DNA of 64,000 nucleotides from positions 3,495 through 67,494 of the forward strand of contig JBPYFR010000175.1 in assembly GCA_051985685.1 (NCBI GenBank). Reading direction: 5' to 3'. This stretch comes from Acidimicrobiales bacterium. Its GTDB lineage: Bacteria > Actinomycetota > Acidimicrobiia > Acidimicrobiales > RAAP-2. The notes under the pieces are model-generated. The model made no database searches. It was not told the origin of the DNA and was given only the letters and a program-made list of their open reading frames with translations. The position numbers and the translations under genes were made by a program. Shown one piece after another: positions 1 through 64,000 of this stretch (position 1 is the stretch's first letter; the number at the start of each line of letters is the position of its first letter).

Positions 1-439
1 TCGATTCAGGAACCTCTCGCGGTCCCACACGTTGTGTTCGGTGTACACGACACCCGGTCGAGTTGAACGGCGGAGAGAAGCCACGACCAGCTGCCCGAGA
101 GCGGCTGCGTAGGGGAGGTGAAAGTGCACGATGTCGTAGTGCCCCCTCTGCAGCAGCCGCCGCAGCGCGACCATCCAGCGCAAGTCGGCGTCGTGGGCGG
201 CATTGAGGGCGTACACCGGCGTGCCGGTGGCCGAGATTGCCGGCACGAGGGCGTCTTCGCGCCGGAGGACATATGCCACCTCGTACTGGAACCGGTTTGT
301 GTCTGGTGCGGCCACCGTGTCGACCACCAGACGCTCGGCGCCCCCGTAGCCGAGACACTTGATCACGATCAGGACTCGAAGGGGTCTCCGGGGCGCCCGG
401 GTCGACAGGACCTCGACACCCCCCTCCTTGACGTCCACC
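1..439 (-). CDS. Glycosyltransferase family 4 (GT-B fold), N-terminal part; the 3' end lies beyond the left window edge
   Basis: Not listed as such in the ORF track. The minus-strand frame ending at nt 1 reads RVLIVIKCLGYGGAERLVVDTVAAPDTNRFQYEVAYVLRREDALVPAISATGTPVYALNAAHDADLRWMVALRRLLQRGHYDIVHFHLPYAAALGQLVVAS...VVYTEHNVW, which looks like a typical GT4 N-terminal Rossmann domain. Candidate GTG start at 439. The listed 6..272 and 118..459 ORFs are off-frame shadows. Confidence 0.7.
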
Positions 440-567
440 TGGCCATCGTACCGGCCTAGGCACCCTCCCGCTCCCCACCGGTTTGCCGGGGTGCGCGATA
501 CTGTCAACTCCGTTTCATGCCGGTTGGAGGAAGGCCCGCGTCCGCGGGCGGAGAGGTAACGCATTCA

Positions 568-1479
568 ATGAGCCTGCTGTCTCCTTCGGAGGGGAGCGCG
601 CCTTTAGGCGCCGGCAGCATCGAAGTGCGCCAGGCCGCATCGCCTCCGGACGAGCCACCGAGCGACCTCACCTACCGTCACCACGCCAGGCTGACCTCAT
701 CGCTCCGCGACCTCTGGGCCAGTCGCGACATCATCTTCACGCTGGCCGAGCGCGATATCCGGGCCCAGTACAAGCAGTCCACCCTGGGCATCCTCTGGGC
801 CCTGATCTTCCCCCTGGCCATGCTCGGCATCTTCACCATCATCTTTCGCCATGTGAAGTCGGTGGGAATCCCGGGCGTCCCCTATCCGCTCTTCGCCTAC
901 ACCGGGATTCTTTACTGGACCTTCTTCTCGGGATCGTTTGGCCAGGGTTCCTTGTCGTTGTTGACCAACAAGGCCCTCATGGAGAAGACCCAGTTTCCGC
1001 GGGAGTGCTTCCCGCTCGAGTCCGTATTGGTGACGGCCGTCAACTCGTCGCTGGCGGTGATTCCTTTGGGCCTGCTTTTCGCGATCTTCCATTACGCCCC
1101 CCACCCCGAGATTTTTATGTGGGGTCCGCTGCTGATACTCATCCAGGTGGGTTTCACCGTCGGCATTGTCGTCATGGTGTCCGCGCTGGTCATCCAGATG
1201 CGGGACCTGGCCCAGGTCGTTCCCATCGTCGTCATGTTGGGCTTGTTCGCCACACCGGTGATCTGGCAGTTCAAGGTGATTCCGGCGTCGCTGCAATCTG
1301 TGTACGCCTTCTTCAACCCGATGGCAGCCGTGATCGACGACACGCGACGGACGATGCTCCTCGGCTTGAGCCCCGTTCCGGGACCCCTTATGGCCGCCTT
1401 GGCCGGTGCCGTCTGCTATCTGCTCGTGGGCTATCTGATCTTCAAGCGATTGGAGGTGAACTTTGCCGACATTGCCTGA
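568..1479 (+). CDS. wzm: ABC-2 type polysaccharide export permease (Wzm/TagG-like)
   Basis: ORF 517..1479. Sequence LWASRDIIFTLAERDIRAQYKQSTLGILWALIFPLAMLGIFTIIF plus six hydrophobic segments is the classic ABC-2 exporter permease signature. ATG 568 follows a GGAGAGG-like site; ATG 517 is the alternative start. Confidence 0.9.
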   Translation: MSLLSPSEGSAPLGAGSIEVRQAASPPDEPPSDLTYRHHARLTSSLRDLWASRDIIFTLAERDIRAQYKQSTLGILWALIFPLAMLGIFTIIFRHVKSVGIPGVPYPLFAYTGILYWTFFSGSFGQGSLSLLTNKALMEKTQFPRECFPLESVLVTAVNSSLAVIPLGLLFAIFHYAPHPEIFMWGPLLILIQVGFTVGIVVMVSALVIQMRDLAQVVPIVVMLGLFATPVIWQFKVIPASLQSVYAFFNPMAAVIDDTRRTMLLGLSPVPGPLMAALAGAVCYLLVGYLIFKRLEVNFADIA

Positions 1480-2677
1480 CGGGTCGATCCATGTGGAGCA
1501 CGTCTGGAAGAAGTTCCGCGCCGACCGCACGGTGCCACTGTTCTACGACCAGATCGTCCGGCTGCGTAAGTCGGTCCGGGACGGAACGCGGAGGGACTAC
1601 CGCTGGGTCTTGAAGGACATCAACGTCCATGTCGAACCGGGCGGGACGCTGGGGCTCGTCGGCATCAACGGCTCGGGGAAGACCACGCTTCTCAAGATCA
1701 TCGCAAAGGTGACGTATCAGTCCGCCGGACGGTGCGAGGCGAAGGGCCGGCTGGGTGCGCTCCTGAACGTCCACAGCGGCATCCACCCCGACCTGACTGG
1801 GCGCGAGAACGTCTTTCTGTTCGGCGCCGTGCTCGGGATGTCGCGCAAAGTCACCCGCCAGCGATTTGATCAGATCGTCGAGTTCGCCGGGCTCAACGAC
1901 GCCATCGACCGTCAGGTCAAGTTCTTCTCTCTGGGGATGCAGATGCGACTGGGTTTCTCCATCGCCGCCCATCTGGGACCGGACATCCTTCTCGTGGACG
2001 AAGTGCTGGCGGTGGGTGATGCGAACTTCCAGCAAAAATGCATCAAGCGGATTGAGGAGGTCGTGCACGAGGGCACGACGCTCATTTACGTCTCCCACGA
2101 CCTCACGTCGGTCGAAGCCACGTGCGAACAGGCGCTGTGGTTGGCCGACGCAGTCGTGCAGGCTGCGGGCCCCACCAGGGAAGTGGCGAAGCTCTACCGG
2201 TCGTCCATTCAGGAGAACGCGTCGGTCAACACCACCGAGGACGGGGTCGTCCAACTGTTGAAATCGTCGATCGCCGGCCCGGACGGGGGCCCGGTCCTCT
2301 CGCTCGAGGACGCCGAGGTCCGGCTCACCCTCAATTCGCCCGAGCCGGTGGAGGCCGATCTCTTCGTCGGTGTCTCGTTGGGAGAGGCCTTCCCCATCTT
2401 CATCACGAAGCATCACGGCATGTTCCCGTCCGGCGACTTCGAGGTCCGGTGTCGGCTGCACGACATCCCGTTGCCCAAGGGCCACTACTCCGTCTGGACG
2501 GCGATGTCGATGTCAGGGCAAAGCGGCTTTGGTCACGGCCACTCCTCCGATCTGCCGTTGCTCCCGTGGAAGCCTGCCTTGTCCTTCGAGATCTTCGGAG
2601 CGGAGATCCTCGAGCCACCACAAGGGGTCATGGTGTCGGCTCCGCTCCACGTAGGCAGCTCGTGGGACGTCGAGTGA
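1463..2677 (+). CDS. wzt: Polysaccharide ABC exporter ATP-binding protein (Wzt/TagH-like) with a roughly 150-aa C-terminal Wzt_C-type beta-sandwich domain
   Basis: Walker A GINGSGKTT, signature LSLGMQMRL, Walker B ILLVDEVLAVGD. TTG start at 1463 lies 6 nt after GGAGG and overlaps the wzm stop. Residues from about 256 to 404 (nt about 2228-2677) extend beyond the NBD, as in cap-recognising Wzt proteins. Confidence 0.9.
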   Translation: MPTLPDGSIHVEHVWKKFRADRTVPLFYDQIVRLRKSVRDGTRRDYRWVLKDINVHVEPGGTLGLVGINGSGKTTLLKIIAKVTYQSAGRCEAKGRLGALLNVHSGIHPDLTGRENVFLFGAVLGMSRKVTRQRFDQIVEFAGLNDAIDRQVKFFSLGMQMRLGFSIAAHLGPDILLVDEVLAVGDANFQQKCIKRIEEVVHEGTTLIYVSHDLTSVEATCEQALWLADAVVQAAGPTREVAKLYRSSIQENASVNTTEDGVVQLLKSSIAGPDGGPVLSLEDAEVRLTLNSPEPVEADLFVGVSLGEAFPIFITKHHGMFPSGDFEVRCRLHDIPLPKGHYSVWTAMSMSGQSGFGHGHSSDLPLLPWKPALSFEIFGAEILEPPQGVMVSAPLHVGSSWDVE

Positions 2678-2725
2678 CTGCCTCCGTCTCTTCACGGCTG
2701 TGCGGAACGTGGCGATGGGCGGGGG

Positions 2726-3595
2726 CTACGGGAAGAACACGTGATGTGTCACCGATGCTGCGAGTCGTCCGGTTCGCACGCCGAACACCCGGAGCCAATC
2801 GACGCGTCGCGCCGGACTGAGCAGACCAGGGATTGTCACCATCAACCAGGCCCACGCCTTTGCCGCTCCCCGAAGATCGCGCTTCATTCCTTCGGCTCGG
2901 TAGCGCCGATAGAGCTGCGGGCCACAACGCCCGTACGCCCAGCCGGCGTGCAACGCCGCCCTGCTACCCGAGGGGTCGCGTTTTGCCACGACTGCATCGG
3001 CCGTGGCCGTGAACCGGTACCCCGCGAGTTGCATCCGCCAGCTCAGGTCGACGTCTTCTCCGAAAGGAAGGGAGTCGCAAAAGCCCCCGACCGCGTCGAA
3101 GGCGTCTCTGCGCACGGCCAGGTTGGCGCCGAGGGCGAACGGGAGGAATCCGAGCAGCCGGGTGGCCGGAGGCAGAGGATCCAACTGCAGGCGGCCGTTC
3201 AGAGAGGCGAAGTCGAACACGCCGGCGACCACGTCGGAGTCGGCCAGAGCCGCCACCAGTGCCGCCAGCCAACCCGGGCGTACCAGGTCGTCGGCGTCGC
3301 AGAAGGCCACCATCCGGCCCCGCGTCGCTTGGACGCCGGTGTTCCGAGCCGCGCCGGCTCCTCGCCGGGCCGACGCGTCCACGAGCCGGAAGCGAGGATC
3401 GCGCGCGGACCAAAGCTGGACACAAGCGCGCGTTCCGTCTGCGGATCCGTTGTCGGCCACAACGGCTTCCCAGTCTTCGGACAGTACCTGGGCGGACAAT
3501 GCCTGGAGTTGTCGCTCAATCCACGGCATGCCGTTGCGGACGGGCACCACCACGCTGATCACCGGGCGGTGGTTCGCTTCCTGCTCCTCCGCCAC
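2726..3595 (-). CDS. Glycosyltransferase family 2
   Basis: ORF 2726..3718. VISVVVPVRNGMPWIERQLQALSAQ...VVADNGSADGT...FCDADD (DxD). I prefer GTG 3595, because ATG 3718 would overlap the divergent gene starting at 3643 by 76 nt. The start is uncertain. Confidence 0.8.
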   Translation of the reverse strand: MAEEQEANHRPVISVVVPVRNGMPWIERQLQALSAQVLSEDWEAVVADNGSADGTRACVQLWSARDPRFRLVDASARRGAGAARNTGVQATRGRMVAFCDADDLVRPGWLAALVAALADSDVVAGVFDFASLNGRLQLDPLPPATRLLGFLPFALGANLAVRRDAFDAVGGFCDSLPFGEDVDLSWRMQLAGYRFTATADAVVAKRDPSGSRAALHAGWAYGRCGPQLYRRYRAEGMKRDLRGAAKAWAWLMVTIPGLLSPARRVDWLRVFGVRTGRLAASVTHHVFFP

Positions 3596-3642
3596 GCCGA
3601 TGTCCTCCAGGTCCAGGGTTAGCCTACCGAGATGAGGGTGGC

Positions 3643-4662
3643 GTGAAGAATCGACCGGATCGGTCAGAGGGGGCGGTTGCCCGACCGGCTGGCGCACAGG
3701 CGCCTCCGGTGCCGGCATCCGTCACCGCCGTGGTGCTCACTCATCTCAGGCCGCGACTGGCGACCGACGTGGTGCGGGCTCTCGTGTTGCGAGAGGGCTT
3801 CCCACCCGATCGAATCGTGGTGGTCGTGAACGGGGCGGGGGGGCTCGAGGACGAAGAGTTGGAGACGCGGGTCCGCATGATCCGGCTGCCCCGCAATCTC
3901 GGGCCGGCCGGCGGGTTCGCCGCGGGCATGGAGGCCGCTTTTGGCGACCCCTCCGTGCAGTGGGCCTACTTGTGCGAGGACGACGTCGGTCTCTTCTCGC
4001 TTCCCAGCCCCCGGGTGAGGGACGTTGTGGATCGGGCCGAAGCGCGAAATCGCCAGCAGGGCCGGCCGCTCGGCGCGGTCGTCGCCTACGGGCGACGGTT
4101 CGTCGGACGAGGGGCTCACACCGTCAACGTCGTACCTCCGGACGGGAGCCCCCAGGAGCTGGTGCCGGTCGACGTGGCCTGTTGGGGGGCGACGCTGCTC
4201 GCACGCGAGGTCTTCGACGCGGGCATCCAACCGCACGATGAGTGGTTCTTCGAGCTGGAGGACTTCGACTTCTTCTGCCGGGTGCGCGAAGGAGGATTCG
4301 ACGTCCTCGTCGACGCTTTGTCGGCGCGCGCTGTGAGCGACCAGCAGACGTCGGCCGGCCGGGCGGAGGCTCTGGCACCGCATCGTCCGACCTACGAAAG
4401 CGAGCCCTGGAGACGGTATTACCACCATCGCAACACCGTTCTCCTTACAAGACGACACGGCCGTCCCTCGTGGCACGTGTGGAACCTTGCCTTCGCGGCC
4501 CGGCACGTGCAGAAGGCGACGGGTCGTGACGAGCGCAAGGCAATTTTCCACGGCCTCTGGGACGGCGCCCGGGGTCGTCTTGGTGAGCATCCCCGCTACG
4601 GCCGGACCGAGGGCGAACACGCCGCGGCGAGCGAGGAGGCTGATCTACCGTGTGCGGGGTAG
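3643..4662 (+). CDS. GT2-type (GT-A fold) glycosyltransferase, tandem paralogue 1 of 3
   Basis: SVTAVVLTHLRPRLA...VVVVNGAGG...LPRNLGPAGGFAAG...YLCEDDVGLF (DxD = EDD). GTG start in the context GGGTGGCGTGAAG, which is shared with the other copies. A WbbL/GlfT-like subfamily is only a guess from memory. Confidence 0.85.
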   Translation: MKNRPDRSEGAVARPAGAQAPPVPASVTAVVLTHLRPRLATDVVRALVLREGFPPDRIVVVVNGAGGLEDEELETRVRMIRLPRNLGPAGGFAAGMEAAFGDPSVQWAYLCEDDVGLFSLPSPRVRDVVDRAEARNRQQGRPLGAVVAYGRRFVGRGAHTVNVVPPDGSPQELVPVDVACWGATLLAREVFDAGIQPHDEWFFELEDFDFFCRVREGGFDVLVDALSARAVSDQQTSAGRAEALAPHRPTYESEPWRRYYHHRNTVLLTRRHGRPSWHVWNLAFAARHVQKATGRDERKAIFHGLWDGARGRLGEHPRYGRTEGEHAAASEEADLPCAG

Positions 4663-4687
4663 CGGCGGCAATAGAGATGGGGGTGGC

Positions 4688-5707
4688 GTGAACGTTCAAC
4701 CGGATTGGCCTGACGGAACCGATACACGCTCGGCTGGGGCACAGGTGTCTCAGGTGCCGGCATCGGTCACCGCCGTCGTGCTCACGTACAAAAGGCCGCG
4801 ACTGGCCACCGAAGTGGTGCGCTCTCTCGTCGAGCGAGAAGGTCTCCGACCCGATCGCGTGGTGGTGGTCGTGAACGGGGCCGGGGGGCTTGAGGACGAA
4901 GAGTTGGAGGCACGGGTCCGTATGGTCCGGCTGCCCCGCAATCTCGGGCCGGCCGGCGGGTTCGGGGCAGGGATGAAAGCGGCGTTCGACGACCCCTCCG
5001 TGCGTTGGGCCTACCTGTGCGAGGACGACGTGGGGCTCTTCTCGCTTCCCAGTCCCCGATTAGCCGACATCGTCGACCGAGCCGAAGCCCGAAAGAAGCG
5101 GCCGGGCCGGCCGATCGGCGCAGTCGTGGCCTACGGGCGACGGTTCGCCGGCCGCGGGGCTCACACCGTCAACTTGGTACCCCCGGAGGGGAGCCCCGAG
5201 GAGCTGGTGCCGGTCGACGTCGCCATGTGGGGGGCGACGCTGCTCGCACGCGAGGTCTTCGACGCGGGAATCCTGCCCGACGAGGAGTTCTTTTTTCTCA
5301 TGGAGGACTTCGACTTCTTCTGCCGGGTGCGACAGGGAGGATTCGACGTTCTCGTCGACGCCGTGTCGGCCCGCGCTGTGAGCGACCAGCAGACGTCCGC
5401 CGGCCGGGCCCAGGCTCTGGCACCGCACCGCCCGACTTACGAAAGCGAGCCCTGGAGGCAGTACTACCACCACCGCAACACCGTTCGCTTTACCAGGCGG
5501 CACGGACATCCCTCGTGGCACGTGTGGGACCTGGCCTTTGCAGCCCGGCACGTGCAGAAGGCGACGGGGCGTGAGGAGCGCCGGGCCATCTTCCACGGTC
5601 TCTGGGACGGCGCCCGGGGTCGTTTCGGTGAGCATCCCCGCTACGGTCGGACCGAGGGCGAACACTCCGCCGAGAACGAGAGACCTGATCCGGCGTGCGC
5701 GGGATAG
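4688..5707 (+). CDS. GT2-type glycosyltransferase, tandem paralogue 2 of 3
   Basis: C-terminal 339 codons of ORF 4487..5707. GTG 4688 sits in the same GGGTGGCGTGAA context as copies 1 and 3. About 85 percent aa identity to copy 1 by hand count. Confidence 0.85.
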   Translation: MNVQPDWPDGTDTRSAGAQVSQVPASVTAVVLTYKRPRLATEVVRSLVEREGLRPDRVVVVVNGAGGLEDEELEARVRMVRLPRNLGPAGGFGAGMKAAFDDPSVRWAYLCEDDVGLFSLPSPRLADIVDRAEARKKRPGRPIGAVVAYGRRFAGRGAHTVNLVPPEGSPEELVPVDVAMWGATLLAREVFDAGILPDEEFFFLMEDFDFFCRVRQGGFDVLVDAVSARAVSDQQTSAGRAQALAPHRPTYESEPWRQYYHHRNTVRFTRRHGHPSWHVWDLAFAARHVQKATGREERRAIFHGLWDGARGRFGEHPRYGRTEGEHSAENERPDPACAG

Positions 5708-5748
5708 CCGGCTTCTCGAGATGAAGGTGTCGTGAAGGCGAGGGTGGC

Positions 5749-6759
5749 GTGAAGGACCGCCCCGATCGGTCGCACGGGACCGGTGCACAGTCGGCTGTTG
5801 CACGGCGCACGGCGCCGGCATCGGTCACGGCCGTCGTGCTCACTCATCTCAGACCGCGGCTCGCGACCGACGTGGTGCGCTCTCTGGTCTTGCGAGAGGG
5901 CTTCCCTCCCGATCGGGTGGTGGTGGTCGTCAACGGAGCCGGGGGACTCGAGGACAAAGAGCTGGAGGCACGGGTCCGCATGGTCCGACTGCCTCACAAC
6001 CTCGGGCCGGCCGGCGGGTTCGCCGCGGGGATGGAGGCTGCGTTCGACGACCCCTCCGTGCAGTGGGCCTACCTCTGCGAGGACGACGTCGGGCTCTTCT
6101 CGCTCCCCAGCCCACGGGTGGCGGACGTCGTGGATCGCGCCGAAGCGCGGAAGCGGCGGGTGGGCCAACCCGTTGGCGCCGTCGTCGCCTTCGGGGGGCG
6201 GTTCGTCGGGCGAGGCGCCCACGTCGTCAACTTGGTACCTCCTGAGGGGTGCCCAGATGAGCTGGTGCCGATCGACGTGGCCACGTGGGGGGCGACGCTG
6301 CTGGCCCGTCAGGTCGTCGACGCCGGCATCAAGCCGGACCAGGTGTGGTTCTTCGGTTTGGAGGACTTCGACTTCTACTGCCGGGTGCGGGAGGGAGGAT
6401 TCGCCGTCCTCGTCGACGCCGTGTCGGCTCGCGCCGTAGCGGACCAGCAGACACCGGAGGGCCGGTCAGAGGCAATGCATCGTCCGACCGCAGAGAGCGA
6501 GCACTGGCGTTTGTACTACCACTTCCGCAACAGCGTTCTCCTGACCAGGCGGCACGGGCGTCCCTCGTGGCACCTGTGGAACCTGGCTTTCGCGGCCCGG
6601 AGGTTTCAGATGGCGACGGGGCGCGATGAGCGCAAGGCCATCTTCCAGGGCCTCTGGGACGGTGCCCGGGGTCGTTTCGGTCAGCATCCCGACTACGGCC
6701 GGACTGAGGGCGAACATGCCGCGGCGAACAAGAGGTCCGATCAGGCGTGTGCGGGATAG
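5749..6759 (+). CDS. GT2-type glycosyltransferase, tandem paralogue 3 of 3
   Basis: ORF 5749..6759 with the same motifs as copies 1 and 2. Its last 13 nt overlap the start of the AsnB-like gene. Confidence 0.85.
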   Translation: MKDRPDRSHGTGAQSAVARRTAPASVTAVVLTHLRPRLATDVVRSLVLREGFPPDRVVVVVNGAGGLEDKELEARVRMVRLPHNLGPAGGFAAGMEAAFDDPSVQWAYLCEDDVGLFSLPSPRVADVVDRAEARKRRVGQPVGAVVAFGGRFVGRGAHVVNLVPPEGCPDELVPIDVATWGATLLARQVVDAGIKPDQVWFFGLEDFDFYCRVREGGFAVLVDAVSARAVADQQTPEGRSEAMHRPTAESEHWRLYYHFRNSVLLTRRHGRPSWHLWNLAFAARRFQMATGRDERKAIFQGLWDGARGRFGQHPDYGRTEGEHAAANKRSDQACAG

Positions 6760-8714
6760 CGGGCATCCTCGACCCGAGGGCCTCGACCGGTGCCGACCGT
6801 TTGCGCGTCCTCGCCTCGACCATGGCTTCGTCCCTCGAGCACCGAGGGCCCGACGCCGATGGCGTCTGGGTCGACGCCGACGCCGGAGTGGCGCTGGGGC
6901 ACCAGCGCCTCGCCATCATCGACCTCGGAGTCGGCGGAGCACAGCCAATGGTCTCGTCCAGCGGGCGCTGGATCCTGGCCTACAACGGAGAGGTCTACAA
7001 CCACCCAGAGCTCCGGCGCCGGTTGGAGAGCGCCGGGGAACGATTCCGAGGAAGCTCCGACACGGAGGTGTTGCTGGCTGCCGTCGAACGCTGGGGAGTC
7101 GACCGGGCACTGGACGCATGTGAAGGGATGTTCGCAGCGGCGCTGTGGGACAGAAATGCTCGCGCGCTCCATCTTCTGCGCGATCGCTTCGGTGAGAAGC
7201 CTCTCTACTACGGCTGGATCGGCGCTGTGTTCGCCTTCGGGTCCGAGCTGAAGGCGTTGTGCACGCTGCCGGGATTCCCCGCTGAGGTAAATCGAGAGGC
7301 GGTGGCGAGCTACCTTCGGAACAACTGCATCCCGGCCCCTGACACGATCTGGCGGGGTGTGCAGAAGTTGCGTCCCGGCCATGTGGTGACGTTGCCAGAG
7401 GCGTCGACGCCGGGCGTTCTCCCGGAACAGCGCTGCTGGTGGTCCGCCGCCGACGCGGTGGCACGCGCGCGCCGGCACCCTCTGGCCCTCACGGATCGCG
7501 AGATGACCGACCAGCTCGAGGACGCATTGTCGAACTCGGTGTCCGCACGGATGGTCGCCGACGTCCCCGTGGGAGCGTTCCTCTCCGGCGGCATCGACTC
7601 GAGCACGGTCGTGGCGCTGATGCAACGACACGCCTCGGTGCCGGTGCGTACGTTCACGGTCGGATTCGAAGACCGCTCGTTCGACGAGTCGCCCGAGGCC
7701 GCCGCAGTAGCCGCGCACCTCGGGACCGACCACACGGCCGTCCACGTCGGGCACGCCGAGACACTCGATGTCATCGCCGAGATCCCGGAGATATGGGACG
7801 AGCCCTTCTCGGACGTCTCACAGATCCCGACACACCTCGTCAGCCGAGTGGCGCGCCGAGAGGTCACGGTGTCCCTGTCCGGAGACGGCGGCGACGAACT
7901 GTTCGCGGGCTACAACCGCCACGCCTGGCTGGACCGGGTATGGGGAAGAGTCGCCCGCGTGCCGGCCGGGGCACGCCGGACCGCAGGCTCGGCCCTGGGC
8001 CGCTTTCCACCCGGCGCCGTCGACAGAGCGGCCGCAGCCGCCGGCGTCCTTCCTGCCCGCTGGCGGCTGCGCAACCCGTCGACGAAGGTCGTCAAGCTGG
8101 CGCGCATCCTCGCCGCCTCGGACCCCCAGGACGCGTACCGGGCGCTGACCACCCACTGGGAGGACGCGACCTCGGTCGTGCTCGGGAGCCACCCGTGCGG
8201 CAGCGCTCAGGACGGAAACAGCTCGCCTGTCTCGGAGTCAGGGATCACAGAGCACATGCTGTGGTCCGACCTCGTCGGCTACTTGCCGGACGACATCTTG
8301 GTGAAGCTGGATCGCGCGGCGATGGCCGTGTCGCTCGAGACCCGAGTCCCGTTTCTCGACCGGCGGATCCTCGACTTGGCCTGGAGCCTTCCTCTCGACG
8401 CCAAGTTGCGCGCAGGGCAGACCAAGTGGTTGCTGCGTCAAGTGCTCGAACGCTACGTGCCGCCCGCGTTGACCGAGCGACCGAAGATGGGGTTCGGTCT
8501 GCCGATCGGAAACTGGCTCCGCGATGAGCTCGCTCCCTGGGCCGAGGAGCTCCTCGGCGAGCGACGTCTGCGTTCCCAGGGCCTCTTGGACCCGCTCCCG
8601 ATCCGGCAGGCCTGGGAGCTCCACCGCTCCGGCCGGCGGGACCTCGGCTACGAGCTCTGGGACGTGCTGGTCCTGCAGTCATGGATCGACAGGTGGAAGC
8701 CATGCCTCGGCTGA
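6747..8714 (+). CDS. Asparagine synthase (glutamine-hydrolysing) family amidotransferase (AsnB-like)
   Basis: N-terminus MCGIAGIL (Ntn Cys2 nucleophile), HRGPD, and SGGIDSS PP-loop motif. 655 aa. Confidence 0.92.
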   Translation: MCGIAGILDPRASTGADRLRVLASTMASSLEHRGPDADGVWVDADAGVALGHQRLAIIDLGVGGAQPMVSSSGRWILAYNGEVYNHPELRRRLESAGERFRGSSDTEVLLAAVERWGVDRALDACEGMFAAALWDRNARALHLLRDRFGEKPLYYGWIGAVFAFGSELKALCTLPGFPAEVNREAVASYLRNNCIPAPDTIWRGVQKLRPGHVVTLPEASTPGVLPEQRCWWSAADAVARARRHPLALTDREMTDQLEDALSNSVSARMVADVPVGAFLSGGIDSSTVVALMQRHASVPVRTFTVGFEDRSFDESPEAAAVAAHLGTDHTAVHVGHAETLDVIAEIPEIWDEPFSDVSQIPTHLVSRVARREVTVSLSGDGGDELFAGYNRHAWLDRVWGRVARVPAGARRTAGSALGRFPPGAVDRAAAAAGVLPARWRLRNPSTKVVKLARILAASDPQDAYRALTTHWEDATSVVLGSHPCGSAQDGNSSPVSESGITEHMLWSDLVGYLPDDILVKLDRAAMAVSLETRVPFLDRRILDLAWSLPLDAKLRAGQTKWLLRQVLERYVPPALTERPKMGFGLPIGNWLRDELAPWAEELLGERRLRSQGLLDPLPIRQAWELHRSGRRDLGYELWDVLVLQSWIDRWKPCLG

Positions 8715-8814
8715 CCGCGCGTCGGCCCCCACACGGGCACCGTCACGTGGGCGCGGAGGTTGCACCCGGCGAGACAGGCTGGTTCGTGCGGATGCACCTG
8801 ACGTGACCGAGGCC

Positions 8815-9921
8815 ATGACGGACGTCGGTCCTCCCTCGCCCCGGCCATCAGTGCTGAGGGGGAGGCGCGTACCCGATCACCCGGACCTCACCGTGTGCAT
8901 CCTCGTTCTCGAACGGGCCCAGCTGGCGCTCGGGTGTCTCGACTCGCTGCGCCGACCGGGCGCCTGTCCCCCGGGGACCGAGTTGGTGGTGGTGGCGAAC
9001 GGCGCTCCGCCGGACCAGCTCGACGACCTGGTTGCCCGCGAAGACATCGTCCTGGTCGTCAACCAGGACAATCTGGGATTCGCCGGTGGGTGCAATCAGG
9101 CTGCGTCCCTGGCCCGGGCACCTCAATTGGTCTTTCTCAACGACGACAGCACGGTCGAACGGGGGTCCATCGACGCCCTGGTTCGAGCGGCGTCGGATGA
9201 GCCGGCGATCGGTGCCGTGGGTTCCCGCATCACGTCTTCCGACGGCACGCTCGAAGAAGCGGGTTCCGTGCTCTGGCGCGACGGCTCCTGCGCGCACGTG
9301 GGGCAGGGCCTGACACCGGCGACCGATGCGTATCACGAGCCGCGGGACGTGGACTACGCCTCGGCGAACGGACTGCTCGTCACGCGTCGGGCCTGGGACG
9401 CAGTGGGTGGATTCGACGAACGCTACTTTCCCGCGTATTACGAGGATGTCGACTTGTGCCTGATGTTGGCCGCGCATGACTTCCGGATTCGCTACGAGCC
9501 ACGGGCTCGGGTCGTGCACCTCGGGAGCCAAAGCACGTCGCGCGTCTATCGCGAATTCCTGATGGCCCGGAATCGACAGATGCTGGTGGAGAAGTGGGGT
9601 CGAGCCCTCGATCTCTTCGAGCTGCCGCCTCAGGGGTACTCCGGTCCCGAGTTCGAGAACGCGATGGAGCGAGCGATCAAGCGGACCGTCCCGGGCGAGA
9701 ACCCGCTTGGCGCCGCCACCCGAAACCGTCCTCCCAGGTCGGAGCACATCGACCGAAGGCGTGCGAGGGAACGGCTGCGCGAGGACTACCTGGCCTACCT
9801 GGAGCAACGCGCGGACGAGCAAGATCGACGGATCACCTACTTGGAGAAGTACCTCTCGGGACTGTGGGGGGTCCGGTTGCGCCGTTGGGCGGCGAGACGC
9901 TTGGCGCGGCGTCGGCACTGA
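8815..9921 (+). CDS. Glycosyltransferase family 2 with a short basic helical C-terminal tail
   Basis: Part of ORF 8524..9921. LTVCILVLERAQLALGCLDSL...VVVANGAPPD...NLGFAGGCNQA...FLNDDS (DxD). ATG 8815 lies after the asnB-like stop. C-terminal RERLREDYLAYLEQRADEQDRRITYLEKYL. Confidence 0.85.
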   Translation: MTDVGPPSPRPSVLRGRRVPDHPDLTVCILVLERAQLALGCLDSLRRPGACPPGTELVVVANGAPPDQLDDLVAREDIVLVVNQDNLGFAGGCNQAASLARAPQLVFLNDDSTVERGSIDALVRAASDEPAIGAVGSRITSSDGTLEEAGSVLWRDGSCAHVGQGLTPATDAYHEPRDVDYASANGLLVTRRAWDAVGGFDERYFPAYYEDVDLCLMLAAHDFRIRYEPRARVVHLGSQSTSRVYREFLMARNRQMLVEKWGRALDLFELPPQGYSGPEFENAMERAIKRTVPGENPLGAATRNRPPRSEHIDRRRARERLREDYLAYLEQRADEQDRRITYLEKYLSGLWGVRLRRWAARRLARRRH

Positions 9922-9949
9922 CCAGATCCGCTGGTCGCCGGCGAAGGAG

Positions 9950-11158
9950 TCAGCCGCCGCGCCGGATTCGGTGTGCGAGCCCGACCATCTGGCGCAGGGG
10001 CCTCGTGACCCGCCAGCTGGTGGAGGCTTTCAATCTGTCGTACATCGCGAGCGCCCCGGCCAACTTGGCCTGCGCGTCGGCCATCTCGGTTCGCGCCTCG
10101 GCCACCTCGGTCCACGCCTTGGCCTCCCGCGCCCGCGCCTCGTCCACTTCGACCTCTGCGTCGGCCAGCTCACCCTGCGCCCTGTCGAGCTCATGCGATC
10201 GTTCCGACAGCTTGGCCGCCAGAGCCTGAACCTCGTACCTCTGCGCGCGCACCTTCTCGTTGAGCGTGTCGCGCTGGCTCGAGAGCGCGGCCACTTGGTG
10301 TCGATCACCCAGCACCGTCGTCGTCCACGGCGACTCAGCTCCCGGAGCAGGGGCAGCCAGCGGGCGGTGAGGGCCCTCGAGAGACTCGAGATGCGCCAGC
10401 AATCGAACTTGCTCGGGGAGCAGCAGATCGGAATCACCGGAGGAGCGTTGACGACGGAGCTCCGCGGAGATGGTGGCGACGGCTCGGTCGACGTCCCACC
10501 CGTCGGCGTGCGGGGCGAACTGAGGAAGGTCGGCCAGCCACTTGGCGAGATCACCGAGCCGACCCGATGGGTCCTCCACGATCGATTCGTACTGGGTGAC
10601 GAAGGTGTCCACACCCACCAGGCCGGCCAGGCCCGATCGGTTGTACCGCTCCCACAGGGCCACCCCGTCGGCCAGGTGGAGGCCGTCCCGGACTTGGAGG
10701 GACCGGGCCACCGCGAGGGGCGAACGCCAGATGAAGACGGCCGCCACGGGCTTCGGGAGGTGGTGCAACCAGTAGGGCAGAAGCAGGCACACCCGCGGGT
10801 CCTTCCACACCACTGGACCGTCCTTTGGGAACGCCTCGCCGGCCGGCCTGGCCGCGTCGCCGAGCTCGTCGGACGTGAGCTCAGGACGGGACGCCCAATC
10901 CGGATCGGGCGGTCGATCCCAGGTCCCGCCGAGATACTCCAGGAGCAGGTCGTCGTACAGACCGAGAGCCCGGCTCTCCCAGTGGTCGGGGTTGTCCTCG
11001 GATGGTTCCCAACGATCCTCTTCGACCGGTGCGGTCAGCCCGAGCTGCGCCAGCGCTCCGGTCACGGCTGAGGTGCCGCTGCGGTGCATGCCCACGACCA
11101 GCACCCAGGGACCGACAGGCATTCTGCGTTCGACGGGTGCGGGCGGGGCGGTGCTCAT
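9950..11158 (-). CDS. Sulfotransferase-family protein with a roughly 100-aa C-terminal coiled coil
   Basis: Part of ORF 9950..11356, starting at ATG 11158 (MSTAPP). PAPS 5'-phosphosulfate loop VVGMHRSGTS and 3'-phosphate motif IWRSPLAVARS. The tail RDTLNEKVRAQRYEVQALAAKLSERSHELDRAQGELADAEVEVDEARAREAKAWTEVAEARTEMADAQAKLAGALAMYDRLKASTSWRVTRPLR is heptad-like and rich in Ala, Glu and Arg. Confidence 0.8.
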   Translation of the reverse strand: MSTAPPAPVERRMPVGPWVLVVGMHRSGTSAVTGALAQLGLTAPVEEDRWEPSEDNPDHWESRALGLYDDLLLEYLGGTWDRPPDPDWASRPELTSDELGDAARPAGEAFPKDGPVVWKDPRVCLLLPYWLHHLPKPVAAVFIWRSPLAVARSLQVRDGLHLADGVALWERYNRSGLAGLVGVDTFVTQYESIVEDPSGRLGDLAKWLADLPQFAPHADGWDVDRAVATISAELRRQRSSGDSDLLLPEQVRLLAHLESLEGPHRPLAAPAPGAESPWTTTVLGDRHQVAALSSQRDTLNEKVRAQRYEVQALAAKLSERSHELDRAQGELADAEVEVDEARAREAKAWTEVAEARTEMADAQAKLAGALAMYDRLKASTSWRVTRPLRQMVGLAHRIRRGG

Positions 11159-11198
11159 CGTTGGCGGCCTGCAGCGAGTGTGTCCGGTGGGGGCCTGT

Positions 11199-13277
11199 TC
11201 AGCGCAGCCGAGCGTACACGCGCCTGAACGCCCGGGTCCGCCTGGGTGAGCTGTAGACGAATTTGAGCACGGCCCGCTTTGACCGACCCAGCGCCGGGAG
11301 CGACGGCCCCGCAGGCTGCGCGAGGTGCGCGACGGCGGCGCGACGATTGGTCTCACTGACCACCAGTCCCACCGAGGCCATGTAGTCGGCCACGGCCTCT
11401 GTCGCTTCCGAGCTGATCGGATGTTGCGGCTCGGGTTGCACCGGCGCGACGGCTTCCCGGTACGAGCTGGGTCCCAGGTCGACCCGGCGTGGCTCGAGCA
11501 CCCACACGAAGCGGGTGACGGACCAGTTGGGGTTGACCGCTTGGGCCGTGGCCTGGAGCGCCCCTACCAACTCCTCGGGGAGGCCGTCACGCAGCCCCGC
11601 CTCGTAGGACTCGGAGTAGAGGGAGTGGACGTCGTCTCTCACTGTCACCTGCCAACCCGTGCGATCGACCAGGCGTTGCAGCGTGGCCTCGGTGAAGAAG
11701 CGCAGGTTCGCCGGATTCAGGGGTCCGGCCTCCCTGGTCTCGAACTGACCGCACAGGACCTGGAGGGCCATGTCGACGTGGGCGAAATGGGGAACGGTGA
11801 TGAGCAGGGGAGGAGAGTCGTGGTCGAGCGACCAGGCCGAGAGGGCGCTTAGCAGCTCCTGCGGTTCCGCGAGATGCTGCAACACGTCAACGAGCATCAG
11901 GGCACCGATGTCGTCGATGCCGTCGAGCGTCCCCTTCAACGACGCGACGTCGGTGAAGGTGCCCGGCACCAGCTCCGCGCCGGACAAGCCAGTGTGATGG
12001 AGCGTCGCTCTCTGCGAAAAGGACACGTGGTCCGCCAGGTCGACCAGCTTTCGACCGGCGGGCAACTCCAGCTCGGCGACTCGTGCGGCGAGGTTGGCCC
12101 ACACCTCGTCGACCGCGCGTCGGCCGGGCCAAGCCGACCCCGCCGGTGCCTCCTCCCGCCGCGGGGCGACGATAGGGCTTGCGACGAGTTCGGGTGGGCT
12201 GTCGACCAGCACCGACCGCGTCGCCTCGAGGAAGGCTCGTCCGTACCGCTGGTCGGGCTCCAAATGGTTGCCCTCGGCCCACTCGTTCCAAGCCAGGATG
12301 AAGAGGTAGTTCTCCTCGGCGCGGACTTGTGTCACCGAGTCGGCGGTGACCCTCAGCCAATGCTCGTAGTTGGCGGGGGTGGCGCCTTCGAAGATGGTGG
12401 CGCCGCGGGCTCTGCGGGCGGTGTTGTCCCACCCCACCATGACCGAGGGGAACCGCTTCCAATGGCAGTCGACACGCTTGAGGAGCGAATCGGCGGCCGA
12501 CTGATAGTCGAGGACCCGGTGCCCTCTGAGCGTCTCGAGCGCAGGATGCAGCTCCGTACCCAGAATGGGCATGAATCCCACGGAAGCGTCGAGGCCGAAG
12601 GCCTTGGGCCCCTGGCCGCCCGGCGGGGGACCCCATGATTCGACCCAACACAGGTAGAGATCGGGGAACCCGGCCTTCTGAACCTCAGAGCGCCAGATCT
12701 CGCTGGTGCGCAGGAGGTCGGGAATCAGCGTCGGGCGGTAGATGAGCATGAGCGGGCGACCGTCGATGGTGATGTAGCGAGGATCCTTGAATGCCCGCAG
12801 GAGGTAGCGAATGTGGGCGCGGTCGTCTCGCTCACTGAATTCTTGGCGCACGAGCACATGACCGGTCTGCGCGTCCCAACCCCTCGTCCATTCCTCGTTG
12901 GCCCAGCAGAGGGCGAAAGGAAAGTCCGGCACGCCGGAGGACAGCACCTCTTCGAAGGGTCGCTCGAGCAGCCGCCGGCCATGGAACCAGTAGTGGTAGT
13001 AGACGAAGCCGTGCACGCCGTGCTCCCTTGCCAGCTCGGCCTGCGCCATCCGCACTTCAGGCACCCGGAGGTCGTAATAACCGAGCTCGCCCGGGAGATG
13101 GGGCTGATAATGCCCGGGGTAGAGCGGACGGGCCTTGGTCACGTTGTGCCACTCCGTGAATCCCTTACCCCACCATTCGTCGTTCTCGGGAATGGGGTGG
13201 AACTGAGGTAGATAGAAGGCCAGCGCCTTCGGCTTTGCCGCGGCCGTGGCCGTCTGGCGGTTCCCAACCGAGTTCAT
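11199..13277 (-). CDS. WbsX-type glycosyltransferase domain fused to a C-terminal methyltransferase-like domain
   Basis: Part of ORF 11199..13997, starting at ATG 13277 (MNSVGNRQ). ALAFYLPQFHPIPENDEWWGKGFTEWHNVTKARPLYPGHYQPHLPGELGYYDL...CWANEEWTRGWD matches the Glyco_tran_WbsX pattern. The C-terminus has MLVDVLQHLAEPQELL, which is SAM-MTase motif-like, but the glycine loop is degenerate. Confidence 0.8.
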   Translation of the reverse strand: MNSVGNRQTATAAAKPKALAFYLPQFHPIPENDEWWGKGFTEWHNVTKARPLYPGHYQPHLPGELGYYDLRVPEVRMAQAELAREHGVHGFVYYHYWFHGRRLLERPFEEVLSSGVPDFPFALCWANEEWTRGWDAQTGHVLVRQEFSERDDRAHIRYLLRAFKDPRYITIDGRPLMLIYRPTLIPDLLRTSEIWRSEVQKAGFPDLYLCWVESWGPPPGGQGPKAFGLDASVGFMPILGTELHPALETLRGHRVLDYQSAADSLLKRVDCHWKRFPSVMVGWDNTARRARGATIFEGATPANYEHWLRVTADSVTQVRAEENYLFILAWNEWAEGNHLEPDQRYGRAFLEATRSVLVDSPPELVASPIVAPRREEAPAGSAWPGRRAVDEVWANLAARVAELELPAGRKLVDLADHVSFSQRATLHHTGLSGAELVPGTFTDVASLKGTLDGIDDIGALMLVDVLQHLAEPQELLSALSAWSLDHDSPPLLITVPHFAHVDMALQVLCGQFETREAGPLNPANLRFFTEATLQRLVDRTGWQVTVRDDVHSLYSESYEAGLRDGLPEELVGALQATAQAVNPNWSVTRFVWVLEPRRVDLGPSSYREAVAPVQPEPQHPISSEATEAVADYMASVGLVVSETNRRAAVAHLAQPAGPSLPALGRSKRAVLKFVYSSPRRTRAFRRVYARLR

Positions 13278-13315
13278 GGCGCTCAGGATACTTTCCGGCC
13301 CGGCCTGCCCCCAAG

Positions 13316-14443
13316 TCAGGTGCGCGCTTGAGCTGCGACGATGTCGATGACGCGCTCCTGGTCCGCCGGCGAGAGGCCCGACCCCGTGGGCAGGCACAAT
13401 CCCCGGTCGAAGACCTCCGCGCAGTGCCCTGGCCCCACGAGGGTGGCGCCGGCGAACGCGGGTTGGAGATGGAGTGGCTTCCACGTGGGCCTGGACTCGA
13501 TGTCGGCCGCCTCCAGGGCCAGTCGAACTTGCTCTCTGTCCGCTCCGAAGAGGTCGGGGTCTATGACGATGCAGGTCAGCCAGTAATTGGACGTGCCGGC
13601 GGCCGTGCGGGGCATCAGCGAGACTCCGGGGAGGCCGGCCAGCGCCGCCGCGTACGCGGCGTCGATCTTCTTTCGGCGCTCGATGCGGCTGTCGAGCCCG
13701 CGGAGCTGGGCCCTGCCCAGCGCGGCCAGGAGGTTGGAGAGCCGATAGTTGTACCCGACCGTCTCGTGCTCGTAGTGGGCGAACGGTTCTCGGGCCTGGG
13801 TGGCCAGGTGGCGGGCTCGCTCTGCCCACTGCGGCGACCCGGTCACCAGCATCCCGCCCCCGCTCGTCGTGATGATCTTGTTGCCGTTGAAGGAGAAGAT
13901 CCCCGCCATTCCGAACGAGCCCGCCGCCCGGCCCCGATGGGTCGATCCGAGGGCTTCGGCCGAGTCGTCTATGAGCGGGACCTCGAAACGACCGCACAGC
14001 GACTCCAGTGCCTCGTAGTCGGCGGTCTCCCCGTACAGGTCGACGGTGATCACGGCGGACGGGAGCCGGCCCGAGGCGGTCCTCTCGGTCAGCACCTCTT
14101 CGACCAGATCGGGATCCAGGTTCCAGCTGTCGGGCGAACTGTCGATGAAGACCGGATGTGCCCCCAGGTAGGTCACGGCTGCCGCGCTCGCGATGAAGGT
14201 GAAGGACGGGACGAGCACCTCGTCCCCGCGCTCCACGCCGGCCAACATCAGCGCCAAGTGGAGCGCCGCCGTCCCGCTGGAGAGGGCCACGGCATGTGCG
14301 ATGCCGGTCTTTGCTTCCATTTCCCGCTCGAAGGCGTCGACGTCGGGCCCCATCGGCGCGATCCAGTTCGAGTCGAACGCCTCGAGCAACATCCGCCTGT
14401 CTTCGGGACCCACCTCGGGCGGGGAGAGGAACACGCGGGTCAC
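13316..14443 (-). CDS. DegT/DnrJ/EryC1/StrS-family PLP sugar aminotransferase
   Basis: C-terminal part of ORF 13316..15319. LEAFDSNWIAPMGPDVDAFEREMEAKTGIAHAVALSSGTAALHLAL...FSFNGNKIITTSGGGMLV (catalytic Lys). GTG 14443 forms a GTGA overlap with the upstream stop. Confidence 0.9.
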   Translation of the reverse strand: MTRVFLSPPEVGPEDRRMLLEAFDSNWIAPMGPDVDAFEREMEAKTGIAHAVALSSGTAALHLALMLAGVERGDEVLVPSFTFIASAAAVTYLGAHPVFIDSSPDSWNLDPDLVEEVLTERTASGRLPSAVITVDLYGETADYEALESLCGRFEVPLIDDSAEALGSTHRGRAAGSFGMAGIFSFNGNKIITTSGGGMLVTGSPQWAERARHLATQAREPFAHYEHETVGYNYRLSNLLAALGRAQLRGLDSRIERRKKIDAAYAAALAGLPGVSLMPRTAAGTSNYWLTCIVIDPDLFGADREQVRLALEAADIESRPTWKPLHLQPAFAGATLVGPGHCAEVFDRGLCLPTGSGLSPADQERVIDIVAAQART

Positions 14444-15405
14444 GGTCGGGTCTGCGCGGGATTGCTCAACCCGCCGACGAGCGCGGCGCCACAGAGAACG
14501 GCCAGGCCGACCACCAGGTCGAGTGCCACCGCAGGCGCCATGGACGCGTGGCTCACGACTGCGACCAGGGTGACGACGACCGCCTCGGCTGCGATGTACG
14601 CCGCACTGGCGGCCGTGCGCGACCATCCTCTCGCGACGAGGAGGTCGTAGGGATGGGCGCGATCGCCGGCCAGGAGGGAGGTCCCGGCGCGACGCCGTCG
14701 CACGACCGCGCATGTCACCTCGGCCACCGGGATCGCCAGCAGAGCCAGCACGACCACGCCGGTCGGACCTGCGACGCCGACGCCCCACGCGTAGGTGAGC
14801 AGGACCGTCATGGCCGTTCCGATCAGATACGAACCGCCATCGCCCAGATAGATCCGCGCAGGCGGGCGGTTGTACCACAGGAAGGCGCCCAGAGCACCGA
14901 CGAGGGAGGCGGCGAAGACGCGGGCAGTGCCGTGGAGCGTCACTGCAAACCCAACGGCAGCGACCGCCCCCACCCCCGCGGCCAACATGTCGAGCCCGTC
15001 CAGCAGATTGAAACCGTTGATCAAGATGACAGTGATCGCCATGACGAGTGGCACACCGATCCACCCCGCCAAGTGCACTGGCTGGGTGGCGGCGATGAGG
15101 GCTCCCACCCCGAGCTGGGCGGCGAGTCGTGCCGGTGCGGGCAGGTCGAAACTGTCGTCGCCCACCCCGATCGCCAACGCGGCGAGCAGCGGGACGAGAA
15201 CGATGGGCCGACCGAAGCTCGCCGCGACGGCGACGCCGGCGAACAGGGCGACACCTCCCAGGTAGGGGACTGCAGCGTCGTGGGACTTGAGGGGCCCGGG
15301 ACGGTCCATGATGTTCCATCGGTGCGCGACCCGGATACAGGCCGGTACGGCGACCGCTGTGATCACCAGAGCGGCGATGACGGCGGCCAGGACCTCCATG
15401 GTCAC
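14440..15405 (-). CDS. Polyprenyl-phosphate HexNAc-1-phosphate transferase (MraY/WecA/TagO family), probable initiating enzyme
   Basis: GDDSFDL, NGFNLLDGLDML, FLWYNRPPARIYLGDGGSY, and about 10 TM segments. GTG start at 15405 forms a GTGA overlap with the GNAT stop. Confidence 0.9.
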   Translation of the reverse strand: MTMEVLAAVIAALVITAVAVPACIRVAHRWNIMDRPGPLKSHDAAVPYLGGVALFAGVAVAASFGRPIVLVPLLAALAIGVGDDSFDLPAPARLAAQLGVGALIAATQPVHLAGWIGVPLVMAITVILINGFNLLDGLDMLAAGVGAVAAVGFAVTLHGTARVFAASLVGALGAFLWYNRPPARIYLGDGGSYLIGTAMTVLLTYAWGVGVAGPTGVVVLALLAIPVAEVTCAVVRRRRAGTSLLAGDRAHPYDLLVARGWSRTAASAAYIAAEAVVVTLVAVVSHASMAPAVALDLVVGLAVLCGAALVGGLSNPAQTRP

Positions 15406-16019
15406 GATCCGTCGGCGTCAGATCGCGTCGGCCACTGCATGAGTACGGACTCGGTGCCGGGATGCACCTCGAAGCGTTTGACGGTGTGGAAGCCCGCTCG
15501 TCCGTACAGCGCGCGGGAGGCTTCGTTATTCGCGCCGATCACAACGTGCGCAGCGTCTTGCCCCCGCCGCTCGATCTCGGCGAGGAAGCCATCCACCAAG
15601 AGCATTCCCGCCCCCCGCCCCCGCATTCTCGGATCGACTGCCATAGAGAGCGACTCCGCTCCGTGGCCGCCACCGCTGCCGTAGCGGAAGGTCTCAATGA
15701 CGCGCCTCCATGCTCGTAGAAGTCGTCCAGCAGAGACCAGTGAGACAACCACACCGTCGCGCAACACGAAGGCCCGATAGAGGGCGGCGACATCGGTGGA
15801 GCCCGCAAGGAATCCAACCGTGGTCCCGTCGTCATCGACGACGAGCAGGAAGGACTCCGGGGACCGTGTCACCCGCCGGTAGAGCCGGCGGAGGAACCTC
15901 GGGCCGAGGTAGGACAAGAAACCTTCGTTGATGTTCCCGGCATGCAGGTCGGCGGCTGCGGCGGCATCACGATCCGTTCCGGTGCGAAGCACCATACCGT
16001 TCGATGTCTTCGGATCCAT
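15402..16019 (-). CDS. GNAT-family N-acetyltransferase
   Basis: C-terminal 205 codons of ORF 15402..16565. LSMAVDPRMRGRGAGMLLVDGFLAEIERRG...NNEASRALYGRAGF (acetyl-CoA motif A). ATG 16019; alternatives at 16040 and 15995. Confidence 0.8.
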   Translation of the reverse strand: MDPKTSNGMVLRTGTDRDAAAAADLHAGNINEGFLSYLGPRFLRRLYRRVTRSPESFLLVVDDDGTTVGFLAGSTDVAALYRAFVLRDGVVVSLVSAGRLLRAWRRVIETFRYGSGGGHGAESLSMAVDPRMRGRGAGMLLVDGFLAEIERRGQDAAHVVIGANNEASRALYGRAGFHTVKRFEVHPGTESVLMQWPTRSDADGS

Positions 16020-16256
16020 CGCCCTCGCCGTCGCCTCCATGCGCCTCCGAACGCCTGCTGTAGCAGGCCATATCGTCACGAAAGGAGATGCGACCGCTAT
16101 CCCGAGATGGTACCTCGCCCATACCTGCAGGTCTGAGGGGCGAACCCCACGACGGAGGGTGAAATGGCGCGGGATGTGGACGGGCGCTACCATCCCCCTG
16201 CTCGTCGGGGCGGAGACCCGGCTGGGGGTGCTGTTCGAGCTGTGGAGGTGGGCAAA

Positions 16257-16604
16257 GTGTCGAGCACAGTCAAGTGGGTCATTGTCGGAGTGTGCGCCGT
16301 TCTGGGCGTCATCGCTTTGATCTACGCGGTGATCTACGTAGCCGTGGGAATCCATTCGCTTCCGGCCTTCGTGCCCGGGCAGGTGGCTCATGTGAACGGC
16401 CATTACCACAAGCGGGCGCTGCTGTGTGCGGTCATCGGTGTCGTTCTGCTGGCGATCGCGGCCATGGTCGGCATCTCGGCGCGACGGACGACGACCACCG
16501 CCACGACGGGAACCGGCCTCGGATCGACTTCCGCAGGAACCCCCCGGGAGCCCCTGCCTGACCACGCCGCCACCGAGGAGGCGGGGGGCGAACTCCCGTC
16601 CTGA
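16257..16604 (+). CDS. Small two-TM membrane protein with a Thr/Gly-rich tail (hypothetical)
   Basis: Part of ORF 16164..16604. GTG 16257 lies 8 nt after GGAGG. WVIVGVCAVLGVIALIYAVIYVAV and ALLCAVIGVVLLAIAAMVGI are the hydrophobic helices. Confidence 0.55.
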   Translation: MSSTVKWVIVGVCAVLGVIALIYAVIYVAVGIHSLPAFVPGQVAHVNGHYHKRALLCAVIGVVLLAIAAMVGISARRTTTTATTGTGLGSTSAGTPREPLPDHAATEEAGGELPS

Positions 16605-16681
16605 TCCGCGGCCAGCGATACGGCCCGCAGGTTCAAAGCCTCCCGCTGGTTCAGACTTCTGGGCAGTTCAACTTCTGGGCC

Positions 16682-18118
16682 TCAGGCCCGGGTCGGCGCC
16701 GCCTCGACGAGGAACTGGTAGCCGAACATCGTGGGCCACAGATTGGACAGCAGGCGATCCATGAGCCGTACCGTGCGGGCCCGGGTGCCCTCGACACCGA
16801 GGGCGTCCAGGGGCAGCCCCACCGGCTCGATCCGCCGGATGGCGAAACCCTTGCGTTCGACCAGTTTGACCAGGCTGCGGCGGGTGAAGAACCTCAGGTG
16901 GGTCGAATCGAGGATGCCGCGCTGGTCGTAATCGAACATCCCGAGGGTCGAACGGAATCTCGGGTACCAGTGCGCGATGTTGGGCACGCAGAGCAGAGCC
17001 GTCCCGCTGGGCGACATGACCTCCCTGATCTGGCTCATCAGCGACCCGGGATTGAGCACGTGTTCAATGACGTCTGCCGCCAGAACGACGTCGAAGCCCG
17101 AGCCGACCTCCGACGGGATGCCTTCGTTGAGGTCAGCCTGCACGAAGGCGTCGGTGCGGTCTCGGACGCCGTCCAACTCGTTCACGTCGACGCCGGTGAC
17201 GTGGTGTCCCATCTGCCGGACGCGCTGTGCGAGCAGCCCGCTCGAGCACCCGAGATCGAGGACCCGGCTTTGAGGGCGACACTGCAGGACTTTCGAGATC
17301 CTGCCGTGTGAGCTGTCCTCGCTCGGCTTCAGCTGGTACTCCTCGCTGAGCGCGATGCCGCTCCCGTCGCCGAAGCCCGCCTTCTGAAGCCGGTAGGTGA
17401 CGACATCCTTCGTGACATCTGCCGCGTAGGCCAAGCCGTGGACATAGCAGATCTCGTCGCCGTAGTAGGTAGGGATGGGAACCTCGGCGATGCGCATTCC
17501 CGCGTCATGCATCTGGATGATGATCTGTGTGTCGAAATTGAACCCGTCCGTGTTCTCCTCGAACGGGAGCTGCTTGAGCGCGCTCACCGAGTACGCCCGG
17601 TAACCCGAGTGGAACTCGGACAGGTTCGTTCCGAGCGTCGCGTTCTCGAACCGAGAAAGGATTCGATTGCCCACGAACTTGTAGAGCGGCATGCCGCCGC
17701 GCCGGGCGGCACCTTTGATCATGGTGCGGGATCCGAAGACGGCGTCGGCTTCGTCCGACAGGAGCGGGCCGAGGATCTCGGGGAGCGACTCCGGCGCGTA
17801 CTGGCCGTCACCGTGCAGCATGACCACGATGTCGAGCCCGTGGTCGATTGCCAGCTTGTAGCCGGCCTTCTGGTTGCCGCCGTAACCAAGGTTGGTCGGC
17901 TGTCGGATCAGGGTGATCGGCAGATCGGACTGTTGCTGGTATCCAAGGCCCACCAGGTAGGTCGAGTCCTGGCTGTGATCGTCACTGACGATCACCTCTT
18001 CGATGTCAGGCCTGATCTCAGCCGGAATGCGGTCGAGCACCTTGGCCAGGGTCGACACAGCGTTGTACGCAACGACGAGGACCCCGATCTTCTTCTTCTT
18101 CGACCCGGTCACACTCAC
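16682..18118 (-). CDS. Bifunctional GT2 (DPM1/Ppm1-like polyprenol-phosphate glycosyltransferase type) and class I SAM methyltransferase
   Basis: N-terminus: GVLVVAYNAVSTLAKVLDRIP...VIVSDDHSQDST...NLGYGGNQKAGY...VVMLHGDGQYAPE. C-terminus: RVLDLGCSSGLLAQ...VVLAADVIEHVLNPGSLM...GTALLCVPN. Confidence 0.88.
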   Translation of the reverse strand: MSVTGSKKKKIGVLVVAYNAVSTLAKVLDRIPAEIRPDIEEVIVSDDHSQDSTYLVGLGYQQQSDLPITLIRQPTNLGYGGNQKAGYKLAIDHGLDIVVMLHGDGQYAPESLPEILGPLLSDEADAVFGSRTMIKGAARRGGMPLYKFVGNRILSRFENATLGTNLSEFHSGYRAYSVSALKQLPFEENTDGFNFDTQIIIQMHDAGMRIAEVPIPTYYGDEICYVHGLAYAADVTKDVVTYRLQKAGFGDGSGIALSEEYQLKPSEDSSHGRISKVLQCRPQSRVLDLGCSSGLLAQRVRQMGHHVTGVDVNELDGVRDRTDAFVQADLNEGIPSEVGSGFDVVLAADVIEHVLNPGSLMSQIREVMSPSGTALLCVPNIAHWYPRFRSTLGMFDYDQRGILDSTHLRFFTRRSLVKLVERKGFAIRRIEPVGLPLDALGVEGTRARTVRLMDRLLSNLWPTMFGYQFLVEAAPTRA

Positions 18119-18335
18119 CCCCAGCCTATCCTCACCCCCAGCTGATCCCCAGCTATCTGATCCGCAAGCGCGGACAGACTATCCATCGAACCGTACGTGC
18201 GGAAAGCGCGAACCGGATCCGAAGAATCCACAGAGCCAGCCGGGCGAAGCTCCTGGTAGGTCCGGCTGCGGGCCGTTCGCGGCGGACGAGGTGTGTGACC
18301 AATATGTGATCTGCCGGGTGCCTATGATTCGTCCC

Positions 18336-18375
18336 CTCAGGTCGGGATGTGTCGAGCGCTCGCTCAGGTCGGGAT
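18336..18375. repeat. Two perfect 13-bp direct repeats CTCAGGTCGGGAT (period 27 bp), ending 6 nt before ATG 18382
   Basis: Read directly: 18336-18348 and 18363-18375. Confidence 0.9.
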
Positions 18376-18381
18376 CGTCGC

Positions 18382-19842
18382 ATGTCCGCGGATGGGGGTG
18401 CCCGTTTGGAAATCAGCAGAAGGCAGCTGCTCGGCGCGTCCCTAGGGCTCGTGGGCACGGGCTGGGCGAGCCGGAGCGACGGGGCGTCGCCTGCGTTCTC
18501 GCTCCTTCAGACCGCGGCGGGACGACGGGTGACGTCCGGTCGGACCGTCGTTGCCCGGTACACCAGGCCGGTGCGAACGGGCAGCCTCTTGGTGGCGGTG
18601 GTGTCGAGGCTGTCAACAGAGAGCCTGGCACCGACGGTTGGGCAGGTTGCGGACGATCAGGGAAACCACTGGCGCCAGGCGGTGGAGTACTTCACCTTCA
18701 CCGGCCACCGCTACGGGGTCGATGTCTGGTACTGCGAGTCGGCCCGTGGCGGCAAACGGCCGAACGTAAAGGGGGTTTGTCTCGGCTATCCGGTCTACCC
18801 CGGCACCGATGGCATGAGGATGACCCTGTTGGAGTACTCGGGCGCAGAGGGATTCGAGCTTTGCGACCAGATCAGTCAAGCGGACATCGTGGGCACCAGC
18901 GTCACCGCGACGACCAATTTCGGCCTGGTGGCCAACGACGAGTTGGCCATTTCGGCCATCGTGGGCAACATGTCATCCGCCGTCGTTCCGAGCGGTTGGA
19001 ATTCCCGCGGGGCGGATGCCACGCAGGGCTGTTTCATCGCCGACACGCTCAGTACCGGTGGGTCGAGTGCCGGCTCGCCCTTGAGTGCTGCCTGGACGGG
19101 GTTGGCGGGAGGCCACGCCGGCGCGGCGGTCGTCGCAACATTCGTTCCCCGAGGCGTGAGCTCGAGAAGCCAGCGATTGGTGCAGTCCAGTTATACGGAC
19201 TCCGCCATCCTGCCCGCTGGGAGGGGTCATGCGAAGTGGACATCACAGCCATACCCCGTCGATCCGTCACCGGGGAACACGCTCGTCGCGTTCATGAACG
19301 GCTCGATCTACCACCCGCGTATCGACTGCGGATCCATCGTTGCGGTGAAGGATTCGGTCGGGGGGCACTGGTACAAGGCAGGGGAGTCCGGACCCGACAA
19401 TCACACGGGGCTCAACATCTCGTGCTGGATCTGTGACTCTGCCGTTGGCGGACCGACATCGCTGACGGCGACCTTCTCGAACGCGAGCCAACAGTTCGCT
19501 TGTCTGCTCCTGGAGTTCGCGAACCTCCCATCGAACTTGCAGGTCAAGAGCGTGAGCCGGCGGTCCTACGGAGAGGATCTTCCCCCCGTGACGAGCGGGA
19601 CGCCGGTCGCGGCGGGGGACATCGCCTTCGCCTTTCGAACCGATATCTACCGCTTCCTGCGGGGACCGGGCTCCCCAGCTTGGAAGCAGATGATGTCAGA
19701 TACGACCGGCGCCAATGCTCTGATGATGCTGGACACCTCGCCCGGGGAGATCACGGCATCATGGTCGGGGAAGGCCGTTGCGGGCGGACTTGACATACTG
19801 CTCGTTGCGCTCTCGTCGAACGATGCCGGTCGGCGACTGTGA
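18382..19842 (+). CDS. Tat-signal secreted protein of unknown function made of two homologous domains of about 210 aa each
   Basis: ORF 18349..19842. N-terminus MSADGGARLEISRRQLLGASLGLVGTGWA has a twin-arginine motif (SRRQLLG) followed by an h-region. The internal duplication is described in the findings. GTG 18349 is the alternative start. Confidence 0.75.
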   Translation: MSADGGARLEISRRQLLGASLGLVGTGWASRSDGASPAFSLLQTAAGRRVTSGRTVVARYTRPVRTGSLLVAVVSRLSTESLAPTVGQVADDQGNHWRQAVEYFTFTGHRYGVDVWYCESARGGKRPNVKGVCLGYPVYPGTDGMRMTLLEYSGAEGFELCDQISQADIVGTSVTATTNFGLVANDELAISAIVGNMSSAVVPSGWNSRGADATQGCFIADTLSTGGSSAGSPLSAAWTGLAGGHAGAAVVATFVPRGVSSRSQRLVQSSYTDSAILPAGRGHAKWTSQPYPVDPSPGNTLVAFMNGSIYHPRIDCGSIVAVKDSVGGHWYKAGESGPDNHTGLNISCWICDSAVGGPTSLTATFSNASQQFACLLLEFANLPSNLQVKSVSRRSYGEDLPPVTSGTPVAAGDIAFAFRTDIYRFLRGPGSPAWKQMMSDTTGANALMMLDTSPGEITASWSGKAVAGGLDILLVALSSNDAGRRL

Positions 19843-19926
19843 GAGGGATCCCGCACCGCTGGAATCTCTTCCATGGGAATGGCCCATGGTCGCCTCGAGG
19901 GCGCAGGCAAGGGCGTGTGACGACAG

Positions 19927-22404
19927 GTGAACCTCCTCATTCAGTGGCGGCCATCCCGTTTGCGTAGCCTTGCGACCGCCGTCGGCTCGGGCAGTAACCG
20001 CGCCGTGATCGATGGCGATCCTGCGCGAGGGAACGTGCGCCCTTCCTCTCCTTCTCTTCTGGGAATCGGCCGACCCGCCGGCAACTGGTCGGATGTGGCG
20101 AGTGTCGTTTGGCTCCTCGCGATGGCTCTGGCTGTGCTCGCGCCGGTCCTTGCCCACGGCGCTTCTTTTGGGTCTTACGACGTCCTCTCCCAGTTCGGCG
20201 TCCTTCGTCAACCTGGTGTCGTCGTTCACAATTTTCAGGCCGGAGATCAGTCAGATCAGATCATCCCGTGGGCGACGTTGGCGTGGACACAGGTGCATCA
20301 AGGCCACTTGCCGCTGTGGAACCCCTATGAAGCATTGGGAATGCCGCTCGCCTTCAACTGGCAGACAGCAGCGTTCAGTGTGCCGACTCTGATTGGGTAT
20401 CTGTTTCCGCTGCATCTCGCCTTCACCGTCCAAGTCGTCTTGACCCTGGTCATCGCGGGCACCGGCACGTACGTGCTGTGCCGAGTGTTGGGGCTGGGCA
20501 CGATGGCCTGTGTCTTCGCCGGCACCGTGTTCGAGTTGAGCGGCCCCATGCTGGGGTGGTTGGGTTGGCCGCATGCCGCCGCGCTCTCGTGGTCGGGCTG
20601 GCTGTTCGCTTGCGCTCTGCTGGTCATGAGGGGCCGGCACCGGCTTCGAGACATCACTCTGCTGGCCTTGGTGATCGCGGCCATGGTCTACGCGGGGCAG
20701 GCCGAGATTCTGGTGCTCAGTGCCCTCGCGCTCCTGATCTTCGTCGTCGTGCTCCTCATTCAGCGGGCGCCCATCTTCGGGGCGGCCGGGCCGATCCGCC
20801 GCCCCGTCCTCGACCTCGCCGTCGGGGTCGTCGCCGGTGGCGCCCTCGGTGCTCCGCTCCTGCTCCCCGGCCAACAGGTCGTGTCGGGGTCGCAGCGGGC
20901 CATCCCCGGCGGAGACCCCGCAGAGATCCTCAAGGGGAACCCTGCCCTGCCCTTCCACAACGTGCTGCACCTCCTCTTCCAGGGATTCGACGGGCTGCCG
21001 CTCGCGGGCAGCCATTGGTTCGGCTACATCGGGGGGTACTCCGAAACCGCTGCCTACGTCGGTGTGATCGCACTCGTGCTTGCCGTAACGGGTCTGGCCG
21101 TTCGTCGGAGACGCCCCGAGGTGGTCGCCTTCGCCGTCCTCTGTGCCGCCATGGTCCTGGTGGCCTTCGCGCCGCCGGTGGTGGCGCTCCTGTACCGTCT
21201 CCCGCTCGTCGGAACGGTGTTGTGGCAACGCGCCATTCTCCCGCTCGCCTTCGGCATCGCTGTGCTGGCGGGAATTGGCTTCGATGCCGTCGTACGCGGC
21301 CACGGCGAGCGTTCGGTTCGCCGCTGGGCGGGCGGAGGCTTCGGCGTGGCCGCACTCGTGCTGGTTGCGCTCTGGGCATTCGGCCGGGGCGATCTCCCCG
21401 AGCCTCTGGCCAGCATCAGGGCCGAGAGCTTCATTTGGCCTGCGGTCGGGACCGTCGTGGGCCTGGGTGCGGTCGCAGCACTGACATGGATGCACCGCCG
21501 TTCGAATGCGTCGGAGGATTCGGCCCACGAAAAAGGATGGCTGCGTCCCAACGCGGGACGGCTCGCCGGAGTGTCGTTGTTGGTTTGCGAGACGGCCTTT
21601 CTCGTGGCTGCCGGCGCTCCGCTGTGGACCTCGACCAATGCGCCGTTTGCGTCGACACCGGCCGTCGCCGCGCTCAAGAGCGCCGTGGGGTCGTCGGAGG
21701 TGGGGCTCGGTCAAACGTTGTGCATCCTGCCGCCCGGTCTCGCCATACCCGAGAACGCCCAATTCGCCTACGGGGTCCGGGAACTGGCGATTTACGATCC
21801 GATGATCCCGAGCGCCTACTACTCGTCGTGGCGTGACGTCAGCCGCGAGTCGCCGGGCCTGCCCAACGACTCGGTTTACTGTCCTGGCGTCAACACGGCC
21901 GAACTGGCCCGGCTCTACGGCATCTCGTTCGTACTGGAGCGAGCCGGATCACCGGGACCTCGAGGAGGAGTCTTCGTGAGGACGGTGGGAGATGACATCC
22001 TCTATCGGATCCCGGATGCGAGCGTCGCCACCCTCACCCCCTTGGCCGACGACGGACGGCTACCGGCGGACAACGCTCCGGGCACGCCCGTGGCCGTGTC
22101 CAGTGCTGATCCGTCGTCGTGGAAGTTGGTCACCGACGCCGACCGTCGGCAAGTGCTACGCCTTCGCCTCACCAACATCCCGGGATGGCACGCGACCGTG
22201 GACGGCCAGCCGGTCGCGCTTCGGAGCTTCGCTCGGGTGATGCTCCAAGCCGAAGTGCCCCCCGGGCGCCACACGGTCGAGTTGTACTACTGGCCGGCGA
22301 CGTTCACGACGGGTCTTGTCCTTGCCTCCGTCGCGGTGGGCGGTCTGGCCGGCGCTTTCGTCTACAGCTGGGCCCGCCGCCGTCGGCGACAGCGGGCGCT
22401 CTAG
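19927..22404 (+). CDS. YfhO-family polytopic membrane glycosyltransferase (GT-C fold), paralogue 1
   Basis: GDQSDQIIPWATLAWTQVHQGHLPLWNPYEALGMPLAFNWQTAAFSVPTLIGYLFP, many TM segments, and C-terminal LRLTNIPGWHATVDGQPVALRSFARVMLQAEVPPGRHTVELYYWP. The last matches the YfhO C-terminal pattern as I recall it. The true start may lie downstream, for example near 20093. Confidence 0.8.
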   Translation: MNLLIQWRPSRLRSLATAVGSGSNRAVIDGDPARGNVRPSSPSLLGIGRPAGNWSDVASVVWLLAMALAVLAPVLAHGASFGSYDVLSQFGVLRQPGVVVHNFQAGDQSDQIIPWATLAWTQVHQGHLPLWNPYEALGMPLAFNWQTAAFSVPTLIGYLFPLHLAFTVQVVLTLVIAGTGTYVLCRVLGLGTMACVFAGTVFELSGPMLGWLGWPHAAALSWSGWLFACALLVMRGRHRLRDITLLALVIAAMVYAGQAEILVLSALALLIFVVVLLIQRAPIFGAAGPIRRPVLDLAVGVVAGGALGAPLLLPGQQVVSGSQRAIPGGDPAEILKGNPALPFHNVLHLLFQGFDGLPLAGSHWFGYIGGYSETAAYVGVIALVLAVTGLAVRRRRPEVVAFAVLCAAMVLVAFAPPVVALLYRLPLVGTVLWQRAILPLAFGIAVLAGIGFDAVVRGHGERSVRRWAGGGFGVAALVLVALWAFGRGDLPEPLASIRAESFIWPAVGTVVGLGAVAALTWMHRRSNASEDSAHEKGWLRPNAGRLAGVSLLVCETAFLVAAGAPLWTSTNAPFASTPAVAALKSAVGSSEVGLGQTLCILPPGLAIPENAQFAYGVRELAIYDPMIPSAYYSSWRDVSRESPGLPNDSVYCPGVNTAELARLYGISFVLERAGSPGPRGGVFVRTVGDDILYRIPDASVATLTPLADDGRLPADNAPGTPVAVSSADPSSWKLVTDADRRQVLRLRLTNIPGWHATVDGQPVALRSFARVMLQAEVPPGRHTVELYYWPATFTTGLVLASVAVGGLAGAFVYSWARRRRRQRAL

Positions 22405-22456
22405 GCCCGTTGGAACCAGGGACGAGCCCGAAGAGATCAGGCCCACGATGCACCGA

Positions 22457-23716
22457 CTAGTTGGGACGGGTGCGCACGGGGACCGCCAATCCGGCCTCAT
22501 TGGATGCGTTCGCGGAGGAAGCCGTCAGGCGGTCGCTCGCGTCCGACGCAACGGCAGGGATGAGGACCGGCTTGCTGTACCTTCGCTCTTCCAGTCGCTT
22601 CCCCCACCGCGTGAGTGGGCGTTCCAAAAGGAACCACGACAGGAGGGTGAGGGAAAGGGTGAGCACGATGGCCACGACGACTCGTACGACGTCATTCCAG
22701 TGAGGATCGAAGTGCCGAATGGCGAAGAACACCGGCAGATGCCACAGGTAGAACCCGTAGGAGACGACACCGAGCGCGACCAATGGCTTGAATTCCAAGA
22801 GGTAACGGCCCCCCCATCGACCATCCAGTATCGCCAACAGGAGGGCGGCGACCGCGACGTCAATGGCAAGGAAGCCACCCCAGTAGACGAACGGCCCCTC
22901 CTGCGTTGCGAAGGGCAGGCAGGCCACGAGGAACGCGGCCGCGAGCCATCCCGCAACGACCAACCCCCGCTTCGGTTCTCTGCCGCGCATCCAGATGTGC
23001 GCGAGAAGGCATCCCCACAGAATTGAGTCCGCCCGCGTGTCCGTCCGGTAGAAGAGTGACCACCAGCGGTGCGTGTCTTCGTACGAGATGTACCGATGGA
23101 CGGCAATGAACGTAATCAGCGAGAGCAGTATGATCACGACCGTCCTGAGACGCATTCGGATCGAAAGGAGCGCGATCGTCAACCACGGCCAGATCAAATA
23201 GAACTGCTCTTCGAATGAGAGCGACCAGAGGTGTTGGAACCCCGAAGCGAGATTTGGGCTCAGGGGACTTGTGGCGCTCGCGGTGTAGTAGTTCGAATAG
23301 TAGAAGAGCACCGAGAAGATAGACGGGACTTCGGTGTGCAGCCACTGGTGGCTGAAGTACGCGAAGAGGGCGCTTGCGAGCACGACCACATAGAGGGCTG
23401 GAAGCAGCCTCAGCGCTCGACGCCGGTAGAAGGGCCCGATCCCAATCCTTCCGCGCCGAGCTTGCTCCTTCAGGAGCAACGCGGTGATGAGAAAGCCGCT
23501 CAGGACGAAGAAGGAGTTGAGCGATACCGTCGCTCCCGGGATCACCAGGAGGGTCGGTATGGGGAGAATGACATCCATGTGCGCAACGAAGACGATGAGC
23601 AGGGCTATCCCTCGCAGCCCGTTGAATCCGGGCACATCGCCGAAGCTGCGCGGCGGCTGGAGGGGTGCGGGCGCACCCGGACGACCCGAGCCGTCTGTGT
23701 TTAAGGTGTCCTCCAT
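22457..23716 (-). CDS. Acyltransferase family 3 (OafA/YrhL-type membrane O-acyltransferase)
   Basis: FNGLRGIALLIVFVAHM, FFVLSGFLIT, FYRRRALRLLPALYVV, LWSLSFEEQFYLIWPW. Confidence 0.9.
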   Translation of the reverse strand: MEDTLNTDGSGRPGAPAPLQPPRSFGDVPGFNGLRGIALLIVFVAHMDVILPIPTLLVIPGATVSLNSFFVLSGFLITALLLKEQARRGRIGIGPFYRRRALRLLPALYVVVLASALFAYFSHQWLHTEVPSIFSVLFYYSNYYTASATSPLSPNLASGFQHLWSLSFEEQFYLIWPWLTIALLSIRMRLRTVVIILLSLITFIAVHRYISYEDTHRWWSLFYRTDTRADSILWGCLLAHIWMRGREPKRGLVVAGWLAAAFLVACLPFATQEGPFVYWGGFLAIDVAVAALLLAILDGRWGGRYLLEFKPLVALGVVSYGFYLWHLPVFFAIRHFDPHWNDVVRVVVAIVLTLSLTLLSWFLLERPLTRWGKRLEERRYSKPVLIPAVASDASDRLTASSANASNEAGLAVPVRTRPN

Positions 23717-23858
23717 GCCCCTGCTTCCCCACCAGGCTGTCCGCGGCTCCGCTGCGAATCTGCCACAATACAGCCCGATTCGCTGACGAGGCCTTGCGGG
23801 GGTGACGGAACGCCGACACGGGAGTCTGTCAGGCTAGGGCGTGCTGTCCTGCCAATTC

Positions 23859-23887
23859 GGTGCCGGTGGGGGGGGACGTGCGGCACC
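23859..23887. promoter_or_regulatory. Inverted repeat GGTGCCG-N15-CGGCACC whose loop contains a G8 homopolymer (23868-23875), in the divergent acyltransferase intergenic region
   Basis: Read directly from sequence. No function is known. Confidence 0.5.
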
Positions 23888-24037
23888 TTTCGCTCGGGCC
23901 TGAGTCCTCGGTATCGAGACCCGCTGCGCAGGCTGGATCAACGCCCCTGATGTCTTTTGAGATTGGTATGTTGCTGTCCCCTCGGTACGTGTTGCTGTTT
24001 CTTTGGGACATCACTTCGTAAGGCTGAGAGCGCGGGA

Positions 24038-25291
24038 ATGAGCACTGACCACCAACCGAGCATCGCTTCGCGTGAGCCCGCCGCTGCCGTGCCAGCTGCT
24101 TCCGCGCCCGCCGTGCCCGCCATCCCATACGAACCACCCGAGATGAACGAGGCCTCGACCCCGGCCCCGACCCGCCCCTTCTCCCTGGGGAACCGCCCGG
24201 CGCTCACCGGCCTCCGGATCGTCATTCTCGCGCCGGTAGTGATCTTTCACTTCAATTACGGAACGATCTTTCCGGGTTGCTGGGCGTCCCTGTCGGTGTT
24301 CTTCGTTCTGAGCGGTTTCCTCATCACCACCATGTTGGCGGGTGAGCATCAGCGGTCGGGGCGGATCAGCCTCAATAGGTTCTACTCCCGCCGGGCAGTC
24401 AGGCTGCTTCCACCTCTCTTCATCACCGTGTCCCTTCTTGCGGTGTATGCCGCGTTCGTCAGCGTGGCGAACGCTTCGCAGCGGATCTGGGGTGACAGCG
24501 CAGCCGCCCTCTTCTACTATGCGGACTACCGTCAAGCGTTCCCTGCAAATCCCCTGTACGGGGGGTTCCTGACCCAGTGCTGGTCGTTGGCCGTAGAGGA
24601 GCAGTTCTACCTGATTTGGGCCGTGCTGCTCGTGGTCGCACTTAAGTTCGGGCATCGCAAGCTCTGCTACATCCTGGCCATTGCCGGAATCGTCATATGC
24701 ACTGCGGATCGCGTCTACATCGTTCTCAGTGCCGCGCATTGGAACATTTTCGTGGCCGACCGGACATACTTCGCGTTCGACACCCGTGGTGACGCACTCT
24801 TCCTCGGTTGCCTGCTCGGTCTCATCGCTACGGGCAACCACCTTGAAAATTGGAGGCCGGTCGCGAAGCGAGCTCTGGCAATCGGGGCTCTCCTCTCGGC
24901 TGTCGTGATGATTTGGGTCGTCTTCAACGTCGGCCTCTACGACCGATCGCTACCTCTCCTTTGGGTGTCCGTGACCGAAGTTGCTTCGCTGATCATCATC
25001 ACGTACTTCATCATTCATCCGAAGGGACTCGGGACGAGAGTGATGGGTCTTTCGGTGTTGGTGCTCTTCGGCAACATGTCGTACACCATCTACCTCATGC
25101 ATTGGCCTGTTTTCGTGGCTTTGAGTCCGTCGACGACCCATTGGTCGTACTGGGAGCTCGATGTCGTCCGGATGGCGATCGTCATAGCGCTGGCGTTGGC
25201 CAGCTGGTACTGGATGGAGAAGCCACTGACGAGATGGCGACGCCGATCGCACGACACGACCCGCGCGGCCCAGCCGGCGATGGCTGCCTAG
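24038..25291 (+). CDS. Acyltransferase family 3 (membrane O-acyltransferase), second copy, divergent from the first
   Basis: Part of ORF 23957..25291, starting at ATG 24038. LTGLRIVILAPVVIFH, FFVLSGFLITT, FYSRRAVRLLPPLF, CWSLAVEEQFYLIWAV. Confidence 0.9.
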   Translation: MSTDHQPSIASREPAAAVPAASAPAVPAIPYEPPEMNEASTPAPTRPFSLGNRPALTGLRIVILAPVVIFHFNYGTIFPGCWASLSVFFVLSGFLITTMLAGEHQRSGRISLNRFYSRRAVRLLPPLFITVSLLAVYAAFVSVANASQRIWGDSAAALFYYADYRQAFPANPLYGGFLTQCWSLAVEEQFYLIWAVLLVVALKFGHRKLCYILAIAGIVICTADRVYIVLSAAHWNIFVADRTYFAFDTRGDALFLGCLLGLIATGNHLENWRPVAKRALAIGALLSAVVMIWVVFNVGLYDRSLPLLWVSVTEVASLIIITYFIIHPKGLGTRVMGLSVLVLFGNMSYTIYLMHWPVFVALSPSTTHWSYWELDVVRMAIVIALALASWYWMEKPLTRWRRRSHDTTRAAQPAMAA

Positions 25292-25337
25292 TGGGATCTC
25301 AGCGAGAATCAGCGTTCGTGGTGATCGAGAAGAACGT

Positions 25338-27905
25338 GTGAGTCTCTCTATGGTTCAGCACCAACCTTTTCGGGGCCCTCTGTTCTCGGTTCGGGAGGCG
25401 CTCGGAGTGCGTGAGACCGGAACAGCGAGCCAGGTGGGGGAGCGCGTACAGCACGAGTCCCGTCGGCAGAGGGGCTGGCGCGTGAGCCCGCAACGCACTG
25501 TTCCTCACATCCTCGGATTGGCTTGGGTCGTGGGTGCCGCGATCGTGACGCTTGCACCGGCCCTCCACCACGGACTCTCGCTGGGTCCCTATGACATCTT
25601 GACGCAGTCCGGCCTCACTCGGGTTCCCGGCGCCAGCGTTCGCAACACCGTCAGCGGAGATCAGATCGCAGAGATGATCCCGTGGTCCTCGCTCGCTTGG
25701 AACCAGGTTCACCACGGCCACATACCCCTGTGGAACACCTATACCGGCCTGGGCCTCCCCCTTGCGTTCAACTGGCAGTCGGGAGTGTTCAGCCTGCCAG
25801 CACTGATCAGCTACATCCTGCCCCTCCAGCTCGCCTACAGCGCGCAGATCGTCGTCACGCTGGTCATCGCGGGATCAGGCGCATATGTGCTTGCACGCGT
25901 CCTCGGGGCCGGAGTGCTGGGATGCGCGACGGCCGGAACGGTGTACGAGCTCAGTGGCTCGTTCATGGGATGGCTCGGTTGGCCCCACGCGGCCGTGATG
26001 TCTTGGGCCGGATGGCTCTTCGCCGTGGCCATTCTCATCGTTCGAGGACGCCATCGCGTCCGCTACATCGTCGCGTTCGCTGTCCTCGTCGCTCTGGCTC
26101 TGTATGCCGGCGAGCCAGAGATCTTCACGATGCTGGTCGTCTCCCTCATCGTCTTCACTCTGACGACGTTGATCTCGAATCGAAGAGCGGGAGAAGGTCA
26201 GGGACGCTCCCTGCGCCCTCTGGTGGATTTGTCCTTTGCAGCGCTGGCCGGGGCCGCCCTGGCCGCACCTCTGGCACTGCCCGGTCTGCAGGTGCTCACG
26301 GGGTCGACCCGCAACAATGGAACACTCTTCTCCTCGACCGAGGTGGCGAGAGCCCTGCCCCCGCACGACCTTGTGCATCTGCTCGTCCAGGGTTACAACG
26401 GCCTGCCGCTGGCCGGGAGCATGGTCTTCGACGACGCGGTGTACATGGACACGGCCACGTACGTCGGGCTGATCGCTCTCGCTCTCGCCGTGCTCGGAGT
26501 CTTCCGTCACAGACGCCGACCGGAGACCATCGGGTTCGTTGTGTTGGCCTTGGTGACCTTGGTCATCGTCTACGCGCCACCGGTCCAGCCGTTGTTCGAC
26601 CGGATCCCGCTGGTCCAGACAATCGACTGGCACCGCGATCTCATGATTGTGGGTCTGTGCGCCGCAATCCTGGCCGGTCTGGGCATGGATGCGCTGGTCC
26701 GAACGAGTTCATGGAAGTCGACCCAGCTCATCTTGGCGGGCGTGCTCGCCGGCGGTCTCGTGTTGCTCCTCGTGCTCTGGGTGGCGGACACCTCGGGCCT
26801 CTCTACGCTCGACGCCCGGCTCCGCAGGGACAGTCTCCATTTGCCTCTGCTGACCACCGGATTGGCCCTCGTCGTGGTGACAGTCCTCGCAGCGTGGACC
26901 TCGAGAGCGGCGTCACGGCGGTCCCAGGAAGCCGGCGCCGGACGCAACTCGGTGGGGGCTCTGAGCCCGGGTGACGGTATTCCGGGCGAGAGCGGGCTGT
27001 CGCGGATGCGCCGGCCTTCCGCCGGGCATGTGACGGCAGCACTGCTCCTCCTCCTCGAGACTTCGTTCCTCGTGGCCTCGGGCGCACCCCTGTGGTCGTC
27101 CAACGCGAACGGCGTCCAAGCGACCCCAGCTGTGAAGACACTCGTCCATGCTGTTGGTGCTTCGAGGGTTGGTTTCGGCGCCTTCACTTGCTACGCAGGA
27201 CCCGCGCTGACGAGGCTGGGTGTTCTCCCCGAGTCCAACAGTCTGTTCGGTCTCCACGAGTTCGACTTCTACAATCCGATCCTTCCGCGCGGCTTCTTCC
27301 AATCGTGGCGTGGTGTGAGCGCAAGCTCGCCCGGGGTTCCGATTTACAACTCGTTCTGCCCGGCCTTGACGTCAGCTGCCCAAGCGCGTCGCTTTGGGAT
27401 CCAGTTCGTTCTGGAGCCGGTGGGCGCCCCGGCCCCGAAGGGGGCAGTTTTCGACGAGAAGATCGCCGACGAAGATCTCTATCGGATCCCGGACTCGGCC
27501 GAAGCAGAGCTCGTCCCGCCCACCTCGGCCGGCCATCAAACCTCGACTGATACGTCGGTTGTCCCGGTCACTGTGGAACACCCCTCACCCTCCTCGTTGC
27601 GCATCACCACCTCGAGCACGAGTGATCAGGTTCTCCGTTTGCACCTGACCGACGTGCCCGGGTGGCACGCCACTCTCGACGGACGCCCGTTGCAGCTCGA
27701 GCGATTCGGGGACGTGATGTTCCAAGCTCGGATTCCCGCTGGGCACCACGTCATTGAGCTGCACTACTGGCCGACCCTCTTCACAGTTGGACTCATCCTG
27801 GCCGCAGTCGCGCTCGTCGCGCTCGTTGCGCTGGTGATCGTCTCGGCGCTTCGCCGTCGTGCCGGCGCAGGAATCGAGGCGACGATCGATTCACCAGCGA
27901 TCTAG
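25338..27905 (+). CDS. YfhO-family membrane glycosyltransferase (GT-C), paralogue 2
   Basis: GDQIAEMIPWSSLAWNQVHHGHIPLWNTYTGLGLPLAFNWQSGVFSLPALISY and C-terminal LRLHLTDVPGWHATLDGRPLQLERFGDVMFQARIPAGHHVIELHYWP. The start is uncertain. Confidence 0.8.
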   Translation: MSLSMVQHQPFRGPLFSVREALGVRETGTASQVGERVQHESRRQRGWRVSPQRTVPHILGLAWVVGAAIVTLAPALHHGLSLGPYDILTQSGLTRVPGASVRNTVSGDQIAEMIPWSSLAWNQVHHGHIPLWNTYTGLGLPLAFNWQSGVFSLPALISYILPLQLAYSAQIVVTLVIAGSGAYVLARVLGAGVLGCATAGTVYELSGSFMGWLGWPHAAVMSWAGWLFAVAILIVRGRHRVRYIVAFAVLVALALYAGEPEIFTMLVVSLIVFTLTTLISNRRAGEGQGRSLRPLVDLSFAALAGAALAAPLALPGLQVLTGSTRNNGTLFSSTEVARALPPHDLVHLLVQGYNGLPLAGSMVFDDAVYMDTATYVGLIALALAVLGVFRHRRRPETIGFVVLALVTLVIVYAPPVQPLFDRIPLVQTIDWHRDLMIVGLCAAILAGLGMDALVRTSSWKSTQLILAGVLAGGLVLLLVLWVADTSGLSTLDARLRRDSLHLPLLTTGLALVVVTVLAAWTSRAASRRSQEAGAGRNSVGALSPGDGIPGESGLSRMRRPSAGHVTAALLLLLETSFLVASGAPLWSSNANGVQATPAVKTLVHAVGASRVGFGAFTCYAGPALTRLGVLPESNSLFGLHEFDFYNPILPRGFFQSWRGVSASSPGVPIYNSFCPALTSAAQARRFGIQFVLEPVGAPAPKGAVFDEKIADEDLYRIPDSAEAELVPPTSAGHQTSTDTSVVPVTVEHPSPSSLRITTSSTSDQVLRLHLTDVPGWHATLDGRPLQLERFGDVMFQARIPAGHHVIELHYWPTLFTVGLILAAVALVALVALVIVSALRRRAGAGIEATIDSPAI

Positions 27906-30271
27906 TCGGACCTCGCCGACGTCCTCGCCGCTCTCCGGCGGAACCAGGAGAATGAGAAGGCGATCACGAAGCCGATCACCGTCAAGGCCGCAATGAGGAG
28001 GCCGGCGGTGAATGCCGTCGGCCAATACTCGAGCACGATCACGTGCTGACCGGTAGGGATCCGGGCTTGGAGCATGACCCCGGAATAGCGGCTGAGTTGC
28101 AGCGGCCGACCGTCGATCGTCGCATGCCAACCTGGCACGTCAGTGAGACGGAGTCGGAGGACTGCCGGCACGTGATTATTCGTGGTGAGCTTCCAAGTCG
28201 ACGGACTGGGGGTGTGGACGATGACCGGCCGTCCGGGGGCATCGTCTGAAGGGAGCATCTTTCGGGCTGGCGCGGGCACGAGCGTCGCAGGAGCGGACGC
28301 CGAAACCTCATAGAGGCTTTGGCCGTCGTATCGTCCGAGGAACGAAGCCCCTGGCGGCCCCTTGACATTCGGCGGCTCCAGCACATAGCGGACGCCGAAG
28401 CGCCGTGCCGCCGCAACGGTGGTGACCGCGGGGCAGAAGAGATACAGATAGGCGCTGCCGCCCTCGCTCCCCGTGAGCCGTTGCCAAGACGAAAAGTAGG
28501 TCTTCGGTATGAAAGGGTCGTAGATCGCCAGTTCGTGCACGTCAAAAAGGAGGTTGGCCTGGGGCAAGAACCCAGGCTCCGATCCACCGAAGAAGGTCGA
28601 CCGAATGCACGAGGAGGTTCCGACTCCGACCAGAGCCGATCCGACTTTCCGCTGAAGAGAAGCCACGGCTGGCGTCCTCGGGACAGCACTGGGCACGGAG
28701 GTCCAAAGTGGCATCGCCGAAGCCACAAGAAACGCTGTCTCGCAGGCAAGCAGGACGAACCCCGCGGCCCGGGCTGTCTTCAGCTGCGGTGATCCCCTGG
28801 AGCGCACCGTGTGACCGAGCCACCACACGGACAGAAGGCCCGTGATGGTCGCAGCCAAAGGCCATACGAAGCTCTCGGCTCGGATCCTCGCCTCGTCTGG
28901 CGGGAGATGCCCGCGACCGAAGATCCAGATCCCAATCAACACGAGAGCCATTACAGCGAAACACGCGAAGGCCCACTGTCGGACCCTACGTTCGGCGTGA
29001 TCTCGCACGAGTGCATCGAGCCCAATTCCGGCGAGAACGGACAGGGCAAGGGCCAAGGGCACCGTCGCGAAGGACAAAATTACATTGCCCACGATTGGAC
29101 GGTCGCTGAGAAAGGATGCGATGCTTGGCTGGAGCGCAAGCGGCACCATCACGATGGCAACGACCACCATCCCCTTGACTTCGGGGCGTCGCCAACGGGT
29201 ACCCACCGCGACCACGGCTAGGACGAGGGCGATGACCCCGACGTAGATTGCGGTCCACTCGTAGGACACCTTTCCGAACCAATGGCTGCCGGAGACCGGA
29301 AGCCCGTCAAATCCCTGGAAAATGAATTGCAGGAGGCCGTGGTCGGGTATCGATATCGATGAGTAATTTCCGGTGCCCGCACGTCCGGACTGGTTGAGAA
29401 GCTGCCAACCCGGAAGCAACAACGGCGCGCTCAAGGCGACGCCTGCAGCGCCCGCGACGATGAGGTCGAGCACCGGACGAAGCACCTGGTTCCATCCGCC
29501 GAGGCGGCGGACCTGGTCGACGAGCAGCACGGCGAGAAAGACGGCAAGTCCGACCAAGAGGAGGAACGCCGTCTCAGGGTGACCCGCGTAAATGGACATG
29601 GCGATGGTCAGGGCCAATCCACAGACCCAGCGAAGTCTCGTCCGGCCTCTGACGACGAGCACAGCAAAGGCAAAGATCCATCCTGCCCACGAGCTCACCG
29701 AGGTTGAGGACCAACCGAGGAACGAGAAGACGGGGCCGCTGAGGACGAACACGGTCCCGACCAGTGATGAGGACAGGACCCCAAGGTGAAGCACGCGGCC
29801 GAAGACGTATGCGCCCGTTCCCGCAACAGCGACCGTCACGAGCACACCAACCGTAAAGGCGAACTGGACCGGCACTAGATAGCCAACGAGCTGAGGTAGT
29901 GCCAACGGCGCTGATTCCCAATTGAAGGCCAGAGGCATGCCAAGTCCGCTGTCGGGGTTCCAAAGAGGCAGATGGCCCTGATGGACCTGCGTCCAGACCT
30001 GGTGGGTGAACGGCATGAAGAGCGCGACCAGGTCCCGCTGCGACGGATTGTGCACGACGGCACCCGGTGACGAGGTCACACCAACTGCGGAGAGAATGTC
30101 GTATGGCCCAAGAGAGAGGCCATGGATCAGGGCAGGAATCAGCGGCGCGAGCCCAGCCGCGAGCACCCAGGCCAAGCCGAGGACGTCCCACTTGTAGGCG
30201 CGTCGAACCTTGCCGTGCGACGAGAAGGACCGGAGCGCGTGTTCGGCCCGTTCCTCCGTCACGACTTGCAT
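27902..30271 (-). CDS. YfhO-family membrane glycosyltransferase (GT-C), paralogue 3
   Basis: FTHQVWTQVHQGHLPLWNPDSGLGMPLAFNWESAPLALPQLVGYLVP and C-terminal LRLRLTDVPGWHATIDGRPLQLSRYSGVMLQARIPTGQHVIVLEYWP. Confidence 0.8.
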   Translation of the reverse strand: MQVVTEERAEHALRSFSSHGKVRRAYKWDVLGLAWVLAAGLAPLIPALIHGLSLGPYDILSAVGVTSSPGAVVHNPSQRDLVALFMPFTHQVWTQVHQGHLPLWNPDSGLGMPLAFNWESAPLALPQLVGYLVPVQFAFTVGVLVTVAVAGTGAYVFGRVLHLGVLSSSLVGTVFVLSGPVFSFLGWSSTSVSSWAGWIFAFAVLVVRGRTRLRWVCGLALTIAMSIYAGHPETAFLLLVGLAVFLAVLLVDQVRRLGGWNQVLRPVLDLIVAGAAGVALSAPLLLPGWQLLNQSGRAGTGNYSSISIPDHGLLQFIFQGFDGLPVSGSHWFGKVSYEWTAIYVGVIALVLAVVAVGTRWRRPEVKGMVVVAIVMVPLALQPSIASFLSDRPIVGNVILSFATVPLALALSVLAGIGLDALVRDHAERRVRQWAFACFAVMALVLIGIWIFGRGHLPPDEARIRAESFVWPLAATITGLLSVWWLGHTVRSRGSPQLKTARAAGFVLLACETAFLVASAMPLWTSVPSAVPRTPAVASLQRKVGSALVGVGTSSCIRSTFFGGSEPGFLPQANLLFDVHELAIYDPFIPKTYFSSWQRLTGSEGGSAYLYLFCPAVTTVAAARRFGVRYVLEPPNVKGPPGASFLGRYDGQSLYEVSASAPATLVPAPARKMLPSDDAPGRPVIVHTPSPSTWKLTTNNHVPAVLRLRLTDVPGWHATIDGRPLQLSRYSGVMLQARIPTGQHVIVLEYWPTAFTAGLLIAALTVIGFVIAFSFSWFRRRAARTSARSD

Positions 30272-30450
30272 CGATCGACCCTTCGTGTGGTGGAAGACTC
30301 CAAAACGCCGACGACCTCGGGGACGTCAATCAGGCCAGAGGACCCGCGCTGCCTTGAAGGCGCGCCGGTAGGTGATCTGGGTCGGCACCGGGACGACAGA
30401 TCTGACGGCAGACCGAGCTGGTCCATCCGACTACGGCGGGAGATTTCGGG

Positions 30451-31386
30451 CTACTCGTCATTCCAATTCTCGAGGTTGGCCAGGGAGATGCCCCTTGAAT
30501 GGGAGAAGACGGCGAACAGAACGACGAAGTTCCCGAGCGCTACGAACGAGATGATGAGCAGCCCGAGAAGCGTGGCCGTCGCCCAGCCGGGTATGGCCGT
30601 ACTCGTGAACAGGCGGATCCCGACGACCACCAGCGCGAGGGTGATAGCAAGGGCGAATATCGCGGAAAATGCGGTGAGTGCTCGTACGGCGATTCGGTCT
30701 ACGAACGGCATCAGCATCCGAACACCGTGCATGAACAGCCGAAACATGTTCATGTGAGATCGACCCGCGTACCTCTCGCCGCGAGGACAGGGCACTTGGG
30801 TGGTTGACACGTCCAGTCCGACGAGGGTCGATGAATAACAGAGATCGAAGTACGGATGGGTGAGCATTCGCTTGGCCAGCCAGCCGCGGTAGGCGGCATA
30901 GTTCCCGCTGCGTACCGTCGTTCCCGTCAGTGTGCGGAACATCGCTCGGAAGAAGAAGTAGAGGATCCTGAACCGCACGGACTCCTTTCGCTCCGTGCGC
31001 CGGGCGATGCACAGCATCCCACGGTCATCGGGCGTCGTGAGGAGCGGCTCGACGAGACGCGGAAGATCCTCGGGCCTGTCCTCCCCGTCCGAGTCCATCG
31101 TGACGATCAAATCTGTCTCGAGGACCTCCGGCAGTAGGACGCGCAGTCCGAACACGAGGGCTCGCTGGTGTCCCAGGTTGAAGGGAGGCGTGACCACCCG
31201 AACATCGCTGAACGCCTTTAGTTGCTCGATGTCGTGGTCGTAGCCGGCCGTGTCGTCGATCACCACGAAGTGAACGTCCGATGGGACTGCCACTTCTGCG
31301 CTCGCGACGACGTCCAGGACGTGAGCGCGCAATTGCACAAAGGACACCACGTCCCTGTAACAGGGGCACATCACCCACAGCCTCAT
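30451..31386 (-). CDS. GtrB/CsbB-like GT2 polyprenyl-phosphate glycosyltransferase with two C-terminal TM helices
   Basis: VVIDDTAGYD, PFNLGHQRALVFGL, VTMDSDGEDRPEDLPRL (DxD), and C-terminal helices LTAFSAIFALAITLALVVVGIRLF and ATLLGLLIISFVALGNFVVLFAVF. Confidence 0.8.
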   Translation of the reverse strand: MRLWVMCPCYRDVVSFVQLRAHVLDVVASAEVAVPSDVHFVVIDDTAGYDHDIEQLKAFSDVRVVTPPFNLGHQRALVFGLRVLLPEVLETDLIVTMDSDGEDRPEDLPRLVEPLLTTPDDRGMLCIARRTERKESVRFRILYFFFRAMFRTLTGTTVRSGNYAAYRGWLAKRMLTHPYFDLCYSSTLVGLDVSTTQVPCPRGERYAGRSHMNMFRLFMHGVRMLMPFVDRIAVRALTAFSAIFALAITLALVVVGIRLFTSTAIPGWATATLLGLLIISFVALGNFVVLFAVFSHSRGISLANLENWNDE

Positions 31387-31466
31387 GTCGCCACGCCCCC
31401 TTCCACCCCCGAAAGATTAGTAAAGGCCGGAGCAGAGGAATTAGCAGGAAAGTCCATTCTACCTGG

Positions 31467-33683
31467 TCAGAGGCCAGTTTTGCGAAACGGTTTCGGGCCT
31501 CGGACGCGCGTGAACAACCGTCGTCCCGCGCTGGGCCACCCCTGCTTCGAGGGTGGAGGAGTCCTTGAGGGGGCACGGGTCTGCCGCAGAGCCAGGAGCC
31601 CGATGTCGACGCGCGTGTCTCCCCAGTCACGCACCACCTCCTTCCGGAAGAGCTCGAGCCCGACCGCGGCGCACTCGTCGACGACATCGTGCAGGGAGCC
31701 GTGCGCGGGGAAGTCCTCGACCTCCACGCCGAGATTGAGGTTCCAAAGGTCGTCACCCCCACGCACGAGGTCGATGGTCAACACCACGAGACCACCAAGC
31801 CGCGTGTGGGCGGAGATGTCGGTGAGCAGTGCCCGCCGCGCGGTGGCTGGGACATGCTCGATCACGCTCACCGAGTAAACGCCGTCGAAGGGTGGCCAGG
31901 GCGGCACCTGGTGCAGGGTGCAATTCCACGATCGGTGGGCGAGTCCGACCGCGCCGTAGTCGAGGAAGTCCCACTCGTTCCAGTCCGGTTGTGGCGGCCA
32001 CGAGCGGATTGCGGGTGACGGATCGACCGTGTCCACTACGTAGCCTTGGCTGGTCAGGAACGGAGCCAAGGGAGTGACACCGGCGCCAACGTCGACGAGT
32101 CGACTGCCGGGCGGGAGATGCTCGGCGACCAGTCGGGCCACGACGGGGTATTCCCAGAGCCGGGGGGCGTGATCGGGGTAGAACCGTGTCGTGCCGAGTG
32201 CGTGGATGCGCAGGATGAGGAGCGACCAGGGATCCGGGTGCCGAAGGGCCAAAGGCGCCAGCGTGGCGGGTGGGAAATCGCGGGGGTGCTTGTTCTCCGG
32301 CGCCCGGAGCAGGACGAAGGTCGCCACAGAGCCCCGAGACTGCACCGGGTAGATCTCTGCATCCGGAGCGACCCGCTGCAGGGTGACCGAGAGCGGCTCA
32401 CCGGTGAACTCGAATCCGGCGTTGAGGCTGCCATGAAGATCTTCGTAGCCCCGGATCACGAGCGCATGACGGGTCGACCGCCAGAGCAGACCCAACAGGT
32501 CCCGATATCCCTCTGCGCCCATCGGAGAGATCAGCTGTCCGAGGCAGAGGACGAGGTCGGCTTCGTTCCCGTCCCGGGCCAGCGCACGCAGCGCCTCTTT
32601 TGTCGTGCCCATACTCGTGTACCGCTCGATCGCGGGGTGCCGATCCATGCCACTGTCGGCACCGACGTCGAGCACGGTTGCAGGCTCGACGGCATCGACG
32701 AGTGCGGCCACGATCGTCTGCACATCGTCGTCGATCGGCTCTGGTGGTAGCCCAGACAGCCACGCCCCAAAGGTGACCTCTGGTGCGGCATTCGTCCAGA
32801 CCTCGCGCACGGCGTCGTTGACGACACCGATCTGCTCGTCAATGGAGGCGGCTCCGGTGCTTCGGACCAGGCCGCGCCGATCAACCTCCCAGTGATAGTG
32901 GATGGCGGCCGGCCGGGGCGGATCGGGCGGAATCCGCGATGGGTCGTGCGTGGGCGTGTTCCATCGCACGTCGAGTGGGACGGATGTGACACCCTCGGCG
33001 GTCAGCGCCAGCGCCATCGCAACTTGGTCGACGTGGACGCTCCACTCCTCGAGCAATTCGGTTCCGTCGAGGAGCCAGCGGGCCCAGTGGGCCCAGGCGG
33101 TCGCCACCCGGGACAGCAGGGAACCTGGCACGAGATAGAGCCCGCCGTTGTTGTTGCCGGCCACGGTCCGTTGGTCGGGCCCCCAAGGCAGGGGCACGGT
33201 CGGCGGGGCCGTCAGGCCCGCAGCGGCGAAGACGTCGAGGAGGACGCCCAACGGCGGGAGGGGTGCATCTACCACCTTGCCGGCGACGGCGTCGGGAAGA
33301 AGGTCGATTCCGCGCGGATCCTCGAGCACCGCAACATCGGTGTCGCAGAGGATGGCCAGTCCGTCGATGCTGTCCTCGGCCAGGCGCAGGGCCCCTGCGA
33401 TCTTGTTGCAGTGGGGAGAACGGTTGTCAAAGGGATCGACAGGGCGCACATTGACTCCCTGAGACCTCAGGAAATCGAGGACCTCCGACGAGGTTGAGCC
33501 GACTGTGTGCACGACCAGATCACTCGGGTGGACACCCGCATTGGTGGTCAGGGAGGCGTACCACCGTAATGCCTCGAGGTGGAAGCGCGGATGGCCGTCG
33601 ACCACGCAGGCGAACCGTCCTCGGTACGAGCTCGTGTGACACGAGAGGAAGGTCGACGTCGCTCGACTGGTCTGCGCGGGCAA
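31467..33683 (-). CDS. Three-module protein: N-terminal GT-A (GT8-like) nucleotide-sugar transferase-like domain, a degenerate MTase-like segment, and a C-terminal class I SAM methyltransferase
   Basis: N-terminus: AILCDTDVAV (DxD), NNNGGLYLVP, IHYHWE. Middle: TVLDVGADSG...DLVLCLGQLI. C-terminus: RLVDVGAGVTPLAPFL...FDGVYSVSVIEHVPATARRALL...GGLVVLTID. TTG start at 33683 lies 4 nt after the upstream stop. Confidence 0.7.
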   Translation of the reverse strand: MPAQTSRATSTFLSCHTSSYRGRFACVVDGHPRFHLEALRWYASLTTNAGVHPSDLVVHTVGSTSSEVLDFLRSQGVNVRPVDPFDNRSPHCNKIAGALRLAEDSIDGLAILCDTDVAVLEDPRGIDLLPDAVAGKVVDAPLPPLGVLLDVFAAAGLTAPPTVPLPWGPDQRTVAGNNNGGLYLVPGSLLSRVATAWAHWARWLLDGTELLEEWSVHVDQVAMALALTAEGVTSVPLDVRWNTPTHDPSRIPPDPPRPAAIHYHWEVDRRGLVRSTGAASIDEQIGVVNDAVREVWTNAAPEVTFGAWLSGLPPEPIDDDVQTIVAALVDAVEPATVLDVGADSGMDRHPAIERYTSMGTTKEALRALARDGNEADLVLCLGQLISPMGAEGYRDLLGLLWRSTRHALVIRGYEDLHGSLNAGFEFTGEPLSVTLQRVAPDAEIYPVQSRGSVATFVLLRAPENKHPRDFPPATLAPLALRHPDPWSLLILRIHALGTTRFYPDHAPRLWEYPVVARLVAEHLPPGSRLVDVGAGVTPLAPFLTSQGYVVDTVDPSPAIRSWPPQPDWNEWDFLDYGAVGLAHRSWNCTLHQVPPWPPFDGVYSVSVIEHVPATARRALLTDISAHTRLGGLVVLTIDLVRGGDDLWNLNLGVEVEDFPAHGSLHDVVDECAAVGLELFRKEVVRDWGDTRVDIGLLALRQTRAPSRTPPPSKQGWPSAGRRLFTRVRGPKPFRKTGL

Positions 33684-33687
33684 GTCG

Positions 33688-35877
33688 TCAGTGGCCTTGG
33701 GTCAGGCTCCGGCACAACGTCATGGGTGCGCTCTCTGTCACGGCCCACTGCGCGACATAGTCCCTTGACGAGTGAACGGGGATGTTGGCGACGGTCACCG
33801 CGGGGGGTGCCGAGCCCGGCGATTGCGTGGTGGAAGTCACAACGGCTGGACCGTCACCGGCCACGTAGTGGTTGACCATGTTCGGAGAGCCGTACCACGA
33901 CACGACGAGTGAATTCAGGTTGGGGTCGATCGTCACGACCAGTTGAAGCTGCTCGTGGTTGCGAACTTCCGTGTCGGTGATGGGAAATGGCCATCCCGCG
34001 GGCGACGGCCAAGTCTTCGCGGAGATGCCCGAATTGTAGAGATCTAGTCGCACGAAATCAGGGTGGCCATTGACCCTGGCGCGTTCCACGACGAGCCTGC
34101 TCTTTCCGTAGGTCATGAGCGTCGCAGGTTGGGTGAGGTTGCGAGCTGGACGGTTGAAGGTGAACCCAATGACATGGGTGAACGCTGGGGATTGCTCGAC
34201 CGGCTTCCACGTGTAGTGCTCGTCGTATTGACCGGGAACGTACTTAATGGCGTTGCCGGTCGAAAGGTAGAGGCCCGAGCAGTGGTTCACGGCGAAGAGC
34301 TGCCCCGCCGGTCCCCAATAGGGAAGGCTGGGCCCTTGCCGCACGCTGTTCGCAAGGGAACCGATGCTCAGTGACTTCGCCACGGAGACGAACCGCGCGC
34401 TCTGGGCGACCGTCCACTGGGTTACGGGGAACGCGGCGATGGCTAGATTCGCCGCGATGCAGTAGACGCCAACCGTCGCGAGAGTGCCGAGGGCGAGGCC
34501 CCTGATCCGCTGAGGGCGGTTCTCCAGACGGCGCCACATGTCGATCAGGCCGATGCCGGCGGCGATGATGAACAAGGGCATCAGATCGGCCAAGTATCGC
34601 TGCGAGATGTATCCCCACAGCAACACCCCGCCGGCGCCCGCGGCGGCTCCGAAAAAGATGATCCGGGTCAGCTGCACCTGCCCGACGCCCCGCGGCCGGA
34701 AGGCGGTGACCGCACCCCATAGGCCGAGCAGGAGGAGCAGAGGGCTCGTGTCCGTGAAGCTCGCGGTCGGGTACGACTGGTCGAGCACCGCACCGGCGAG
34801 CCACGGCGCGGGACCCCCCGGCGGACTGAAGAACGGGAACAATCCTCCGAGACGCATGCCGAGGGGCTGGAAGTAAGCCGAAAGGCTGCTGGGCAGGAAT
34901 GCGAAATTGAATGCCTTCCCACCGTTGGCGGCCAGGAAGTAGCGGCGGTGGTAATTGACCTTGGCCCAGTACTCGTCGGCCATCGGAAGGCCGATCGGAA
35001 TGCCGAACTTGGCGTAGGTCACGACACAGCCAATGAGGAATGGGACGACGCCGACGGCCAGCATCGGTAAGGCCCAGCGCCTATTGGAGACGCCGCCCCG
35101 TCCCAGTGCGAACCATCCCGCGATGAGAACGGCTGCGATAGTGCAGCCCCAACCGGGCGGGATGCGGTTGAGACTTGTGCAGAGGATGAGCACGCCGCTG
35201 GCAACCACGCGTCCCCACGTCGGCCGTTCGAGAACGCCGAGGAGGGCGAAGAGGCTGCCGACGGTGAGCGCGATGCTCCACGCAAAGTCCTCGTTGTAGA
35301 TGAAGGGAGTTGCCGCCAGGTAAAGGACGACCGAACCACCCATGATGGTGGCCATGAGGGTCCCATAAGCCGCCGACTCCGCCCGTCCGAGCAACGCGTC
35401 TCCGCGCATGAGAAGACGGAGGCGCCAGAGCATCAATGAGCTGAAGACCGCGGTCGCAACCCAAGCCAGAAGGATGGAGGGTGCTGTCATCTGACCATCG
35501 AGCCTGCTCGTCACGAGCAGAATGGGCATCCGGATGATGGACGGGAACAAGCCGAAGTACGTGTAATCGTGTCCAGCGTGACGGAAGGCTTCGATACCCA
35601 TCCTCCCGGGAGGCAGGTAGAGGTGGCCATGAAACAGCGCTCTTGCCTGTAGGTCGTAGAAGTTGGCGTACGGGACGGCCCGCAACGGGTTCAACGACCC
35701 AGACCACAGGTCCCACTGCAGCCAGAGGAACAACGGCAGGGTGATTGCAGTGCCGACGATGACCGCGACGACGAATCGCCGTCGGCTCAGTTCGGCCGGC
35801 GACCGAAGGCGCGGTTGAGGCTCATCCGTCGGCAGCGCCTCGCCGGCGGACAGATCTGGTTCTGTTATGACCGCCAT
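33688..35877 (-). CDS. Polytopic membrane protein (roughly 12 TM by eye) with a roughly 230-aa C-terminal non-membrane domain; putative unclassified GT-C-like transferase, paralogue A
   Basis: NFYDLQARALFHGHLYLPPGRMGIEAFRHAGHDYTYFGLFPSIIRMPILLVTSRLDG, then many hydrophobic segments, with a hydrophilic C-terminus containing WGPAGQLFAVNHCSGLYLS. About 50 percent identical by eye to the product of 38925..41009. I do not recognise the family. Confidence 0.6.
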   Translation of the reverse strand: MAVITEPDLSAGEALPTDEPQPRLRSPAELSRRRFVVAVIVGTAITLPLFLWLQWDLWSGSLNPLRAVPYANFYDLQARALFHGHLYLPPGRMGIEAFRHAGHDYTYFGLFPSIIRMPILLVTSRLDGQMTAPSILLAWVATAVFSSLMLWRLRLLMRGDALLGRAESAAYGTLMATIMGGSVVLYLAATPFIYNEDFAWSIALTVGSLFALLGVLERPTWGRVVASGVLILCTSLNRIPPGWGCTIAAVLIAGWFALGRGGVSNRRWALPMLAVGVVPFLIGCVVTYAKFGIPIGLPMADEYWAKVNYHRRYFLAANGGKAFNFAFLPSSLSAYFQPLGMRLGGLFPFFSPPGGPAPWLAGAVLDQSYPTASFTDTSPLLLLLGLWGAVTAFRPRGVGQVQLTRIIFFGAAAGAGGVLLWGYISQRYLADLMPLFIIAAGIGLIDMWRRLENRPQRIRGLALGTLATVGVYCIAANLAIAAFPVTQWTVAQSARFVSVAKSLSIGSLANSVRQGPSLPYWGPAGQLFAVNHCSGLYLSTGNAIKYVPGQYDEHYTWKPVEQSPAFTHVIGFTFNRPARNLTQPATLMTYGKSRLVVERARVNGHPDFVRLDLYNSGISAKTWPSPAGWPFPITDTEVRNHEQLQLVVTIDPNLNSLVVSWYGSPNMVNHYVAGDGPAVVTSTTQSPGSAPPAVTVANIPVHSSRDYVAQWAVTESAPMTLCRSLTQGH

Positions 35878-35885
35878 GTCCCGCC

Positions 35886-36761
35886 CTAGCCTTGGGGGCC
35901 CTTTCGCTGGATGCGGTCGCGATACCCGAGGACCTTGCTGGCCAATTCATCGGAGATCCCGAGGTGCCGCTTGGCCCAGTCATAGCCTCGCAGAATCTGT
36001 TTGTCCGCGAAGATGAGGAATGAGCGCGCCCCATCGCCCGGTCGAGGTCGATACTCCGTTGAGCGGACCATCGGGTCCTTCTCGACGCTGAAGTAGTAGA
36101 GCGCCAGGGAACGCCGCATCACACCCTCCGGGCAGCGCATCGGCTCTGGATGGCCGTGGAAGGACGTGGGATCGGTCGTGAAGATCACAGCCCTGTTCTG
36201 GACCGGCCTGATCTTCTGGACGCACCGCTTCATGTCGGTGCTCCACAATTCGAGGTCGCCGCCGTACTCGGGATCCCAGTCATCGTTGAGGTAGAGGATG
36301 ATGTTGGCTCGACGCTGCCACGTCCGATTGTGGGGGTGGACGGTGAAGTCAGCGTGGATGTTGAGAAAGCCTCCCCTCGTCGACTGGTGGAGACCGCCGC
36401 CCTCGAGCGACGGATCAGCGATGAGATCGTCCTGGCCGAGAAGATTGCCGATGAAGCGCACGAAGCGGAGGGAGTTCAGCTCTTCGAGGATGCGTTGCAG
36501 GGTCGGACCCCAGGACGTTGGATCGGTGTTGCTGAACTTCCGCTCGTTGACGTGGAGGTAGTTGGTCCATCGCGCCGGGTCGAGAGTGGGAAACTCGGCG
36601 ATCGCGGCTTCTGCCGCACGCGGTTCGAGGAATTCGTCGATCACGATGTGGGGATAGGGGTCGGCCGCCTGGTATTCGGCATGCAAGTGCTCGACGTCGC
36701 GCTCCAATGCCGTCAAGTCGAGCACGGGCAACGGCATCTCGGTCTCTGGCTGGAGGGTCAT
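35886..36761 (-). CDS. 2-oxoglutarate/Fe(II)-dependent oxygenase superfamily protein
   Basis: GGFLNIHADF (HxD), ANIILYLNDDWDPEYGGDLELW, FHGHPEP (distal His), NRAVIFT. This is the pattern of 2OG-FeII_Oxy_3 / prolyl-hydroxylase-like domains. Confidence 0.8.
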   Translation of the reverse strand: MTLQPETEMPLPVLDLTALERDVEHLHAEYQAADPYPHIVIDEFLEPRAAEAAIAEFPTLDPARWTNYLHVNERKFSNTDPTSWGPTLQRILEELNSLRFVRFIGNLLGQDDLIADPSLEGGGLHQSTRGGFLNIHADFTVHPHNRTWQRRANIILYLNDDWDPEYGGDLELWSTDMKRCVQKIRPVQNRAVIFTTDPTSFHGHPEPMRCPEGVMRRSLALYYFSVEKDPMVRSTEYRPRPGDGARSFLIFADKQILRGYDWAKRHLGISDELASKVLGYRDRIQRKGPQG

Positions 36762-36803
36762 CTCGAGTTCGTCCCTCCAGGTGTCGTTACGGGCATCTGA
36801 GGA

Positions 36804-37841
36804 TTACCTCCCGACCGGGACTGGTGTCCGTCGCGCGCTGAAGCTGGCGATCAGGGCCCGAGTAAGGAAGAGGACATAGCCGTGCGAGAGAACTTCGGCG
36901 TGCCGAGTGAAGAGATCGGTCTGGCTCAGCCGGCGATGCAATTCCTTAAGACCCCGGTACGGGATGGTGGGAAGGACATGGTGCTCGAAGTGGTACTCCA
37001 TTCTGGCCCCCACGAGGTGATTTTGCAGCCAGCCGGCGTAGCTGGTCCGAGCGACCCAGTTCACTGAGTTCGGCTCACGAAGGCCCGTATCGTAGTGCTC
37101 GGCGATCGTCTTCAGACGAAGAATCATCGGGTACAAGCACACGATCGGCACGATCCAGAAGACCATGTAGAAGAGGATCCCCCGTAGAACCCCCTGAAAG
37201 AGAACGAACTGGCCGAGGACGATCACTTGGGTGATGACCTTGCCCGCGAGCAGCCGTGGTTTCGCGAGCAAGCTCGGAGGTGCACCAGATACCTGGGACG
37301 TGCCTGAGAGCCGCGTCGTTGCCCGCCGGAAGGCCGTCACCCCCAGGAGATCTTGTAGCAGGAGTACCGTCAGTGCACCACGTCGATATGGGACGAAGTA
37401 GAACACCCGATCCGGATCACGCTCCTGTCCCAGATAGCGATGGTGGAGGCGGTGGGTGGGACGGTATTCCTCGACGGAATTGATCGTCCAGAAGGCGATG
37501 CCCCAGTTGCAGATCCGGTCGTTCAGCGTCCGCGACTTGGCCAGCAAGCCGTGTGACCCTTCATGCAGGATCACGCCGTAGGCATTCATCCTCAGACCGA
37601 GCAAGAGGACCAACACCACCCCGATCGGTATCGACCAGGCCAAGGGCAAGCGAGGGAGGAGGTTGGCGCAGGTGAGGAGAACGGCCACTTCGAGCCACAA
37701 CACCCCGATTGCCGCGAACGTGTCGGGCAACGACTGCTGTGAAAGCGACTGGAGCTCGTCCGTGCCCACCAGTTGCGCGAGCTGCTCGCGCCAAAGACGT
37801 TCGTTGTCGAGCGAAGCCTCTTTCCCTGGTTGCAACGCCAT
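36804..37841 (-). CDS. Membrane fatty-acid desaturase/hydroxylase family di-iron protein
   Basis: Three His boxes: HEGSH, HRLHH and HFEHH, plus hydrophobic helices. ATG 37841 is preceded by GGGAGGG; TTG 37862 is the alternative start. Confidence 0.85.
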   Translation of the reverse strand: MALQPGKEASLDNERLWREQLAQLVGTDELQSLSQQSLPDTFAAIGVLWLEVAVLLTCANLLPRLPLAWSIPIGVVLVLLLGLRMNAYGVILHEGSHGLLAKSRTLNDRICNWGIAFWTINSVEEYRPTHRLHHRYLGQERDPDRVFYFVPYRRGALTVLLLQDLLGVTAFRRATTRLSGTSQVSGAPPSLLAKPRLLAGKVITQVIVLGQFVLFQGVLRGILFYMVFWIVPIVCLYPMILRLKTIAEHYDTGLREPNSVNWVARTSYAGWLQNHLVGARMEYHFEHHVLPTIPYRGLKELHRRLSQTDLFTRHAEVLSHGYVLFLTRALIASFSARRTPVPVGR

Positions 37842-37924
37842 CGCCCGAGGCCCTCCCCCCAACCGAATCCACCGAATGTACAGTACCCGTCAAACGACAA
37901 TCAATCGGGCAAAGGACCAGCGTA

Positions 37925-38914
37925 GTGGAGTCGCCACCGAGCGCAGATGCAGGGACTCGCCCCGCTCAGGGCGTGGCGGACGGGGACGGAGCTGAGGCAA
38001 GACGCTGCCCGATCTGTGGCTCCGCCACCACGTGGCTCTACCGGACCGACGTCGCTGATCTGGAGTACTTCGTCGTCCCGCCCCGCCCGTTCGCCATGCA
38101 GAAGTGCGGGGACTGTTCATCGGAGTTCCTGACGCCACGTCCTCTCGAATCGGAGCTCCCTCCCTTCTATCCGAGCGATTACCACGCCTACAACGAGAAC
38201 CACAGTGGAGTCGCCCGGCTCCTGGTGCAGTTCCGGGCCCGGTCCCGGGCCCGGTTCTATGGTCGCCTCATCGGGAGCCGTTCCGGCCGAATCTTCGACG
38301 TCGGGACCGGCGATTGCCGCCACTTCGACGAGCTTCGCCGCTTTCTCGACCTCGAGTGCGCAGGTGTGGAGATCCAGTCGGACGTCGCCGCCAAGGGGAG
38401 GGCGAGGGGATACGACGTCCTGGAGGGCACCCTCGAGACAGCGGACTTGACCGATCATGCGGGACGATACGACATCGTCTCCATGAATCACATCCTCGAA
38501 CATGTGGTCTCACCCCGCACCATGCTCGAACGCGCCTTCGATCTCCTGCGGCCCGGTGGACACGTCATCGGCCAGTTGCCCACTGTCTCGTCCTGGGAGA
38601 ACAAGTTGTTTGGCCACAATTGGGGTGGCTACCACTACCCGCGGCACCTGCAAATCCCATCAAAGGCCGGTCTGAAGGGCCTTCTCGAAGACGTTGGATT
38701 CTCCTCGATCAGCGTGCGGTCGGCGCCCCACATCCAGACGACGATCTCGTTGCAGAACACGCTTGTTCGGCGCGGCTGGCATCCCGAGATGCGCAATGGC
38801 AAGACGCCGGCTTACGGCGCGCTCCTCGTCGCCGCGCTTCCTTACGAAACGGTCGCGTGGCTGTGCGACGAAGGCGGTATCGTCAACTTCCGAGCCCAAA
38901 AGGGCAGTTCCTGA
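37925..38914 (+). CDS. Class I SAM-dependent methyltransferase with an N-terminal Cys4 zinc-ribbon
   Basis: Part of ORF 37709..38914. CPICGS...CGDCSS, then IFDVGTGDCRHF, YDIVSMNHILEHVVSPRTML, GGHVIGQLP. The start is uncertain (GTG 37925 or 37973), because the long ORF would overlap the divergent desaturase gene. Confidence 0.8.
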   Translation: MESPPSADAGTRPAQGVADGDGAEARRCPICGSATTWLYRTDVADLEYFVVPPRPFAMQKCGDCSSEFLTPRPLESELPPFYPSDYHAYNENHSGVARLLVQFRARSRARFYGRLIGSRSGRIFDVGTGDCRHFDELRRFLDLECAGVEIQSDVAAKGRARGYDVLEGTLETADLTDHAGRYDIVSMNHILEHVVSPRTMLERAFDLLRPGGHVIGQLPTVSSWENKLFGHNWGGYHYPRHLQIPSKAGLKGLLEDVGFSSISVRSAPHIQTTISLQNTLVRRGWHPEMRNGKTPAYGALLVAALPYETVAWLCDEGGIVNFRAQKGSS

Positions 38915-38924
38915 CCCGCTTCGC

Positions 38925-41009
38925 TCAGTGAATCAGGCTTTCACAGAGGGCCGGACGCGGTGAGTGCTCCTGGCTCACCTGCAGAGCCCTTGGTGTGCCT
39001 TGGGACGCTGTCGTGGTGGAAGCAACCCGGATCGGTTCCTCGTTTGTCATCGTGGTCGCCAAGAGCGTCACTCCGTCGATGCTCGCTGCGAACTGGTGCT
39101 TGACCGCATCCGTCGTCACTGTCACCGTATGCGCGCTCCGGGAGTCGACCTCGTATGAGATGCCGCCGGCGAGGGGGCTGGCTCCGCGGTAGAGGCTGAA
39201 CGTCAACGAGACCCGATGTGGATCCGTCGTCGGCGCCGCGTTCATGCGCAACGTGTCCTGGCCAGCATTCACCAGTGGAACCGACGCCACCCCTGCGGTC
39301 GGGCTCTTCACCGTTATGTGGAAATCGTGCTGGAACGCTGGACCAAGTTGGACGGTCATCCAAGTTGTGCGCTGGAACTGCTCGCTCGGTACGGTCGAAT
39401 AGTTCTCCCCGTTCGACACGTACAGCCCATCGCAGTCTCCGACGACGTACAACTGTCCGGCCGGCCCCCAGGGAGGCAGTGCGCTCGCACGTACCACCTT
39501 CGCCTGCAACGGGTGCCCGGTGAGATCGCTCACGCTCTTTTGGCCCTCGACATAGTTGAGGACTTGCGTCGTGGTCCACTCCTCGTTGGGGGCGACTGCC
39601 ATCCCGACGTTTGCCGCGATGCTGAAGACGGCCCCCACCGTCAGGATGCCCACGGCCGCCGCGCGCACCGAACGCCGCCGCCCTTCCAGACGACGGAAGA
39701 TGTCGGCCGTCGCCACCGCACTGGCCAGCACGATGAACGGCACGAAATCACCCAGGTACCTCGGCGAGATGTAGCCCCACAGCATCAGGGCGGCGGCGGC
39801 GCCCCCAGCGGCCAACAGCAGCAGGCGCGTGCGCGCAACCTGTCCGACCGCCCGGGGACGAAAGGCCGTCACGAGGCCCCAGGCGCTCAGCAGGAAGAGC
39901 AGCGGCGTCGAAGCCGGAAGGCTTGCCGTCCGGTACAGCCGGTCGAAGAGCACGCCACCAACCGCCGTGGGTGGGCTTGCAGGCAGGGTGATGAACGGAA
40001 AGACGCGGCTGAAGCTGAGCCCATCAGGACGAAAGTAGGTGACGAGGTTGGTCGGCACGAAGATGACGCCTTCCTCGGCATTGTGGTTGGCGGCTAGGAA
40101 CCTCTGTCGATAGGCGTTCATGTGCGTCCAGACCTGCTCGGCGTTCGAGACCCCGAACAGGACACCGAATTTGGCGTAATTGACGGCGCACGAGATGACC
40201 ACGGGTATAAGGCCTGCCGCAAAGACAGGGACGAACCAGCGGCGATTGTCTCGCCCACCAAGGCCGAACAGGAACCACACCGAAATCAGGCCGGCGGCCA
40301 CGGCACAGGCCCAGCCCGTGGTTGCGCGGTCGAAGTTGGCACACAAAATCAGCACGCCGCTGGCTACCACCCGGCCCCACGACGGCCGCTCGACCACGCC
40401 GAGGAGGGCGAAGATGCTCCCCAGAGTCAGGCAGATGCTCCACGCGATGTCCTCGTTGAAGACGAAGGGAGTTGCTGCGAGCAGCATCCAGATCGTCCCG
40501 CCCATCACCGTGGCTATCAGGACTCCGAACCCAGCGGCCTCCATTCTGCTCATGGGGGAGTCGCCGCGAACGAGGAACCGAACTCGCCACAGCAGCAGGG
40601 ACGAGAACAAACCTGTCAACAACCAGGCCAGCAGTATGTATGGCGCGTTGAGCTTGCCATCCAGGCTGCTGGTCACCAGGAGCACCGGCATCCGGATGAT
40701 CGATGGAAACAGGCCGAAGTACGTGTACGTGTGCCCGCCGTGCACGAATCCCTCGAGGCCGATGGCTCCGTTGGCCAGATACAGATGGCCATGGAACATG
40801 GCGCGGGCCTGAATATCGAAGAAGTTGCCTTCGTAGGCGGTGGCGCGCACCGCAGAGGTGGGGCCCCAATCCGACCAGAGGATCCAGACGAAGGGAACGG
40901 CGGTGAGGCCGATGGCGATCAGCGCAGCCCAGGTGAATCGACGTCGGCCAGCGTCGATCTCCGACCGCGGCGGGGCTTCCTCGATCGTTGCGGTGTCCGG
41001 CGCAGACAT
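38925..41009 (-). CDS. Polytopic membrane protein with a C-terminal non-membrane domain; putative unclassified GT-C-like transferase, paralogue B
   Basis: ORF 38925..41132. GNFFDIQARAMFHGHLYLANGAIGLEGFVHGGHTYTYFGLFPSIIRMPVLLVTSSLDG and C-terminal WGPAGQLYVVGDCDGLYVS. ATG 41009 (MSAPDTAT) gives an N-terminal length matching paralogue A; GTG 41132 is the alternative start. Confidence 0.6.
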   Translation of the reverse strand: MSAPDTATIEEAPPRSEIDAGRRRFTWAALIAIGLTAVPFVWILWSDWGPTSAVRATAYEGNFFDIQARAMFHGHLYLANGAIGLEGFVHGGHTYTYFGLFPSIIRMPVLLVTSSLDGKLNAPYILLAWLLTGLFSSLLLWRVRFLVRGDSPMSRMEAAGFGVLIATVMGGTIWMLLAATPFVFNEDIAWSICLTLGSIFALLGVVERPSWGRVVASGVLILCANFDRATTGWACAVAAGLISVWFLFGLGGRDNRRWFVPVFAAGLIPVVISCAVNYAKFGVLFGVSNAEQVWTHMNAYRQRFLAANHNAEEGVIFVPTNLVTYFRPDGLSFSRVFPFITLPASPPTAVGGVLFDRLYRTASLPASTPLLFLLSAWGLVTAFRPRAVGQVARTRLLLLAAGGAAAALMLWGYISPRYLGDFVPFIVLASAVATADIFRRLEGRRRSVRAAAVGILTVGAVFSIAANVGMAVAPNEEWTTTQVLNYVEGQKSVSDLTGHPLQAKVVRASALPPWGPAGQLYVVGDCDGLYVSNGENYSTVPSEQFQRTTWMTVQLGPAFQHDFHITVKSPTAGVASVPLVNAGQDTLRMNAAPTTDPHRVSLTFSLYRGASPLAGGISYEVDSRSAHTVTVTTDAVKHQFAASIDGVTLLATTMTNEEPIRVASTTTASQGTPRALQVSQEHSPRPALCESLIH

Positions 41010-41215
41010 AGCGCGTTCGATCGAGGCGTCCGAACTCCCCTTGGGGGGAGCAACTTGAACGGAACTGCCAGTACCCTCCCCCACGGCGCAGGAGTGTAGC
41101 GAAATGGAGTCCATCCCAACGATCGCCACCACCCTGGCCGTGACGCCTCGAAATGGGGTTTGCCGATGACACGCGCCGGGGCGGTGTCGCTGCTCACGGA
41201 GTAGCCTCTCGCGCC

Positions 41216-41719
41216 ATGAAGACAGCCCTGGTCCGGCTGTGGCGCCGTTGTCAGACCCCCCAGGGATTGAAGCTCATCCGCTACTCGATGGTGTCGGTGA
41301 TCTCCGCGCTGACCTCGCTGGTGATCCTGACCATCATCTTTGGGGTGCTGCGTCTGTGGGGCGAGGTCGTGAGCACCCTCGTCGCGAACATCCTGGCGGG
41401 CATTCCGTCTTACTATCTCAACAGGCAGTGGGTGTGGAAGAAGTCGGGGCGGTCCCATATCTGGAGAGAGCTGCTCCCGTTCTGGGTGATGTCGATAACC
41501 GGCATCCTTTTCGCACTCTTCACGGCCTCGTTGGCGCGCAACTTCGCGAACACACACCATCTGGAGCATTTGGCCCGCACCGTCCTGGTCGTGGGAGCCA
41601 ACATCACCGCCTTCGGCATCCTGTGGGTTCTCAAGTTCCTCATCCTCAATCGGCTGTTCGCAGAGATCGCCGACGCCGAGGTCGGGGCTGAAGAGCCGGA
41701 GACCGCTGACAACCGTTAA
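41216..41719 (+). CDS. GtrA-family small membrane protein (putative polyprenyl-phosphate-sugar flippase)
   Basis: Part of ORF 41153..41719. LIRYSMVSVISALTSLVILTIIFGVL...VANILAGIPSYYLNRQWVWKK, four TM segments, 167 aa. Confidence 0.85.
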   Translation: MKTALVRLWRRCQTPQGLKLIRYSMVSVISALTSLVILTIIFGVLRLWGEVVSTLVANILAGIPSYYLNRQWVWKKSGRSHIWRELLPFWVMSITGILFALFTASLARNFANTHHLEHLARTVLVVGANITAFGILWVLKFLILNRLFAEIADAEVGAEEPETADNR

Positions 41720-41749
41720 GTAGAGAGTCCGGTCAGCATCTTCACGACT

Positions 41750-44191
41750 ATGGCGATGACGAATTCAGCCATTCGGACCGACCTGTCCGACGACGTCTCC
41801 AACGCGACGACCCATGACGATGAGCTCGGGCCGACGACGTCGACCGCAACGACGGCATGGTGGGTGCACCTCGTCGCCGTGCTCTGGACAGTCGTCCTAG
41901 CTGGACTGAGCCTGGCTCCGGCGCTCGCGCGCGGTTCGATGATCGGCACTTACGACCTGTTTGCGGGCGGTGGTCTCACGTTCCGTCCCGGCGTGGTGGT
42001 GCACGGAAGCTATCAAAATACGGATCTCATTTACCAGATCATGCAGTGGACCACGCTGAGTTGGAGCCAGGTCCACCATGGCTTTCTACCCCTCTGGAAC
42101 CCCTACAACGGGTTGGGGCTCCCGCTGGCGTTCAACTGGCAGTCAGGCAGCTTCGGCGTTCCCTCGCTGATCGGCTATCTCCTCCCTGTCCGATACGCCT
42201 TTACGGCGGGTGTCCTGGCCACGCTGATCATCGCCGGCACGGGGGCCTATGTCCTCGCTCGCACGCTCCGTCTGGGATTGCTCGGCTCGATCATGGTGGC
42301 GACTGTCTTCGAATTGGGCGGGCCCCTCATGGGTTGGCTCGGCTACCCGCACGCACAGGTTCTTGCGTGGAGTGGCTGGCTGTTCGCAGCCGGCATGCTC
42401 ATCCTGCGGGGCAACCGTCGGATGCCAGCGATCGCTCTCTTCGCAGTTGTCTTCGCATGCGCAATCTATGCCGGCCAACCGGAGGTTTTGATCCTTGTCA
42501 TAGGGGCCACGGCGATCTTCCTCATCGTGCTTCTTGCGTTGCGTGCCATGCCGACCCACATGGGGTTTGGGTCGGGACCCATTCGCCGTCCGGTCATCGA
42601 CCTCACCGTCGCGGCCCTGGCGGGTCTGGGCCTGGGTGCACCACTTCTCATCCCCGGGCTACAACTGACCAACGCGTCCGTTCGGGCAGCGTCGATGCAA
42701 AATTCGGCCCTGCCGGCGCATGATCTGACGCATCTCATCTTCTCAAGCTTCGATGGAGTATCGGTACCGGGCAGTTTCGCCTTCGGTTATTCCTACTTCT
42801 ACGGTGAGACGGCCGCGTACGTCGGCATCATCGCAGCCGTATTGGCCACGGTTGCCGTGGTGTTGGGCGTGCGACGACGGCGGCCCGAGGTGATTGCCAC
42901 GACTGCAGTCGTCGTCGTGATGGGTGTTCTCGTGTTCGTGGGACCCGTTGACAACGTTGTCTACAAGCTGCCTCTGATCGGGCAGGCGTCCTTGCTGCGA
43001 GGGTTGATGCCGCTCAGTTTGGGTCTCGCGGTCCTTGCCGGCGCCGGGTTGGACGCAGTCGCGCGGACGCGGCGATCACGCGCAGTTCCGCTCGTGCTGG
43101 TGTGCGCATTCGGGGCGGCGGCGCTGCTGCTTGCGGGCCTCTGGGTGTTCGGGCGGGGCGGGGGGTTCTTCGGGCTCCCATCCGGAGAACTTCTTGCATT
43201 CGCCCATCACGTTCGGGCCGAGAGCTTCGTGTGGCCGTTGGTCTGCGTGGCAGTCGGCTTGGCCGGTGGCGTGCTTCTCTTGTGGCGCTTCAGTCTCCGA
43301 TTCTTTGTGGCGGGGTCTCTCCTGCTCTGCGAGACGTTGTTTCTTCTTCCGGCAGGCTCCGATCAGATCGCATCGAGCGCGAACGGCTACCCTCCTACGG
43401 CGGCCGTATCGCAACTCCAACGTTCGGTCGGCAGCGCGACCGTGGGGACGGGCACGGGCTGCAACCTTGGGATTGCACCCGAGGGGAACATCGAGTTTGG
43501 AGTGCACGAGGTCAATCTGTACGACCCCATCGTGCCAAAGACGTACTTCACTGCCTGGGAGCACACCACCGGGACCTCTGCGGGATTGCCTTTCTTCAAC
43601 CTCTTTTGTCCCGCGATCACAACCGCCGCAGCCGCTCGCTTTCTTGGCGTCGGGTACGTGCTCGTGGCGCCGGCGACGCACGCCCCGTCGGGCGCCGTCT
43701 TCGTGAGGGAGCTGAGCGTCCCGCCTCCCCGTAAGGCCGCCAAAGCTGAAGGGGCAACGTCACAGAGTGAGGACCTGTACCGAATACCTGGGTCTGCGAG
43801 AGCCACGCTCATTCCGGTTCGACCCCACGGGCCACTGCCGCCACCAGACGCGCCCGGCGTGCCCGTGCCGATCAGCGACGCAAATCCAGCCAAATGGTCG
43901 CTCGTGACCCATGCTTCGACCCCGGTGGTTCTCCGGCTTCATCTCGCCGACGTACCTGGGTGGCACGCCACGATTGACGGACGACCGCTTCAGCTCCAGA
44001 GCCTGTCCGGTTTCATGTTCCAGGCCCGTGTTCCGTCGGGGCGTCATGTCATTCAACTTCACTACTGGCCTACTGCGTTCACCATTGGCCTCATCATTGC
44101 ATTGGTCACGTTCTTGGCCTTGGCTTTGGCTCTGGGTGCACACGTCTGGCGACGGCGAACTCGAAGAGGTGCGACTCACAGCACCACGTGA
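41750..44191 (+). CDS. YfhO-family membrane glycosyltransferase (GT-C), paralogue 4
   Basis: NTDLIYQIMQWTTLSWSQVHHGFLPLWNPYNGLGLPLAFNWQSGSFGVPSLIGYLLP and C-terminal LRLHLADVPGWHATIDGRPLQLQSLSGFMFQARVPSGRHVIQLHYWP. Confidence 0.8.
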   Translation: MAMTNSAIRTDLSDDVSNATTHDDELGPTTSTATTAWWVHLVAVLWTVVLAGLSLAPALARGSMIGTYDLFAGGGLTFRPGVVVHGSYQNTDLIYQIMQWTTLSWSQVHHGFLPLWNPYNGLGLPLAFNWQSGSFGVPSLIGYLLPVRYAFTAGVLATLIIAGTGAYVLARTLRLGLLGSIMVATVFELGGPLMGWLGYPHAQVLAWSGWLFAAGMLILRGNRRMPAIALFAVVFACAIYAGQPEVLILVIGATAIFLIVLLALRAMPTHMGFGSGPIRRPVIDLTVAALAGLGLGAPLLIPGLQLTNASVRAASMQNSALPAHDLTHLIFSSFDGVSVPGSFAFGYSYFYGETAAYVGIIAAVLATVAVVLGVRRRRPEVIATTAVVVVMGVLVFVGPVDNVVYKLPLIGQASLLRGLMPLSLGLAVLAGAGLDAVARTRRSRAVPLVLVCAFGAAALLLAGLWVFGRGGGFFGLPSGELLAFAHHVRAESFVWPLVCVAVGLAGGVLLLWRFSLRFFVAGSLLLCETLFLLPAGSDQIASSANGYPPTAAVSQLQRSVGSATVGTGTGCNLGIAPEGNIEFGVHEVNLYDPIVPKTYFTAWEHTTGTSAGLPFFNLFCPAITTAAAARFLGVGYVLVAPATHAPSGAVFVRELSVPPPRKAAKAEGATSQSEDLYRIPGSARATLIPVRPHGPLPPPDAPGVPVPISDANPAKWSLVTHASTPVVLRLHLADVPGWHATIDGRPLQLQSLSGFMFQARVPSGRHVIQLHYWPTAFTIGLIIALVTFLALALALGAHVWRRRTRRGATHSTT

Positions 44192-44300
44192 TCCTGTCGA
44201 ACGGTCGACGCGGGATTCTGTCGCGGAACCTCCTCTTGGGAAGCCGAGAGATCAGTCACGCGTCGAGCCCTCCGAGAGCTCCTCATCTGATCGATCGACG

Positions 44301-45251
44301 ATGTGTCGAAGACTCGGCGTCACGTGTCGGACCGAAGCCTCTCTCGAACCTGGGCGACGCGTAGCCTGGGACCCCGTGGGAGAGGTCCTTGCCGTGGCCG
44401 CAGCCGTGGCCTTCGCCTTCGGGACCGTGCTGCAGCAGCAGGGCACGATGACGACCGAGGCGGGCGAGGACGACCCTCGCTTCCTCCTTCAGATCTTGCA
44501 CCGTCCCGTCTGGATCGCGGGTGCCGCCTTCCAGGCGTCCGGATGGGTGCTCCAGGCCGCGGCACTGGACCGAGCCGCTCTTGTGGTCGTCCAGTCCATC
44601 ACCGCGCTCAGCCTCGTCTTCGCGCTGCCTCTGGGCATCCGAATCACGCATCAACACGTCGGCCGGCGTGAGTTCGCGGGAGCCGTCCTCATCCTCGCCG
44701 GCATCGTTGCCTTTCTTTCGGCGGGCCAACCGCAAGGTGGCAGCTCGCACGCCGAGGCGTCGACGTGGTGGACCGCTTGTCTGGTCGTGTTCGCCCTGGT
44801 CGCAATCCTTTTCGTGGTGGGAGCACGGTTCTCTGCCGCCGCAAAGGCTCTGACGCTCGGATCTGCTGCAGGTCTCGCGTACGGGTTGCAGGCAGCGGTG
44901 ACCAAGACCTTCGTCACCGAGATCGGCGGTGGCATCGTCGGCCTGCTGACCTCGTGGCCCATGTACCTGTTGATCCTTTCCGCAGTGACAGGCTTCATCC
45001 TCCAACAATCGGCGCTGAAGACGGGTGTGCTCGCCCCGGCCATGGCGTCGAGCAACTCGGTGACGCTCTTCGCATCGGTCATCCTCGGCATCACCGTCTA
45101 TGGCGAGACGCTCTCGAAGGGCGGCGGCGTGCACGGCGGGTCGAGCGCGCTGGGGCTCCTTCTCGCCCTTGCGGGTATTGCCCTGCTCGCCGGATCGGAG
45201 TCGCCCGAACCGACGACCTACGAGCTCTCCGACCCTCCGGCGGCCCCATGA
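44301..45251 (+). CDS. DMT-superfamily (EamA/NIPA-like) roughly 9-10 TM membrane transporter
   Basis: Part of ORF 43911..45251. AVAFAFGTVLQQQG...WIAGAAFQASGWVLQAAAL...VVVQSITALSLVFALPLG...AGIVAF. Start at ATG 44301 or GTG 44376. Confidence 0.65.
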   Translation: MCRRLGVTCRTEASLEPGRRVAWDPVGEVLAVAAAVAFAFGTVLQQQGTMTTEAGEDDPRFLLQILHRPVWIAGAAFQASGWVLQAAALDRAALVVVQSITALSLVFALPLGIRITHQHVGRREFAGAVLILAGIVAFLSAGQPQGGSSHAEASTWWTACLVVFALVAILFVVGARFSAAAKALTLGSAAGLAYGLQAAVTKTFVTEIGGGIVGLLTSWPMYLLILSAVTGFILQQSALKTGVLAPAMASSNSVTLFASVILGITVYGETLSKGGGVHGGSSALGLLLALAGIALLAGSESPEPTTYELSDPPAAP

Positions 45252-45279
45252 CATCTCTGGCGACGGCGACCCCCTGAGC

Positions 45280-45879
45280 GTGGTACCTCCTGGCGTGGCG
45301 GGTCCCGGTGGCCCCGCATGGCAGTACGTGGTGCTCTTCGTCGCCGTCGCGGCCTCATGGGCCGGGGTGCCGGCGGTGGGGGTGACCGCGCTGGGAGCCG
45401 CAGGTGCCGCGGCCAGCGTGGGCGACCTCAACCTGGCCGTCGTCATCGTCGTCTCCACCGTGGCGGGCGAAGTCGGTGGGCTGGTTGGCTACGCCATCGG
45501 TGACCGTTGGGGACGCCAGCTCCTCGAGCGTCCTGGGAAGCACCAGGAGGGGCGGGAGAAGATGGTCGAGCGGGGTGAAGCCGCCTACTCCCGGTGGGGC
45601 CGCGTCGCGGTGTTCTTCACCCCCGCGATCGTCTCGGGCACCGCCAAGATGCAACACGGCCAATTCGTGGTGTGGAACCTGCTGGCCTCCTTTGGATTCT
45701 CGGTGTCCGTCGCGGCGAGTGCGTACGGAATCGGACGGCTCGTGGCCGGAGACCACTCGGCACTGGACGTTGGCAGCCTCGTCGTCGGGCTCAGCATCGG
45801 GGCGGTGATCGTCCTCTTGCACGTTCGCCGCCGTCACCGCCGCCCCGTCCAGGCTCGAGGCTCAACGCCGGCCGGCTGA
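45280..45879 (+). CDS. DedA/SNARE-associated family membrane protein
   Basis: Part of ORF 45100..45879. VVSTVAGEVGGLVGYAIGDRWGRQLLERPG...WGRVAVFFTPAIVSGTAKM...FVVWNLLASFGFSVSVAASAYGIG. GTG 45280 follows the upstream stop. Confidence 0.8.
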   Translation: MVPPGVAGPGGPAWQYVVLFVAVAASWAGVPAVGVTALGAAGAAASVGDLNLAVVIVVSTVAGEVGGLVGYAIGDRWGRQLLERPGKHQEGREKMVERGEAAYSRWGRVAVFFTPAIVSGTAKMQHGQFVVWNLLASFGFSVSVAASAYGIGRLVAGDHSALDVGSLVVGLSIGAVIVLLHVRRRHRRPVQARGSTPAG

Positions 45880-45972
45880 ATCAGATCGCCTTCTCCCTGT
45901 TTGATATGAGCAAGAAAGCCGGACGGGAGAGCGGCGTGAGGCAAGATAGGGGGCCAGGTGTCTGACCCTCCA

Positions 45973-46044
45973 GCCCCCGTAGCTCAGGGGATAGAGCATC
46001 GGTTTCCTAAACCGTGAGCGAAGGTTCGAATCCTTCCGGGGGCG
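45973..46044 (+). tRNA. tRNA-Arg (anticodon CCT)
   Basis: Hand-folded cloverleaf. Acceptor GCCCCCG/CGGGGGC, D arm GCTC-AGGGGATA-GAGC, anticodon arm (T)CGGT-TTCCTAA-ACCG(T) with a T:T at 27:43, 4-nt variable loop, T arm GAAGG-TTCGAAT-CCTTC, discriminator G. No encoded CCA. Confidence 0.85.
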
Positions 46045-46101
46045 CTGTGTGGACTGCCGGGGGGCGCTTCTTCGGGCGGCGCGTGAGAGATACTGTCCCG
46101 C

Positions 46102-47733
46102 GTGCCACCGACCGAGTCGTTGGAGACCGCTCCCGATCCGGTCATCGATGCCCCGATCTTCTCGGAAGTAGGCGGGGAGAGAGCACGGTGGCAAGGCACT
46201 CACAGGTTCGAGATCGGCGTCTTGGCGGCAGTCGCGATCCTGGCCCGCGTCGTCCTTTGGTTGCTTCAGCCGGTCGCTTGGTGGTTCCCGGACACGGGCG
46301 ACTACATCGACACCTTCGGTTGGAAGCCTCATTCCAACAATCGTGGTCCCGCTCTCGCTTGGCTGTGGCACGTCGGCGGCCTGCTCAATTACACAGAACG
46401 CAACGTCGTGCTCTTGCAGGCAGTTCTGGGCGTGATCTCGGTGATCCTGCTTTACGACCTGCTCCGTCGCATCGTGAGCCGTCGCCGCGCGTTCGTCGCG
46501 GCGTTGGTCTGGTCCGTCTTTCCGCTCGCCCTTGTCTTCGAGCGCACCCTGATGCCCGAATCGCCGTGCGCGAGCCTTCTCATCGTCTCGCTCTGGCTAG
46601 CGACCATCGGGTTCTGCGCGCCCTGGGAGCGCTGGAAGGTGATCCCGCTGGTCGGAGCCACGTTCACTCTTTCTCTGGTCGCCCTCATCATTTCGTCGCT
46701 CGAGCTCGGGTGCGCTGCGGTCGCGGTTCTGTTCCTCGTCATCGCCTGGCGCCGTACAGCGGGACGACGCGGCTCGCTCCGGGGACTGGTGGCTCGGGGA
46801 TCGCTGCTCTTAGCGATGGTGGTCGCATTCGCCGTCCCCGCCGCGGCCGTGGCGGCAGAGAACCAACAGGCGTTTGGCACCCTGGCCCTGCATCCGGTGA
46901 GCGGGACGTACCTCTTTGCGCATTGGGCTCCCCTGGTCTCGTGCCGTCAGGAGAACGGCCTGACCCGCCTCGCTAGAGGTTCGGTACACCAGCTCTGCGG
47001 CGAGCCGTTCACCTCGCTTCCCGGTTACAACACCCAAGACATCTGGGACAGGGGGACTCCGATCAACCGGTCCCTGGGCGAGCGCCCCGACTTCGGTGCG
47101 ACGCAGAGCCAGCTGACTCATCTCGCCGAGCAAGCGATGCTGGCTCACCCCGGCGCCGTCATCTGGCAGGTCTCGAAGAGCTTCTTCTACCAACTCGTGA
47201 TGACCCCCTTCAACGACATCTGGCAGTACAGCAACGGCTACGGGTGGTGGAAGGCGGCCCGCCGGGACTCGCACGGCGCTTCCTTGGCCGCCTGGGAGCA
47301 TTGGTGGGGGAATGACGCCCCCAGGGCTCAGTCAAGGGTTCCGCTGTTTCAGTCCATCACCCAGCTGTCGTACCGCTGGCCTCAATACCTCCTGTGGGTG
47401 CTCTTCCTCTCCCTCCTGATCCGGGCCGCAACCTGGATGCTCGCTCGAGCTCGTCGTCTCTCCCCGGGCTCCACGAACGTCACTGCGGGTCCACGTCCCT
47501 CCCCCGCAGGAGGATCATGGCGGGCTCAGCCGCGCCTCACCGTGGTTGTCGCGTCGTCCATCATGATCGTCGGTTCGTCGCTGTCGATCGCCGTGGCCGC
47601 GTTCCCGGTTTTCCGGTACCCCCTGACGGTGGTGCCCGCGATGCTCGTTTTGCTCGCGGTCGCCGTGCCATCATTCAACCGGACCGCGACGGTCATACGT
47701 CGAGGACGCCGTGCAGCTCCACCCGGACGCTGA
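46102..47733 (+). CDS. Polytopic membrane protein, possibly an ArnT/PMT-like GT-C glycosyltransferase
   Basis: VVLWLLQPVAWWFPDTGDYIDTFGW...LLQAVLGVISVILLYDLLRRIVSRRRAFVAALVWSVFPLALVF, then more TM segments, a hydrophilic loop and two C-terminal TM segments. The family call is weak. Confidence 0.5.
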   Translation: MPPTESLETAPDPVIDAPIFSEVGGERARWQGTHRFEIGVLAAVAILARVVLWLLQPVAWWFPDTGDYIDTFGWKPHSNNRGPALAWLWHVGGLLNYTERNVVLLQAVLGVISVILLYDLLRRIVSRRRAFVAALVWSVFPLALVFERTLMPESPCASLLIVSLWLATIGFCAPWERWKVIPLVGATFTLSLVALIISSLELGCAAVAVLFLVIAWRRTAGRRGSLRGLVARGSLLLAMVVAFAVPAAAVAAENQQAFGTLALHPVSGTYLFAHWAPLVSCRQENGLTRLARGSVHQLCGEPFTSLPGYNTQDIWDRGTPINRSLGERPDFGATQSQLTHLAEQAMLAHPGAVIWQVSKSFFYQLVMTPFNDIWQYSNGYGWWKAARRDSHGASLAAWEHWWGNDAPRAQSRVPLFQSITQLSYRWPQYLLWVLFLSLLIRAATWMLARARRLSPGSTNVTAGPRPSPAGGSWRAQPRLTVVVASSIMIVGSSLSIAVAAFPVFRYPLTVVPAMLVLLAVAVPSFNRTATVIRRGRRAAPPGR

Positions 47734-48211
47734 TCTCGGGATAGACGCGGACCATCAACATGCTGGGCGGTTCGAGGCCGAACTCCCGGACGTCGAAAAC
47801 ATCTTCTCCTGTCAGCACCACCTCTTCCCCGAGCACCTCGATCTCCATCTCGTGCGAGAAGGTCCGTATCTGGCCATGGAAGGAAACATCACCCGTGACG
47901 AGGTAGCGCAGGCGGTCACCTCCTTCCTCGACCCGGGTGATCTCCCCGACGATGGTGGGGAACCGGCGGGCGTCGATCCGGCGCTTGAGCTCGCGGTCGT
48001 AGAGGACGTTGCCCGCCGTGAGACGCTCCGCCTCCAGTTCCACCCGTCCCGTCACCGGCTTGCCGAGATCCAGTGAGCCGTCCGAGCGCGCGGTCGCCTC
48101 GAACCAGCCGCTGATCCCGCGCGTCTCGGTGTTGATCGGGGCCAGACTCGAGCGCCCGCGCACCCATACGCATGACCGCACGGAGTCGAATGTGTACCGG
48201 GCTGCGCCCAT
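47693..48211 (-). CDS. YceI-like (polyisoprenoid-binding lipocalin-like) family protein
   Basis: Part of ORF 47693..48277, starting at ATG 48211. INTETRGISGWFE...GNVLYDRELKRRIDARRFPTIVGEITRVE...YLVTGDVSFHGQIRT...VLTGEDVFDVREFGL. Confidence 0.75.
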   Translation of the reverse strand: MGAARYTFDSVRSCVWVRGRSSLAPINTETRGISGWFEATARSDGSLDLGKPVTGRVELEAERLTAGNVLYDRELKRRIDARRFPTIVGEITRVEEGGDRLRYLVTGDVSFHGQIRTFSHEMEIEVLGEEVVLTGEDVFDVREFGLEPPSMLMVRVYPEISVRVELHGVLDV

Positions 48212-48296
48212 CGGAGCCTTTCTTGTCCGCGGGCCCCGATCGTCGGAGACTGGCCGAGCCCGCGCGCGGGTCCGCATCCTGACATAAATTGGCTGC

Positions 48297-48773
48297 GTGG
48301 CCAGACTGGATGTCCCTCCGGGCGAGGGTGGCGACGCGGTCCAGATCTGGTCGCTGCGTCCCGAGATGGGCGCCGCAGTGAATCGCCTCGTCGACGCCGC
48401 CTACCACAAGAGCATCCTTCCGATCCGCGTACGTGAAGCAGCCCGGATCCGCATCGCACAGCTCAATGAATGCCGCGTGTGCCTCACTTTCCGCGCTGAC
48501 TCAGTGGCGGCCGAGGGTCTCGGTGACGACTTCTACGGCGCGGTCGGATCGTCCGACGGCGAGCTCGCAGAGCAAGAGCGACTCGCGGTCGAGTACGCCG
48601 AGCGCTTCGCCATCGACCACACGAGCATCGACGATGCGTTCATGAAGCGACTCCGGCTCTCGTTCACGGACCCAGAAATTCTCGACCTTACGATCTGCCT
48701 GGCCGCGTTCCTCGGTTTGGGGCGTACCCTCCATGTCCTCGGCATCACCGAGACCTCGCTGACGGACGTCTAG
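48297..48773 (+). CDS. Carboxymuconolactone decarboxylase (CMD/AhpD-like) family protein
   Basis: LPIRVREAARIRIAQLNECRVCLTFR (CxxC), 158 aa. Confidence 0.75.
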   Translation: MARLDVPPGEGGDAVQIWSLRPEMGAAVNRLVDAAYHKSILPIRVREAARIRIAQLNECRVCLTFRADSVAAEGLGDDFYGAVGSSDGELAEQERLAVEYAERFAIDHTSIDDAFMKRLRLSFTDPEILDLTICLAAFLGLGRTLHVLGITETSLTDV

Positions 48774-48798
48774 CGCCGCGTCGGCTCCATAGCTCGGT

Positions 48799-49638
48799 TC
48801 ACTCCGTCCGCGGCGTCGGTCCGAAGGCGTCGTCGCGTTCGCGCACCGCCCGGCGCAAGCCGAGCTCTTCGATGCGCCGGGAGAATGCCAAGGCCTCCGG
48901 CGCCCGGTGGCCGATGGCGTCGTTGATGGCGGCGAACGTCTGCAGCTGGGACCGTCCCATGAGCTCGACCCCCATGTTCACGACCCGTTTGTTCGCCACG
49001 AGGAGATCGCGGCCGATGAGCGCGATCCTCTCAGCCAGGGCGAGGACAACGTCATCGATCGCGTCGGGTGCTGCCGTCGCGACGACAAGCCCGAGCTCCC
49101 GGGCCTCTTCACCCGAAATTGTGTCACCTGTGAAGAGCAGGCGCTTGGTCCATTGTGGACCGAGGTGGTACAGCCACATGTTGGTCGGCGGGACCCCCAT
49201 GGAGCGAACCGGCGGGAAACCGATCCGGGCGTCTTCGGCAGCGACGATCAGGTCGCAGTGCAGGGCGAGGTCCGTGCCGCCGGCCAGGCAGTTCCCGTGG
49301 ATCTGCGCGATCACAGGGATGGGACAGTCCCATATCCGGGCCCAGCCCCGCGCCAGGGCCAACATTGCTGAGGCGTCGCCCTCCATTGCCTCGCGGCCCT
49401 CGAAGTCGCCAGGTTCGATGTCTTCGGCGATGAACCCGTAGCCCGAGGAGAACGATCGTCCGCTGCCGCGGATGACGATCACCCGAGCGTCGGTATCCGC
49501 CTCCGCATCTTCGACGGCGCGCAGGACCTCGCGAATGCACCGTGGTGTGAGCGGGTTGTGCTGGGCGGGCCGGTTCAACGTCACGCGCCGCACGTGCCCG
49601 ATTCTCTCGACGGTCAGAGTGCTGAAGTCCGGCGTCAC
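48799..49638 (-). CDS. Enoyl-CoA hydratase/isomerase (crotonase) family protein
   Basis: VTLNRPAQHNPLT, VIVIRGSGRSFSSGYGF, IAQIHGNCLAGGTDLALHCDLIVAAEDARIGFP. The GTG start forms a GTGA overlap with the upstream ligase stop. Confidence 0.9.
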   Translation of the reverse strand: MTPDFSTLTVERIGHVRRVTLNRPAQHNPLTPRCIREVLRAVEDAEADTDARVIVIRGSGRSFSSGYGFIAEDIEPGDFEGREAMEGDASAMLALARGWARIWDCPIPVIAQIHGNCLAGGTDLALHCDLIVAAEDARIGFPPVRSMGVPPTNMWLYHLGPQWTKRLLFTGDTISGEEARELGLVVATAAPDAIDDVVLALAERIALIGRDLLVANKRVVNMGVELMGRSQLQTFAAINDAIGHRAPEALAFSRRIEELGLRRAVRERDDAFGPTPRTE

Positions 49639-51134
49639 GAAGCGTCCCTCGGTTCGTCGTCCGGCACGAGGCGGGACTTCAGGACCTTGCCGCTCTCGTT
49701 GCGCGGGAGCGCGCCGACCACGCTGATGCGGCGCGGGACCTTGAAGTCCGCCAGACGCTCCAGGAGGAACGTGCGTAGGTCCTCGCTCGAGACGGGCTCA
49801 CTCAGCACGACCCACGCCGCCACGTCCTCGCCCAGGACCGGATGGGGAACACCCCGCACGGCCGCCTCAGTCACCAACGGGTGCTCGAAGAGGGCGGTCT
49901 CCACTTCGCCAGGCGCGATGTTGTGGCCACCCCGGATGATGACCTCCTTCTGGCGGCCGACCACCCACAGGTGGCCGTCCGCGTCGAGGCGGCCGAGGTC
50001 GCCGCTCAGAAGCCATCCGCGGTCCCATGTCGCCTTCGATGCCTCGGGATCGCGGTAGTACGAGCGCGGACGGCGCGATCCGCCAACAGCGATCTGCCCG
50101 ACCTCGCCCGGCGAGACCGGAGTGCCGTCACCGCCGAGGATGCGCACTTCGACACCGGGCAGGGGGAGACCCACCGACCCGAGGTGTCGGCTCCGGTCGC
50201 CCATCGGCATCGCGGTCACGGCACCGAATTCGGTCATGCCGTAGCCGCAGAGCACATCGGCGTCCGGCAGTCGCGCGGCGAACCGGCGCAGGGTGGCGGA
50301 CGCGACCGGGGCGCTCCCAATGTTGACGACGGCCAGACTCGAGAGGTCGGCGGTCGCGAGCTCGGGGGCGGCGACGATCAGTTCCACCATGGCCGGCACG
50401 AGGAAGGCAGCGACCGGACGCGCACGTTCGACCACTTGCAGCCAGCCGACGGCTGTGAACCGGGGAAGGAACCACCCACTCAACCCGCCGCGCAGGGGAC
50501 CACAGACCAGCAGGGAGCCGCTTGTGGTGGCGAATGGGGACGCAGTGAGAAATCCGAGCCCGAGCCATGCTGACGGCACACGATCGGTTGTGGACAGCCC
50601 GCTGTGGCTGACGATCACCCCCTTCGGCTCGCCCGTGGTCCCGGACGTGTACATGATGTCGGCGACGTCGTCCGGGGCGAGCGCCGGCGTCACGTCGGAG
50701 TCGTCGGCGTCGAGCAGGTCGCACCAACCGAATGACGCGTCGCTCGCCGTGCTCACGACTACAGGCGCCGTTGAGCGCGGCGTGTCGCCCGCGCCTCCAG
50801 CGCTGCAGATGAGCACAGAGGCTTCGGTGTGCCTCACGATCCGGTCAAGCTCGCCGCGCCCGATGCGGGCGTTGAGCGGCACGGCGATCGCGCCGGACTT
50901 GTGGATGCCCATGTACGAGACGAGCCACTCCAGCGGCTCGTCGGCGCCGATCACGATCGCCACCCGGTCGCCCTTGGTCACCTTCAGCTTGCGCAGGCCT
51001 CGGGCGAGGCGATTGGACCGCCGGTGCCACTGCTCCAGCGTCAGATCGTCGCCGTCGGCCATGTTCCGCCAAGCCACGCCCTCCGGATACGCACCGGCGA
51101 GGTGCGCCAGCAGTTCCGGCTGGAGCAACGTCAT
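49635..51134 (-). CDS. AMP-dependent acyl-CoA synthetase/ligase
   Basis: MYTSGTTGEPKGV (AMP motif), YGMTEFG, SGDLG, and the C-terminal GKVLKS lysine motif. Confidence 0.92.
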   Translation of the reverse strand: MTLLQPELLAHLAGAYPEGVAWRNMADGDDLTLEQWHRRSNRLARGLRKLKVTKGDRVAIVIGADEPLEWLVSYMGIHKSGAIAVPLNARIGRGELDRIVRHTEASVLICSAGGAGDTPRSTAPVVVSTASDASFGWCDLLDADDSDVTPALAPDDVADIMYTSGTTGEPKGVIVSHSGLSTTDRVPSAWLGLGFLTASPFATTSGSLLVCGPLRGGLSGWFLPRFTAVGWLQVVERARPVAAFLVPAMVELIVAAPELATADLSSLAVVNIGSAPVASATLRRFAARLPDADVLCGYGMTEFGAVTAMPMGDRSRHLGSVGLPLPGVEVRILGGDGTPVSPGEVGQIAVGGSRRPRSYYRDPEASKATWDRGWLLSGDLGRLDADGHLWVVGRQKEVIIRGGHNIAPGEVETALFEHPLVTEAAVRGVPHPVLGEDVAAWVVLSEPVSSEDLRTFLLERLADFKVPRRISVVGALPRNESGKVLKSRLVPDDEPRDAS

Positions 51135-51164
51135 GGGAGCGACGTCATCGGTCCGGGCGGTTCA

Positions 51165-52136
51165 TCAATACGGCGCACCGCCTTCGAGGATCATGCGCGG
51201 GTTCTGCACGAGCATCGTGGTCACGTCCGCCTCGCTGATGCCACGCATGCGCATGACGGGGAGGACTTCGTCGGAGATGTAGGTCCACCGCCACGTCTCT
51301 GAGGTGTCCATAACCGAGCGCGGGAACCAATCGGCGAAGCACATCGCGTCGTGTGAGAGGACGATGCGGTCGGCATAGCCGCGCGCGCACAACCGCGCCA
51401 CCGCGTCGACCCGAGCCTCCAGCGTGATGCCGGGAAGGCCGAAGTGGTCAAAGCCGAGGTAGGAGCCGTTCTCGAGGAGGGCCAGGTGGTAGTCGGTATT
51501 CACCGTGCCCCCGCTGTGCCCGATGACGACGCGGGTCAGGTCCACCCCCTCCTCCGCGAAGACTCGCTGTTGCTCGAGGCCCCAGGGCTCGGGGGGCGTC
51601 GGGGTGTGCGTGGTGATCGGCACGCCGGTCTGGCGGTGAGCCTTGGCCACCGCGCGCAAGACACGTTCTACACCGGGAGTGAGGCCCGGCCGGTCGGTCG
51701 CGCACTTCAGGATCCCCGGTCGCACGCCGGTATCGCCGATTCCTTCTCCTATCTCGCGCACGAACAGGTCGATCATCGGCTCCGACCCGCCGAGGATCGT
51801 CCCCGGTCCGCGGAAATGGAAGTACATCGGCACCTCGTTGTACGTATACACGCCGGTGGCAACGACAACGTTGATCTCGGGAACCTCGTCGGCGATCGCA
51901 GCGATGCGGGGGATGGAACGACCCAAACCCACGACGGTCAGGTCGACCAGTGTGTCGATGCCGCGTCGCTTGAGTTCGCGCAGCTTGTCCACCGCCCGCG
52001 TCCGCTCCGCGGTCTCGTCCCACTCGTCGGCCGTCTTCTCGATCTCGGGGCTGAGCACGAAGATGTGCTCGTGCATCAAGGTCGATCCCAGCCGGGCGCC
52101 GTCGACGGGACCTCGCACCGTATTGACCTGGGACAT
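51165..52136 (-). CDS. Phosphotriesterase-related (PTER/amidohydrolase) family protein
   Basis: LGSTLMHEHIF (HxH metal site), PITTHT, VVIGHSG, SHDAMC. 323 aa. Confidence 0.88.
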   Translation of the reverse strand: MSQVNTVRGPVDGARLGSTLMHEHIFVLSPEIEKTADEWDETAERTRAVDKLRELKRRGIDTLVDLTVVGLGRSIPRIAAIADEVPEINVVVATGVYTYNEVPMYFHFRGPGTILGGSEPMIDLFVREIGEGIGDTGVRPGILKCATDRPGLTPGVERVLRAVAKAHRQTGVPITTHTPTPPEPWGLEQQRVFAEEGVDLTRVVIGHSGGTVNTDYHLALLENGSYLGFDHFGLPGITLEARVDAVARLCARGYADRIVLSHDAMCFADWFPRSVMDTSETWRWTYISDEVLPVMRMRGISEADVTTMLVQNPRMILEGGAPY

Positions 52137-52313
52137 CCAATCCCCCTTGTTGCGCCCACCGGTGGCCGGCGCCGTGATCGTAGTGGGGCCGACTCCCGGC
52201 GGCTCGGGCCGTGTGGCTGCAAGGTCACAGCCCGCCCACAGCTGATTGTGCGACAGCCTCGATCTCCGGGTGCTGGGATATGCGCGTTCAGACAGCCGTA
52301 GTCTGCCTTCCGC

Positions 52314-52685
52314 ATGTCACCCACAAGCCGAGCGAACACGTCCCCAAGCAGAGACCGGGCCAAGGCCAGTCTCCATCGCCTCACCCGTGCCGCGATCCTG
52401 GGAGCCGCCGGCGGGGCCGCCGTGATCGGGATCGTCGTGGCGCGGGAGCACCCCGGGTCCTCGAGCACCTCAGGGGGTTCGGGGTCCGCGTCCCAGACAA
52501 ACGGCTCGGGAGCGTCGACGGGCGGCTCCACTTCGTCTTCGTCGTCCGGCGACACCGGAACGACCGGTAACACAGGAGAAAGCGGCACCACGGGCAGCAC
52601 CGGCAGTTCGCAGAACCAGGGCACGGGGGCGCCGACGGTGAGCCCCTCCAGCCCGAGCATCGTCTCGGGCGGCACCTCTCGGTGA
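52314..52685 (+). CDS. Membrane-anchored Ser/Gly/Thr-rich low-complexity protein (hypothetical), translationally coupled to apbE
   Basis: N-terminal anchor RAAILGAAGGAAVIGIVVA, followed by about 75 aa of S/G/T-rich sequence that includes SGAS and seven Gly-X-Y triplets. The stop overlaps the apbE GTG (GTGA). Third-position GC bias is consistent with coding. Confidence 0.6.
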   Translation: MSPTSRANTSPSRDRAKASLHRLTRAAILGAAGGAAVIGIVVAREHPGSSSTSGGSGSASQTNGSGASTGGSTSSSSSGDTGTTGNTGESGTTGSTGSSQNQGTGAPTVSPSSPSIVSGGTSR

Positions 52686-53629
52686 CCCCGGCCGCGACTC
52701 TGGCCTCCGCCTTGACGGCTCGCTCGTTCCGGGCCATCGGTACCACGGCCACGGTGCTGGTGGAGGATCCCTACGTCGCCGACCTGGCCGAGCACATGCT
52801 TGCGCGCGAGCTCGAGGCCCTCGACCTCGCCTGCAGCCGGTTCCGTCCCGACTCTGAGCTGCAGAGGCTGCACGAGCACGCGGGTGAAACGGTGGCCGTG
52901 GGCGCGCTCCTGTTCCAAGCGCTCGAAGTGGCCTGCGACGTCGCCGCCCGTACGGCCGGGGCAGTGGACCCGACGGTCGGCAACGCGCTCGCCACACTGG
53001 GTTACGACCGCGATTTCGACGAGGTGCTGGCCCGCCCGCCGGCGGCGCCGCGTGCGCTCGGACCTGTTGTCGGCTTCGCCCACGTGCACCTCAACCCGTC
53101 GGAACGCACGGTCCGCATCCCCCGGGGCGTCCGGCTCGACCTGGGGTCCACGGCCAAGGCGCTGGGCGCTGATCGGGCCGCGGCACGGATCGCCAGCGCC
53201 ATCGGTGCCGGTGCGCTGGTCAGCCTGGGCGGTGACATCGCCGTGGCCGGCCCACCGCCACGGGGCGGCTGGCCGGTCGGGATCGCACGCGAGTCCTCCG
53301 CGGCGCCGACCGAGGTCGAGCAAGTGGTCGCGATCCGTCACGGCGGCCTGGCCAGCTCGGCCGCGTCCGCTCGGACCTGGGCGGCCGGTTCCCGCACCGT
53401 TCACCACATCGTCGATCCCCGCACCGGCGACTGCGCGGAGACCCACTGGGTGCTCGTCTCCGCGACGGGCCGGACCTGTGTCGAGGCCAACCTCGTCACC
53501 ACAGCGGCCATGGTGTGGGGCGCCGCCGCCATGGAGCGACTTGCGGCCTTCGAGCAATCGGTGCGCCTCGTGCGCACCGGCGGACAGGTGTTCACGGTGA
53601 ACGGCTGGCCACTGGAGCATGCGGCGTGA
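52682..53629 (+). CDS. apbE: FAD:protein FMN transferase (ApbE family)
   Basis: FRAIGTTATVLV, SRFRPDSELQRLH, AVDPTVGNAL, DLGSTAKALGADRAA, LVSLGGDIAVAG, HHIVDPRTG. Confidence 0.9.
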   Translation: MTPAATLASALTARSFRAIGTTATVLVEDPYVADLAEHMLARELEALDLACSRFRPDSELQRLHEHAGETVAVGALLFQALEVACDVAARTAGAVDPTVGNALATLGYDRDFDEVLARPPAAPRALGPVVGFAHVHLNPSERTVRIPRGVRLDLGSTAKALGADRAAARIASAIGAGALVSLGGDIAVAGPPPRGGWPVGIARESSAAPTEVEQVVAIRHGGLASSAASARTWAAGSRTVHHIVDPRTGDCAETHWVLVSATGRTCVEANLVTTAAMVWGAAAMERLAAFEQSVRLVRTGGQVFTVNGWPLEHAA

Positions 53630-54270
53630 GCTCCACCGCGCTCTGGTACGCCACCCGTGCCAGCGGGCTGATGGCCTTGATCCTGCTGACCCTGACGATG
53701 GTGCTCGGCCTCGCCACCACCACGCGTACCCGCGCCCGCAACTGGCCGGGCTTCGCCCAGCAGGAATTCCACCGCCGCCTCTCCATGATCGCAGTGGTCT
53801 TCGTGGCGATCCACGTCCTGACCAGCGTGCTCGACACTTACGTCAACATCGGGTGGGCGGCCGTCGTGGTGCCGTTCGCCTCCTCCTACGGGAAGTTCTG
53901 GGTCGGGATCGGTGCCGTCTCTCTCGACCTCATGCTCGCGGTCTTCGTGTCCAGCCTGCTGCGCACCAGGATGAGCCCGGGCGCGTGGCGTGCCCTGCAC
54001 TGGCTCGCGTACCTCAGCTGGCCTATCGCGCTCGCGCACACGTTCGGGATGGGGACGGACGCGCGGGAGGGGTGGGTCATCCTGCTCGGGGTCGCTTGTG
54101 TCGCCTCGGTTGTGGCCGCACTCGCCTGGAGGTTGTACAGGACGGCCCGGCAGGCAGAGGCCCGGACGGCGGCCGCGCCTGCCCTTGCCGTCGATGGCGC
54201 GGACGGCGTGCCCAAGAAGCACTTGGTCCTGAGCCCGCGGGGGCAGAGGTGGTGGTCGAGCCGTGCCTAG
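53626..54270 (+). CDS. Ferric-reductase-type transmembrane domain protein (FRD/MsrQ/NOX superfamily), membrane domain only
   Basis: Part of ORF 53515..54270, with a GTG 53626 GTGA overlap. Two His pairs sit in adjacent helices: FHRRLSMIAVVFVAIH (13 intervening residues) and LHWLAYLSWPIALAH (12 intervening residues). Five to six TM segments and no cytoplasmic FAD/NAD domain. Confidence 0.8.
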   Translation: MSSTALWYATRASGLMALILLTLTMVLGLATTTRTRARNWPGFAQQEFHRRLSMIAVVFVAIHVLTSVLDTYVNIGWAAVVVPFASSYGKFWVGIGAVSLDLMLAVFVSSLLRTRMSPGAWRALHWLAYLSWPIALAHTFGMGTDAREGWVILLGVACVASVVAALAWRLYRTARQAEARTAAAPALAVDGADGVPKKHLVLSPRGQRWWSSRA

Positions 54271-55549
54271 CGCGAGCGAAGCGATCCCGACGACCACTCG
54301 CTACCGAATTTTGGGACACCCGACCGACCTGGCCGGCCACGTGGCCTCTCTGGGTTCCGTCCCGGTTCCGATCGGACGCGACCACGGTTGGCGTGGTGCA
54401 TTCGTGACGACCCTCGAGGCGTCGGGCCTGGCGGGCCGCGGTGGCGCCTCCTTTCCGGCATCCATCAAGCTCAACGTCGCCCGCGCCTCGAACGCGGGCG
54501 GCACCGTCGTGGTCAACGCCATGGAGGGAGAGCCGGCGAGCGACAAGGACAAGATCCTGCTCATCCGGTCACCGCATCTTGTGCTGGATGGTGCGCAGCT
54601 GCTCGCGGCGGCGTGCGGCGCCCGCCGGGTAGTGATCTGCGTGCCGGCCGGACGGGAGCAGGTCGCAGTCGCCGTCTGGACGGCCATTGCCGAGCGCGCC
54701 AACACCGCCCACTCGCCGGTGCGCGAGGTGTTGGTCCGCCCCCCGGATCGGTTCGTCGCCGGCGAGGAGTCGGCGCTCGTGCGGTGGGTCGACTCCGGGC
54801 AGTCCCTGCCTTCGTTCCGGCCTGACAAGAGCAAGGCGCTGCGCATCGGCCGGCGCGGCGCCCTCGTGCACAACGCTGAGACGCTGGCCCACATCGCCAT
54901 GATCGCCCGCACCGGAGCCGAGGCTTTTCGCGCCCGCGGCGTCGCCGAGGATCCGGGCACCTCGCTGATCACGATCTCCGGCGCGGTCGAGCAGCCGGGC
55001 GTCGTCGAGGTCGACCGGGGCACACCTCTTCTCGACATCGCCAACAGAGCCACACCAAGCGGCCCGCCGCGTGCGCTGCTGGTAGGTGGCTACGGCGGGT
55101 CCTGGGTGGGGCCCACTCACTTCACGACGCCCTACGGGTCGCTGTCGCTGCGAACCATCGGGGCGACCGCGGGGGTCGGCGTGGTCGTGGTGCTCGGCCA
55201 GGAGACCTGCGGTCTCATGGAAACGGCGCGCGTCGCGCGGTACCTGGCCGGTCAGAGCTCGGGCCAATGCGGTCCCTGCGTCTACGGGTTGCCGGCTCTC
55301 GCCGACGACATGGTGCGGCTCGCACGGGGCCGGGCCGACGGCGCCCTTCTCAAGAAGCTCGACCGCCGGCTCGACCAGGTCGGCGGCCGCGGCGCCTGCC
55401 GGCACCCCGACGGCGCCGTCGCGCTCGTGCGCAGCGCGCTCGGCGTGTTTGCCGCTGACGTGAACGCACACGCCCACGGCGCTCCCTGCGCGTACTGGAA
55501 CCGACCCTCCCAGCTGCGGTTCCCCGAACCCGTTCGCCGGGTGGCCTGA
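54263..55549 (+). CDS. NuoF-like NADH-binding FMN/[4Fe-4S] protein (complex I 51-kDa subunit family)
   Basis: GLAGRGGASFPASIKL, NAMEGEPASDKDK, VAGEESALVRW, SSGQCGPCVYG...GACRHPDG. The start overlaps the FRD gene by 8 nt. Confidence 0.88.
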   Translation: MPSASEAIPTTTRYRILGHPTDLAGHVASLGSVPVPIGRDHGWRGAFVTTLEASGLAGRGGASFPASIKLNVARASNAGGTVVVNAMEGEPASDKDKILLIRSPHLVLDGAQLLAAACGARRVVICVPAGREQVAVAVWTAIAERANTAHSPVREVLVRPPDRFVAGEESALVRWVDSGQSLPSFRPDKSKALRIGRRGALVHNAETLAHIAMIARTGAEAFRARGVAEDPGTSLITISGAVEQPGVVEVDRGTPLLDIANRATPSGPPRALLVGGYGGSWVGPTHFTTPYGSLSLRTIGATAGVGVVVVLGQETCGLMETARVARYLAGQSSGQCGPCVYGLPALADDMVRLARGRADGALLKKLDRRLDQVGGRGACRHPDGAVALVRSALGVFAADVNAHAHGAPCAYWNRPSQLRFPEPVRRVA

Positions 55550-55551
55550 CC

Positions 55552-55761
55552 ATGCTGCGCATCCTGATCGATCCGGTCGCATGTGACGCGTACGGTTACT
55601 GTGCCGAGCTGTTGCCCGAGGCCATCTCTCTCGACGAGTGGGGCTATCCGATCGTCGAGGGCAGGCCACTCCCGCCCGCGCTCGTGGACGCCGCCAAGCA
55701 GGCGGCGCGAGACTGCCCGCGCCGCGCCATCACACTGCGAGAGAGGAAGAACGCCAACTGA
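55552..55761 (+). CDS. Small ferredoxin (single-cluster type)
   Basis: MLRILIDPVACDAYGYCAELLPE...ARDCPRRAITL. 69 aa. Starts 2 nt after the NuoF-like stop. Confidence 0.8.
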   Translation: MLRILIDPVACDAYGYCAELLPEAISLDEWGYPIVEGRPLPPALVDAAKQAARDCPRRAITLRERKNAN

Positions 55762-55819
55762 CAACCGCGGGTCACAATGGACCCGTGCTCTCAGTGACTC
55801 GCCCGACTCGTCCGGCCTC

Positions 55820-56284
55820 ATGACGCGCACGGGCCTCGTGATCCGGCCCGCCAGAGAGGGGGATCTCCGCCGCGCCGCCGAGCTGATGGAGCTAGGGCGA
55901 GTGCCGGGCGCGCCGGCCCGGGAGACTCCTCGCGGCCTCGCCCCCTACAAACGAGCGTTGTGCGACATCGAGTCGGGGGACGGAGAGGTGCTGGTCGCCG
56001 AGCTCGGTGGCGAGGTGGTCGGCGTGTGTCAGTTGATCGTGTTTCGGCATCTGCAGGCGCGGGGAGGCCTCTGTGCCGAGATCGAGTCGCTCCACGTGCA
56101 CCCTGATCACCGGGGCCATGGCATCGGGACCGCGCTGATGCGGGACGCTCTGGAGCGTGCCCGTGCGCGCGGCTGTTACCGGGTCCAGCTCACCTCCAAC
56201 GCAGCGCGCCGTGACGCGCATCGGTTCTACGAGCGTCTCGGGTTCACGCCGACGCACGTGGGCTTCAAGCTGCCGCTCGAGTGA
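55820..56284 (+). CDS. GNAT-family N-acetyltransferase
   Basis: Part of ORF 55583..56284, starting at ATG 55820. IESLHVHPDHRGHGIGTALMRDALERARARGCYRVQLTSN...AHRFYERLGF. Confidence 0.85.
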   Translation: MTRTGLVIRPAREGDLRRAAELMELGRVPGAPARETPRGLAPYKRALCDIESGDGEVLVAELGGEVVGVCQLIVFRHLQARGGLCAEIESLHVHPDHRGHGIGTALMRDALERARARGCYRVQLTSNAARRDAHRFYERLGFTPTHVGFKLPLE

Positions 56285-56357
56285 GATCCACGGGCGGACA
56301 CGGGCCCAAGACCGCCCGCCGGCGCCGAGGCGTCGCGCCAGCTCCCGTGTAGGCACC

Positions 56358-56385
56358 TTGCCAAGCCGATGTAATTGTGTAATCT
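56358..56385 (+). promoter_or_regulatory. Predicted sigma-70-type promoter giving a leaderless transcript for the 56392 gene
   Basis: TTGCCA (56358-63), a 16-nt spacer, TAATCT (56380-85), and ATG 6 nt downstream with no SD. This is a local AT-rich island in a high-GC context. Confidence 0.45.
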
Positions 56386-56391
56386 AGTAAT

Positions 56392-57000
56392 ATGCAGCAG
56401 CGAAACGAGGACAACGAGACCTTCCGAACCCCTCACCGGGGCCGCCGGCGCTCTTCGGCACCGCCGCCCTCCGGCCCAGAGCAGGAGCGCCTCATCGGAG
56501 CGTGGTTCAGCGGCCGGGTGCCCGAAGGCTGGTTCGAGGGGTCCCCGTCGATCGAGATCGACGGGGACGAGATTCAGGTCGTCGGACGGCTCGCGCCGCC
56601 GGCACTGGCAGAGGGAGCTCCCCAGGACGAGGCCCGCGTCGCCGAGCAAGCACGTATCAGCGGGTTCCGGGAAGAGACGCGCGGCATGCGCATGCGGATC
56701 GCGGACGAGGCCCAGCCCGCCTTCCGCCGGACTATCTCCTGGGGTGCGGAGTGCGGTAGCTCCAAGGCCATGTTCACCACCGCCGGAGTGCCGGTGATGA
56801 CGCGTTTGCGCCTGGCGGACCGCCGGGTGCTCGACACGCTCATCGACGCCGGAGTCGCCCGAAGTCGGAGCGAGGCTCTCGCCTGGTGTGTCCGGCTGGT
56901 GGCGCAGCACGAGACCGAGTGGATCGAGGAGCTGCGCGACGCGATGTCCAAGGTCGAGGAGGTCCGCCGGCGCGGCCCCGGGGGTGGCGAGAAGGGATGA
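56392..57000 (+). CDS. Hypothetical protein with a C-terminal ribbon-helix-helix (CopG/Arc-like) segment
   Basis: VMTRLRLADRRVLDTLIDAGVARSRSEALAWCVRLV resembles an RHH strand-helix-helix. I do not recognise the N-terminal 140 aa. Confidence 0.6.
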   Translation: MQQRNEDNETFRTPHRGRRRSSAPPPSGPEQERLIGAWFSGRVPEGWFEGSPSIEIDGDEIQVVGRLAPPALAEGAPQDEARVAEQARISGFREETRGMRMRIADEAQPAFRRTISWGAECGSSKAMFTTAGVPVMTRLRLADRRVLDTLIDAGVARSRSEALAWCVRLVAQHETEWIEELRDAMSKVEEVRRRGPGGGEKG

Positions 57001-57084
57001 GCGGCGCCTGAGCCGACCGTCCTGCTCGGCCAGGGCTCCAACTTCTGTGCCCAGGCGTGGACTTCCGCGTGGCACCATGCGCCA

Positions 57085-57429
57085 ATGGAGCACTACCACC
57101 AGCTGCAAGAAGACCTACGTGGGCCCTACCGTGCGCTGCGCCAGGCGTTGCCCAACGTGATGTCCGCATACAGCGCGCTGTCGGGGGCCGCCATGGCCGA
57201 CGGCGCGCTCAGCGCGAAGACGAAGGAACTGATCGCGCTCGCGATCTCCATCACCCTCGAGTGTGACGGATGCGTGGCCGCTCACGCGCGAGCCCTGGCG
57301 CGACGGGAGGCGACCATGGAGGAAGTGGCCGAGATGATCGGCGTCGCGATCTCCATGAACGGCGGCCCCGGCACGGTGTGGGGTCCGCGCGCCCTGGCCG
57401 CCTTTCAGGAGTTCTCCGCGGCGGATTGA
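57085..57429 (+). CDS. Carboxymuconolactone decarboxylase / AhpD-core family protein
   Basis: KELIALAISITLECDGCVAAHARAL (CxxC), 114 aa. Confidence 0.85.
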   Translation: MEHYHQLQEDLRGPYRALRQALPNVMSAYSALSGAAMADGALSAKTKELIALAISITLECDGCVAAHARALARREATMEEVAEMIGVAISMNGGPGTVWGPRALAAFQEFSAAD

Positions 57430-58265
57430 CCCGCCGGCAGTGACACCGGCACGACCTCGGGTGGCGGGTCGTCCAGGTGCCGAGGCCAGAGCCGGCGGGC
57501 CAGCACGACGTTCGTCTCGCCGGCGTAGACGAACAGCTGCGAGCCGAGCGAGACCCAGAAGACCAGCCCGAGAACGATGCCGAAGAACCCGTAGAGCTGA
57601 TGTGCATGCTTCAGTGCGTGACCGACCAACAGGCCGCCCACGGTCTCGAGCACGGTCCATCCGATCCCACCGATGAGCATGCCGGGGATCAGCTGGCGCC
57701 ACCGGGTGCCCTCCGGCGCCAGGATGTGCAGCGCAACCAGGTAGGCGCCGAGGTTGATCGCGGCCGAGACGATCAGCGTGACGGTCCAGGACGCCGCTGG
57801 GTAGTCGCGCAGGCCGCCGCCCACGGCCGAGAGACCGGACAGGACTGCGCTGCCGATCACGGCGGCGGCGATCGTCGCGAGCAGAAGCAAGCCGCGTAGC
57901 ACGCGCTGGACGAGGTTCGCCTCCTTGCGCCGGGGCACGTCCCAAATAGTCGCACTGGCCTGTTGCAGGCCGTTGGTGATGCCCAACGAAGCCCAAAGCA
58001 GGCTGAGGAGACTGATCGTGAACGCGAGCGGCGCGGCCCCCGAAATTGAATTGATGCTCCCCGACAGGTCGTGTCCGATCACCGGGAACTCCGAGAGCGC
58101 CGAGTTCACGACGCGGTGCTCTGCCGCCGGGTTCGACGCGAGGACGATTCCGGTGATCGTCACAAACAGGAGGAGCAATGGGAAGACCGCCAGGAAGCCG
58201 TAGAAGGCGACCAGGGCCGACATCGATCCGCCCCGGTCGTCGCCGTACTTCTTCAGCACCGCCAC
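57405..58265 (-). CDS. YihY/BrkB-family inner-membrane protein
   Basis: SALVAFYGFLAVFPLLLLFVT plus six TM segments. The upstream in-frame sequence also looks homologous (see the finding), so the true start may be near 58331. Confidence 0.8.
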   Translation of the reverse strand: MAVLKKYGDDRGGSMSALVAFYGFLAVFPLLLLFVTITGIVLASNPAAEHRVVNSALSEFPVIGHDLSGSINSISGAAPLAFTISLLSLLWASLGITNGLQQASATIWDVPRRKEANLVQRVLRGLLLLATIAAAVIGSAVLSGLSAVGGGLRDYPAASWTVTLIVSAAINLGAYLVALHILAPEGTRWRQLIPGMLIGGIGWTVLETVGGLLVGHALKHAHQLYGFFGIVLGLVFWVSLGSQLFVYAGETNVVLARRLWPRHLDDPPPEVVPVSLPAGQSAAENS

Positions 58266-58333
58266 CGGTACCGCCGTGAGTGTCTGCCGCCGCTGCCACT
58301 GGTCGAGCCGGCGGAAGAACCGGCGCCAGAGGT

Positions 58334-59635
58334 TCAGCGTCGGACGGCCACCGGGGTGAACGTGCAGTCCATGTGCTTGATCCCGTTGATGAACGGGGAG
58401 AGCAGACGGTCCGGTTCGCTCGACGCCTCGATGTCGGGCAACCGCTCGAAGAGACGCCGGAACATCACCTCGATCTCCTGCCGGGCCAGGTGCGCGCCCA
58501 GGCAGAAGTGCGGCCCCGCCGCGCCGAAGCCGAGGTGCGGGTTGGGGCTGCGGCGCAAGTCGAACCCGAAGGGGTCGTCGAAGACGTCTTCGTCCCGGTT
58601 GGCCGAGCCGTAGAACATGATGACCTTGTCGCCCGGGTGCAGCTCGGTCCCGTCGAGCACGGTGTCGGAGGCGACCGTGCGGCGCATCCAGATCACGGGG
58701 GAGGCCCAGCGCACGATCTCGTCCACCGCGGTGGGGGCGAGTCCCCTCGGGTCGGCCCGCCAGACGTCGCGCTGGTCGGGGTGCTGGGTCATGGCAAGGA
58801 GTCCGTGGCTGATGGCGTTGCGGGTCGTCTCGTTCCCCGCCACCACCAACAGGATGAAGAACGCGGCCACCTCGGTGTCGGCGAGGGCCTCTCCGTCCAC
58901 ATTCGTGTTCACCAGGGCGGAGGTGACGTCCTCGGTCGGGTGCTCCTTCCGGTAGGCGGCCAGGTCGAGCATCAGCATGTTGAGCTGCTGCGCGGCCATC
59001 ATGAGGGCCGGCATCGGGTCCGACCCTTCGGGTATGTACTCGGGGTCCCCGTTGGAGAGGATCACGTTGGACGCGTTGAACACCGTGTCGTAGTCGGCCG
59101 CGGCGATGCCCATCATGTCGCAGATGATCTCAAGCGGGAGGCGCGACGACACCTCGGTCACAAAGTCGCAGCCGCCCCGCGCGGCGACGCGGTCGATCAC
59201 GTCGTTGGCCACGAAGTCGATGCGTTCCTCGATCGACTTGATCATGCGGGGGTTGAACGCGTTGGACACGATCCGTCGCAGCCGCGCATGGCGCGGGTTG
59301 TCCATGTTGATCATGGAGCCGAAGAAGTCGAGCATCTCCTCGGGCAGGTCGATGATGGAGGTGGCGCCCCGGCCAGACTGGTAAATCTCCGGGTGCCGGC
59401 TCGCCTCCGAAATGAGTGCGTGCTTGGTGAGGGCGTAGTAGCCGTTTCCCTTGGGGATGGCGAAGGCCATGGCCTCGGGGATCTCGGGATCGGGAAAGTG
59501 CGGCATGGGGCGTTCGCGCCGGAGCGTCTGGAAGGCCCCCTCCCGCTCCTCCCAGGGCAACGCCCAGAACTCCACGTCCGTGAGGTCGATCTCGTCGACG
59601 GACAGCACCTCTCGCGGCTGCACGAACGTCACCAT
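58334..59635 (-). CDS. Cytochrome P450 monooxygenase
   Basis: Heme loop FGAAGPHFCLGAHLA, I-helix VVAGNETTRNAI, 433 aa. Confidence 0.93.
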   Translation of the reverse strand: MVTFVQPREVLSVDEIDLTDVEFWALPWEEREGAFQTLRRERPMPHFPDPEIPEAMAFAIPKGNGYYALTKHALISEASRHPEIYQSGRGATSIIDLPEEMLDFFGSMINMDNPRHARLRRIVSNAFNPRMIKSIEERIDFVANDVIDRVAARGGCDFVTEVSSRLPLEIICDMMGIAAADYDTVFNASNVILSNGDPEYIPEGSDPMPALMMAAQQLNMLMLDLAAYRKEHPTEDVTSALVNTNVDGEALADTEVAAFFILLVVAGNETTRNAISHGLLAMTQHPDQRDVWRADPRGLAPTAVDEIVRWASPVIWMRRTVASDTVLDGTELHPGDKVIMFYGSANRDEDVFDDPFGFDLRRSPNPHLGFGAAGPHFCLGAHLARQEIEVMFRRLFERLPDIEASSEPDRLLSPFINGIKHMDCTFTPVAVRR

Positions 59636-59841
59636 AGCCAGCTTCCTCTGAGACCGTGCATGAAATGCGGTGCGCGCCCGTCTCGCTGGGCTGGTGCTGG
59701 CGGGCGCGTCGTTCCTTGCGAAGTGCTTCGCGAGGGAGCCGGACGCCGTGCCCGTTCTGGGCGGGATCCCCTAAATCGGGCGGTCATGGCGGTACGCTGC
59801 GCCCGCAGACGCACAGTGCTCCTACTCGCAAGGAGGACGTC

Positions 59842-60441
59842 ATGGCCTTCGTTCTGACCGACGACGACGTCGCTGCCGGCGACTTCGTCAGCGAACAGTT
59901 AGAGAAGATGTGGTGGTGGTACCTGATCGGGGGGATCCTCTCCTTGATCTTCGGCTTCTTCGTGATCAGCTACCGGCACCCCACCCTGTTCGCCCTGATC
60001 TACCTGGCGAGCGGGTTCTTCATCGCGGTCGGCATCTTTCAGATCGTGGGCTCCGTCCGGATGCCGAGGCAGCGTTGGCTGCACTTCATCTTTGGCTTGG
60101 CGTGGATCGGCGCGGGCATCGTGGGGTTCGTCTGGCCCCACATCACGATCTTCATCATCGCGGTGATCATCGGGTGGTCGTTTCTGGTGCTCGGCATCTT
60201 CGACATCATCGAGTCCATCCGGCATCACACCGTGCCCTACTGGTGGCTGTTCCTGATCCGGGGCATCGTCGCCACGGCGATCGGCTTCCTCTGCATCCGG
60301 CATCCGGGCGGAGCGCTCACGACCATCGTCGTCATGCTCGGCATCCTCGCCATCCTCTTCGGGGTGATCGAGATCATCGGCGGCCTCTCGGCCCGCCACG
60401 CCACCAAGGACTGGGAGAGGTACAAGCGGCAGCTCGCCTGA
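59842..60441 (+). CDS. HdeD/DUF308-family membrane protein
   Basis: Part of ORF 59656..60441. ATG 59842 lies 6 nt after AAGGAGG. Repeated GxxxxxxGxxxI helices: WWYLIGGILSLIFGFFVI, GIVATAIGFLCI, ILFGVIEIIGG. Confidence 0.8.
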   Translation: MAFVLTDDDVAAGDFVSEQLEKMWWWYLIGGILSLIFGFFVISYRHPTLFALIYLASGFFIAVGIFQIVGSVRMPRQRWLHFIFGLAWIGAGIVGFVWPHITIFIIAVIIGWSFLVLGIFDIIESIRHHTVPYWWLFLIRGIVATAIGFLCIRHPGGALTTIVVMLGILAILFGVIEIIGGLSARHATKDWERYKRQLA

Positions 60442-60459
60442 GGCCCGCGAGAACAAGCG

Positions 60460-61344
60460 GTGCGCCTGGCCAGCTTCTCGCTCGGTGGTGGGCCGATCCG
60501 TCCCGGCCTCGTCCTCGGTGACGAGATCATCGACCTGAGCGACTCGGCGACCGGACTCCCGCCCACCATGGCCGGGCTGCTGGCACTCGGTCCCGCCGCC
60601 CTGGAAGGAGTCCGCGCAGCACCGGGGGGCGGGGCGGCCCGCCATGCGCTGACGGACGTGCGCCGTCACGCCCCAGTGCCCGACCCGCCCGTCATCCTGG
60701 CCATCGGCATGAACTACCGGGCCCACGTGGCCGAGTTGGGCCGTGAGCCGCCCGAGTGGCAGTACTGGTTCAACAAGCAACGAAGCGCCATCGCCGGCCC
60801 CGGGTATCCCATCGTGCTCCCGGCCGTCTCCGACATGGTCGACTACGAGGGTGAGCTGGCGATGGTGATCGGCCCCCGTTGCCAGCACGTGCCCGCGGCC
60901 CGCGCGTTCGACGTCGTTGCGGGGTTCACCGTGATCAACGACGTCAGCGCCCGCGACTGGCAGTTGCGTTCTCCCACCTTCACGATGGGCAAGTCGTTCG
61001 ACACGCACGCGCCCTGTGGCCCCGAGCTGGTGACGCCTGACGAGATCGGCGATCCCGGCAACCTCACGCTCCGGACGTGGGTCAACGACGAGCTGCGACA
61101 GGACTCGACGACGGCCGACCTCATCTTCGGGTGTGCCGAGATGATCGAGTACCTGACCACTGCGTTCCCGCTCGAGCCCGGCACCGTCATCGCGACCGGG
61201 ACCCCGGCGGGAGTGGGCGCGGGCTTCAACCCGCCCCGGTTCCTGGCCGAGGGTGACACCGTGCGCATCGCCATCGAGGGCATCGGGGAGCTCGTCAACC
61301 CCGTCGTGCAAGGCGGGCCCCCAGAGCCGGTCGGCCTCGATTGA
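60460..61344 (+). CDS. Fumarylacetoacetate hydrolase (FAH) family protein
   Basis: ILAIGMNYRAHVAE, VDYEGELAMVIG, FTVINDVSARDWQ, GKSFDT, IATGTPAGVG. Confidence 0.9.
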   Translation: MRLASFSLGGGPIRPGLVLGDEIIDLSDSATGLPPTMAGLLALGPAALEGVRAAPGGGAARHALTDVRRHAPVPDPPVILAIGMNYRAHVAELGREPPEWQYWFNKQRSAIAGPGYPIVLPAVSDMVDYEGELAMVIGPRCQHVPAARAFDVVAGFTVINDVSARDWQLRSPTFTMGKSFDTHAPCGPELVTPDEIGDPGNLTLRTWVNDELRQDSTTADLIFGCAEMIEYLTTAFPLEPGTVIATGTPAGVGAGFNPPRFLAEGDTVRIAIEGIGELVNPVVQGGPPEPVGLD

Positions 61345-61398
61345 CACCCGGCGGGCGGCGGGGTCACGCCCACGGCCCGGGCACGGCACAATGGAGGG

Positions 61399-61749
61399 GT
61401 GCCCGAGACCCAACCAGAGTTGAGCGAGCCCCAGTTGAGTGAGACCGAGCGGGCCGAGCGTCTGAGCAAGCTCCAGGAGATCATCGACCTGATGCGCCCG
61501 GCCGTCCAGGCCGACGGCGGAGACCTGATCCTGGTCCGGGCCGACGTCGACACCGGCGTCGTCGAGGTCCAGCTCCAGGGGGCCTGCAGCTCCTGTGCCA
61601 TCAGCGAGGCCACCCTGGCCGGGGGCGTGGAGCGGATTCTCCGGGACCGCCTCCCCTGGGTGACCGACGTGGAGGGCGGCCTGGACGACTCGCTCAGCCT
61701 CGACGAGTCCGCCGCGCTCGGTTCGGGAGGGTACGTCCCGAGCTTCTGA
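61399..61749 (+). CDS. NifU C-terminal-domain (Nfu-like) Fe-S cluster carrier protein
   Basis: MRPAVQADGGDLILV...VEVQLQGACSSCAISEATL (CxxC). Confidence 0.85.
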   Translation: MPETQPELSEPQLSETERAERLSKLQEIIDLMRPAVQADGGDLILVRADVDTGVVEVQLQGACSSCAISEATLAGGVERILRDRLPWVTDVEGGLDDSLSLDESAALGSGGYVPSF

Positions 61750-61817
61750 GCGGTCCGAACGGGCTCTCGGCCGGACAAAGGTGCAGACCGTTGCCGACGG
61801 TCTCGGCGTGGCCGGGT

Positions 61818-61845
61818 TTGATTAGTTAGCGTAACTAACTATACT
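61818..61845 (+). promoter_or_regulatory. Predicted leaderless promoter overlapped by a perfect 7-3-7 inverted repeat, a likely MarR operator
   Basis: TTGATT (61818-23), a 16-nt spacer, TATACT (61840-45), and ATG 61852 6 nt downstream. The inverted repeat TTAGTTA-gcg-TAACTAA lies at 61822-61838. Confidence 0.55.
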
Positions 61846-61851
61846 GGTCGC

Positions 61852-62307
61852 ATGAAGGCGACGCCGGCTTCCACAGCCAAGCCGGCAGCGAGCCACGGGG
61901 AAGTCGCGAGTCGCCTGCGCAGCTCGGTCAACCGTCTGCAGCGGCGGCTGCGTCAGGAGTCCCTAGGCGGTCTCTCCCCGGCTCAGGCCTCGGCACTCGG
62001 GTCGGCCCGCCGCTTGGGAGCCCCCACCCTCGGAGAGCTCGCCGCGATCGAGCAGGTGCAGCCACCGAGCATGACCAGGATCGTCGCGAACCTGGCCGAC
62101 GCCGGCATGGTCACCCGGGAGGTCGACCCGTCCGATCGCCGCAGCGTCCGGGTGCGCGTCACGCCGGAGGGGGAACTGGCCCTGGAACGCATGCGCACCG
62201 TGAAGGACGCGTTCCTCGTGCGCCGACTCGGCGAGCTCGGCCCCGACGAACAGCGGCAGGCGGCTGAGCTCGTCGCGCTGCTCGAACACCTCTTGGCGGA
62301 ACAGTGA
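61852..62307 (+). CDS. MarR-family transcriptional regulator
   Basis: LSPAQASALGSARRLGAPTLGELAAIEQVQPPSMTRIVANLADAGMVTREVDPSDRRSVRVRVTPEG (winged HTH). Confidence 0.9.
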   Translation: MKATPASTAKPAASHGEVASRLRSSVNRLQRRLRQESLGGLSPAQASALGSARRLGAPTLGELAAIEQVQPPSMTRIVANLADAGMVTREVDPSDRRSVRVRVTPEGELALERMRTVKDAFLVRRLGELGPDEQRQAAELVALLEHLLAEQ

Positions 62308-63620
62308 GGCGCCGCCTCAGAGAGGCCGGCCGTCGCACGTTCCGCTCCATTTCGGTCCGCAACTACCGCCTCTATTTCACGGGTCAGGTCATCTCGGTGT
62401 CCGGCACCTGGATGCAGACCGTGGCACAGGCCTATCTCATCCTCTTTATCCTGCACGGCACCGGTGTGGACGTCGCGGTCGCGACGAGCCTGCAGTTCCT
62501 GCCGCTCCTCCTGCTCGGACCGTTCGGGGGCTTGGTCGCGGACCGCCACGACAAGCGACGGCTGCTGTATGCCACACAGGGATCGGCCGGCACCCTCGCT
62601 CTCATCCTCGGTGTCCTCGTGCTGACCCACAGCGCGCACCTGTGGGAGGTCTTCCTGCTCGCGACCGGGCTCGGCGTGGTCAACCTCTTCGACAACCCGG
62701 CCCGGCAGACCTTCGTCTTCGAACTGGTGGGAGGGGACCTCCTGCCCAACGCAGTCAGCCTGAACAGCGTTTTGATGAACTCGGCGCGGGTGATCGGGCC
62801 CGCCATCGGCGGGGTTCTCATCCTGACGCTCGGGGTGGGGACGTGCTTCCTGGTGAACGCTGCGTCGTACGCCGCGGTGATCATCGCGTTGTCGATGATG
62901 CGGGTCCACGAGCTGCACCGGCAGCCGGGCGTGGAGCGGGCCAAGGGACAGGTCCGCGAGGGGCTGCGCTACGTCTGGGCAACGGCCGACCTCCGGATCC
63001 CGCTCCTGTCCATGGCCGTGGTGGGGGTGTTCGCGTTCAACTTCACCGTGACGCTCCCACTGCTCGCGAAGTTCACCTTCCATGGCGGCGCGGGGCTGTA
63101 CAGCTCGTTCATGGTCGCAATGGGTTCGGGCGCCGTGGCCGGGGGTCTCGCCGTGGCGTTCCGCAGCAGGCCGTCCACGAGGTTGCTCGCCGGCATCGGC
63201 ATGGTCTTCGGCGCGTCGATCCTGGGCGTCGCCCTTGCTCCGGGCCACGCCGCGGTTTTGGTCATGCTCGTACCGATGGGCGCCGCGTCCATCGCGTTCG
63301 TGGCGACCAACAACGCGACTCTTCAACTGCGTTCGGACCCCGCCATGCGCGGCCGCGTGATGTCGCTCAACGCCATCGCCTTCCTCGGGAGCACGCCGAT
63401 CGGTGCGCCCCTGCTCGGCTACATCAGCGACGTCAGCAATCCCCGCGTCGCGCTGGTCATGGGCGGCGTCGCCACGCTGCTCGCGAGCATCCCGCTCTTG
63501 GTGCTGGGCGTCCGGCAGCGGCCCCGCCGGCGACAGCGCGGCGAGGACGCGACAACGGTGGTGCGGTTGGCGACGGCCGACGCCGCGCTGCCGCCCCAAC
63601 TGCGGCAGCAGACCGGTTAG
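62304..63620 (+). CDS. MFS transporter (12 TM), probably an efflux pump
   Basis: The GTG start overlaps the marR stop (GTGA). FRSISVRNYRLYFTGQVISVSGTWMQ..., and GGLVADRHDKRR is the loop 2-3 motif. Confidence 0.88.
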   Translation: MRRRLREAGRRTFRSISVRNYRLYFTGQVISVSGTWMQTVAQAYLILFILHGTGVDVAVATSLQFLPLLLLGPFGGLVADRHDKRRLLYATQGSAGTLALILGVLVLTHSAHLWEVFLLATGLGVVNLFDNPARQTFVFELVGGDLLPNAVSLNSVLMNSARVIGPAIGGVLILTLGVGTCFLVNAASYAAVIIALSMMRVHELHRQPGVERAKGQVREGLRYVWATADLRIPLLSMAVVGVFAFNFTVTLPLLAKFTFHGGAGLYSSFMVAMGSGAVAGGLAVAFRSRPSTRLLAGIGMVFGASILGVALAPGHAAVLVMLVPMGAASIAFVATNNATLQLRSDPAMRGRVMSLNAIAFLGSTPIGAPLLGYISDVSNPRVALVMGGVATLLASIPLLVLGVRQRPRRRQRGEDATTVVRLATADAALPPQLRQQTG

Positions 63621-63624
63621 TCGG

Positions 63625-64000
63625 TCACGACGGACTCTGGAGCTCCTCCGCGATCGGAGTCAGCGTGGCGCCCAACTCGAGCACCAGCGCGACCAGCAGA
63701 TCGTCGACCGAGATGATCCCGGCCAGGTCACCGTCCTCCAGCACCGGCAGTCGACGCACACGGGCCTCCTGGAACGCCTTGAACGCATCGAAGATGTCGC
63801 GCGACCCCTGAATCGTCACGGGGTTCGCCGTCATGACCGCGGCGACGTGGTCGCTCGCCTTCCGTCCGGCACCCATGCCCCGTACTGAGAGATCCCGGTC
63901 GGTCACGATCCCGGTCAGGTCGTCTCCCGACACGACGAGCAGCGACCCGATCCCATGGTCGCCCATGAGCCGCGCGGCCTCTTCGAGTGTGCACTCGGGC
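63625..64000 (-). CDS. CBS-domain protein, C-terminal part; the 5' end lies beyond the right window edge
   Basis: ORF 63625..63966 continues open to nt 64000 (PECTLEEAARLMGDHGIGSLLVV...GIVTDRDL...RRLPVLEDGDLAGIISVDDLL), giving a tandem CBS pair. Confidence 0.8.
   Translation of the reverse strand, partial: PECTLEEAARLMGDHGIGSLLVVSGDDLTGIVTDRDLSVRGMGAGRKASDHVAAVMTANPVTIQGSRDIFDAFKAFQEARVRRLPVLEDGDLAGIISVDDLLVALVLELGATLTPIAEELQSPS

Follow-up and report, generated by a model that had tools for sequence, protein, structure and literature searches.

The combination of a GT2 enzyme carrying TM helices, a GtrA-type protein and a large GT-C transferase defines the CsbB/GtcA/YfhO systems of Firmicutes, found in B. 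subtilis, S. aureus and Listeria, to which Csd/CflA of L. lactis is related. In Shigella and Salmonella, gtrABC and oac associate a GtrA flippase, a GtrB-type GT2, a specific GT-C enzyme (GtrC) and Acyl_transf_3 O-acetylases, the gtrABC genes being carried by phages as three-gene cassettes with one GT-C each. Mycobacteria and corynebacteria possess larger GT-C sets (EmbA/B/C, AftA-D, PimE and Mpt, with Ppm1/PpgS), and in mycobacteria one or two donors suffice for Emb/Aft and Mpt to assemble arabinan and mannan. The streptococcal Pgf and GtrB/PgtC2 systems join YfhO-domain GT-C enzymes to a GT2 donor synthase, with PgfM1 and PgfM2 as paralogues in one cluster. One GT-A enzyme or one flippase serving several GT-C enzymes has been documented in Listeria and Lactococcus (PMC8035078).

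We analysed a 64,000-nt stretch of DNA (the window) from an uncultured Acidimicrobiales bacterium, a soil actinobacterium of the phylum Actinomycetota. About 47 kb of it form a cell-envelope glycan locus. Such a system is of an already known kind, and the sharing of one donor synthase by several GT-C enzymes is known from other bacteria. The parts of the Firmicutes systems are all present, but in an Acidimicrobiales host, with four YfhO-like paralogues and three GT-C genes of other families in one locus, and with a GT2-methyltransferase fusion recurring as a partner. Unlike the gtrABC cassettes, the locus is chromosomal and carries seven GT-C genes; unlike the streptococcal Pgf cluster, the window showed no adhesin genes and no genes for Ser/Thr-rich substrates. 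The mycobacterial and corynebacterial sets come from the same phylum, provide the best structural matches and likewise place many GT-C enzymes on one or two polyprenyl-phosphate-monosaccharide donors, as we propose here. They differ by the lack of sequence homology (10-16% identity in structural alignments), by another C-terminal module and by an arabinogalactan and mycolate context that is absent from this locus. Literature searches retrieved no article dealing with YfhO-type proteins of Actinobacteria, and none dealing with the envelope glycans of Acidimicrobiia.

Genes of the locus

The genes are listed below with coordinates in the window, strand and supporting evidence.

517..1479, +, ABC-2 type (Wzm/TagG-like) permease (Pfam ABC2_membrane, E 1e-12)
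1463..2677, +, ABC transporter ATPase, Wzt/TagH-like partner (Pfam ABC_tran, E 8e-18)
2726..3718, -, cytoplasmic GT2 without C-terminal TM helices (Pfam Glycos_transf_2, E 2e-26; hydropathy)
6747..8714, +, asparagine-synthase-type amidotransferase (Pfam Asn_synthase, E 4e-111, and GATase domains)
8524..9921, +, cytoplasmic GT2 glycosyltransferase (Pfam Glycos_transf_2, E 4e-13)
11199..13997, -, WbsX-family glycosyltransferase with a methyltransferase-like C-terminal segment (Pfam Glyco_tran_WbsX, E 4e-132)
13316..14410, -, DegT/DnrJ/EryC1 sugar aminotransferase (Pfam, E 1e-99)
15402..16565, -, GNAT N-acetyltransferase (Pfam Acetyltransf_1 and related families)
16682..18118, -, GT2 (Dol-P-Man synthase/AglJ/PpgS-like) fused to a SAM methyltransferase, divergent from the g18349-Y1 unit
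18349..19842, +, g18349, Tat-exported protein (RRQLLGASLGLVGTGWA signal), conserved beside Y1-clade genes
19927..22404, +, Y1, predicted YfhO-like GT-C glycosyltransferase, 825 aa
22457..23716, -, Acyl_transf_3 membrane O-acyltransferase (Pfam, E 5e-29)
23957..25291, +, Acyl_transf_3 membrane O-acyltransferase (Pfam, E 2e-20)
25338..27905, +, Y2, predicted YfhO-like GT-C glycosyltransferase, 855 aa
27902..30271, -, Y3, predicted YfhO-like GT-C glycosyltransferase, 789 aa, ending a six-gene minus-strand run
30451..31386, -, GT2 with two C-terminal TM helices (ArnC/GtrB/CsbB architecture), candidate polyprenyl-phosphate-sugar synthase
31467..33683, -, 738-aa fusion with C-terminal methyltransferase (Pfam Methyltransf_23 at residues 514-664)
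33688..35877, -, Z1, membrane protein of predicted GT-C fold, unannotated family
35886..36761, -, 2OG-Fe(II) oxygenase (Pfam 2OG-FeII_Oxy_3, E 2e-18)
36804..37862, -, membrane di-iron FA_desaturase-family enzyme, hydroxylase-like (Pfam, E 1e-29)
37709..38914, +, SAM methyltransferase (Pfam Methyltransf_23, E 2e-19; GC3)
38925..41132, -, Z2, paralogue of Z1 (43% identical)
41153/41216..41719, +, GtrA-family small membrane protein, putative lipid-linked-sugar flippase (Pfam GtrA_DPMS_TM, E 3e-12)
41750..44191, +, Y4, predicted YfhO-like GT-C glycosyltransferase, 813 aa
44376..45251, +, polytopic membrane protein, weakly DMT/EamA-like (GC1/2/3 pattern; translation)
45100..45879, +, DedA/VTT-like membrane protein (Pfam VTT_dom, E 8e-6, 26.8 bits against a cut-off of 33.9)
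46102..47733, +, PMT_2-family GT-C glycosyltransferase (Pfam PMT_2, E 4e-10, above cut-off)

The Pfam scan added the ABC exporter and further GT2 genes in the upstream part of the locus to the earlier inventory. That inventory counted four GT-C enzymes and had overlooked Z1, Z2 and the PMT_2 gene, which bring the GT-C-fold genes to seven, in three families; the DMT-like gene was absent from it as well. Y copies number exactly four in the window, beside a single GtrA and a single TM-bearing GT2.

Several genes carry secondary similarities. Residues 699-784 of the WbsX gene product resemble the methyltransferase part of the 16682 gene, the two Acyl_transf_3 genes are paralogues (33% identical), and the N-terminal part of the 738-aa fusion had no match in the Pfam scan. 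The FA_desaturase-family enzyme matches an NCBIfam GntB-like model under its cut-off (E 8e-26), as the DMT-like protein does Pfam EamA (E 3e-4) and TMEM234 (E 1.5e-3). By codon-position GC, ORF 18003-19436(+) is a non-coding frame, ORF 38104-38931(+) is non-coding at the place of the true gene 37709..38914(+), and ORF 44283-45458(-) is an antisense artefact of the real gene 44376..45251(+). The 5' extension that makes DegT a 667-aa ORF is also non-coding (GC3 0.54, against 0.88 for the gene). The true start of Y1 may lie about 36 codons downstream of the one listed.

Each Y gene had been described as the distal gene of its own transcription unit. Gene orientation agrees for Y1-Y3; Y4 is not distal, because the DMT-like, DedA-like and PMT_2 genes follow it on the same strand. 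Promoter and terminator scans found sites no more numerous than in shuffled sequence and are thus uninformative on transcription units.

YfhO-like GT-C paralogues and the Z family

The four large ORFs announced by the first-pass annotation were recovered with the coordinates and strands listed above. Over their full length these paralogues share 40-47% identity (BLASTP E = 0), far beyond chance. Both shared motifs are present in slightly different form: the N-terminal one reads H(Q/H)G(H/F)(L/I)PLWN(P/T)(Y/D)x(A/G)LG(M/L)PLAFNW(Q/E)(S/T) and the C-terminal one LRL(H/R)L(T/A)(D/N)(V/I)PGWHAT(V/L/I)DG(Q/R)P, the T formerly given at the fourth position of the latter being wrong. Each protein has about 13-14 TM helices (13-15 segments by hydropathy), an extracytoplasmic domain of about 225 aa and a final TM helix. 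In the AF2 model of Y1 (pLDDT 81.6, pTM 0.86), helices extend to residue 566, an alpha/beta and beta-sandwich domain occupies residues 567-790 and the last TM helix residues 791-824. This topology agrees with that of B. subtilis YfhO, whose approximately 13 TM helices also place a large extracytoplasmic domain between the last two (PMC5836110).

Recognition of the YfhO family holds for the C-terminus only. Pfam PF09586 scores 43.5, 58.9, 52.0 and 38.4 bits in Y1-Y4, all above the gathering cut-off of 28.5, but the match covers the last 60-80 residues (profile positions ~755-834 of 835); all of the 120 homologues listed carry it save one truncated protein. The best NCBIfam matches, PgfM2 and PgfM1, are confined to the last ~57-62 residues, at 16-31 bits against cut-offs of 1400-1500. 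No homology of the membrane domain was detected with the Pfam YfhO or NCBIfam PgfM1/PgfM2 models, and the Y-family profile found nothing in the PDB by sequence. A Bacteroides 'YfhO family' protein likewise matches Pfam YfhO at its C-terminus only, and hhalign aligns only its last ~200 residues with the Y family (probability 96%). As similarity is limited to this short module and the PDB returned no sequence match, assignment to YfhO proper is weak.

Structure comparison bore out the GT-C fold. Foldseek against the PDB matched the Y1 model to AftD (1.8e-7), ArnT (1.2e-6), AftA, EmbA/B/C, STT3, AglB, DPY19 and Pmt4; GT-C enzymes account for all 12 matches with E <= 1e-3 and for those that follow next, and no non-GT-C match had E < 0.1. 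The TM-scores are modest (0.3-0.5), which is what one expects for distant GT-C families. Since only GT-C enzymes match the model, we name Y1-Y4 YfhO-like GT-C enzymes rather than canonical YfhO, and the prediction is that they are of the real sugar-transferring type. They would transfer sugars from a polyprenyl-phosphate-linked donor. By description, they can be likened to the 'YfhO-like' family described as component 27 by Durairaj et al. (Nature 2023). Its members are polytopic proteins of bacteria to which databases give the name 'YfhO family', with a median length of 665 aa against ~800 aa for Y1-Y4; within the STT3/PglB/YfhO glycosyltransferase superfamily, that cluster lies apart from true YfhO (PMC10584680).

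In extracytoplasmic loop 1, 125-126 of the 126 family members share the invariant residues D107, W120, H124, P129, W131, G138, P140 and L141, which all four window copies keep. D107 is found in 125 of the 126 aligned sequences, the other showing a gap there, and D85 is found in 108. Both are acidic residues of the first extracytoplasmic loop after TM1, as in GT-C enzymes, and their conservation suggests a catalytic role.

Z1 had no match in Pfam or NCBIfam, and none of its 875 homologues has a precomputed Pfam domain or a functional name. Searched against the PDB by sequence, the Z profile gave a chance match only, and hhalign shows no relation between it and the Y profile. The AF2 model of Z1 (pLDDT 77.3) nevertheless matches AftA (7e-6), STT3, AglB, DPY19, PimE, ALG9 and ArnT, so that Z1 and Z2 are predicted to have a GT-C fold.

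The rank of AftD, AftA and EmbA/B/C among the matches of Y1, and of AftA as the best match of Z1, raises the idea that the seven GT-C enzymes, instead of decorating a finished polymer, assemble a branched glycan one sugar at a time on the outer side of the membrane, from polyprenyl-phosphate-monosaccharide donors, as mycobacterial Emb/Aft and Mpt do. A host belonging to Actinomycetota, the contrast of seven GT-C genes in three families with two donor-synthase candidates, and the radiation of the Y family into at least 12 deep clades are consistent with such an assembly. The PDB set of GT-C enzymes is, however, small and rich in mycobacterial proteins, so rank order says little on function; the ABC-2 exporter and cytoplasmic glycosyltransferases already give a route for the backbone, and the window ORFs submitted to Pfam included none for an arabinose or decaprenyl-phosphate-sugar pathway. 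We regard this assembly as unlikely and favour the decoration of an exported polymer.

Candidate donor synthases and GtrA

Pfam and hydropathy confirmed that the GT2 at 30451-31386(-), of the Glycos_transf_2 type, has a GT-A domain followed by two C-terminal TM helices. ArnC is its only PDB relative, with an alignment running through the TM region, and the gene lies directly upstream of Y3. The suggestion that the GT2-methyltransferase fusion (16682-18118) supplies a second donor gained support: in its GT domain the protein is similar to Dol-P-Man synthase, AglJ and PpgS, and its orthologues adjoin Y genes in ~12 related loci. The locus thus holds two candidate donor synthases, one ArnC-like and one Dol-P-Man-synthase-like.

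Pfam GtrA_DPMS_TM also confirmed the GtrA-family ORF, located directly upstream of Y4. GtrA is present in only 3 of 77 related loci, to which an iterative HMM search added none, and in these three it sits with a Z/2OG-oxygenase/GT2 module rather than with Y genes. GtrA genes are often unlinked in known systems. The proposal of four transferases served by one donor synthase and one GtrA is partly supported and understates the system, since the same genes would also serve Z1, Z2 and the PMT_2 enzyme.

Conservation in related genomes

The Y-family profile (E <= 1e-30) collected 2,119 clusters at 50% identity. Related genomes contain up to six or more Y copies and multi-copy sets are common in Acidimicrobiales, so the four-fold expansion is not exceptional but general in this order. 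The phylogeny, meant to separate recent from ancient duplication, places each of Y1-Y4 in its own orthologue clade, and the duplications are therefore ancient.

Gene neighbourhoods were surveyed in 77 related loci with 10-kb flanks, shorter than the window locus; these cannot be counted as independent, since they come from related genomes and some of them overlap. The order g18349-Y1-AT3-AT3-Y2-Y3-GT2 (AT3, Acyl_transf_3) is kept in L001, L002, L003, L008 and L009. A donor-type GT2 lies within 10 kb in 26/77 loci: exactly one in 12 of the 18 loci with at least three Y copies, none of which has more, and in 8 of the 46 single-Y loci. Linkage of Y genes with a donor-type GT2 is frequent, not obligatory, and the association of several Y copies with a single donor-type GT2 recurs among relatives, as the first-pass annotation had proposed for the window.

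The number and order of Y copies vary among related genomes, and several related loci have split Y ORFs that resemble frameshifts or assembly errors. The locus also has a GC content of 0.62-0.66, below that of its flanks (0.67-0.715), and low GC is frequent in variable surface-polysaccharide loci. The copies could then be largely redundant, or some inactive, in a variable surface-antigen region (for example under phage pressure) where only one or two matter. Against this, the four window genes are intact and full-length and keep every invariant family residue. Each has orthologues conserved across species at 50-78% identity, which argues for long-term purifying selection on each copy. We regard the reading as a variable region of redundant copies as very improbable. 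Most likely, each of Y1-Y4 is active and specific for an acceptor site or linkage of its own, with one or two donor pools shared among them.

The exported neighbour of Y1

The Tat-exported protein g18349 has no Pfam, NCBIfam or PDB match. Its 106 homologues are 44-96% identical, and it is present in 13/77 related loci, beside Y1-clade genes. Such a neighbour could be a dedicated substrate or partner if Y1-Y4 were protein O-glycosyltransferases like PgtC2 or PgfM1, using polyprenyl-phosphate donors to modify membrane or exported proteins. YfhO-type GT-C enzymes indeed glycosylate Ser/Thr-rich regions, and the adhesins that serve as substrates of the Pgf system are encoded in the Pgf cluster itself (bioRxiv 10.1101/2024.05.05.592596); PgfM2 and PgfM1 being the best NCBIfam matches of Y1-Y4, although at the C-terminus only, goes in the same direction. 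On inspection of its translation, however, g18349 is well conserved and has no long Ser/Thr-rich stretch, such as a disordered tail of that composition, and we rejected it as a Ser/Thr-rich glycoprotein substrate. Moreover, this type of neighbour is confined to the Y1 clade, and the genes around (ABC-2 transporter, GT2s, WbsX, sugar aminotransferase, Acyl_transf_3 acyltransferases) indicate polysaccharide synthesis and export. Protein O-glycosylation appears doubtful, and a polysaccharide acceptor is preferred.

Proposed pathway

The reading that we consider reasonably probable is a glycan locus in which lipid-linked sugars are used by seven GT-C transferases. The backbone would be made in the cytoplasm by the GT2 and WbsX glycosyltransferases, fed by an amino-sugar pathway (DegT, GNAT and AsnB-like enzymes), and exported by the ABC-2 transporter. 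On the cytoplasmic side, the two GT2 enzymes at 30451-31386 and 16682-18118 would load single sugars onto polyprenyl phosphate, and GtrA, perhaps with the DMT-like protein, would flip the lipid-linked sugars. Y1-Y4, Z1, Z2 and the PMT_2 protein would then transfer these sugars to acceptors outside the membrane, while the two Acyl_transf_3 enzymes and several methyltransferases would add acyl and methyl groups. Teichoic acid as acceptor is no more than an analogy with Firmicutes; the gene context points to the polymer exported by the ABC transporter, which is probably the acceptor and not a known teichoic acid. The DedA-like protein may return the freed carrier lipid. It is a candidate polyprenyl-phosphate recycling flippase by analogy with the role of the DedA family (PMC9876793, PMC10127716).

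Going further, the Y and Z radiations, the Tat-exported partner and the GT2-methyltransferase could together assemble a heavily methylated and acylated heteroglycan outside the membrane, a major envelope polymer of Acidimicrobiia, with Z as an undescribed GT-C family and the exported protein as a new GT-C accessory subunit. We put this forward as speculation with a low chance of being right. If true, the heteroglycan would be a counterpart of mycobacterial arabinan or mannan, made through a different, YfhO-like branch of GT-C enzymes.

Concluding remarks

These findings leave the known mechanism unchanged and concern uncultured organisms, and their practical impact is therefore modest. For annotation, 'YfhO family protein' is here a name owed to a short C-terminal module and must not be taken to mean 'teichoic-acid glycosyltransferase'. 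Two concrete targets for family curation are the unannotated Z family and the exported partner of Y1. As for the biology of Acidimicrobiia, which are abundant in soil and water, these bacteria would use the familiar route of lipid-linked sugars and GT-C enzymes with an unusually large enzyme repertoire.

Four YfhO-like GT-C paralogues

The four large open reading frames (ORFs) proposed in the first-pass annotation stand at unchanged coordinates:

19927-22404 (+), Y1, 825 aa
25338-27905 (+), Y2, 855 aa
27902-30271 (-), Y3, 789 aa
41750-44191 (+), Y4, 813 aa

With a mutual identity of 40-47% across their full length (BLASTP, E = 0), these proteins are paralogues, and a six-frame phmmer search found exactly four copies in the window. 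Hydropathy and an AlphaFold model give the Y proteins ~13-14 transmembrane (TM) helices, followed by an extracytoplasmic domain of ~225 residues, a last TM helix and an arginine-rich tail. The N- and C-terminal motifs previously attributed to them were found in all four, with minor corrections.

Their assignment to the YfhO family holds in part. All four pass the cut-off of the Pfam YfhO model (PF09586; 38-59 bits against a gathering cut-off of 28.5), but the match is confined to the last 60-80 residues (profile positions ~755-834 of 835). The NCBIfam models of PgfM1 and PgfM2, two characterised YfhO-domain enzymes, matched only the last ~57-62 residues. A Bacteroides protein annotated as 'YfhO family protein' likewise matches the Pfam model at its C-terminus only, and its alignment with the Y profile is limited to the last ~200 residues. 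What carries the database label is therefore the PGW(H/Q)AT(I/V)DG module together with the last TM helix.

The AlphaFold model of Y1 (pLDDT 81.6, pTM 0.86) matched only GT-C glycosyltransferases in the PDB, namely AftD, ArnT, AftA, EmbA/B/C, STT3, AglB, DPY19 and Pmt4. The N-terminal motif sits in extracytoplasmic loop 1, the part of GT-C enzymes in which the catalytic acidic residues are located. In 125-126 of 126 Y family members the loop residues D107, W120, H124, P129, W131, G138, P140 and L141 do not vary, and all of Y1-Y4 have them. Because of these exclusive structural matches and conserved loop 1 residues, Y1-Y4 are filed here as predicted YfhO-like GT-C enzymes. Their membership in YfhO proper is no more than possible. 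Many YfhO-labelled proteins were assigned to a separate YfhO-like GT-C family by Durairaj et al. (PMC10584680). Assembly of the glycan outside the membrane, in the manner of the mycobacterial Emb and Aft enzymes, appears unlikely to us, and we favour the decoration of a glycan by the GT-C enzymes.

Distribution and age of the Y family

The Y family counts more than 1,000 close homologues, the nearest of which all belong to uncultured Acidimicrobiales (an order within the class Acidimicrobiia, Actinomycetota) or Acidimicrobiaceae, with genomes assembled from metagenomes. A full HMMER scan of 50%-identity clusters retrieved 2,119 at E <= 1e-30 and 43,020 at E <= 1e-3. Several Y copies per genome are the rule in Acidimicrobiales. 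Three to five full-length copies were counted within 10 kb on either side of a Y gene in 18 of the 77 related loci, and 21 of 49 assemblies hold three or more, the highest per-assembly count being at least six; all per-assembly counts are lower bounds. Four related Acidimicrobiales loci (L011, L028, L031 and L052) pack four to six Y-family genes into 22 kb, in tandem or convergent arrangement. Split Y ORFs occur in several related loci and may be frameshifts or assembly errors.

Phylogeny had been suggested as a means to separate recent duplication from an ancient origin, and the outcome is ancient. In a neighbour-joining tree of 126 sequences, which holds at least a dozen deep clades, Y1, Y2, Y3 and Y4 fall in four different clades, each including orthologues from other genomes. 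The duplications are therefore ancient and every copy has been retained.

An exported neighbour of Y1

18349-19842 (+), g18349, Tat-signal exported protein without family, PDB or domain match

The g18349 family has ~106 members, and in 13 related loci the gene is conserved as a neighbour of Y1-clade genes. Possible roles of its product are those of accessory subunit, enzyme or acceptor. The conservation of a Tat-exported protein next to Y1 provides a lead for protein O-glycosylation, as performed by PgtC2 and PgfM1, to which we nevertheless assign a low probability, glycan decoration being the preferred reading.

Further GT-C-fold genes

33688-35877 (-), Z1, polytopic protein, ~730 aa
38925-41132 (-), Z2, polytopic protein, ~730 aa
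46102-47733 (+), PMT_2 GT-C gene, identified by Pfam

Z1 and Z2 are 43% identical, have no match among Pfam or NCBIfam models and show no relationship to Y in profile comparison. None of their 875 homologues carries a precomputed Pfam domain or a functional name. The structural matches of the Z1 model (pLDDT 77.3) are GT-C enzymes only (AftA, STT3, AglB, DPY19, PimE, ALG9 and ArnT), and on this modelled fold the Z proteins may constitute an undescribed GT-C family. Together, Y1-Y4, Z1, Z2 and the PMT_2 gene thus bring seven GT-C-fold genes into ~28 kb.

Candidate donor synthases and flippases

16682-18118 (-), GT2-methyltransferase fusion
30451-31386 (-), TM-bearing GT2
41153-41719 (+), GtrA-family protein
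~44376-45251 (+), DMT-like polytopic protein, ~291 aa, with weak EamA/TMEM234 (DMT) likeness, recognised by codon-position GC and translation
45100-45879 (+), DedA/VTT-like membrane protein between the DMT-like and PMT_2 genes, its Pfam match falling short of the cut-off

As first described, the TM-bearing GT2 combines a GT-A domain with two C-terminal TM helices; ArnC is its only relative in the PDB, and the alignment extends through the TM region. The fusion is encoded divergently from the g18349-Y1 unit, and its glycosyltransferase domain is similar to archaeal Dol-P-Man synthase, AglJ and PpgS. In ~12 related loci a strong orthologue of the fusion sits beside Y genes, and in 15 an orthologue of the TM-bearing GT2 does. 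None of the 77 related loci has more than one donor-type GT2 (a candidate polyprenyl-phosphate-sugar synthase). One is present in 12 of the 18 loci with at least three Y genes versus 8 of the 46 single-Y loci, counts that are descriptive since related loci are not independent samples.

The anticipated GtrA-family ORF is present in the window; only 3 of the 77 related loci have one, alongside 2OG-oxygenase, GT2 and Z genes. The DMT-like protein could be a second lipid-linked-sugar flippase. A longer ORF opposite it, at 44283-45458 (-), was rejected on codon-position GC and translation as an antisense artefact of high GC content. The distal position claimed for Y4 does not hold, because three co-directional genes (DMT-like, DedA-like and PMT_2) stand downstream.

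Other genes of the locus and its flanks

The upstream part of the locus encodes an ABC-2 permease with its ATPase, three more GT2 proteins that lack TM helices, and one protein each of the AsnB-like amidotransferase, WbsX glycosyltransferase, DegT aminotransferase and GNAT types. Modification genes comprise two Acyl_transf_3 genes and four methyltransferase domains, the latter suggesting a heavily methylated product. SAM-methyltransferase domains are fused to three glycan-related proteins (16682-18118 (-), 11199-13997 (-) and 31467-33683 (-)), and the fourth stands alone (37709-38914 (+)). The N-terminal ~450 residues of the 31467-33683 protein have no match. At 35886-37862 (-) lie a 2OG-Fe(II) oxygenase and a membrane FA_desaturase-family enzyme, whose best NCBIfam match, below cut-off, is the arginine hydroxylase GntB. 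Loci L005, L007 and L044, and in part L041 and L009, combine this set, stand-alone methyltransferase included, with Z, GtrA and GT2 genes.

The GC content of the glycan locus (16000-48000) is 0.62-0.66, versus 0.67-0.715 in the flanks. This lower value is suggestive of a variable surface locus with partially redundant copies, an explanation we regard as very improbable compared with distinct roles for the Y paralogues. The downstream flank (48799-51134 (-), 51165-52136 (-) and 54263-55549 (+)) encodes enoyl-CoA hydratase, AMP-binding acyl-CoA ligase, phosphotriesterase-family and Nuo51/NuoF-like proteins, which have no apparent connection with the glycan locus. At 52-64 kb of the window, several large ORFs are without a Pfam match.

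Relation to known systems and proposed mechanism

All parts of the locus belong to known kinds. Mycobacteria use a single donor for many GT-C enzymes. One GT-A, GttA, serves two GT-C enzymes in Listeria, and one flippase, CflA, serves three GT-A/GT-C pairs in L. lactis (PMC8035078). Our literature search found no published work that deals with the envelope glycans of Acidimicrobiia or with actinobacterial proteins of the YfhO type. What is undescribed is therefore detail, namely the lineage-wide radiation of Y, the Z family that lacks annotation and the exported partner of Y1, and no new principle is involved.

In the proposed mechanism, one or two polyprenyl-phosphate-sugar donors would be synthesised in the cytoplasm, flipped, and used outside the membrane by seven GT-C enzymes of three families, with O-acylation and methylation added. 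The carrier lipid would possibly be recycled by the DedA-like protein; DedA proteins are reported undecaprenyl-phosphate flippases (PMC9876793, PMC10127716), a family role that would suit carrier recycling after GT-C transfer. Because every clade was retained in the long term with its loop 1 residues intact, each Y paralogue probably has its own position or linkage specificity.

Follow-up and report, generated by a model that had tools for sequence, protein, structure and literature searches.

Which activity belongs to two large, unnamed membrane proteins that bracket a modification cassette in this actinobacterial locus? The window, by which we mean the whole 64,000-nucleotide stretch analysed from an Acidimicrobiales contig (JBPYFR010000175.1, assembly GCA_051985685.1), also encodes four YfhO, one PMT_2 and two Acyl_transf_3 genes and a DegT aminotransferase, and is therefore an envelope-glycan locus. 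A preliminary description of the pair had suggested that they might be a new clade of GT-C glycosyltransferases, or polymerases. The explanation we favour, and consider probable, is that the two proteins, here termed ProtA and ProtB, belong to an unnamed family of GT-C-fold glycosyltransferases, within which they diverged long ago, and act outside the membrane in a GtrA/GT2/GT-C glycan-decoration system. The genes on which the argument turns are the following.

16682 to 18118, minus strand: GT2 (AglJ/PpgS/Dol-P-hexose-transferase-like) fused to a methyltransferase, the second candidate donor synthase (Pfam, NCBIfam).
30451 to 31386, minus strand: GT2 with C-terminal TM helices, a GtrB/ArnC/PpgS-like candidate polyprenyl-phosphate sugar synthase (Pfam Glycos_transf_2).
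31467 to 33683, minus strand: cytoplasmic protein of 738 aa, Methyltransf_23 domain at the C-terminus, N-terminal half without an assigned domain (Pfam).
33688 to 35877, minus strand: ProtA, 729 aa, A-clade protein with a predicted GT-C fold, 11 TMs and a beta-sandwich at the C-terminus (ORF, AF2, Foldseek).
35886 to 36761, minus strand: prolyl-hydroxylase-like 2OG-Fe(II) oxygenase (Pfam 2OG-FeII_Oxy_3, E 1.6e-18).
36804 to 37862, minus strand: FA_desaturase-like membrane di-iron enzyme (Pfam, E 9.5e-30; weak NCBIfam match to GntB hydroxylase).
37709 to 38914, plus strand: SAM-dependent methyltransferase (Pfam Methyltransf_23, E 1.8e-19).
38925 to 41132, minus strand: ProtB, at most 735 aa, predicted GT-C-fold paralogue of the B clade (ORF, AF2, Foldseek).
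41153 to 41719, plus strand: GtrA-family small membrane protein, putative polyprenyl-P-sugar flippase (Pfam GtrA_DPMS_TM, E 3.4e-12).

The coordinates and common strand of the pair are as first described, and the two genes do bracket a modification cassette, with the oxygenase, FA_desaturase-like and SAM methyltransferase genes between them. The start of ProtB is ambiguous: GTG at 41132, GTG at 41084 and ATG at 41009 are candidates, of which 41084 or 41009 is likely, and the N-termini of homologues would favour a start near 41084. ProtA and ProtB are real paralogues, with a similarity far above chance, although their identity, judged by eye to be about 50 percent, is 43% by BLASTP over an alignment of 706 residues (59% positives, 545 bits, E = 0). 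Identity is highest in the first outer loop (65%), is 51.5% for the TM domain and drops to 29% in the C-terminal domain. The alignment of the two proteins bears out the shared motifs that had been picked out, namely the nearly identical first loops (ANFYDLQARALFHGHLYL in one and GNFFDIQARAMFHGHLYL in the other) with the stretch YTYFGLFPSIIRMP(I/V)LLVTS, the internal motif ATPF(I/V)(Y/F)NED(F/I)AWSI, the segment WGPAGQL(F/Y)(A/V)V..C.GLY(L/V)S and the C-terminal LC(R/E)SL. In both, as described, a long hydrophobic core is followed by a hydrophilic C-terminal domain, which measures approximately 220-250 aa.

The pair had also been said to fit no named family, and searches at the sequence level agree. 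ProtA and ProtB match no Pfam family, no GT-C family coming up even at E values up to 10, and none in NCBIfam; PDB sequences returned nothing in a single-sequence search, and a profile search covering every PDB sequence was likewise empty with E allowed up to 10. For YfhO (PF09586) there was no Pfam match, and hhalign of the family alignment against the four YfhO paralogues of the window gave a probability of 1%; for PMT_2/ArnT-like proteins (PF13231; GT83/GT39) there was no Pfam match at E up to 10, and hhalign against the PMT_2 protein of the window gave 0.6%. AftA (GT85) and Emb (GT53) were represented by no AftA_N/AftA_C or Arabinose_trans Pfam match, and their solved chains went unmatched in the profile search. 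Wzy_C (Wzy/O-antigen ligase, PF04932) matched neither ProtA, ProtB nor the members of a 27-sequence scan at E up to 10, a faint sub-threshold match (E 0.007) being seen in one fused family member, and that scan returned no transporter Pfam family. The WWDYG motif of STT3/PglB (GT66) is absent from the C-terminal domains of ProtA and ProtB by regular-expression search; WWD[YWFN]G was found in 2 of 62 aligned sequences, both times at the end of TM1 only. DUF6056 (PF19528) was considered and rejected, as ProtB scored 15.3 bits (E 0.0087) against a gathering threshold of 27 bits and 1 of 27 members matched. The family is new at the sequence level, and its likeness to GT-C enzymes is confined to the fold.

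Clustering at 50% identity divides the family into at least 2,126 groups. ProtA has 875 homologues, none with a Pfam annotation among the matches listed, and ProtB has 941, the best 120 at 59-99% identity. The taxon-labelled matches are all from uncultured Acidimicrobiales/Actinomycetota MAGs, one labelled Acidobacteriota, and the named matches are nearly all 'hypothetical'. Single members are labelled 'MFS family permease' or 'MnhB' by individual sources, which we take to be mislabels. The A/B duplication is old: identity is 53-91% inside each clade versus 37-48% between the A and B clades, and 41 of 78 loci have both types within ±10 kb. Four family representatives are fused to Acyl_transf_3, and one member (P0264) is fused to AftD plus an F5/8 CBM; such fusions tie the family to the modification of extracytoplasmic glycans.

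Two AlphaFold2 models, built independently from different alignments of which that of ProtB was the deeper, give a more specific answer (ProtA, pLDDT 72 and pTM 0.66; ProtB, pLDDT 84 and pTM 0.84). Each model comprises 11 TM helices, forms the first outer loop from two helices and ends in a beta-sandwich. In Foldseek searches with both, GT-C enzymes were the top membrane-domain matches, spanning at least six families at probability 1.00 and E values of 3e-5 to 1e-3: PglB (6gxc, E 3e-5), STT3, AftA, DPY19, ArnT, ALG9 and Emb for ProtA, and AftA (E 6e-5, 765 aligned columns), STT3, DPY19, PglB and EmbA/B/C for ProtB. Global TM-scores to these GT-Cs are modest, at 0.31-0.43 with an RMSD of 10-19 Å. 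The core features of a GT-C are a first long two-helix outer loop with an essential Asp and a long loop between two distal TMs (PMC10265970); the latter is flexible, has one or more membrane-parallel helices and serves as the donor gate. In the ProtB model the first long outer loop is 87-161, with helices 104-113 and 142-153, and a loop at 323-409 between TM7 and TM8 carries short helices at 334-348 and 356-366; the counterpart region of ProtA has a pLDDT below 50. The models support a GT-C glycosyltransferase fold for both proteins, as the preliminary description had proposed, whereas its alternative of a polymerase found no specific support.

The same description had the acidic motifs facing outwards. 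The short cytoplasmic loops contain 16-18 K+R versus 2 in the short outer loops and, because of this positive-inside pattern, the proteins are predicted to be N-in/C-out, which would place the FYD/FFD and NED motifs and the C-terminal domain outside. The N-terminal Acyl_transf_3 fusion in relatives would be consistent with the N-in orientation. The two outcomes that the description had named as contrary to it, a match to another known family and a cytoplasmic position of these motifs, did not appear.

The invariant residues group in the outer loops rather than mid-membrane (D75, Q77, E96, R116, E196, W200 and R427), and the motifs that contain several of them are located as follows.

35641 to 35661, minus strand: ProtA first-outer-loop motif F73-Y-D75-L-Q77-A-R79, with the candidate catalytic Asp and its D-x3-R partner (alignment).
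40803 to 40823, minus strand: ProtB first-outer-loop motif F104-F-D106-I-Q108-A-R110 (alignment column counts, model).
35287 to 35292, minus strand: ProtA E196-D197 of the NED motif, in a short outer loop between TM3 and TM4 (conservation, K+R counts).
40449 to 40454, minus strand: ProtB E227-D228 of the NED motif (62-sequence alignment).

The pattern [FY][FY][DE]xQxR is present in 62/62 aligned A and B sequences. Wider conservation was scored on 150 family representatives, with denominators of 118 or 141 depending on position: the D75 position is D/E in 115/118 (and in all 62 of the A and B alignment), Q77 is conserved in 118/118, E196 in 140/141 and W200 in 141/141. D197 of the NED motif is poorly conserved family-wide (74/141), and in ProtB both E227 and D228 are invariant among the 62 aligned sequences. 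The ProtB model places its motif, with D106, at the N-terminus of loop helix 104-113, and a conserved W-G-Y-x3-R-Y-x2-D segment follows TM9. D75, Q77, R79, E96, E196 and R427 make up a candidate active site. In AftA, the catalytic D128, stabilised by R132, lies on the equivalent loop helix (PMC10265970), and D75/R79 of ProtA and D106/R110 of ProtB resemble this couple in having an Arg four residues past the Asp. We infer a catalytic role for D75/D106, which are equated with the known catalytic Asp by loop position only.

The C-terminal domain is variable in the family, many members matching the profile only to approximately position 548.

38967 to 39494, minus strand: ProtB C-terminal beta-sandwich, residues ~547-722, a lectin/ConA-like putative carbohydrate-binding module (AF2, Foldseek).
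33778 to 34341, minus strand: ProtA C-terminal beta-rich domain, residues ~513-700 (secondary structure).

Local Foldseek matches of the ProtB domain are galectin CRDs, CBM66 and PL7 lyase (target-normalised TM 0.4-0.5, probability 1.0). In ProtB, C567 is invariant and C730 is conserved in at least 90% of sequences, so that the two may form a disulfide. The periplasmic domains of AftA and Emb are comparable to this domain, as is the CBM that GT136 carries (PMC11127046).

Of known enzymes, AftA (GT85, the mycobacterial galactan-priming arabinofuranosyltransferase, PDB 8IF8) is the best Foldseek match of the ProtB model. It too is actinobacterial and joins a GT-C membrane domain to a soluble periplasmic C-terminal domain; its donor is a polyprenyl-monophosphate sugar and its acceptor a glycan, as we propose for ProtA and ProtB. 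In contrast, two additional helices at the N-terminus bring AftA to 13 TMs rather than 11; its C-terminal domain is an alpha/beta sandwich rather than all-beta and lectin-like; and the DPA-pathway genes of its context are absent from the ProtA/ProtB locus. EmbA/EmbB/EmbC (GT53) and Pmt1/Pmt2 (GT39) are also GT-C paralogue pairs, working as (hetero)dimers, and Emb, which has C-terminal carbohydrate-binding domains, is among the Foldseek matches; however, neither has sequence similarity to ProtA or ProtB, and Emb is larger, at ~1,050-1,100 aa with 15 TMs. PglB has acidic residues at D56 in the first outer loop and at D154/D156 in the loop after TM3. PglB/STT3 (GT66), of which PglB 6gxc is the best Foldseek match of the ProtA model, shares with ProtA and ProtB acidic residues in these two loops, whereas 13 TMs, a diphosphate-linked donor, a peptide acceptor and WWDYG set it apart, as does the lack of sequence similarity.

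A mycobacterial three-component route is formed by PpgS (Rv3631), a TM-less GT2 synthase, the GtrA-like Rv3632 and Rv3779, a GT-C that decorates arabinogalactan. The GT2 proteins of the window match PpgS weakly, far under the NCBIfam cut-off, and this system is not known to have oxygenase or methyltransferase partners. In general, three-component systems combine a cytoplasmic lipid-sugar synthase of the GT2 type with a small membrane protein resembling a flippase and with a GT-C that acts on the outside (PMC7389260; PMC11127046), a logic common to GtrA/GtrB/GtrX, CsbB/GtcA/YfhO, Citrobacter PPPRS/MATE/GT136 and the ProtA/ProtB module. The GT136 protein ORF12 resembles ProtA and ProtB in its 11 TMs, in the helical domain that follows TM1 and in its C-terminal CBM, which is rich in beta structure (PMC11127046). 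The differences are that ProtA and ProtB are other than YfhO by hhalign, in a sequence comparison that covered YfhO; that two paralogous GT-Cs are kept together; and that the 2OG oxygenase, one or two methyltransferases and often an FA_desaturase-like enzyme have no counterpart in the known systems.

The window itself co-encodes the three-component gene set, as GT2 (30451-31386), GtrA (41153-41719) and ProtA/ProtB, which would work together. A recurrent module places ProtB on one strand, divergent from GtrA, 2OG oxygenase, ProtA and methyltransferase genes that follow one another on the other. A GtrA homologue lies within 10 kb in 50 of 78 loci, and is divergent and less than 700 bp away for 35 of 56 B-type genes; the window GtrA is divergent from ProtB and may instead serve the product of a YfhO gene with which it is co-oriented. 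The oxygenase is the tightest-linked neighbour: its gene is immediately upstream of ProtA (gap 8 bp), a homologue occupies the same place and strand for 43 of 79 A-type genes, and it also adjoins a distant AT3-fused family member. Immediately downstream of ProtA is the gene for the 738-aa protein; of 78 loci, 36 have a homologue within 10 kb and 21 have it directly downstream. The FA_desaturase-like gene occurs in 20/78 loci and a SAM methyltransferase homologue in 19/78; the latter is 334 aa in one locus (L079), and the true start in the window is probably later, giving a protein of ~334 aa. A GT2 gene of the donor-synthase type is present in 28/78 loci, a GtrB-like GT2 standing near the family gene only in a minority, and the 30451-31386 protein, with a hydrophobic C-terminus in translation, has weak NCBIfam matches to ArnC and PpgS that fall below cut-offs. 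A homologue of the GT2-methyltransferase fusion lies within 10 kb in 22/78 loci, in six of them ordered fusion, 2OG oxygenase, ProtA in one direction, and in one locus (L081) it is immediately upstream of the distant AT3-fused gene, where the trio of fusion, oxygenase and family gene recurs.

We think it most likely that ProtA and ProtB decorate a surface glycan outside the membrane, and from the comparisons above we infer a lipid-linked donor, a glycan acceptor and, if it occurs, A/B pairing. In our model, a cytoplasmic GT2 (30451-31386 or 16682-18118) would first build a polyprenyl-phosphate-sugar; the co-conserved methyltransferases and 2OG oxygenase may methylate or oxidise its sugar. The lipid-linked sugar would then cross the membrane via GtrA. 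Finally, ProtA and ProtB would each pass sugar to a cell-envelope glycan at an active site on the outer membrane face, formed by the first-loop motif, the Glu of the (N)E(D) motif after TM3 and the W-G-Y-x3-R-Y-x2-D segment after TM9, while the variable lectin-like beta-sandwich would grip the acceptor. The paralogues may each serve different residues or linkages, or form a heterodimer like EmbA/EmbB and Pmt1/Pmt2.

The same fold would also suit protein glycosyltransferases of PMT/OST/DPY19 type acting on exported proteins, perhaps at residues hydroxylated by the adjacent oxygenase, and such a system would be a bacterial hydroxyproline or hydroxy-amino-acid O-glycosylation route. The protein-modifying GT-Cs PglB, STT3 and DPY19 are among the top Foldseek matches, the oxygenase has the protein prolyl hydroxylases OGFOD1, PHD and P4H as its nearest solved relatives, and its linkage to A-type genes extends to the distant member. 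We nevertheless regard this reading as unlikely. The resemblance to prolyl hydroxylases is weak (best E 3.6e-7 over ~60 residues), and prolyl-hydroxylase-like oxygenases have many substrates other than proteins; the C-terminal domain is lectin/CBM-like and lacks the WWDYG of OST; Pfam scans gave neither a PMT/MIR nor a TPR domain; the fusion partners, AT3 and AftD plus F5/8, are glycan-modifying; the best match of the better model is the glycan-priming AftA; and the module encodes no candidate acceptor protein.

Glycan polymerases or ligases, either Wzy/WaaL-like or processive in the manner of Emb and using polyprenyl-diphosphate-linked repeat units, might be expected from the large size, polytopic build and big outer loops of the pair and from their place in a polysaccharide locus, and arabinan-elongating EmbA/B/C are among the structural matches, with the faint Wzy_C match of one family member pointing the same way. 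We judge this distinctly unlikely, as Pfam scans of the window proteins and, at E up to 10, of 27 sequences gave no Wzy_C/O-antigen-ligase match, and the best 50 Foldseek matches of each search include no structure of WaaL, Wzy or SEDS. In three-component systems, GtrA goes with monophosphate-sugar carriers (PMC7389260), and the linkage to GtrA fits single-sugar transfer better. That the pair are not glycosyltransferases at all, being transporters, flippases or structural membrane proteins with a superficially GT-C-like bundle, is highly improbable: the modest TM-scores to GT-Cs, the MFS and H+-pyrophosphatase chains lower in the Foldseek lists and the stray permease and MnhB labels would allow it, but those chains have TM-scores of 0.08-0.14 and probabilities below 0.75 against 1.00 for GT-Cs, the invariant residues lie in outer loops rather than mid-membrane, and a lectin-like outer domain and two-helix first loop are foreign to transporters.

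Decoration of a surface glycan by a GT-C pair thus stands as our preferred reading, and the novelty lies in the family rather than in the type of enzyme; GT-C families are well established, as are three-component systems, and no concept is overturned. A bolder version, to which we give a low probability, is that GtrA, the oxygenase, ProtA/ProtB and the methyltransferases constitute an undescribed envelope-glycosylation pathway, in which tailoring of the sugar or hydroxylation of the acceptor would precede transfer by an obligate A/B heterodimer; the chemistry of donor or acceptor would then be new, with hydroxy-amino-acid O-glycosylation as one possibility, and would go beyond side-chain glucosylation. 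The tight linkage to the oxygenase is the sole element that could yield such new chemistry. Acidimicrobiia are abundant, mostly uncultured actinobacteria of soil and water whose cell envelopes are essentially uncharacterised. For at least 2,126 clusters of 'hypothetical' membrane proteins, uncovered by Pfam and NCBIfam, a GT-C fold assignment, a candidate active site and conserved partners provide a usable annotation, and, once activity is demonstrated, the family could receive a CAZy number of its own, for which GT136 in 2024 is the precedent.

The preliminary description had placed two long minus-strand ORFs on either side of a modification cassette. Both are present in the ORF listing, and Pfam matches between them identify a 2OG-Fe(II) oxygenase, an FA_desaturase-like protein and a SAM methyltransferase.

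33688-35877, minus strand: ProtA, 729 aa, ATG start
38925-41132, minus strand: ProtB, 735 aa if a GTG start is used

The two proteins had been judged to be paralogues of about 50% identity. The paralogy stands (BLASTP, 545 bits, E = 0), but the identity is lower, at 43% over 706 residues (59% positives), with 51.5% in the membrane domain, 65% in the first outer loop and 29% in the C-terminal domain; every motif quoted from them earlier was found in this alignment. Among their relatives, identity is 53-91% inside the A clade (ProtA-like) or the B clade (ProtB-like) and 37-48% across clades. When ProtB is compared with the N-termini of its homologues, the alignment begins at about residue 17, which corresponds to a GTG at 41084, and a start at the GTG at 41132 would leave only 20 bp before the start of the divergent gene for GtrA, a small membrane protein and putative polyprenyl-P-sugar flippase. 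The GC content of the window is 62-72%.

Neither profile nor structure searches placed ProtA and ProtB in a known family with a different role. ProtA had no Pfam match (E up to 0.01), and the sole Pfam match of ProtB was DUF6056 at 15.3 bits, below the 27-bit cut-off; this assignment was set aside, being faint (~15 bits) and matched by 1 of 27 members. Pfam searches with 27 family members (E up to 10) gave no recurrent family, NCBIfam gave no match to either protein, and there was no match among all PDB chain sequences by phmmer with a single sequence or by profile hmmsearch (E up to 10). Tests of sequence-level membership in YfhO, PMT_2/ArnT, AftA, Emb, STT3/PglB and Wzy were all negative. 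Comparison by hhalign with the four YfhO paralogues of the window (probability 1%) and with its PMT_2 protein (0.6%) led us to reject a divergent YfhO or a PMT_2 protein, and the absence of WWDYG from the soluble domain disposes of an OST. In the literature we found no paper linking GT-C enzymes, the fold class of lipid-linked-sugar glycosyltransferases, to Acidimicrobiia, and no description of this family. ProtA and ProtB form a new sequence family inside a well-known enzyme class.

The proposal that they represent a GT-C clade is supported at the level of fold, topology and context. In Foldseek searches of the PDB, the AlphaFold2 model of ProtA (27-sequence alignment; pLDDT 72, pTM 0.66) matched PglB (E 3e-5), STT3, AftA, DPY19, ArnT, ALG9 and EmbA/B, with probability 1.00 throughout, and that of ProtB (62-sequence alignment of both clades; pLDDT 84, pTM 0.84) matched AftA (E 6e-5), STT3, DPY19, PglB and EmbA/B/C; the TM-scores of the GT-C matches were 0.31-0.43. 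MFS transporters and pyrophosphatases ranked lower, with low probability and TM-scores of ~0.1, on which we reject a transporter. In its model, ProtB crosses the membrane with 11 helices. Residues 87-161 make up the first outer loop, which contains a beta-hairpin and two helices, 104-113 and 142-153; a second long loop, residues 323-409, joins TM7 to TM8 and includes short helices, and a beta-sandwich (~547-722) forms the C-terminal domain. The GT-C core set out for AftA comprises a helix arrangement, an essential Asp, a two-helix first long loop and a distal-TM gate loop (PMC10265970). As modelled, our family has the same helix arrangement and a two-helix first long loop with an Asp, whose role is putative; the ProtB model also shows a long loop between two distal TMs, which may be such a gate. 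Local Foldseek matches to the C-terminal domain of ProtB were galectin CRDs, CBM66 and PL7 lyases (target-normalised TM 0.4-0.5), and in the model this domain is a concanavalin/lectin-type sandwich.

On the modelled helices, Lys and Arg number 16-18 in the short cytoplasmic loops and 2 in the short outer loops. This bias indicates an N-in/C-out topology, and thus all family-wide invariant polar residues would lie outside or at the outer interface; the acidic motifs, expected in the preliminary description to face outwards, are placed outside by the same count.

Residue conservation over 150 family representatives (ProtA numbering; denominators vary by column)
D75: D/E in 115/118
Q77: 118/118
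E96: 121/121
R116: 124/124
E196: 140/141
W200: 141/141
R427: 136/137
D431: D/E in 131/137
C533: 121/122

D197, the second acidic residue of the 'NED' motif, is retained in just 74/141 representatives. The motif (F/Y)(F/Y)(D/E)xQxR occurs in all 62 of the A and B sequences, and its D-x3-R spacing is that of AftA, where D128 is catalytic and R132 stabilises it (PMC10265970). Of two cysteine positions (ProtA/ProtB), C533/C567 is invariant and the conservation of C722/C730 reaches at least 90%, a pattern consistent with a disulfide in an extracytoplasmic domain.

Word-seeded searches returned 875 ProtA relatives and 941 ProtB relatives; among the matches listed, none carried a Pfam domain and those with a name were 'hypothetical protein', save one 'MnhB'. 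Among 1.84 billion 50%-identity representatives, searched exhaustively with a profile, 2,126 proteins matched at E ≤ 1e-3, 759 of them at E ≤ 1e-30. Many of these matches cover profile positions ~30-548 only; the conserved unit is the membrane domain together with the beginning of the C-terminal region, beyond which the C-terminal domain is variable. When one genome per species was scanned with a pattern, 224 family matches were confirmed, and 78 loci were retrieved, nearly all from Acidimicrobiales, Acidimicrobiaceae or 'Actinomycetes' MAGs, with one record labelled Acidobacteriota. Named members of more distant clusters come from Ilumatobacteraceae or Actinomycetota MAGs (cluster look-up). 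Distant members, found by cluster look-up and by a homology search seeded with the representative P0265, carry the name 'hypothetical protein', with two exceptions, 'MFS family permease' and 'MnhB' (one each), that we regard as mis-annotations. Experimental follow-up is hampered because every family member with a taxon label belongs to an uncultured organism.

The neighbourhood recurs in related loci. A 2OG oxygenase homologue lies within 10 kb of a family gene in 58/78 loci and directly upstream, on the same strand, of 43/79 A-type genes; GtrA is near a family gene in 50/78 loci and is divergent from, and <700 bp from, 35/56 B-type genes. Homologues of MT738, a 738-aa methyltransferase protein, are near a family gene in 36/78 loci (directly downstream in 21), and A- and B-type genes occur together within ±10 kb in 41/78. 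The canonical order is FADS (reverse), MT (forward) and ProtB (reverse), followed divergently by GtrA, the oxygenase, ProtA and MT738 (all forward); the window shares its gene order with the related loci L002, L004, L007 and L009, and independent gene calls recover the same module in L079, from a related Acidimicrobiaceae MAG. At positions 1-2103 L079 also carries an IS21-type transposase pair (rve/Mu-transposase C and IstB), ~2 kb from the GtrA end. Four family representatives bear an N-terminal Acyl_transf_3 domain, and in P0264 (2,175 aa) the ProtA/ProtB family domain is combined with an AftD-type GT-C domain and an F5/8-type C domain, so that one polypeptide contains two GT-C modules. Natural fusions from other metagenomes are P0176, P0186, P0204, P0234 and P0415 (~1,050-1,130 aa each) and P0264, most with N-terminal Acyl_transf_3.

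The window as a whole is an envelope-glycan locus, with four YfhO genes, one PMT_2 GT-C gene, two Acyl_transf_3 genes, GtrA, DegT aminotransferase and GNAT genes, and a GtrB/ArnC/PpgS-like GT2 with C-terminal TMs. Two further proteins carry methyltransferase domains:

16682-18118, minus strand: GT2 (AglJ/PpgS/Dol-P-hexose-transferase-like) fused to a SAM methyltransferase domain
31467-33683, minus strand: MT738, 738 aa, of which residues 514-664 alone match a family, Methyltransf_23

In the related locus L081 the same GT2-methyltransferase architecture (6526-7992, plus strand) immediately precedes a distant family member fused to Acyl_transf_3 and adjoins the oxygenase, and the order GT2-methyltransferase, oxygenase, ProtA, all in one direction, is found in six related loci. 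This placement suggests methylation at the lipid-linked-sugar stage. The N-terminal 350 residues of MT738 have no Pfam match at E up to 10; by eye, a DxD-like 'CDTDVAV' and another SAM-motif-like stretch, 'VLDVGADSG', can be made out in them, and MT738 may be a GT-A and double-methyltransferase protein.

The YfhO paralogues (19927-22404, 25338-27905 and 41750-44191 on the plus strand, 27902-30271 on the minus strand) are 42-47% identical to one another, and since Pfam aligns each of them with no more than the final 60-80 residues of the YfhO model, they form a divergent YfhO subgroup. Together with the PMT_2 protein, ProtA and ProtB, they bring the GT-C-type proteins of the window to seven. 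Between YfhO paralogues lie divergent genes for Acyl_transf_3 (OafA/OatA-type) membrane acyltransferases (22457-23716, minus; 23957-25291, plus), with homologues within 10 kb of a family gene in 12 and 26 of the 78 loci. The 543-aa PMT_2-family protein (46102-47733, plus), immediately downstream of a tRNA-Arg(CCT) (45973-46045, plus), has no homologue in any of the 78 loci, which sets that flank outside the conserved module. Neither Pfam nor NCBIfam matched a 497-aa ORF (18349-19842, plus) that carries a twin-arginine-like signal, SRRQLLGASLGLVG; its homologues lie within 10 kb of a family gene in 6/78 loci. As its longest ORF, the cassette methyltransferase (37709-38914, plus) overlaps the convergent-frame FA_desaturase-like gene (36804-37862, minus) by ~150 bp; in L079 the homologue has just 334 aa, which puts the probable true start near 37900. 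For the FA_desaturase-like protein the best NCBIfam match is the arginine hydroxylase GntB, far below cut-off.

In three-component systems a GT-C enzyme works with a cytoplasmic lipid-sugar synthase of the GT2 type and a putative flippase of the GtrA type; such systems are well documented in the decoration of O-antigen and teichoic acid and in pentofuranose decoration (PMC7389260; PMC11127046). On the simplest reading, ProtA and ProtB are the GT-C arm of a system of this type, in which they would act as outward-facing transferases. By analogy with EmbA/EmbB or Pmt1/Pmt2, they may form an A/B heterodimeric enzyme. A glycan acceptor is suggested by the lectin-like C-terminal domain and by the family members fused to glycan-modifying domains; the C-terminal domain, which is variable, would determine which acceptor is used. 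In contrast to the ProtA/ProtB module, the described systems have neither its methyltransferases, which we tentatively assign to tailoring of the donor sugar, nor the tightly linked prolyl-hydroxylase-like oxygenase. The nearest solved relatives of the latter are OGFOD1 and PHD/P4H, at weak E-values, and a role in protein glycosylation coupled to hydroxylation seems improbable to us. The described systems do not explain the conserved oxygenase partner. As probable GT-C transferases of the three-component type, ProtA and ProtB are not conceptually surprising; their recognition is useful for annotation, and they constitute a candidate new CAZy family.
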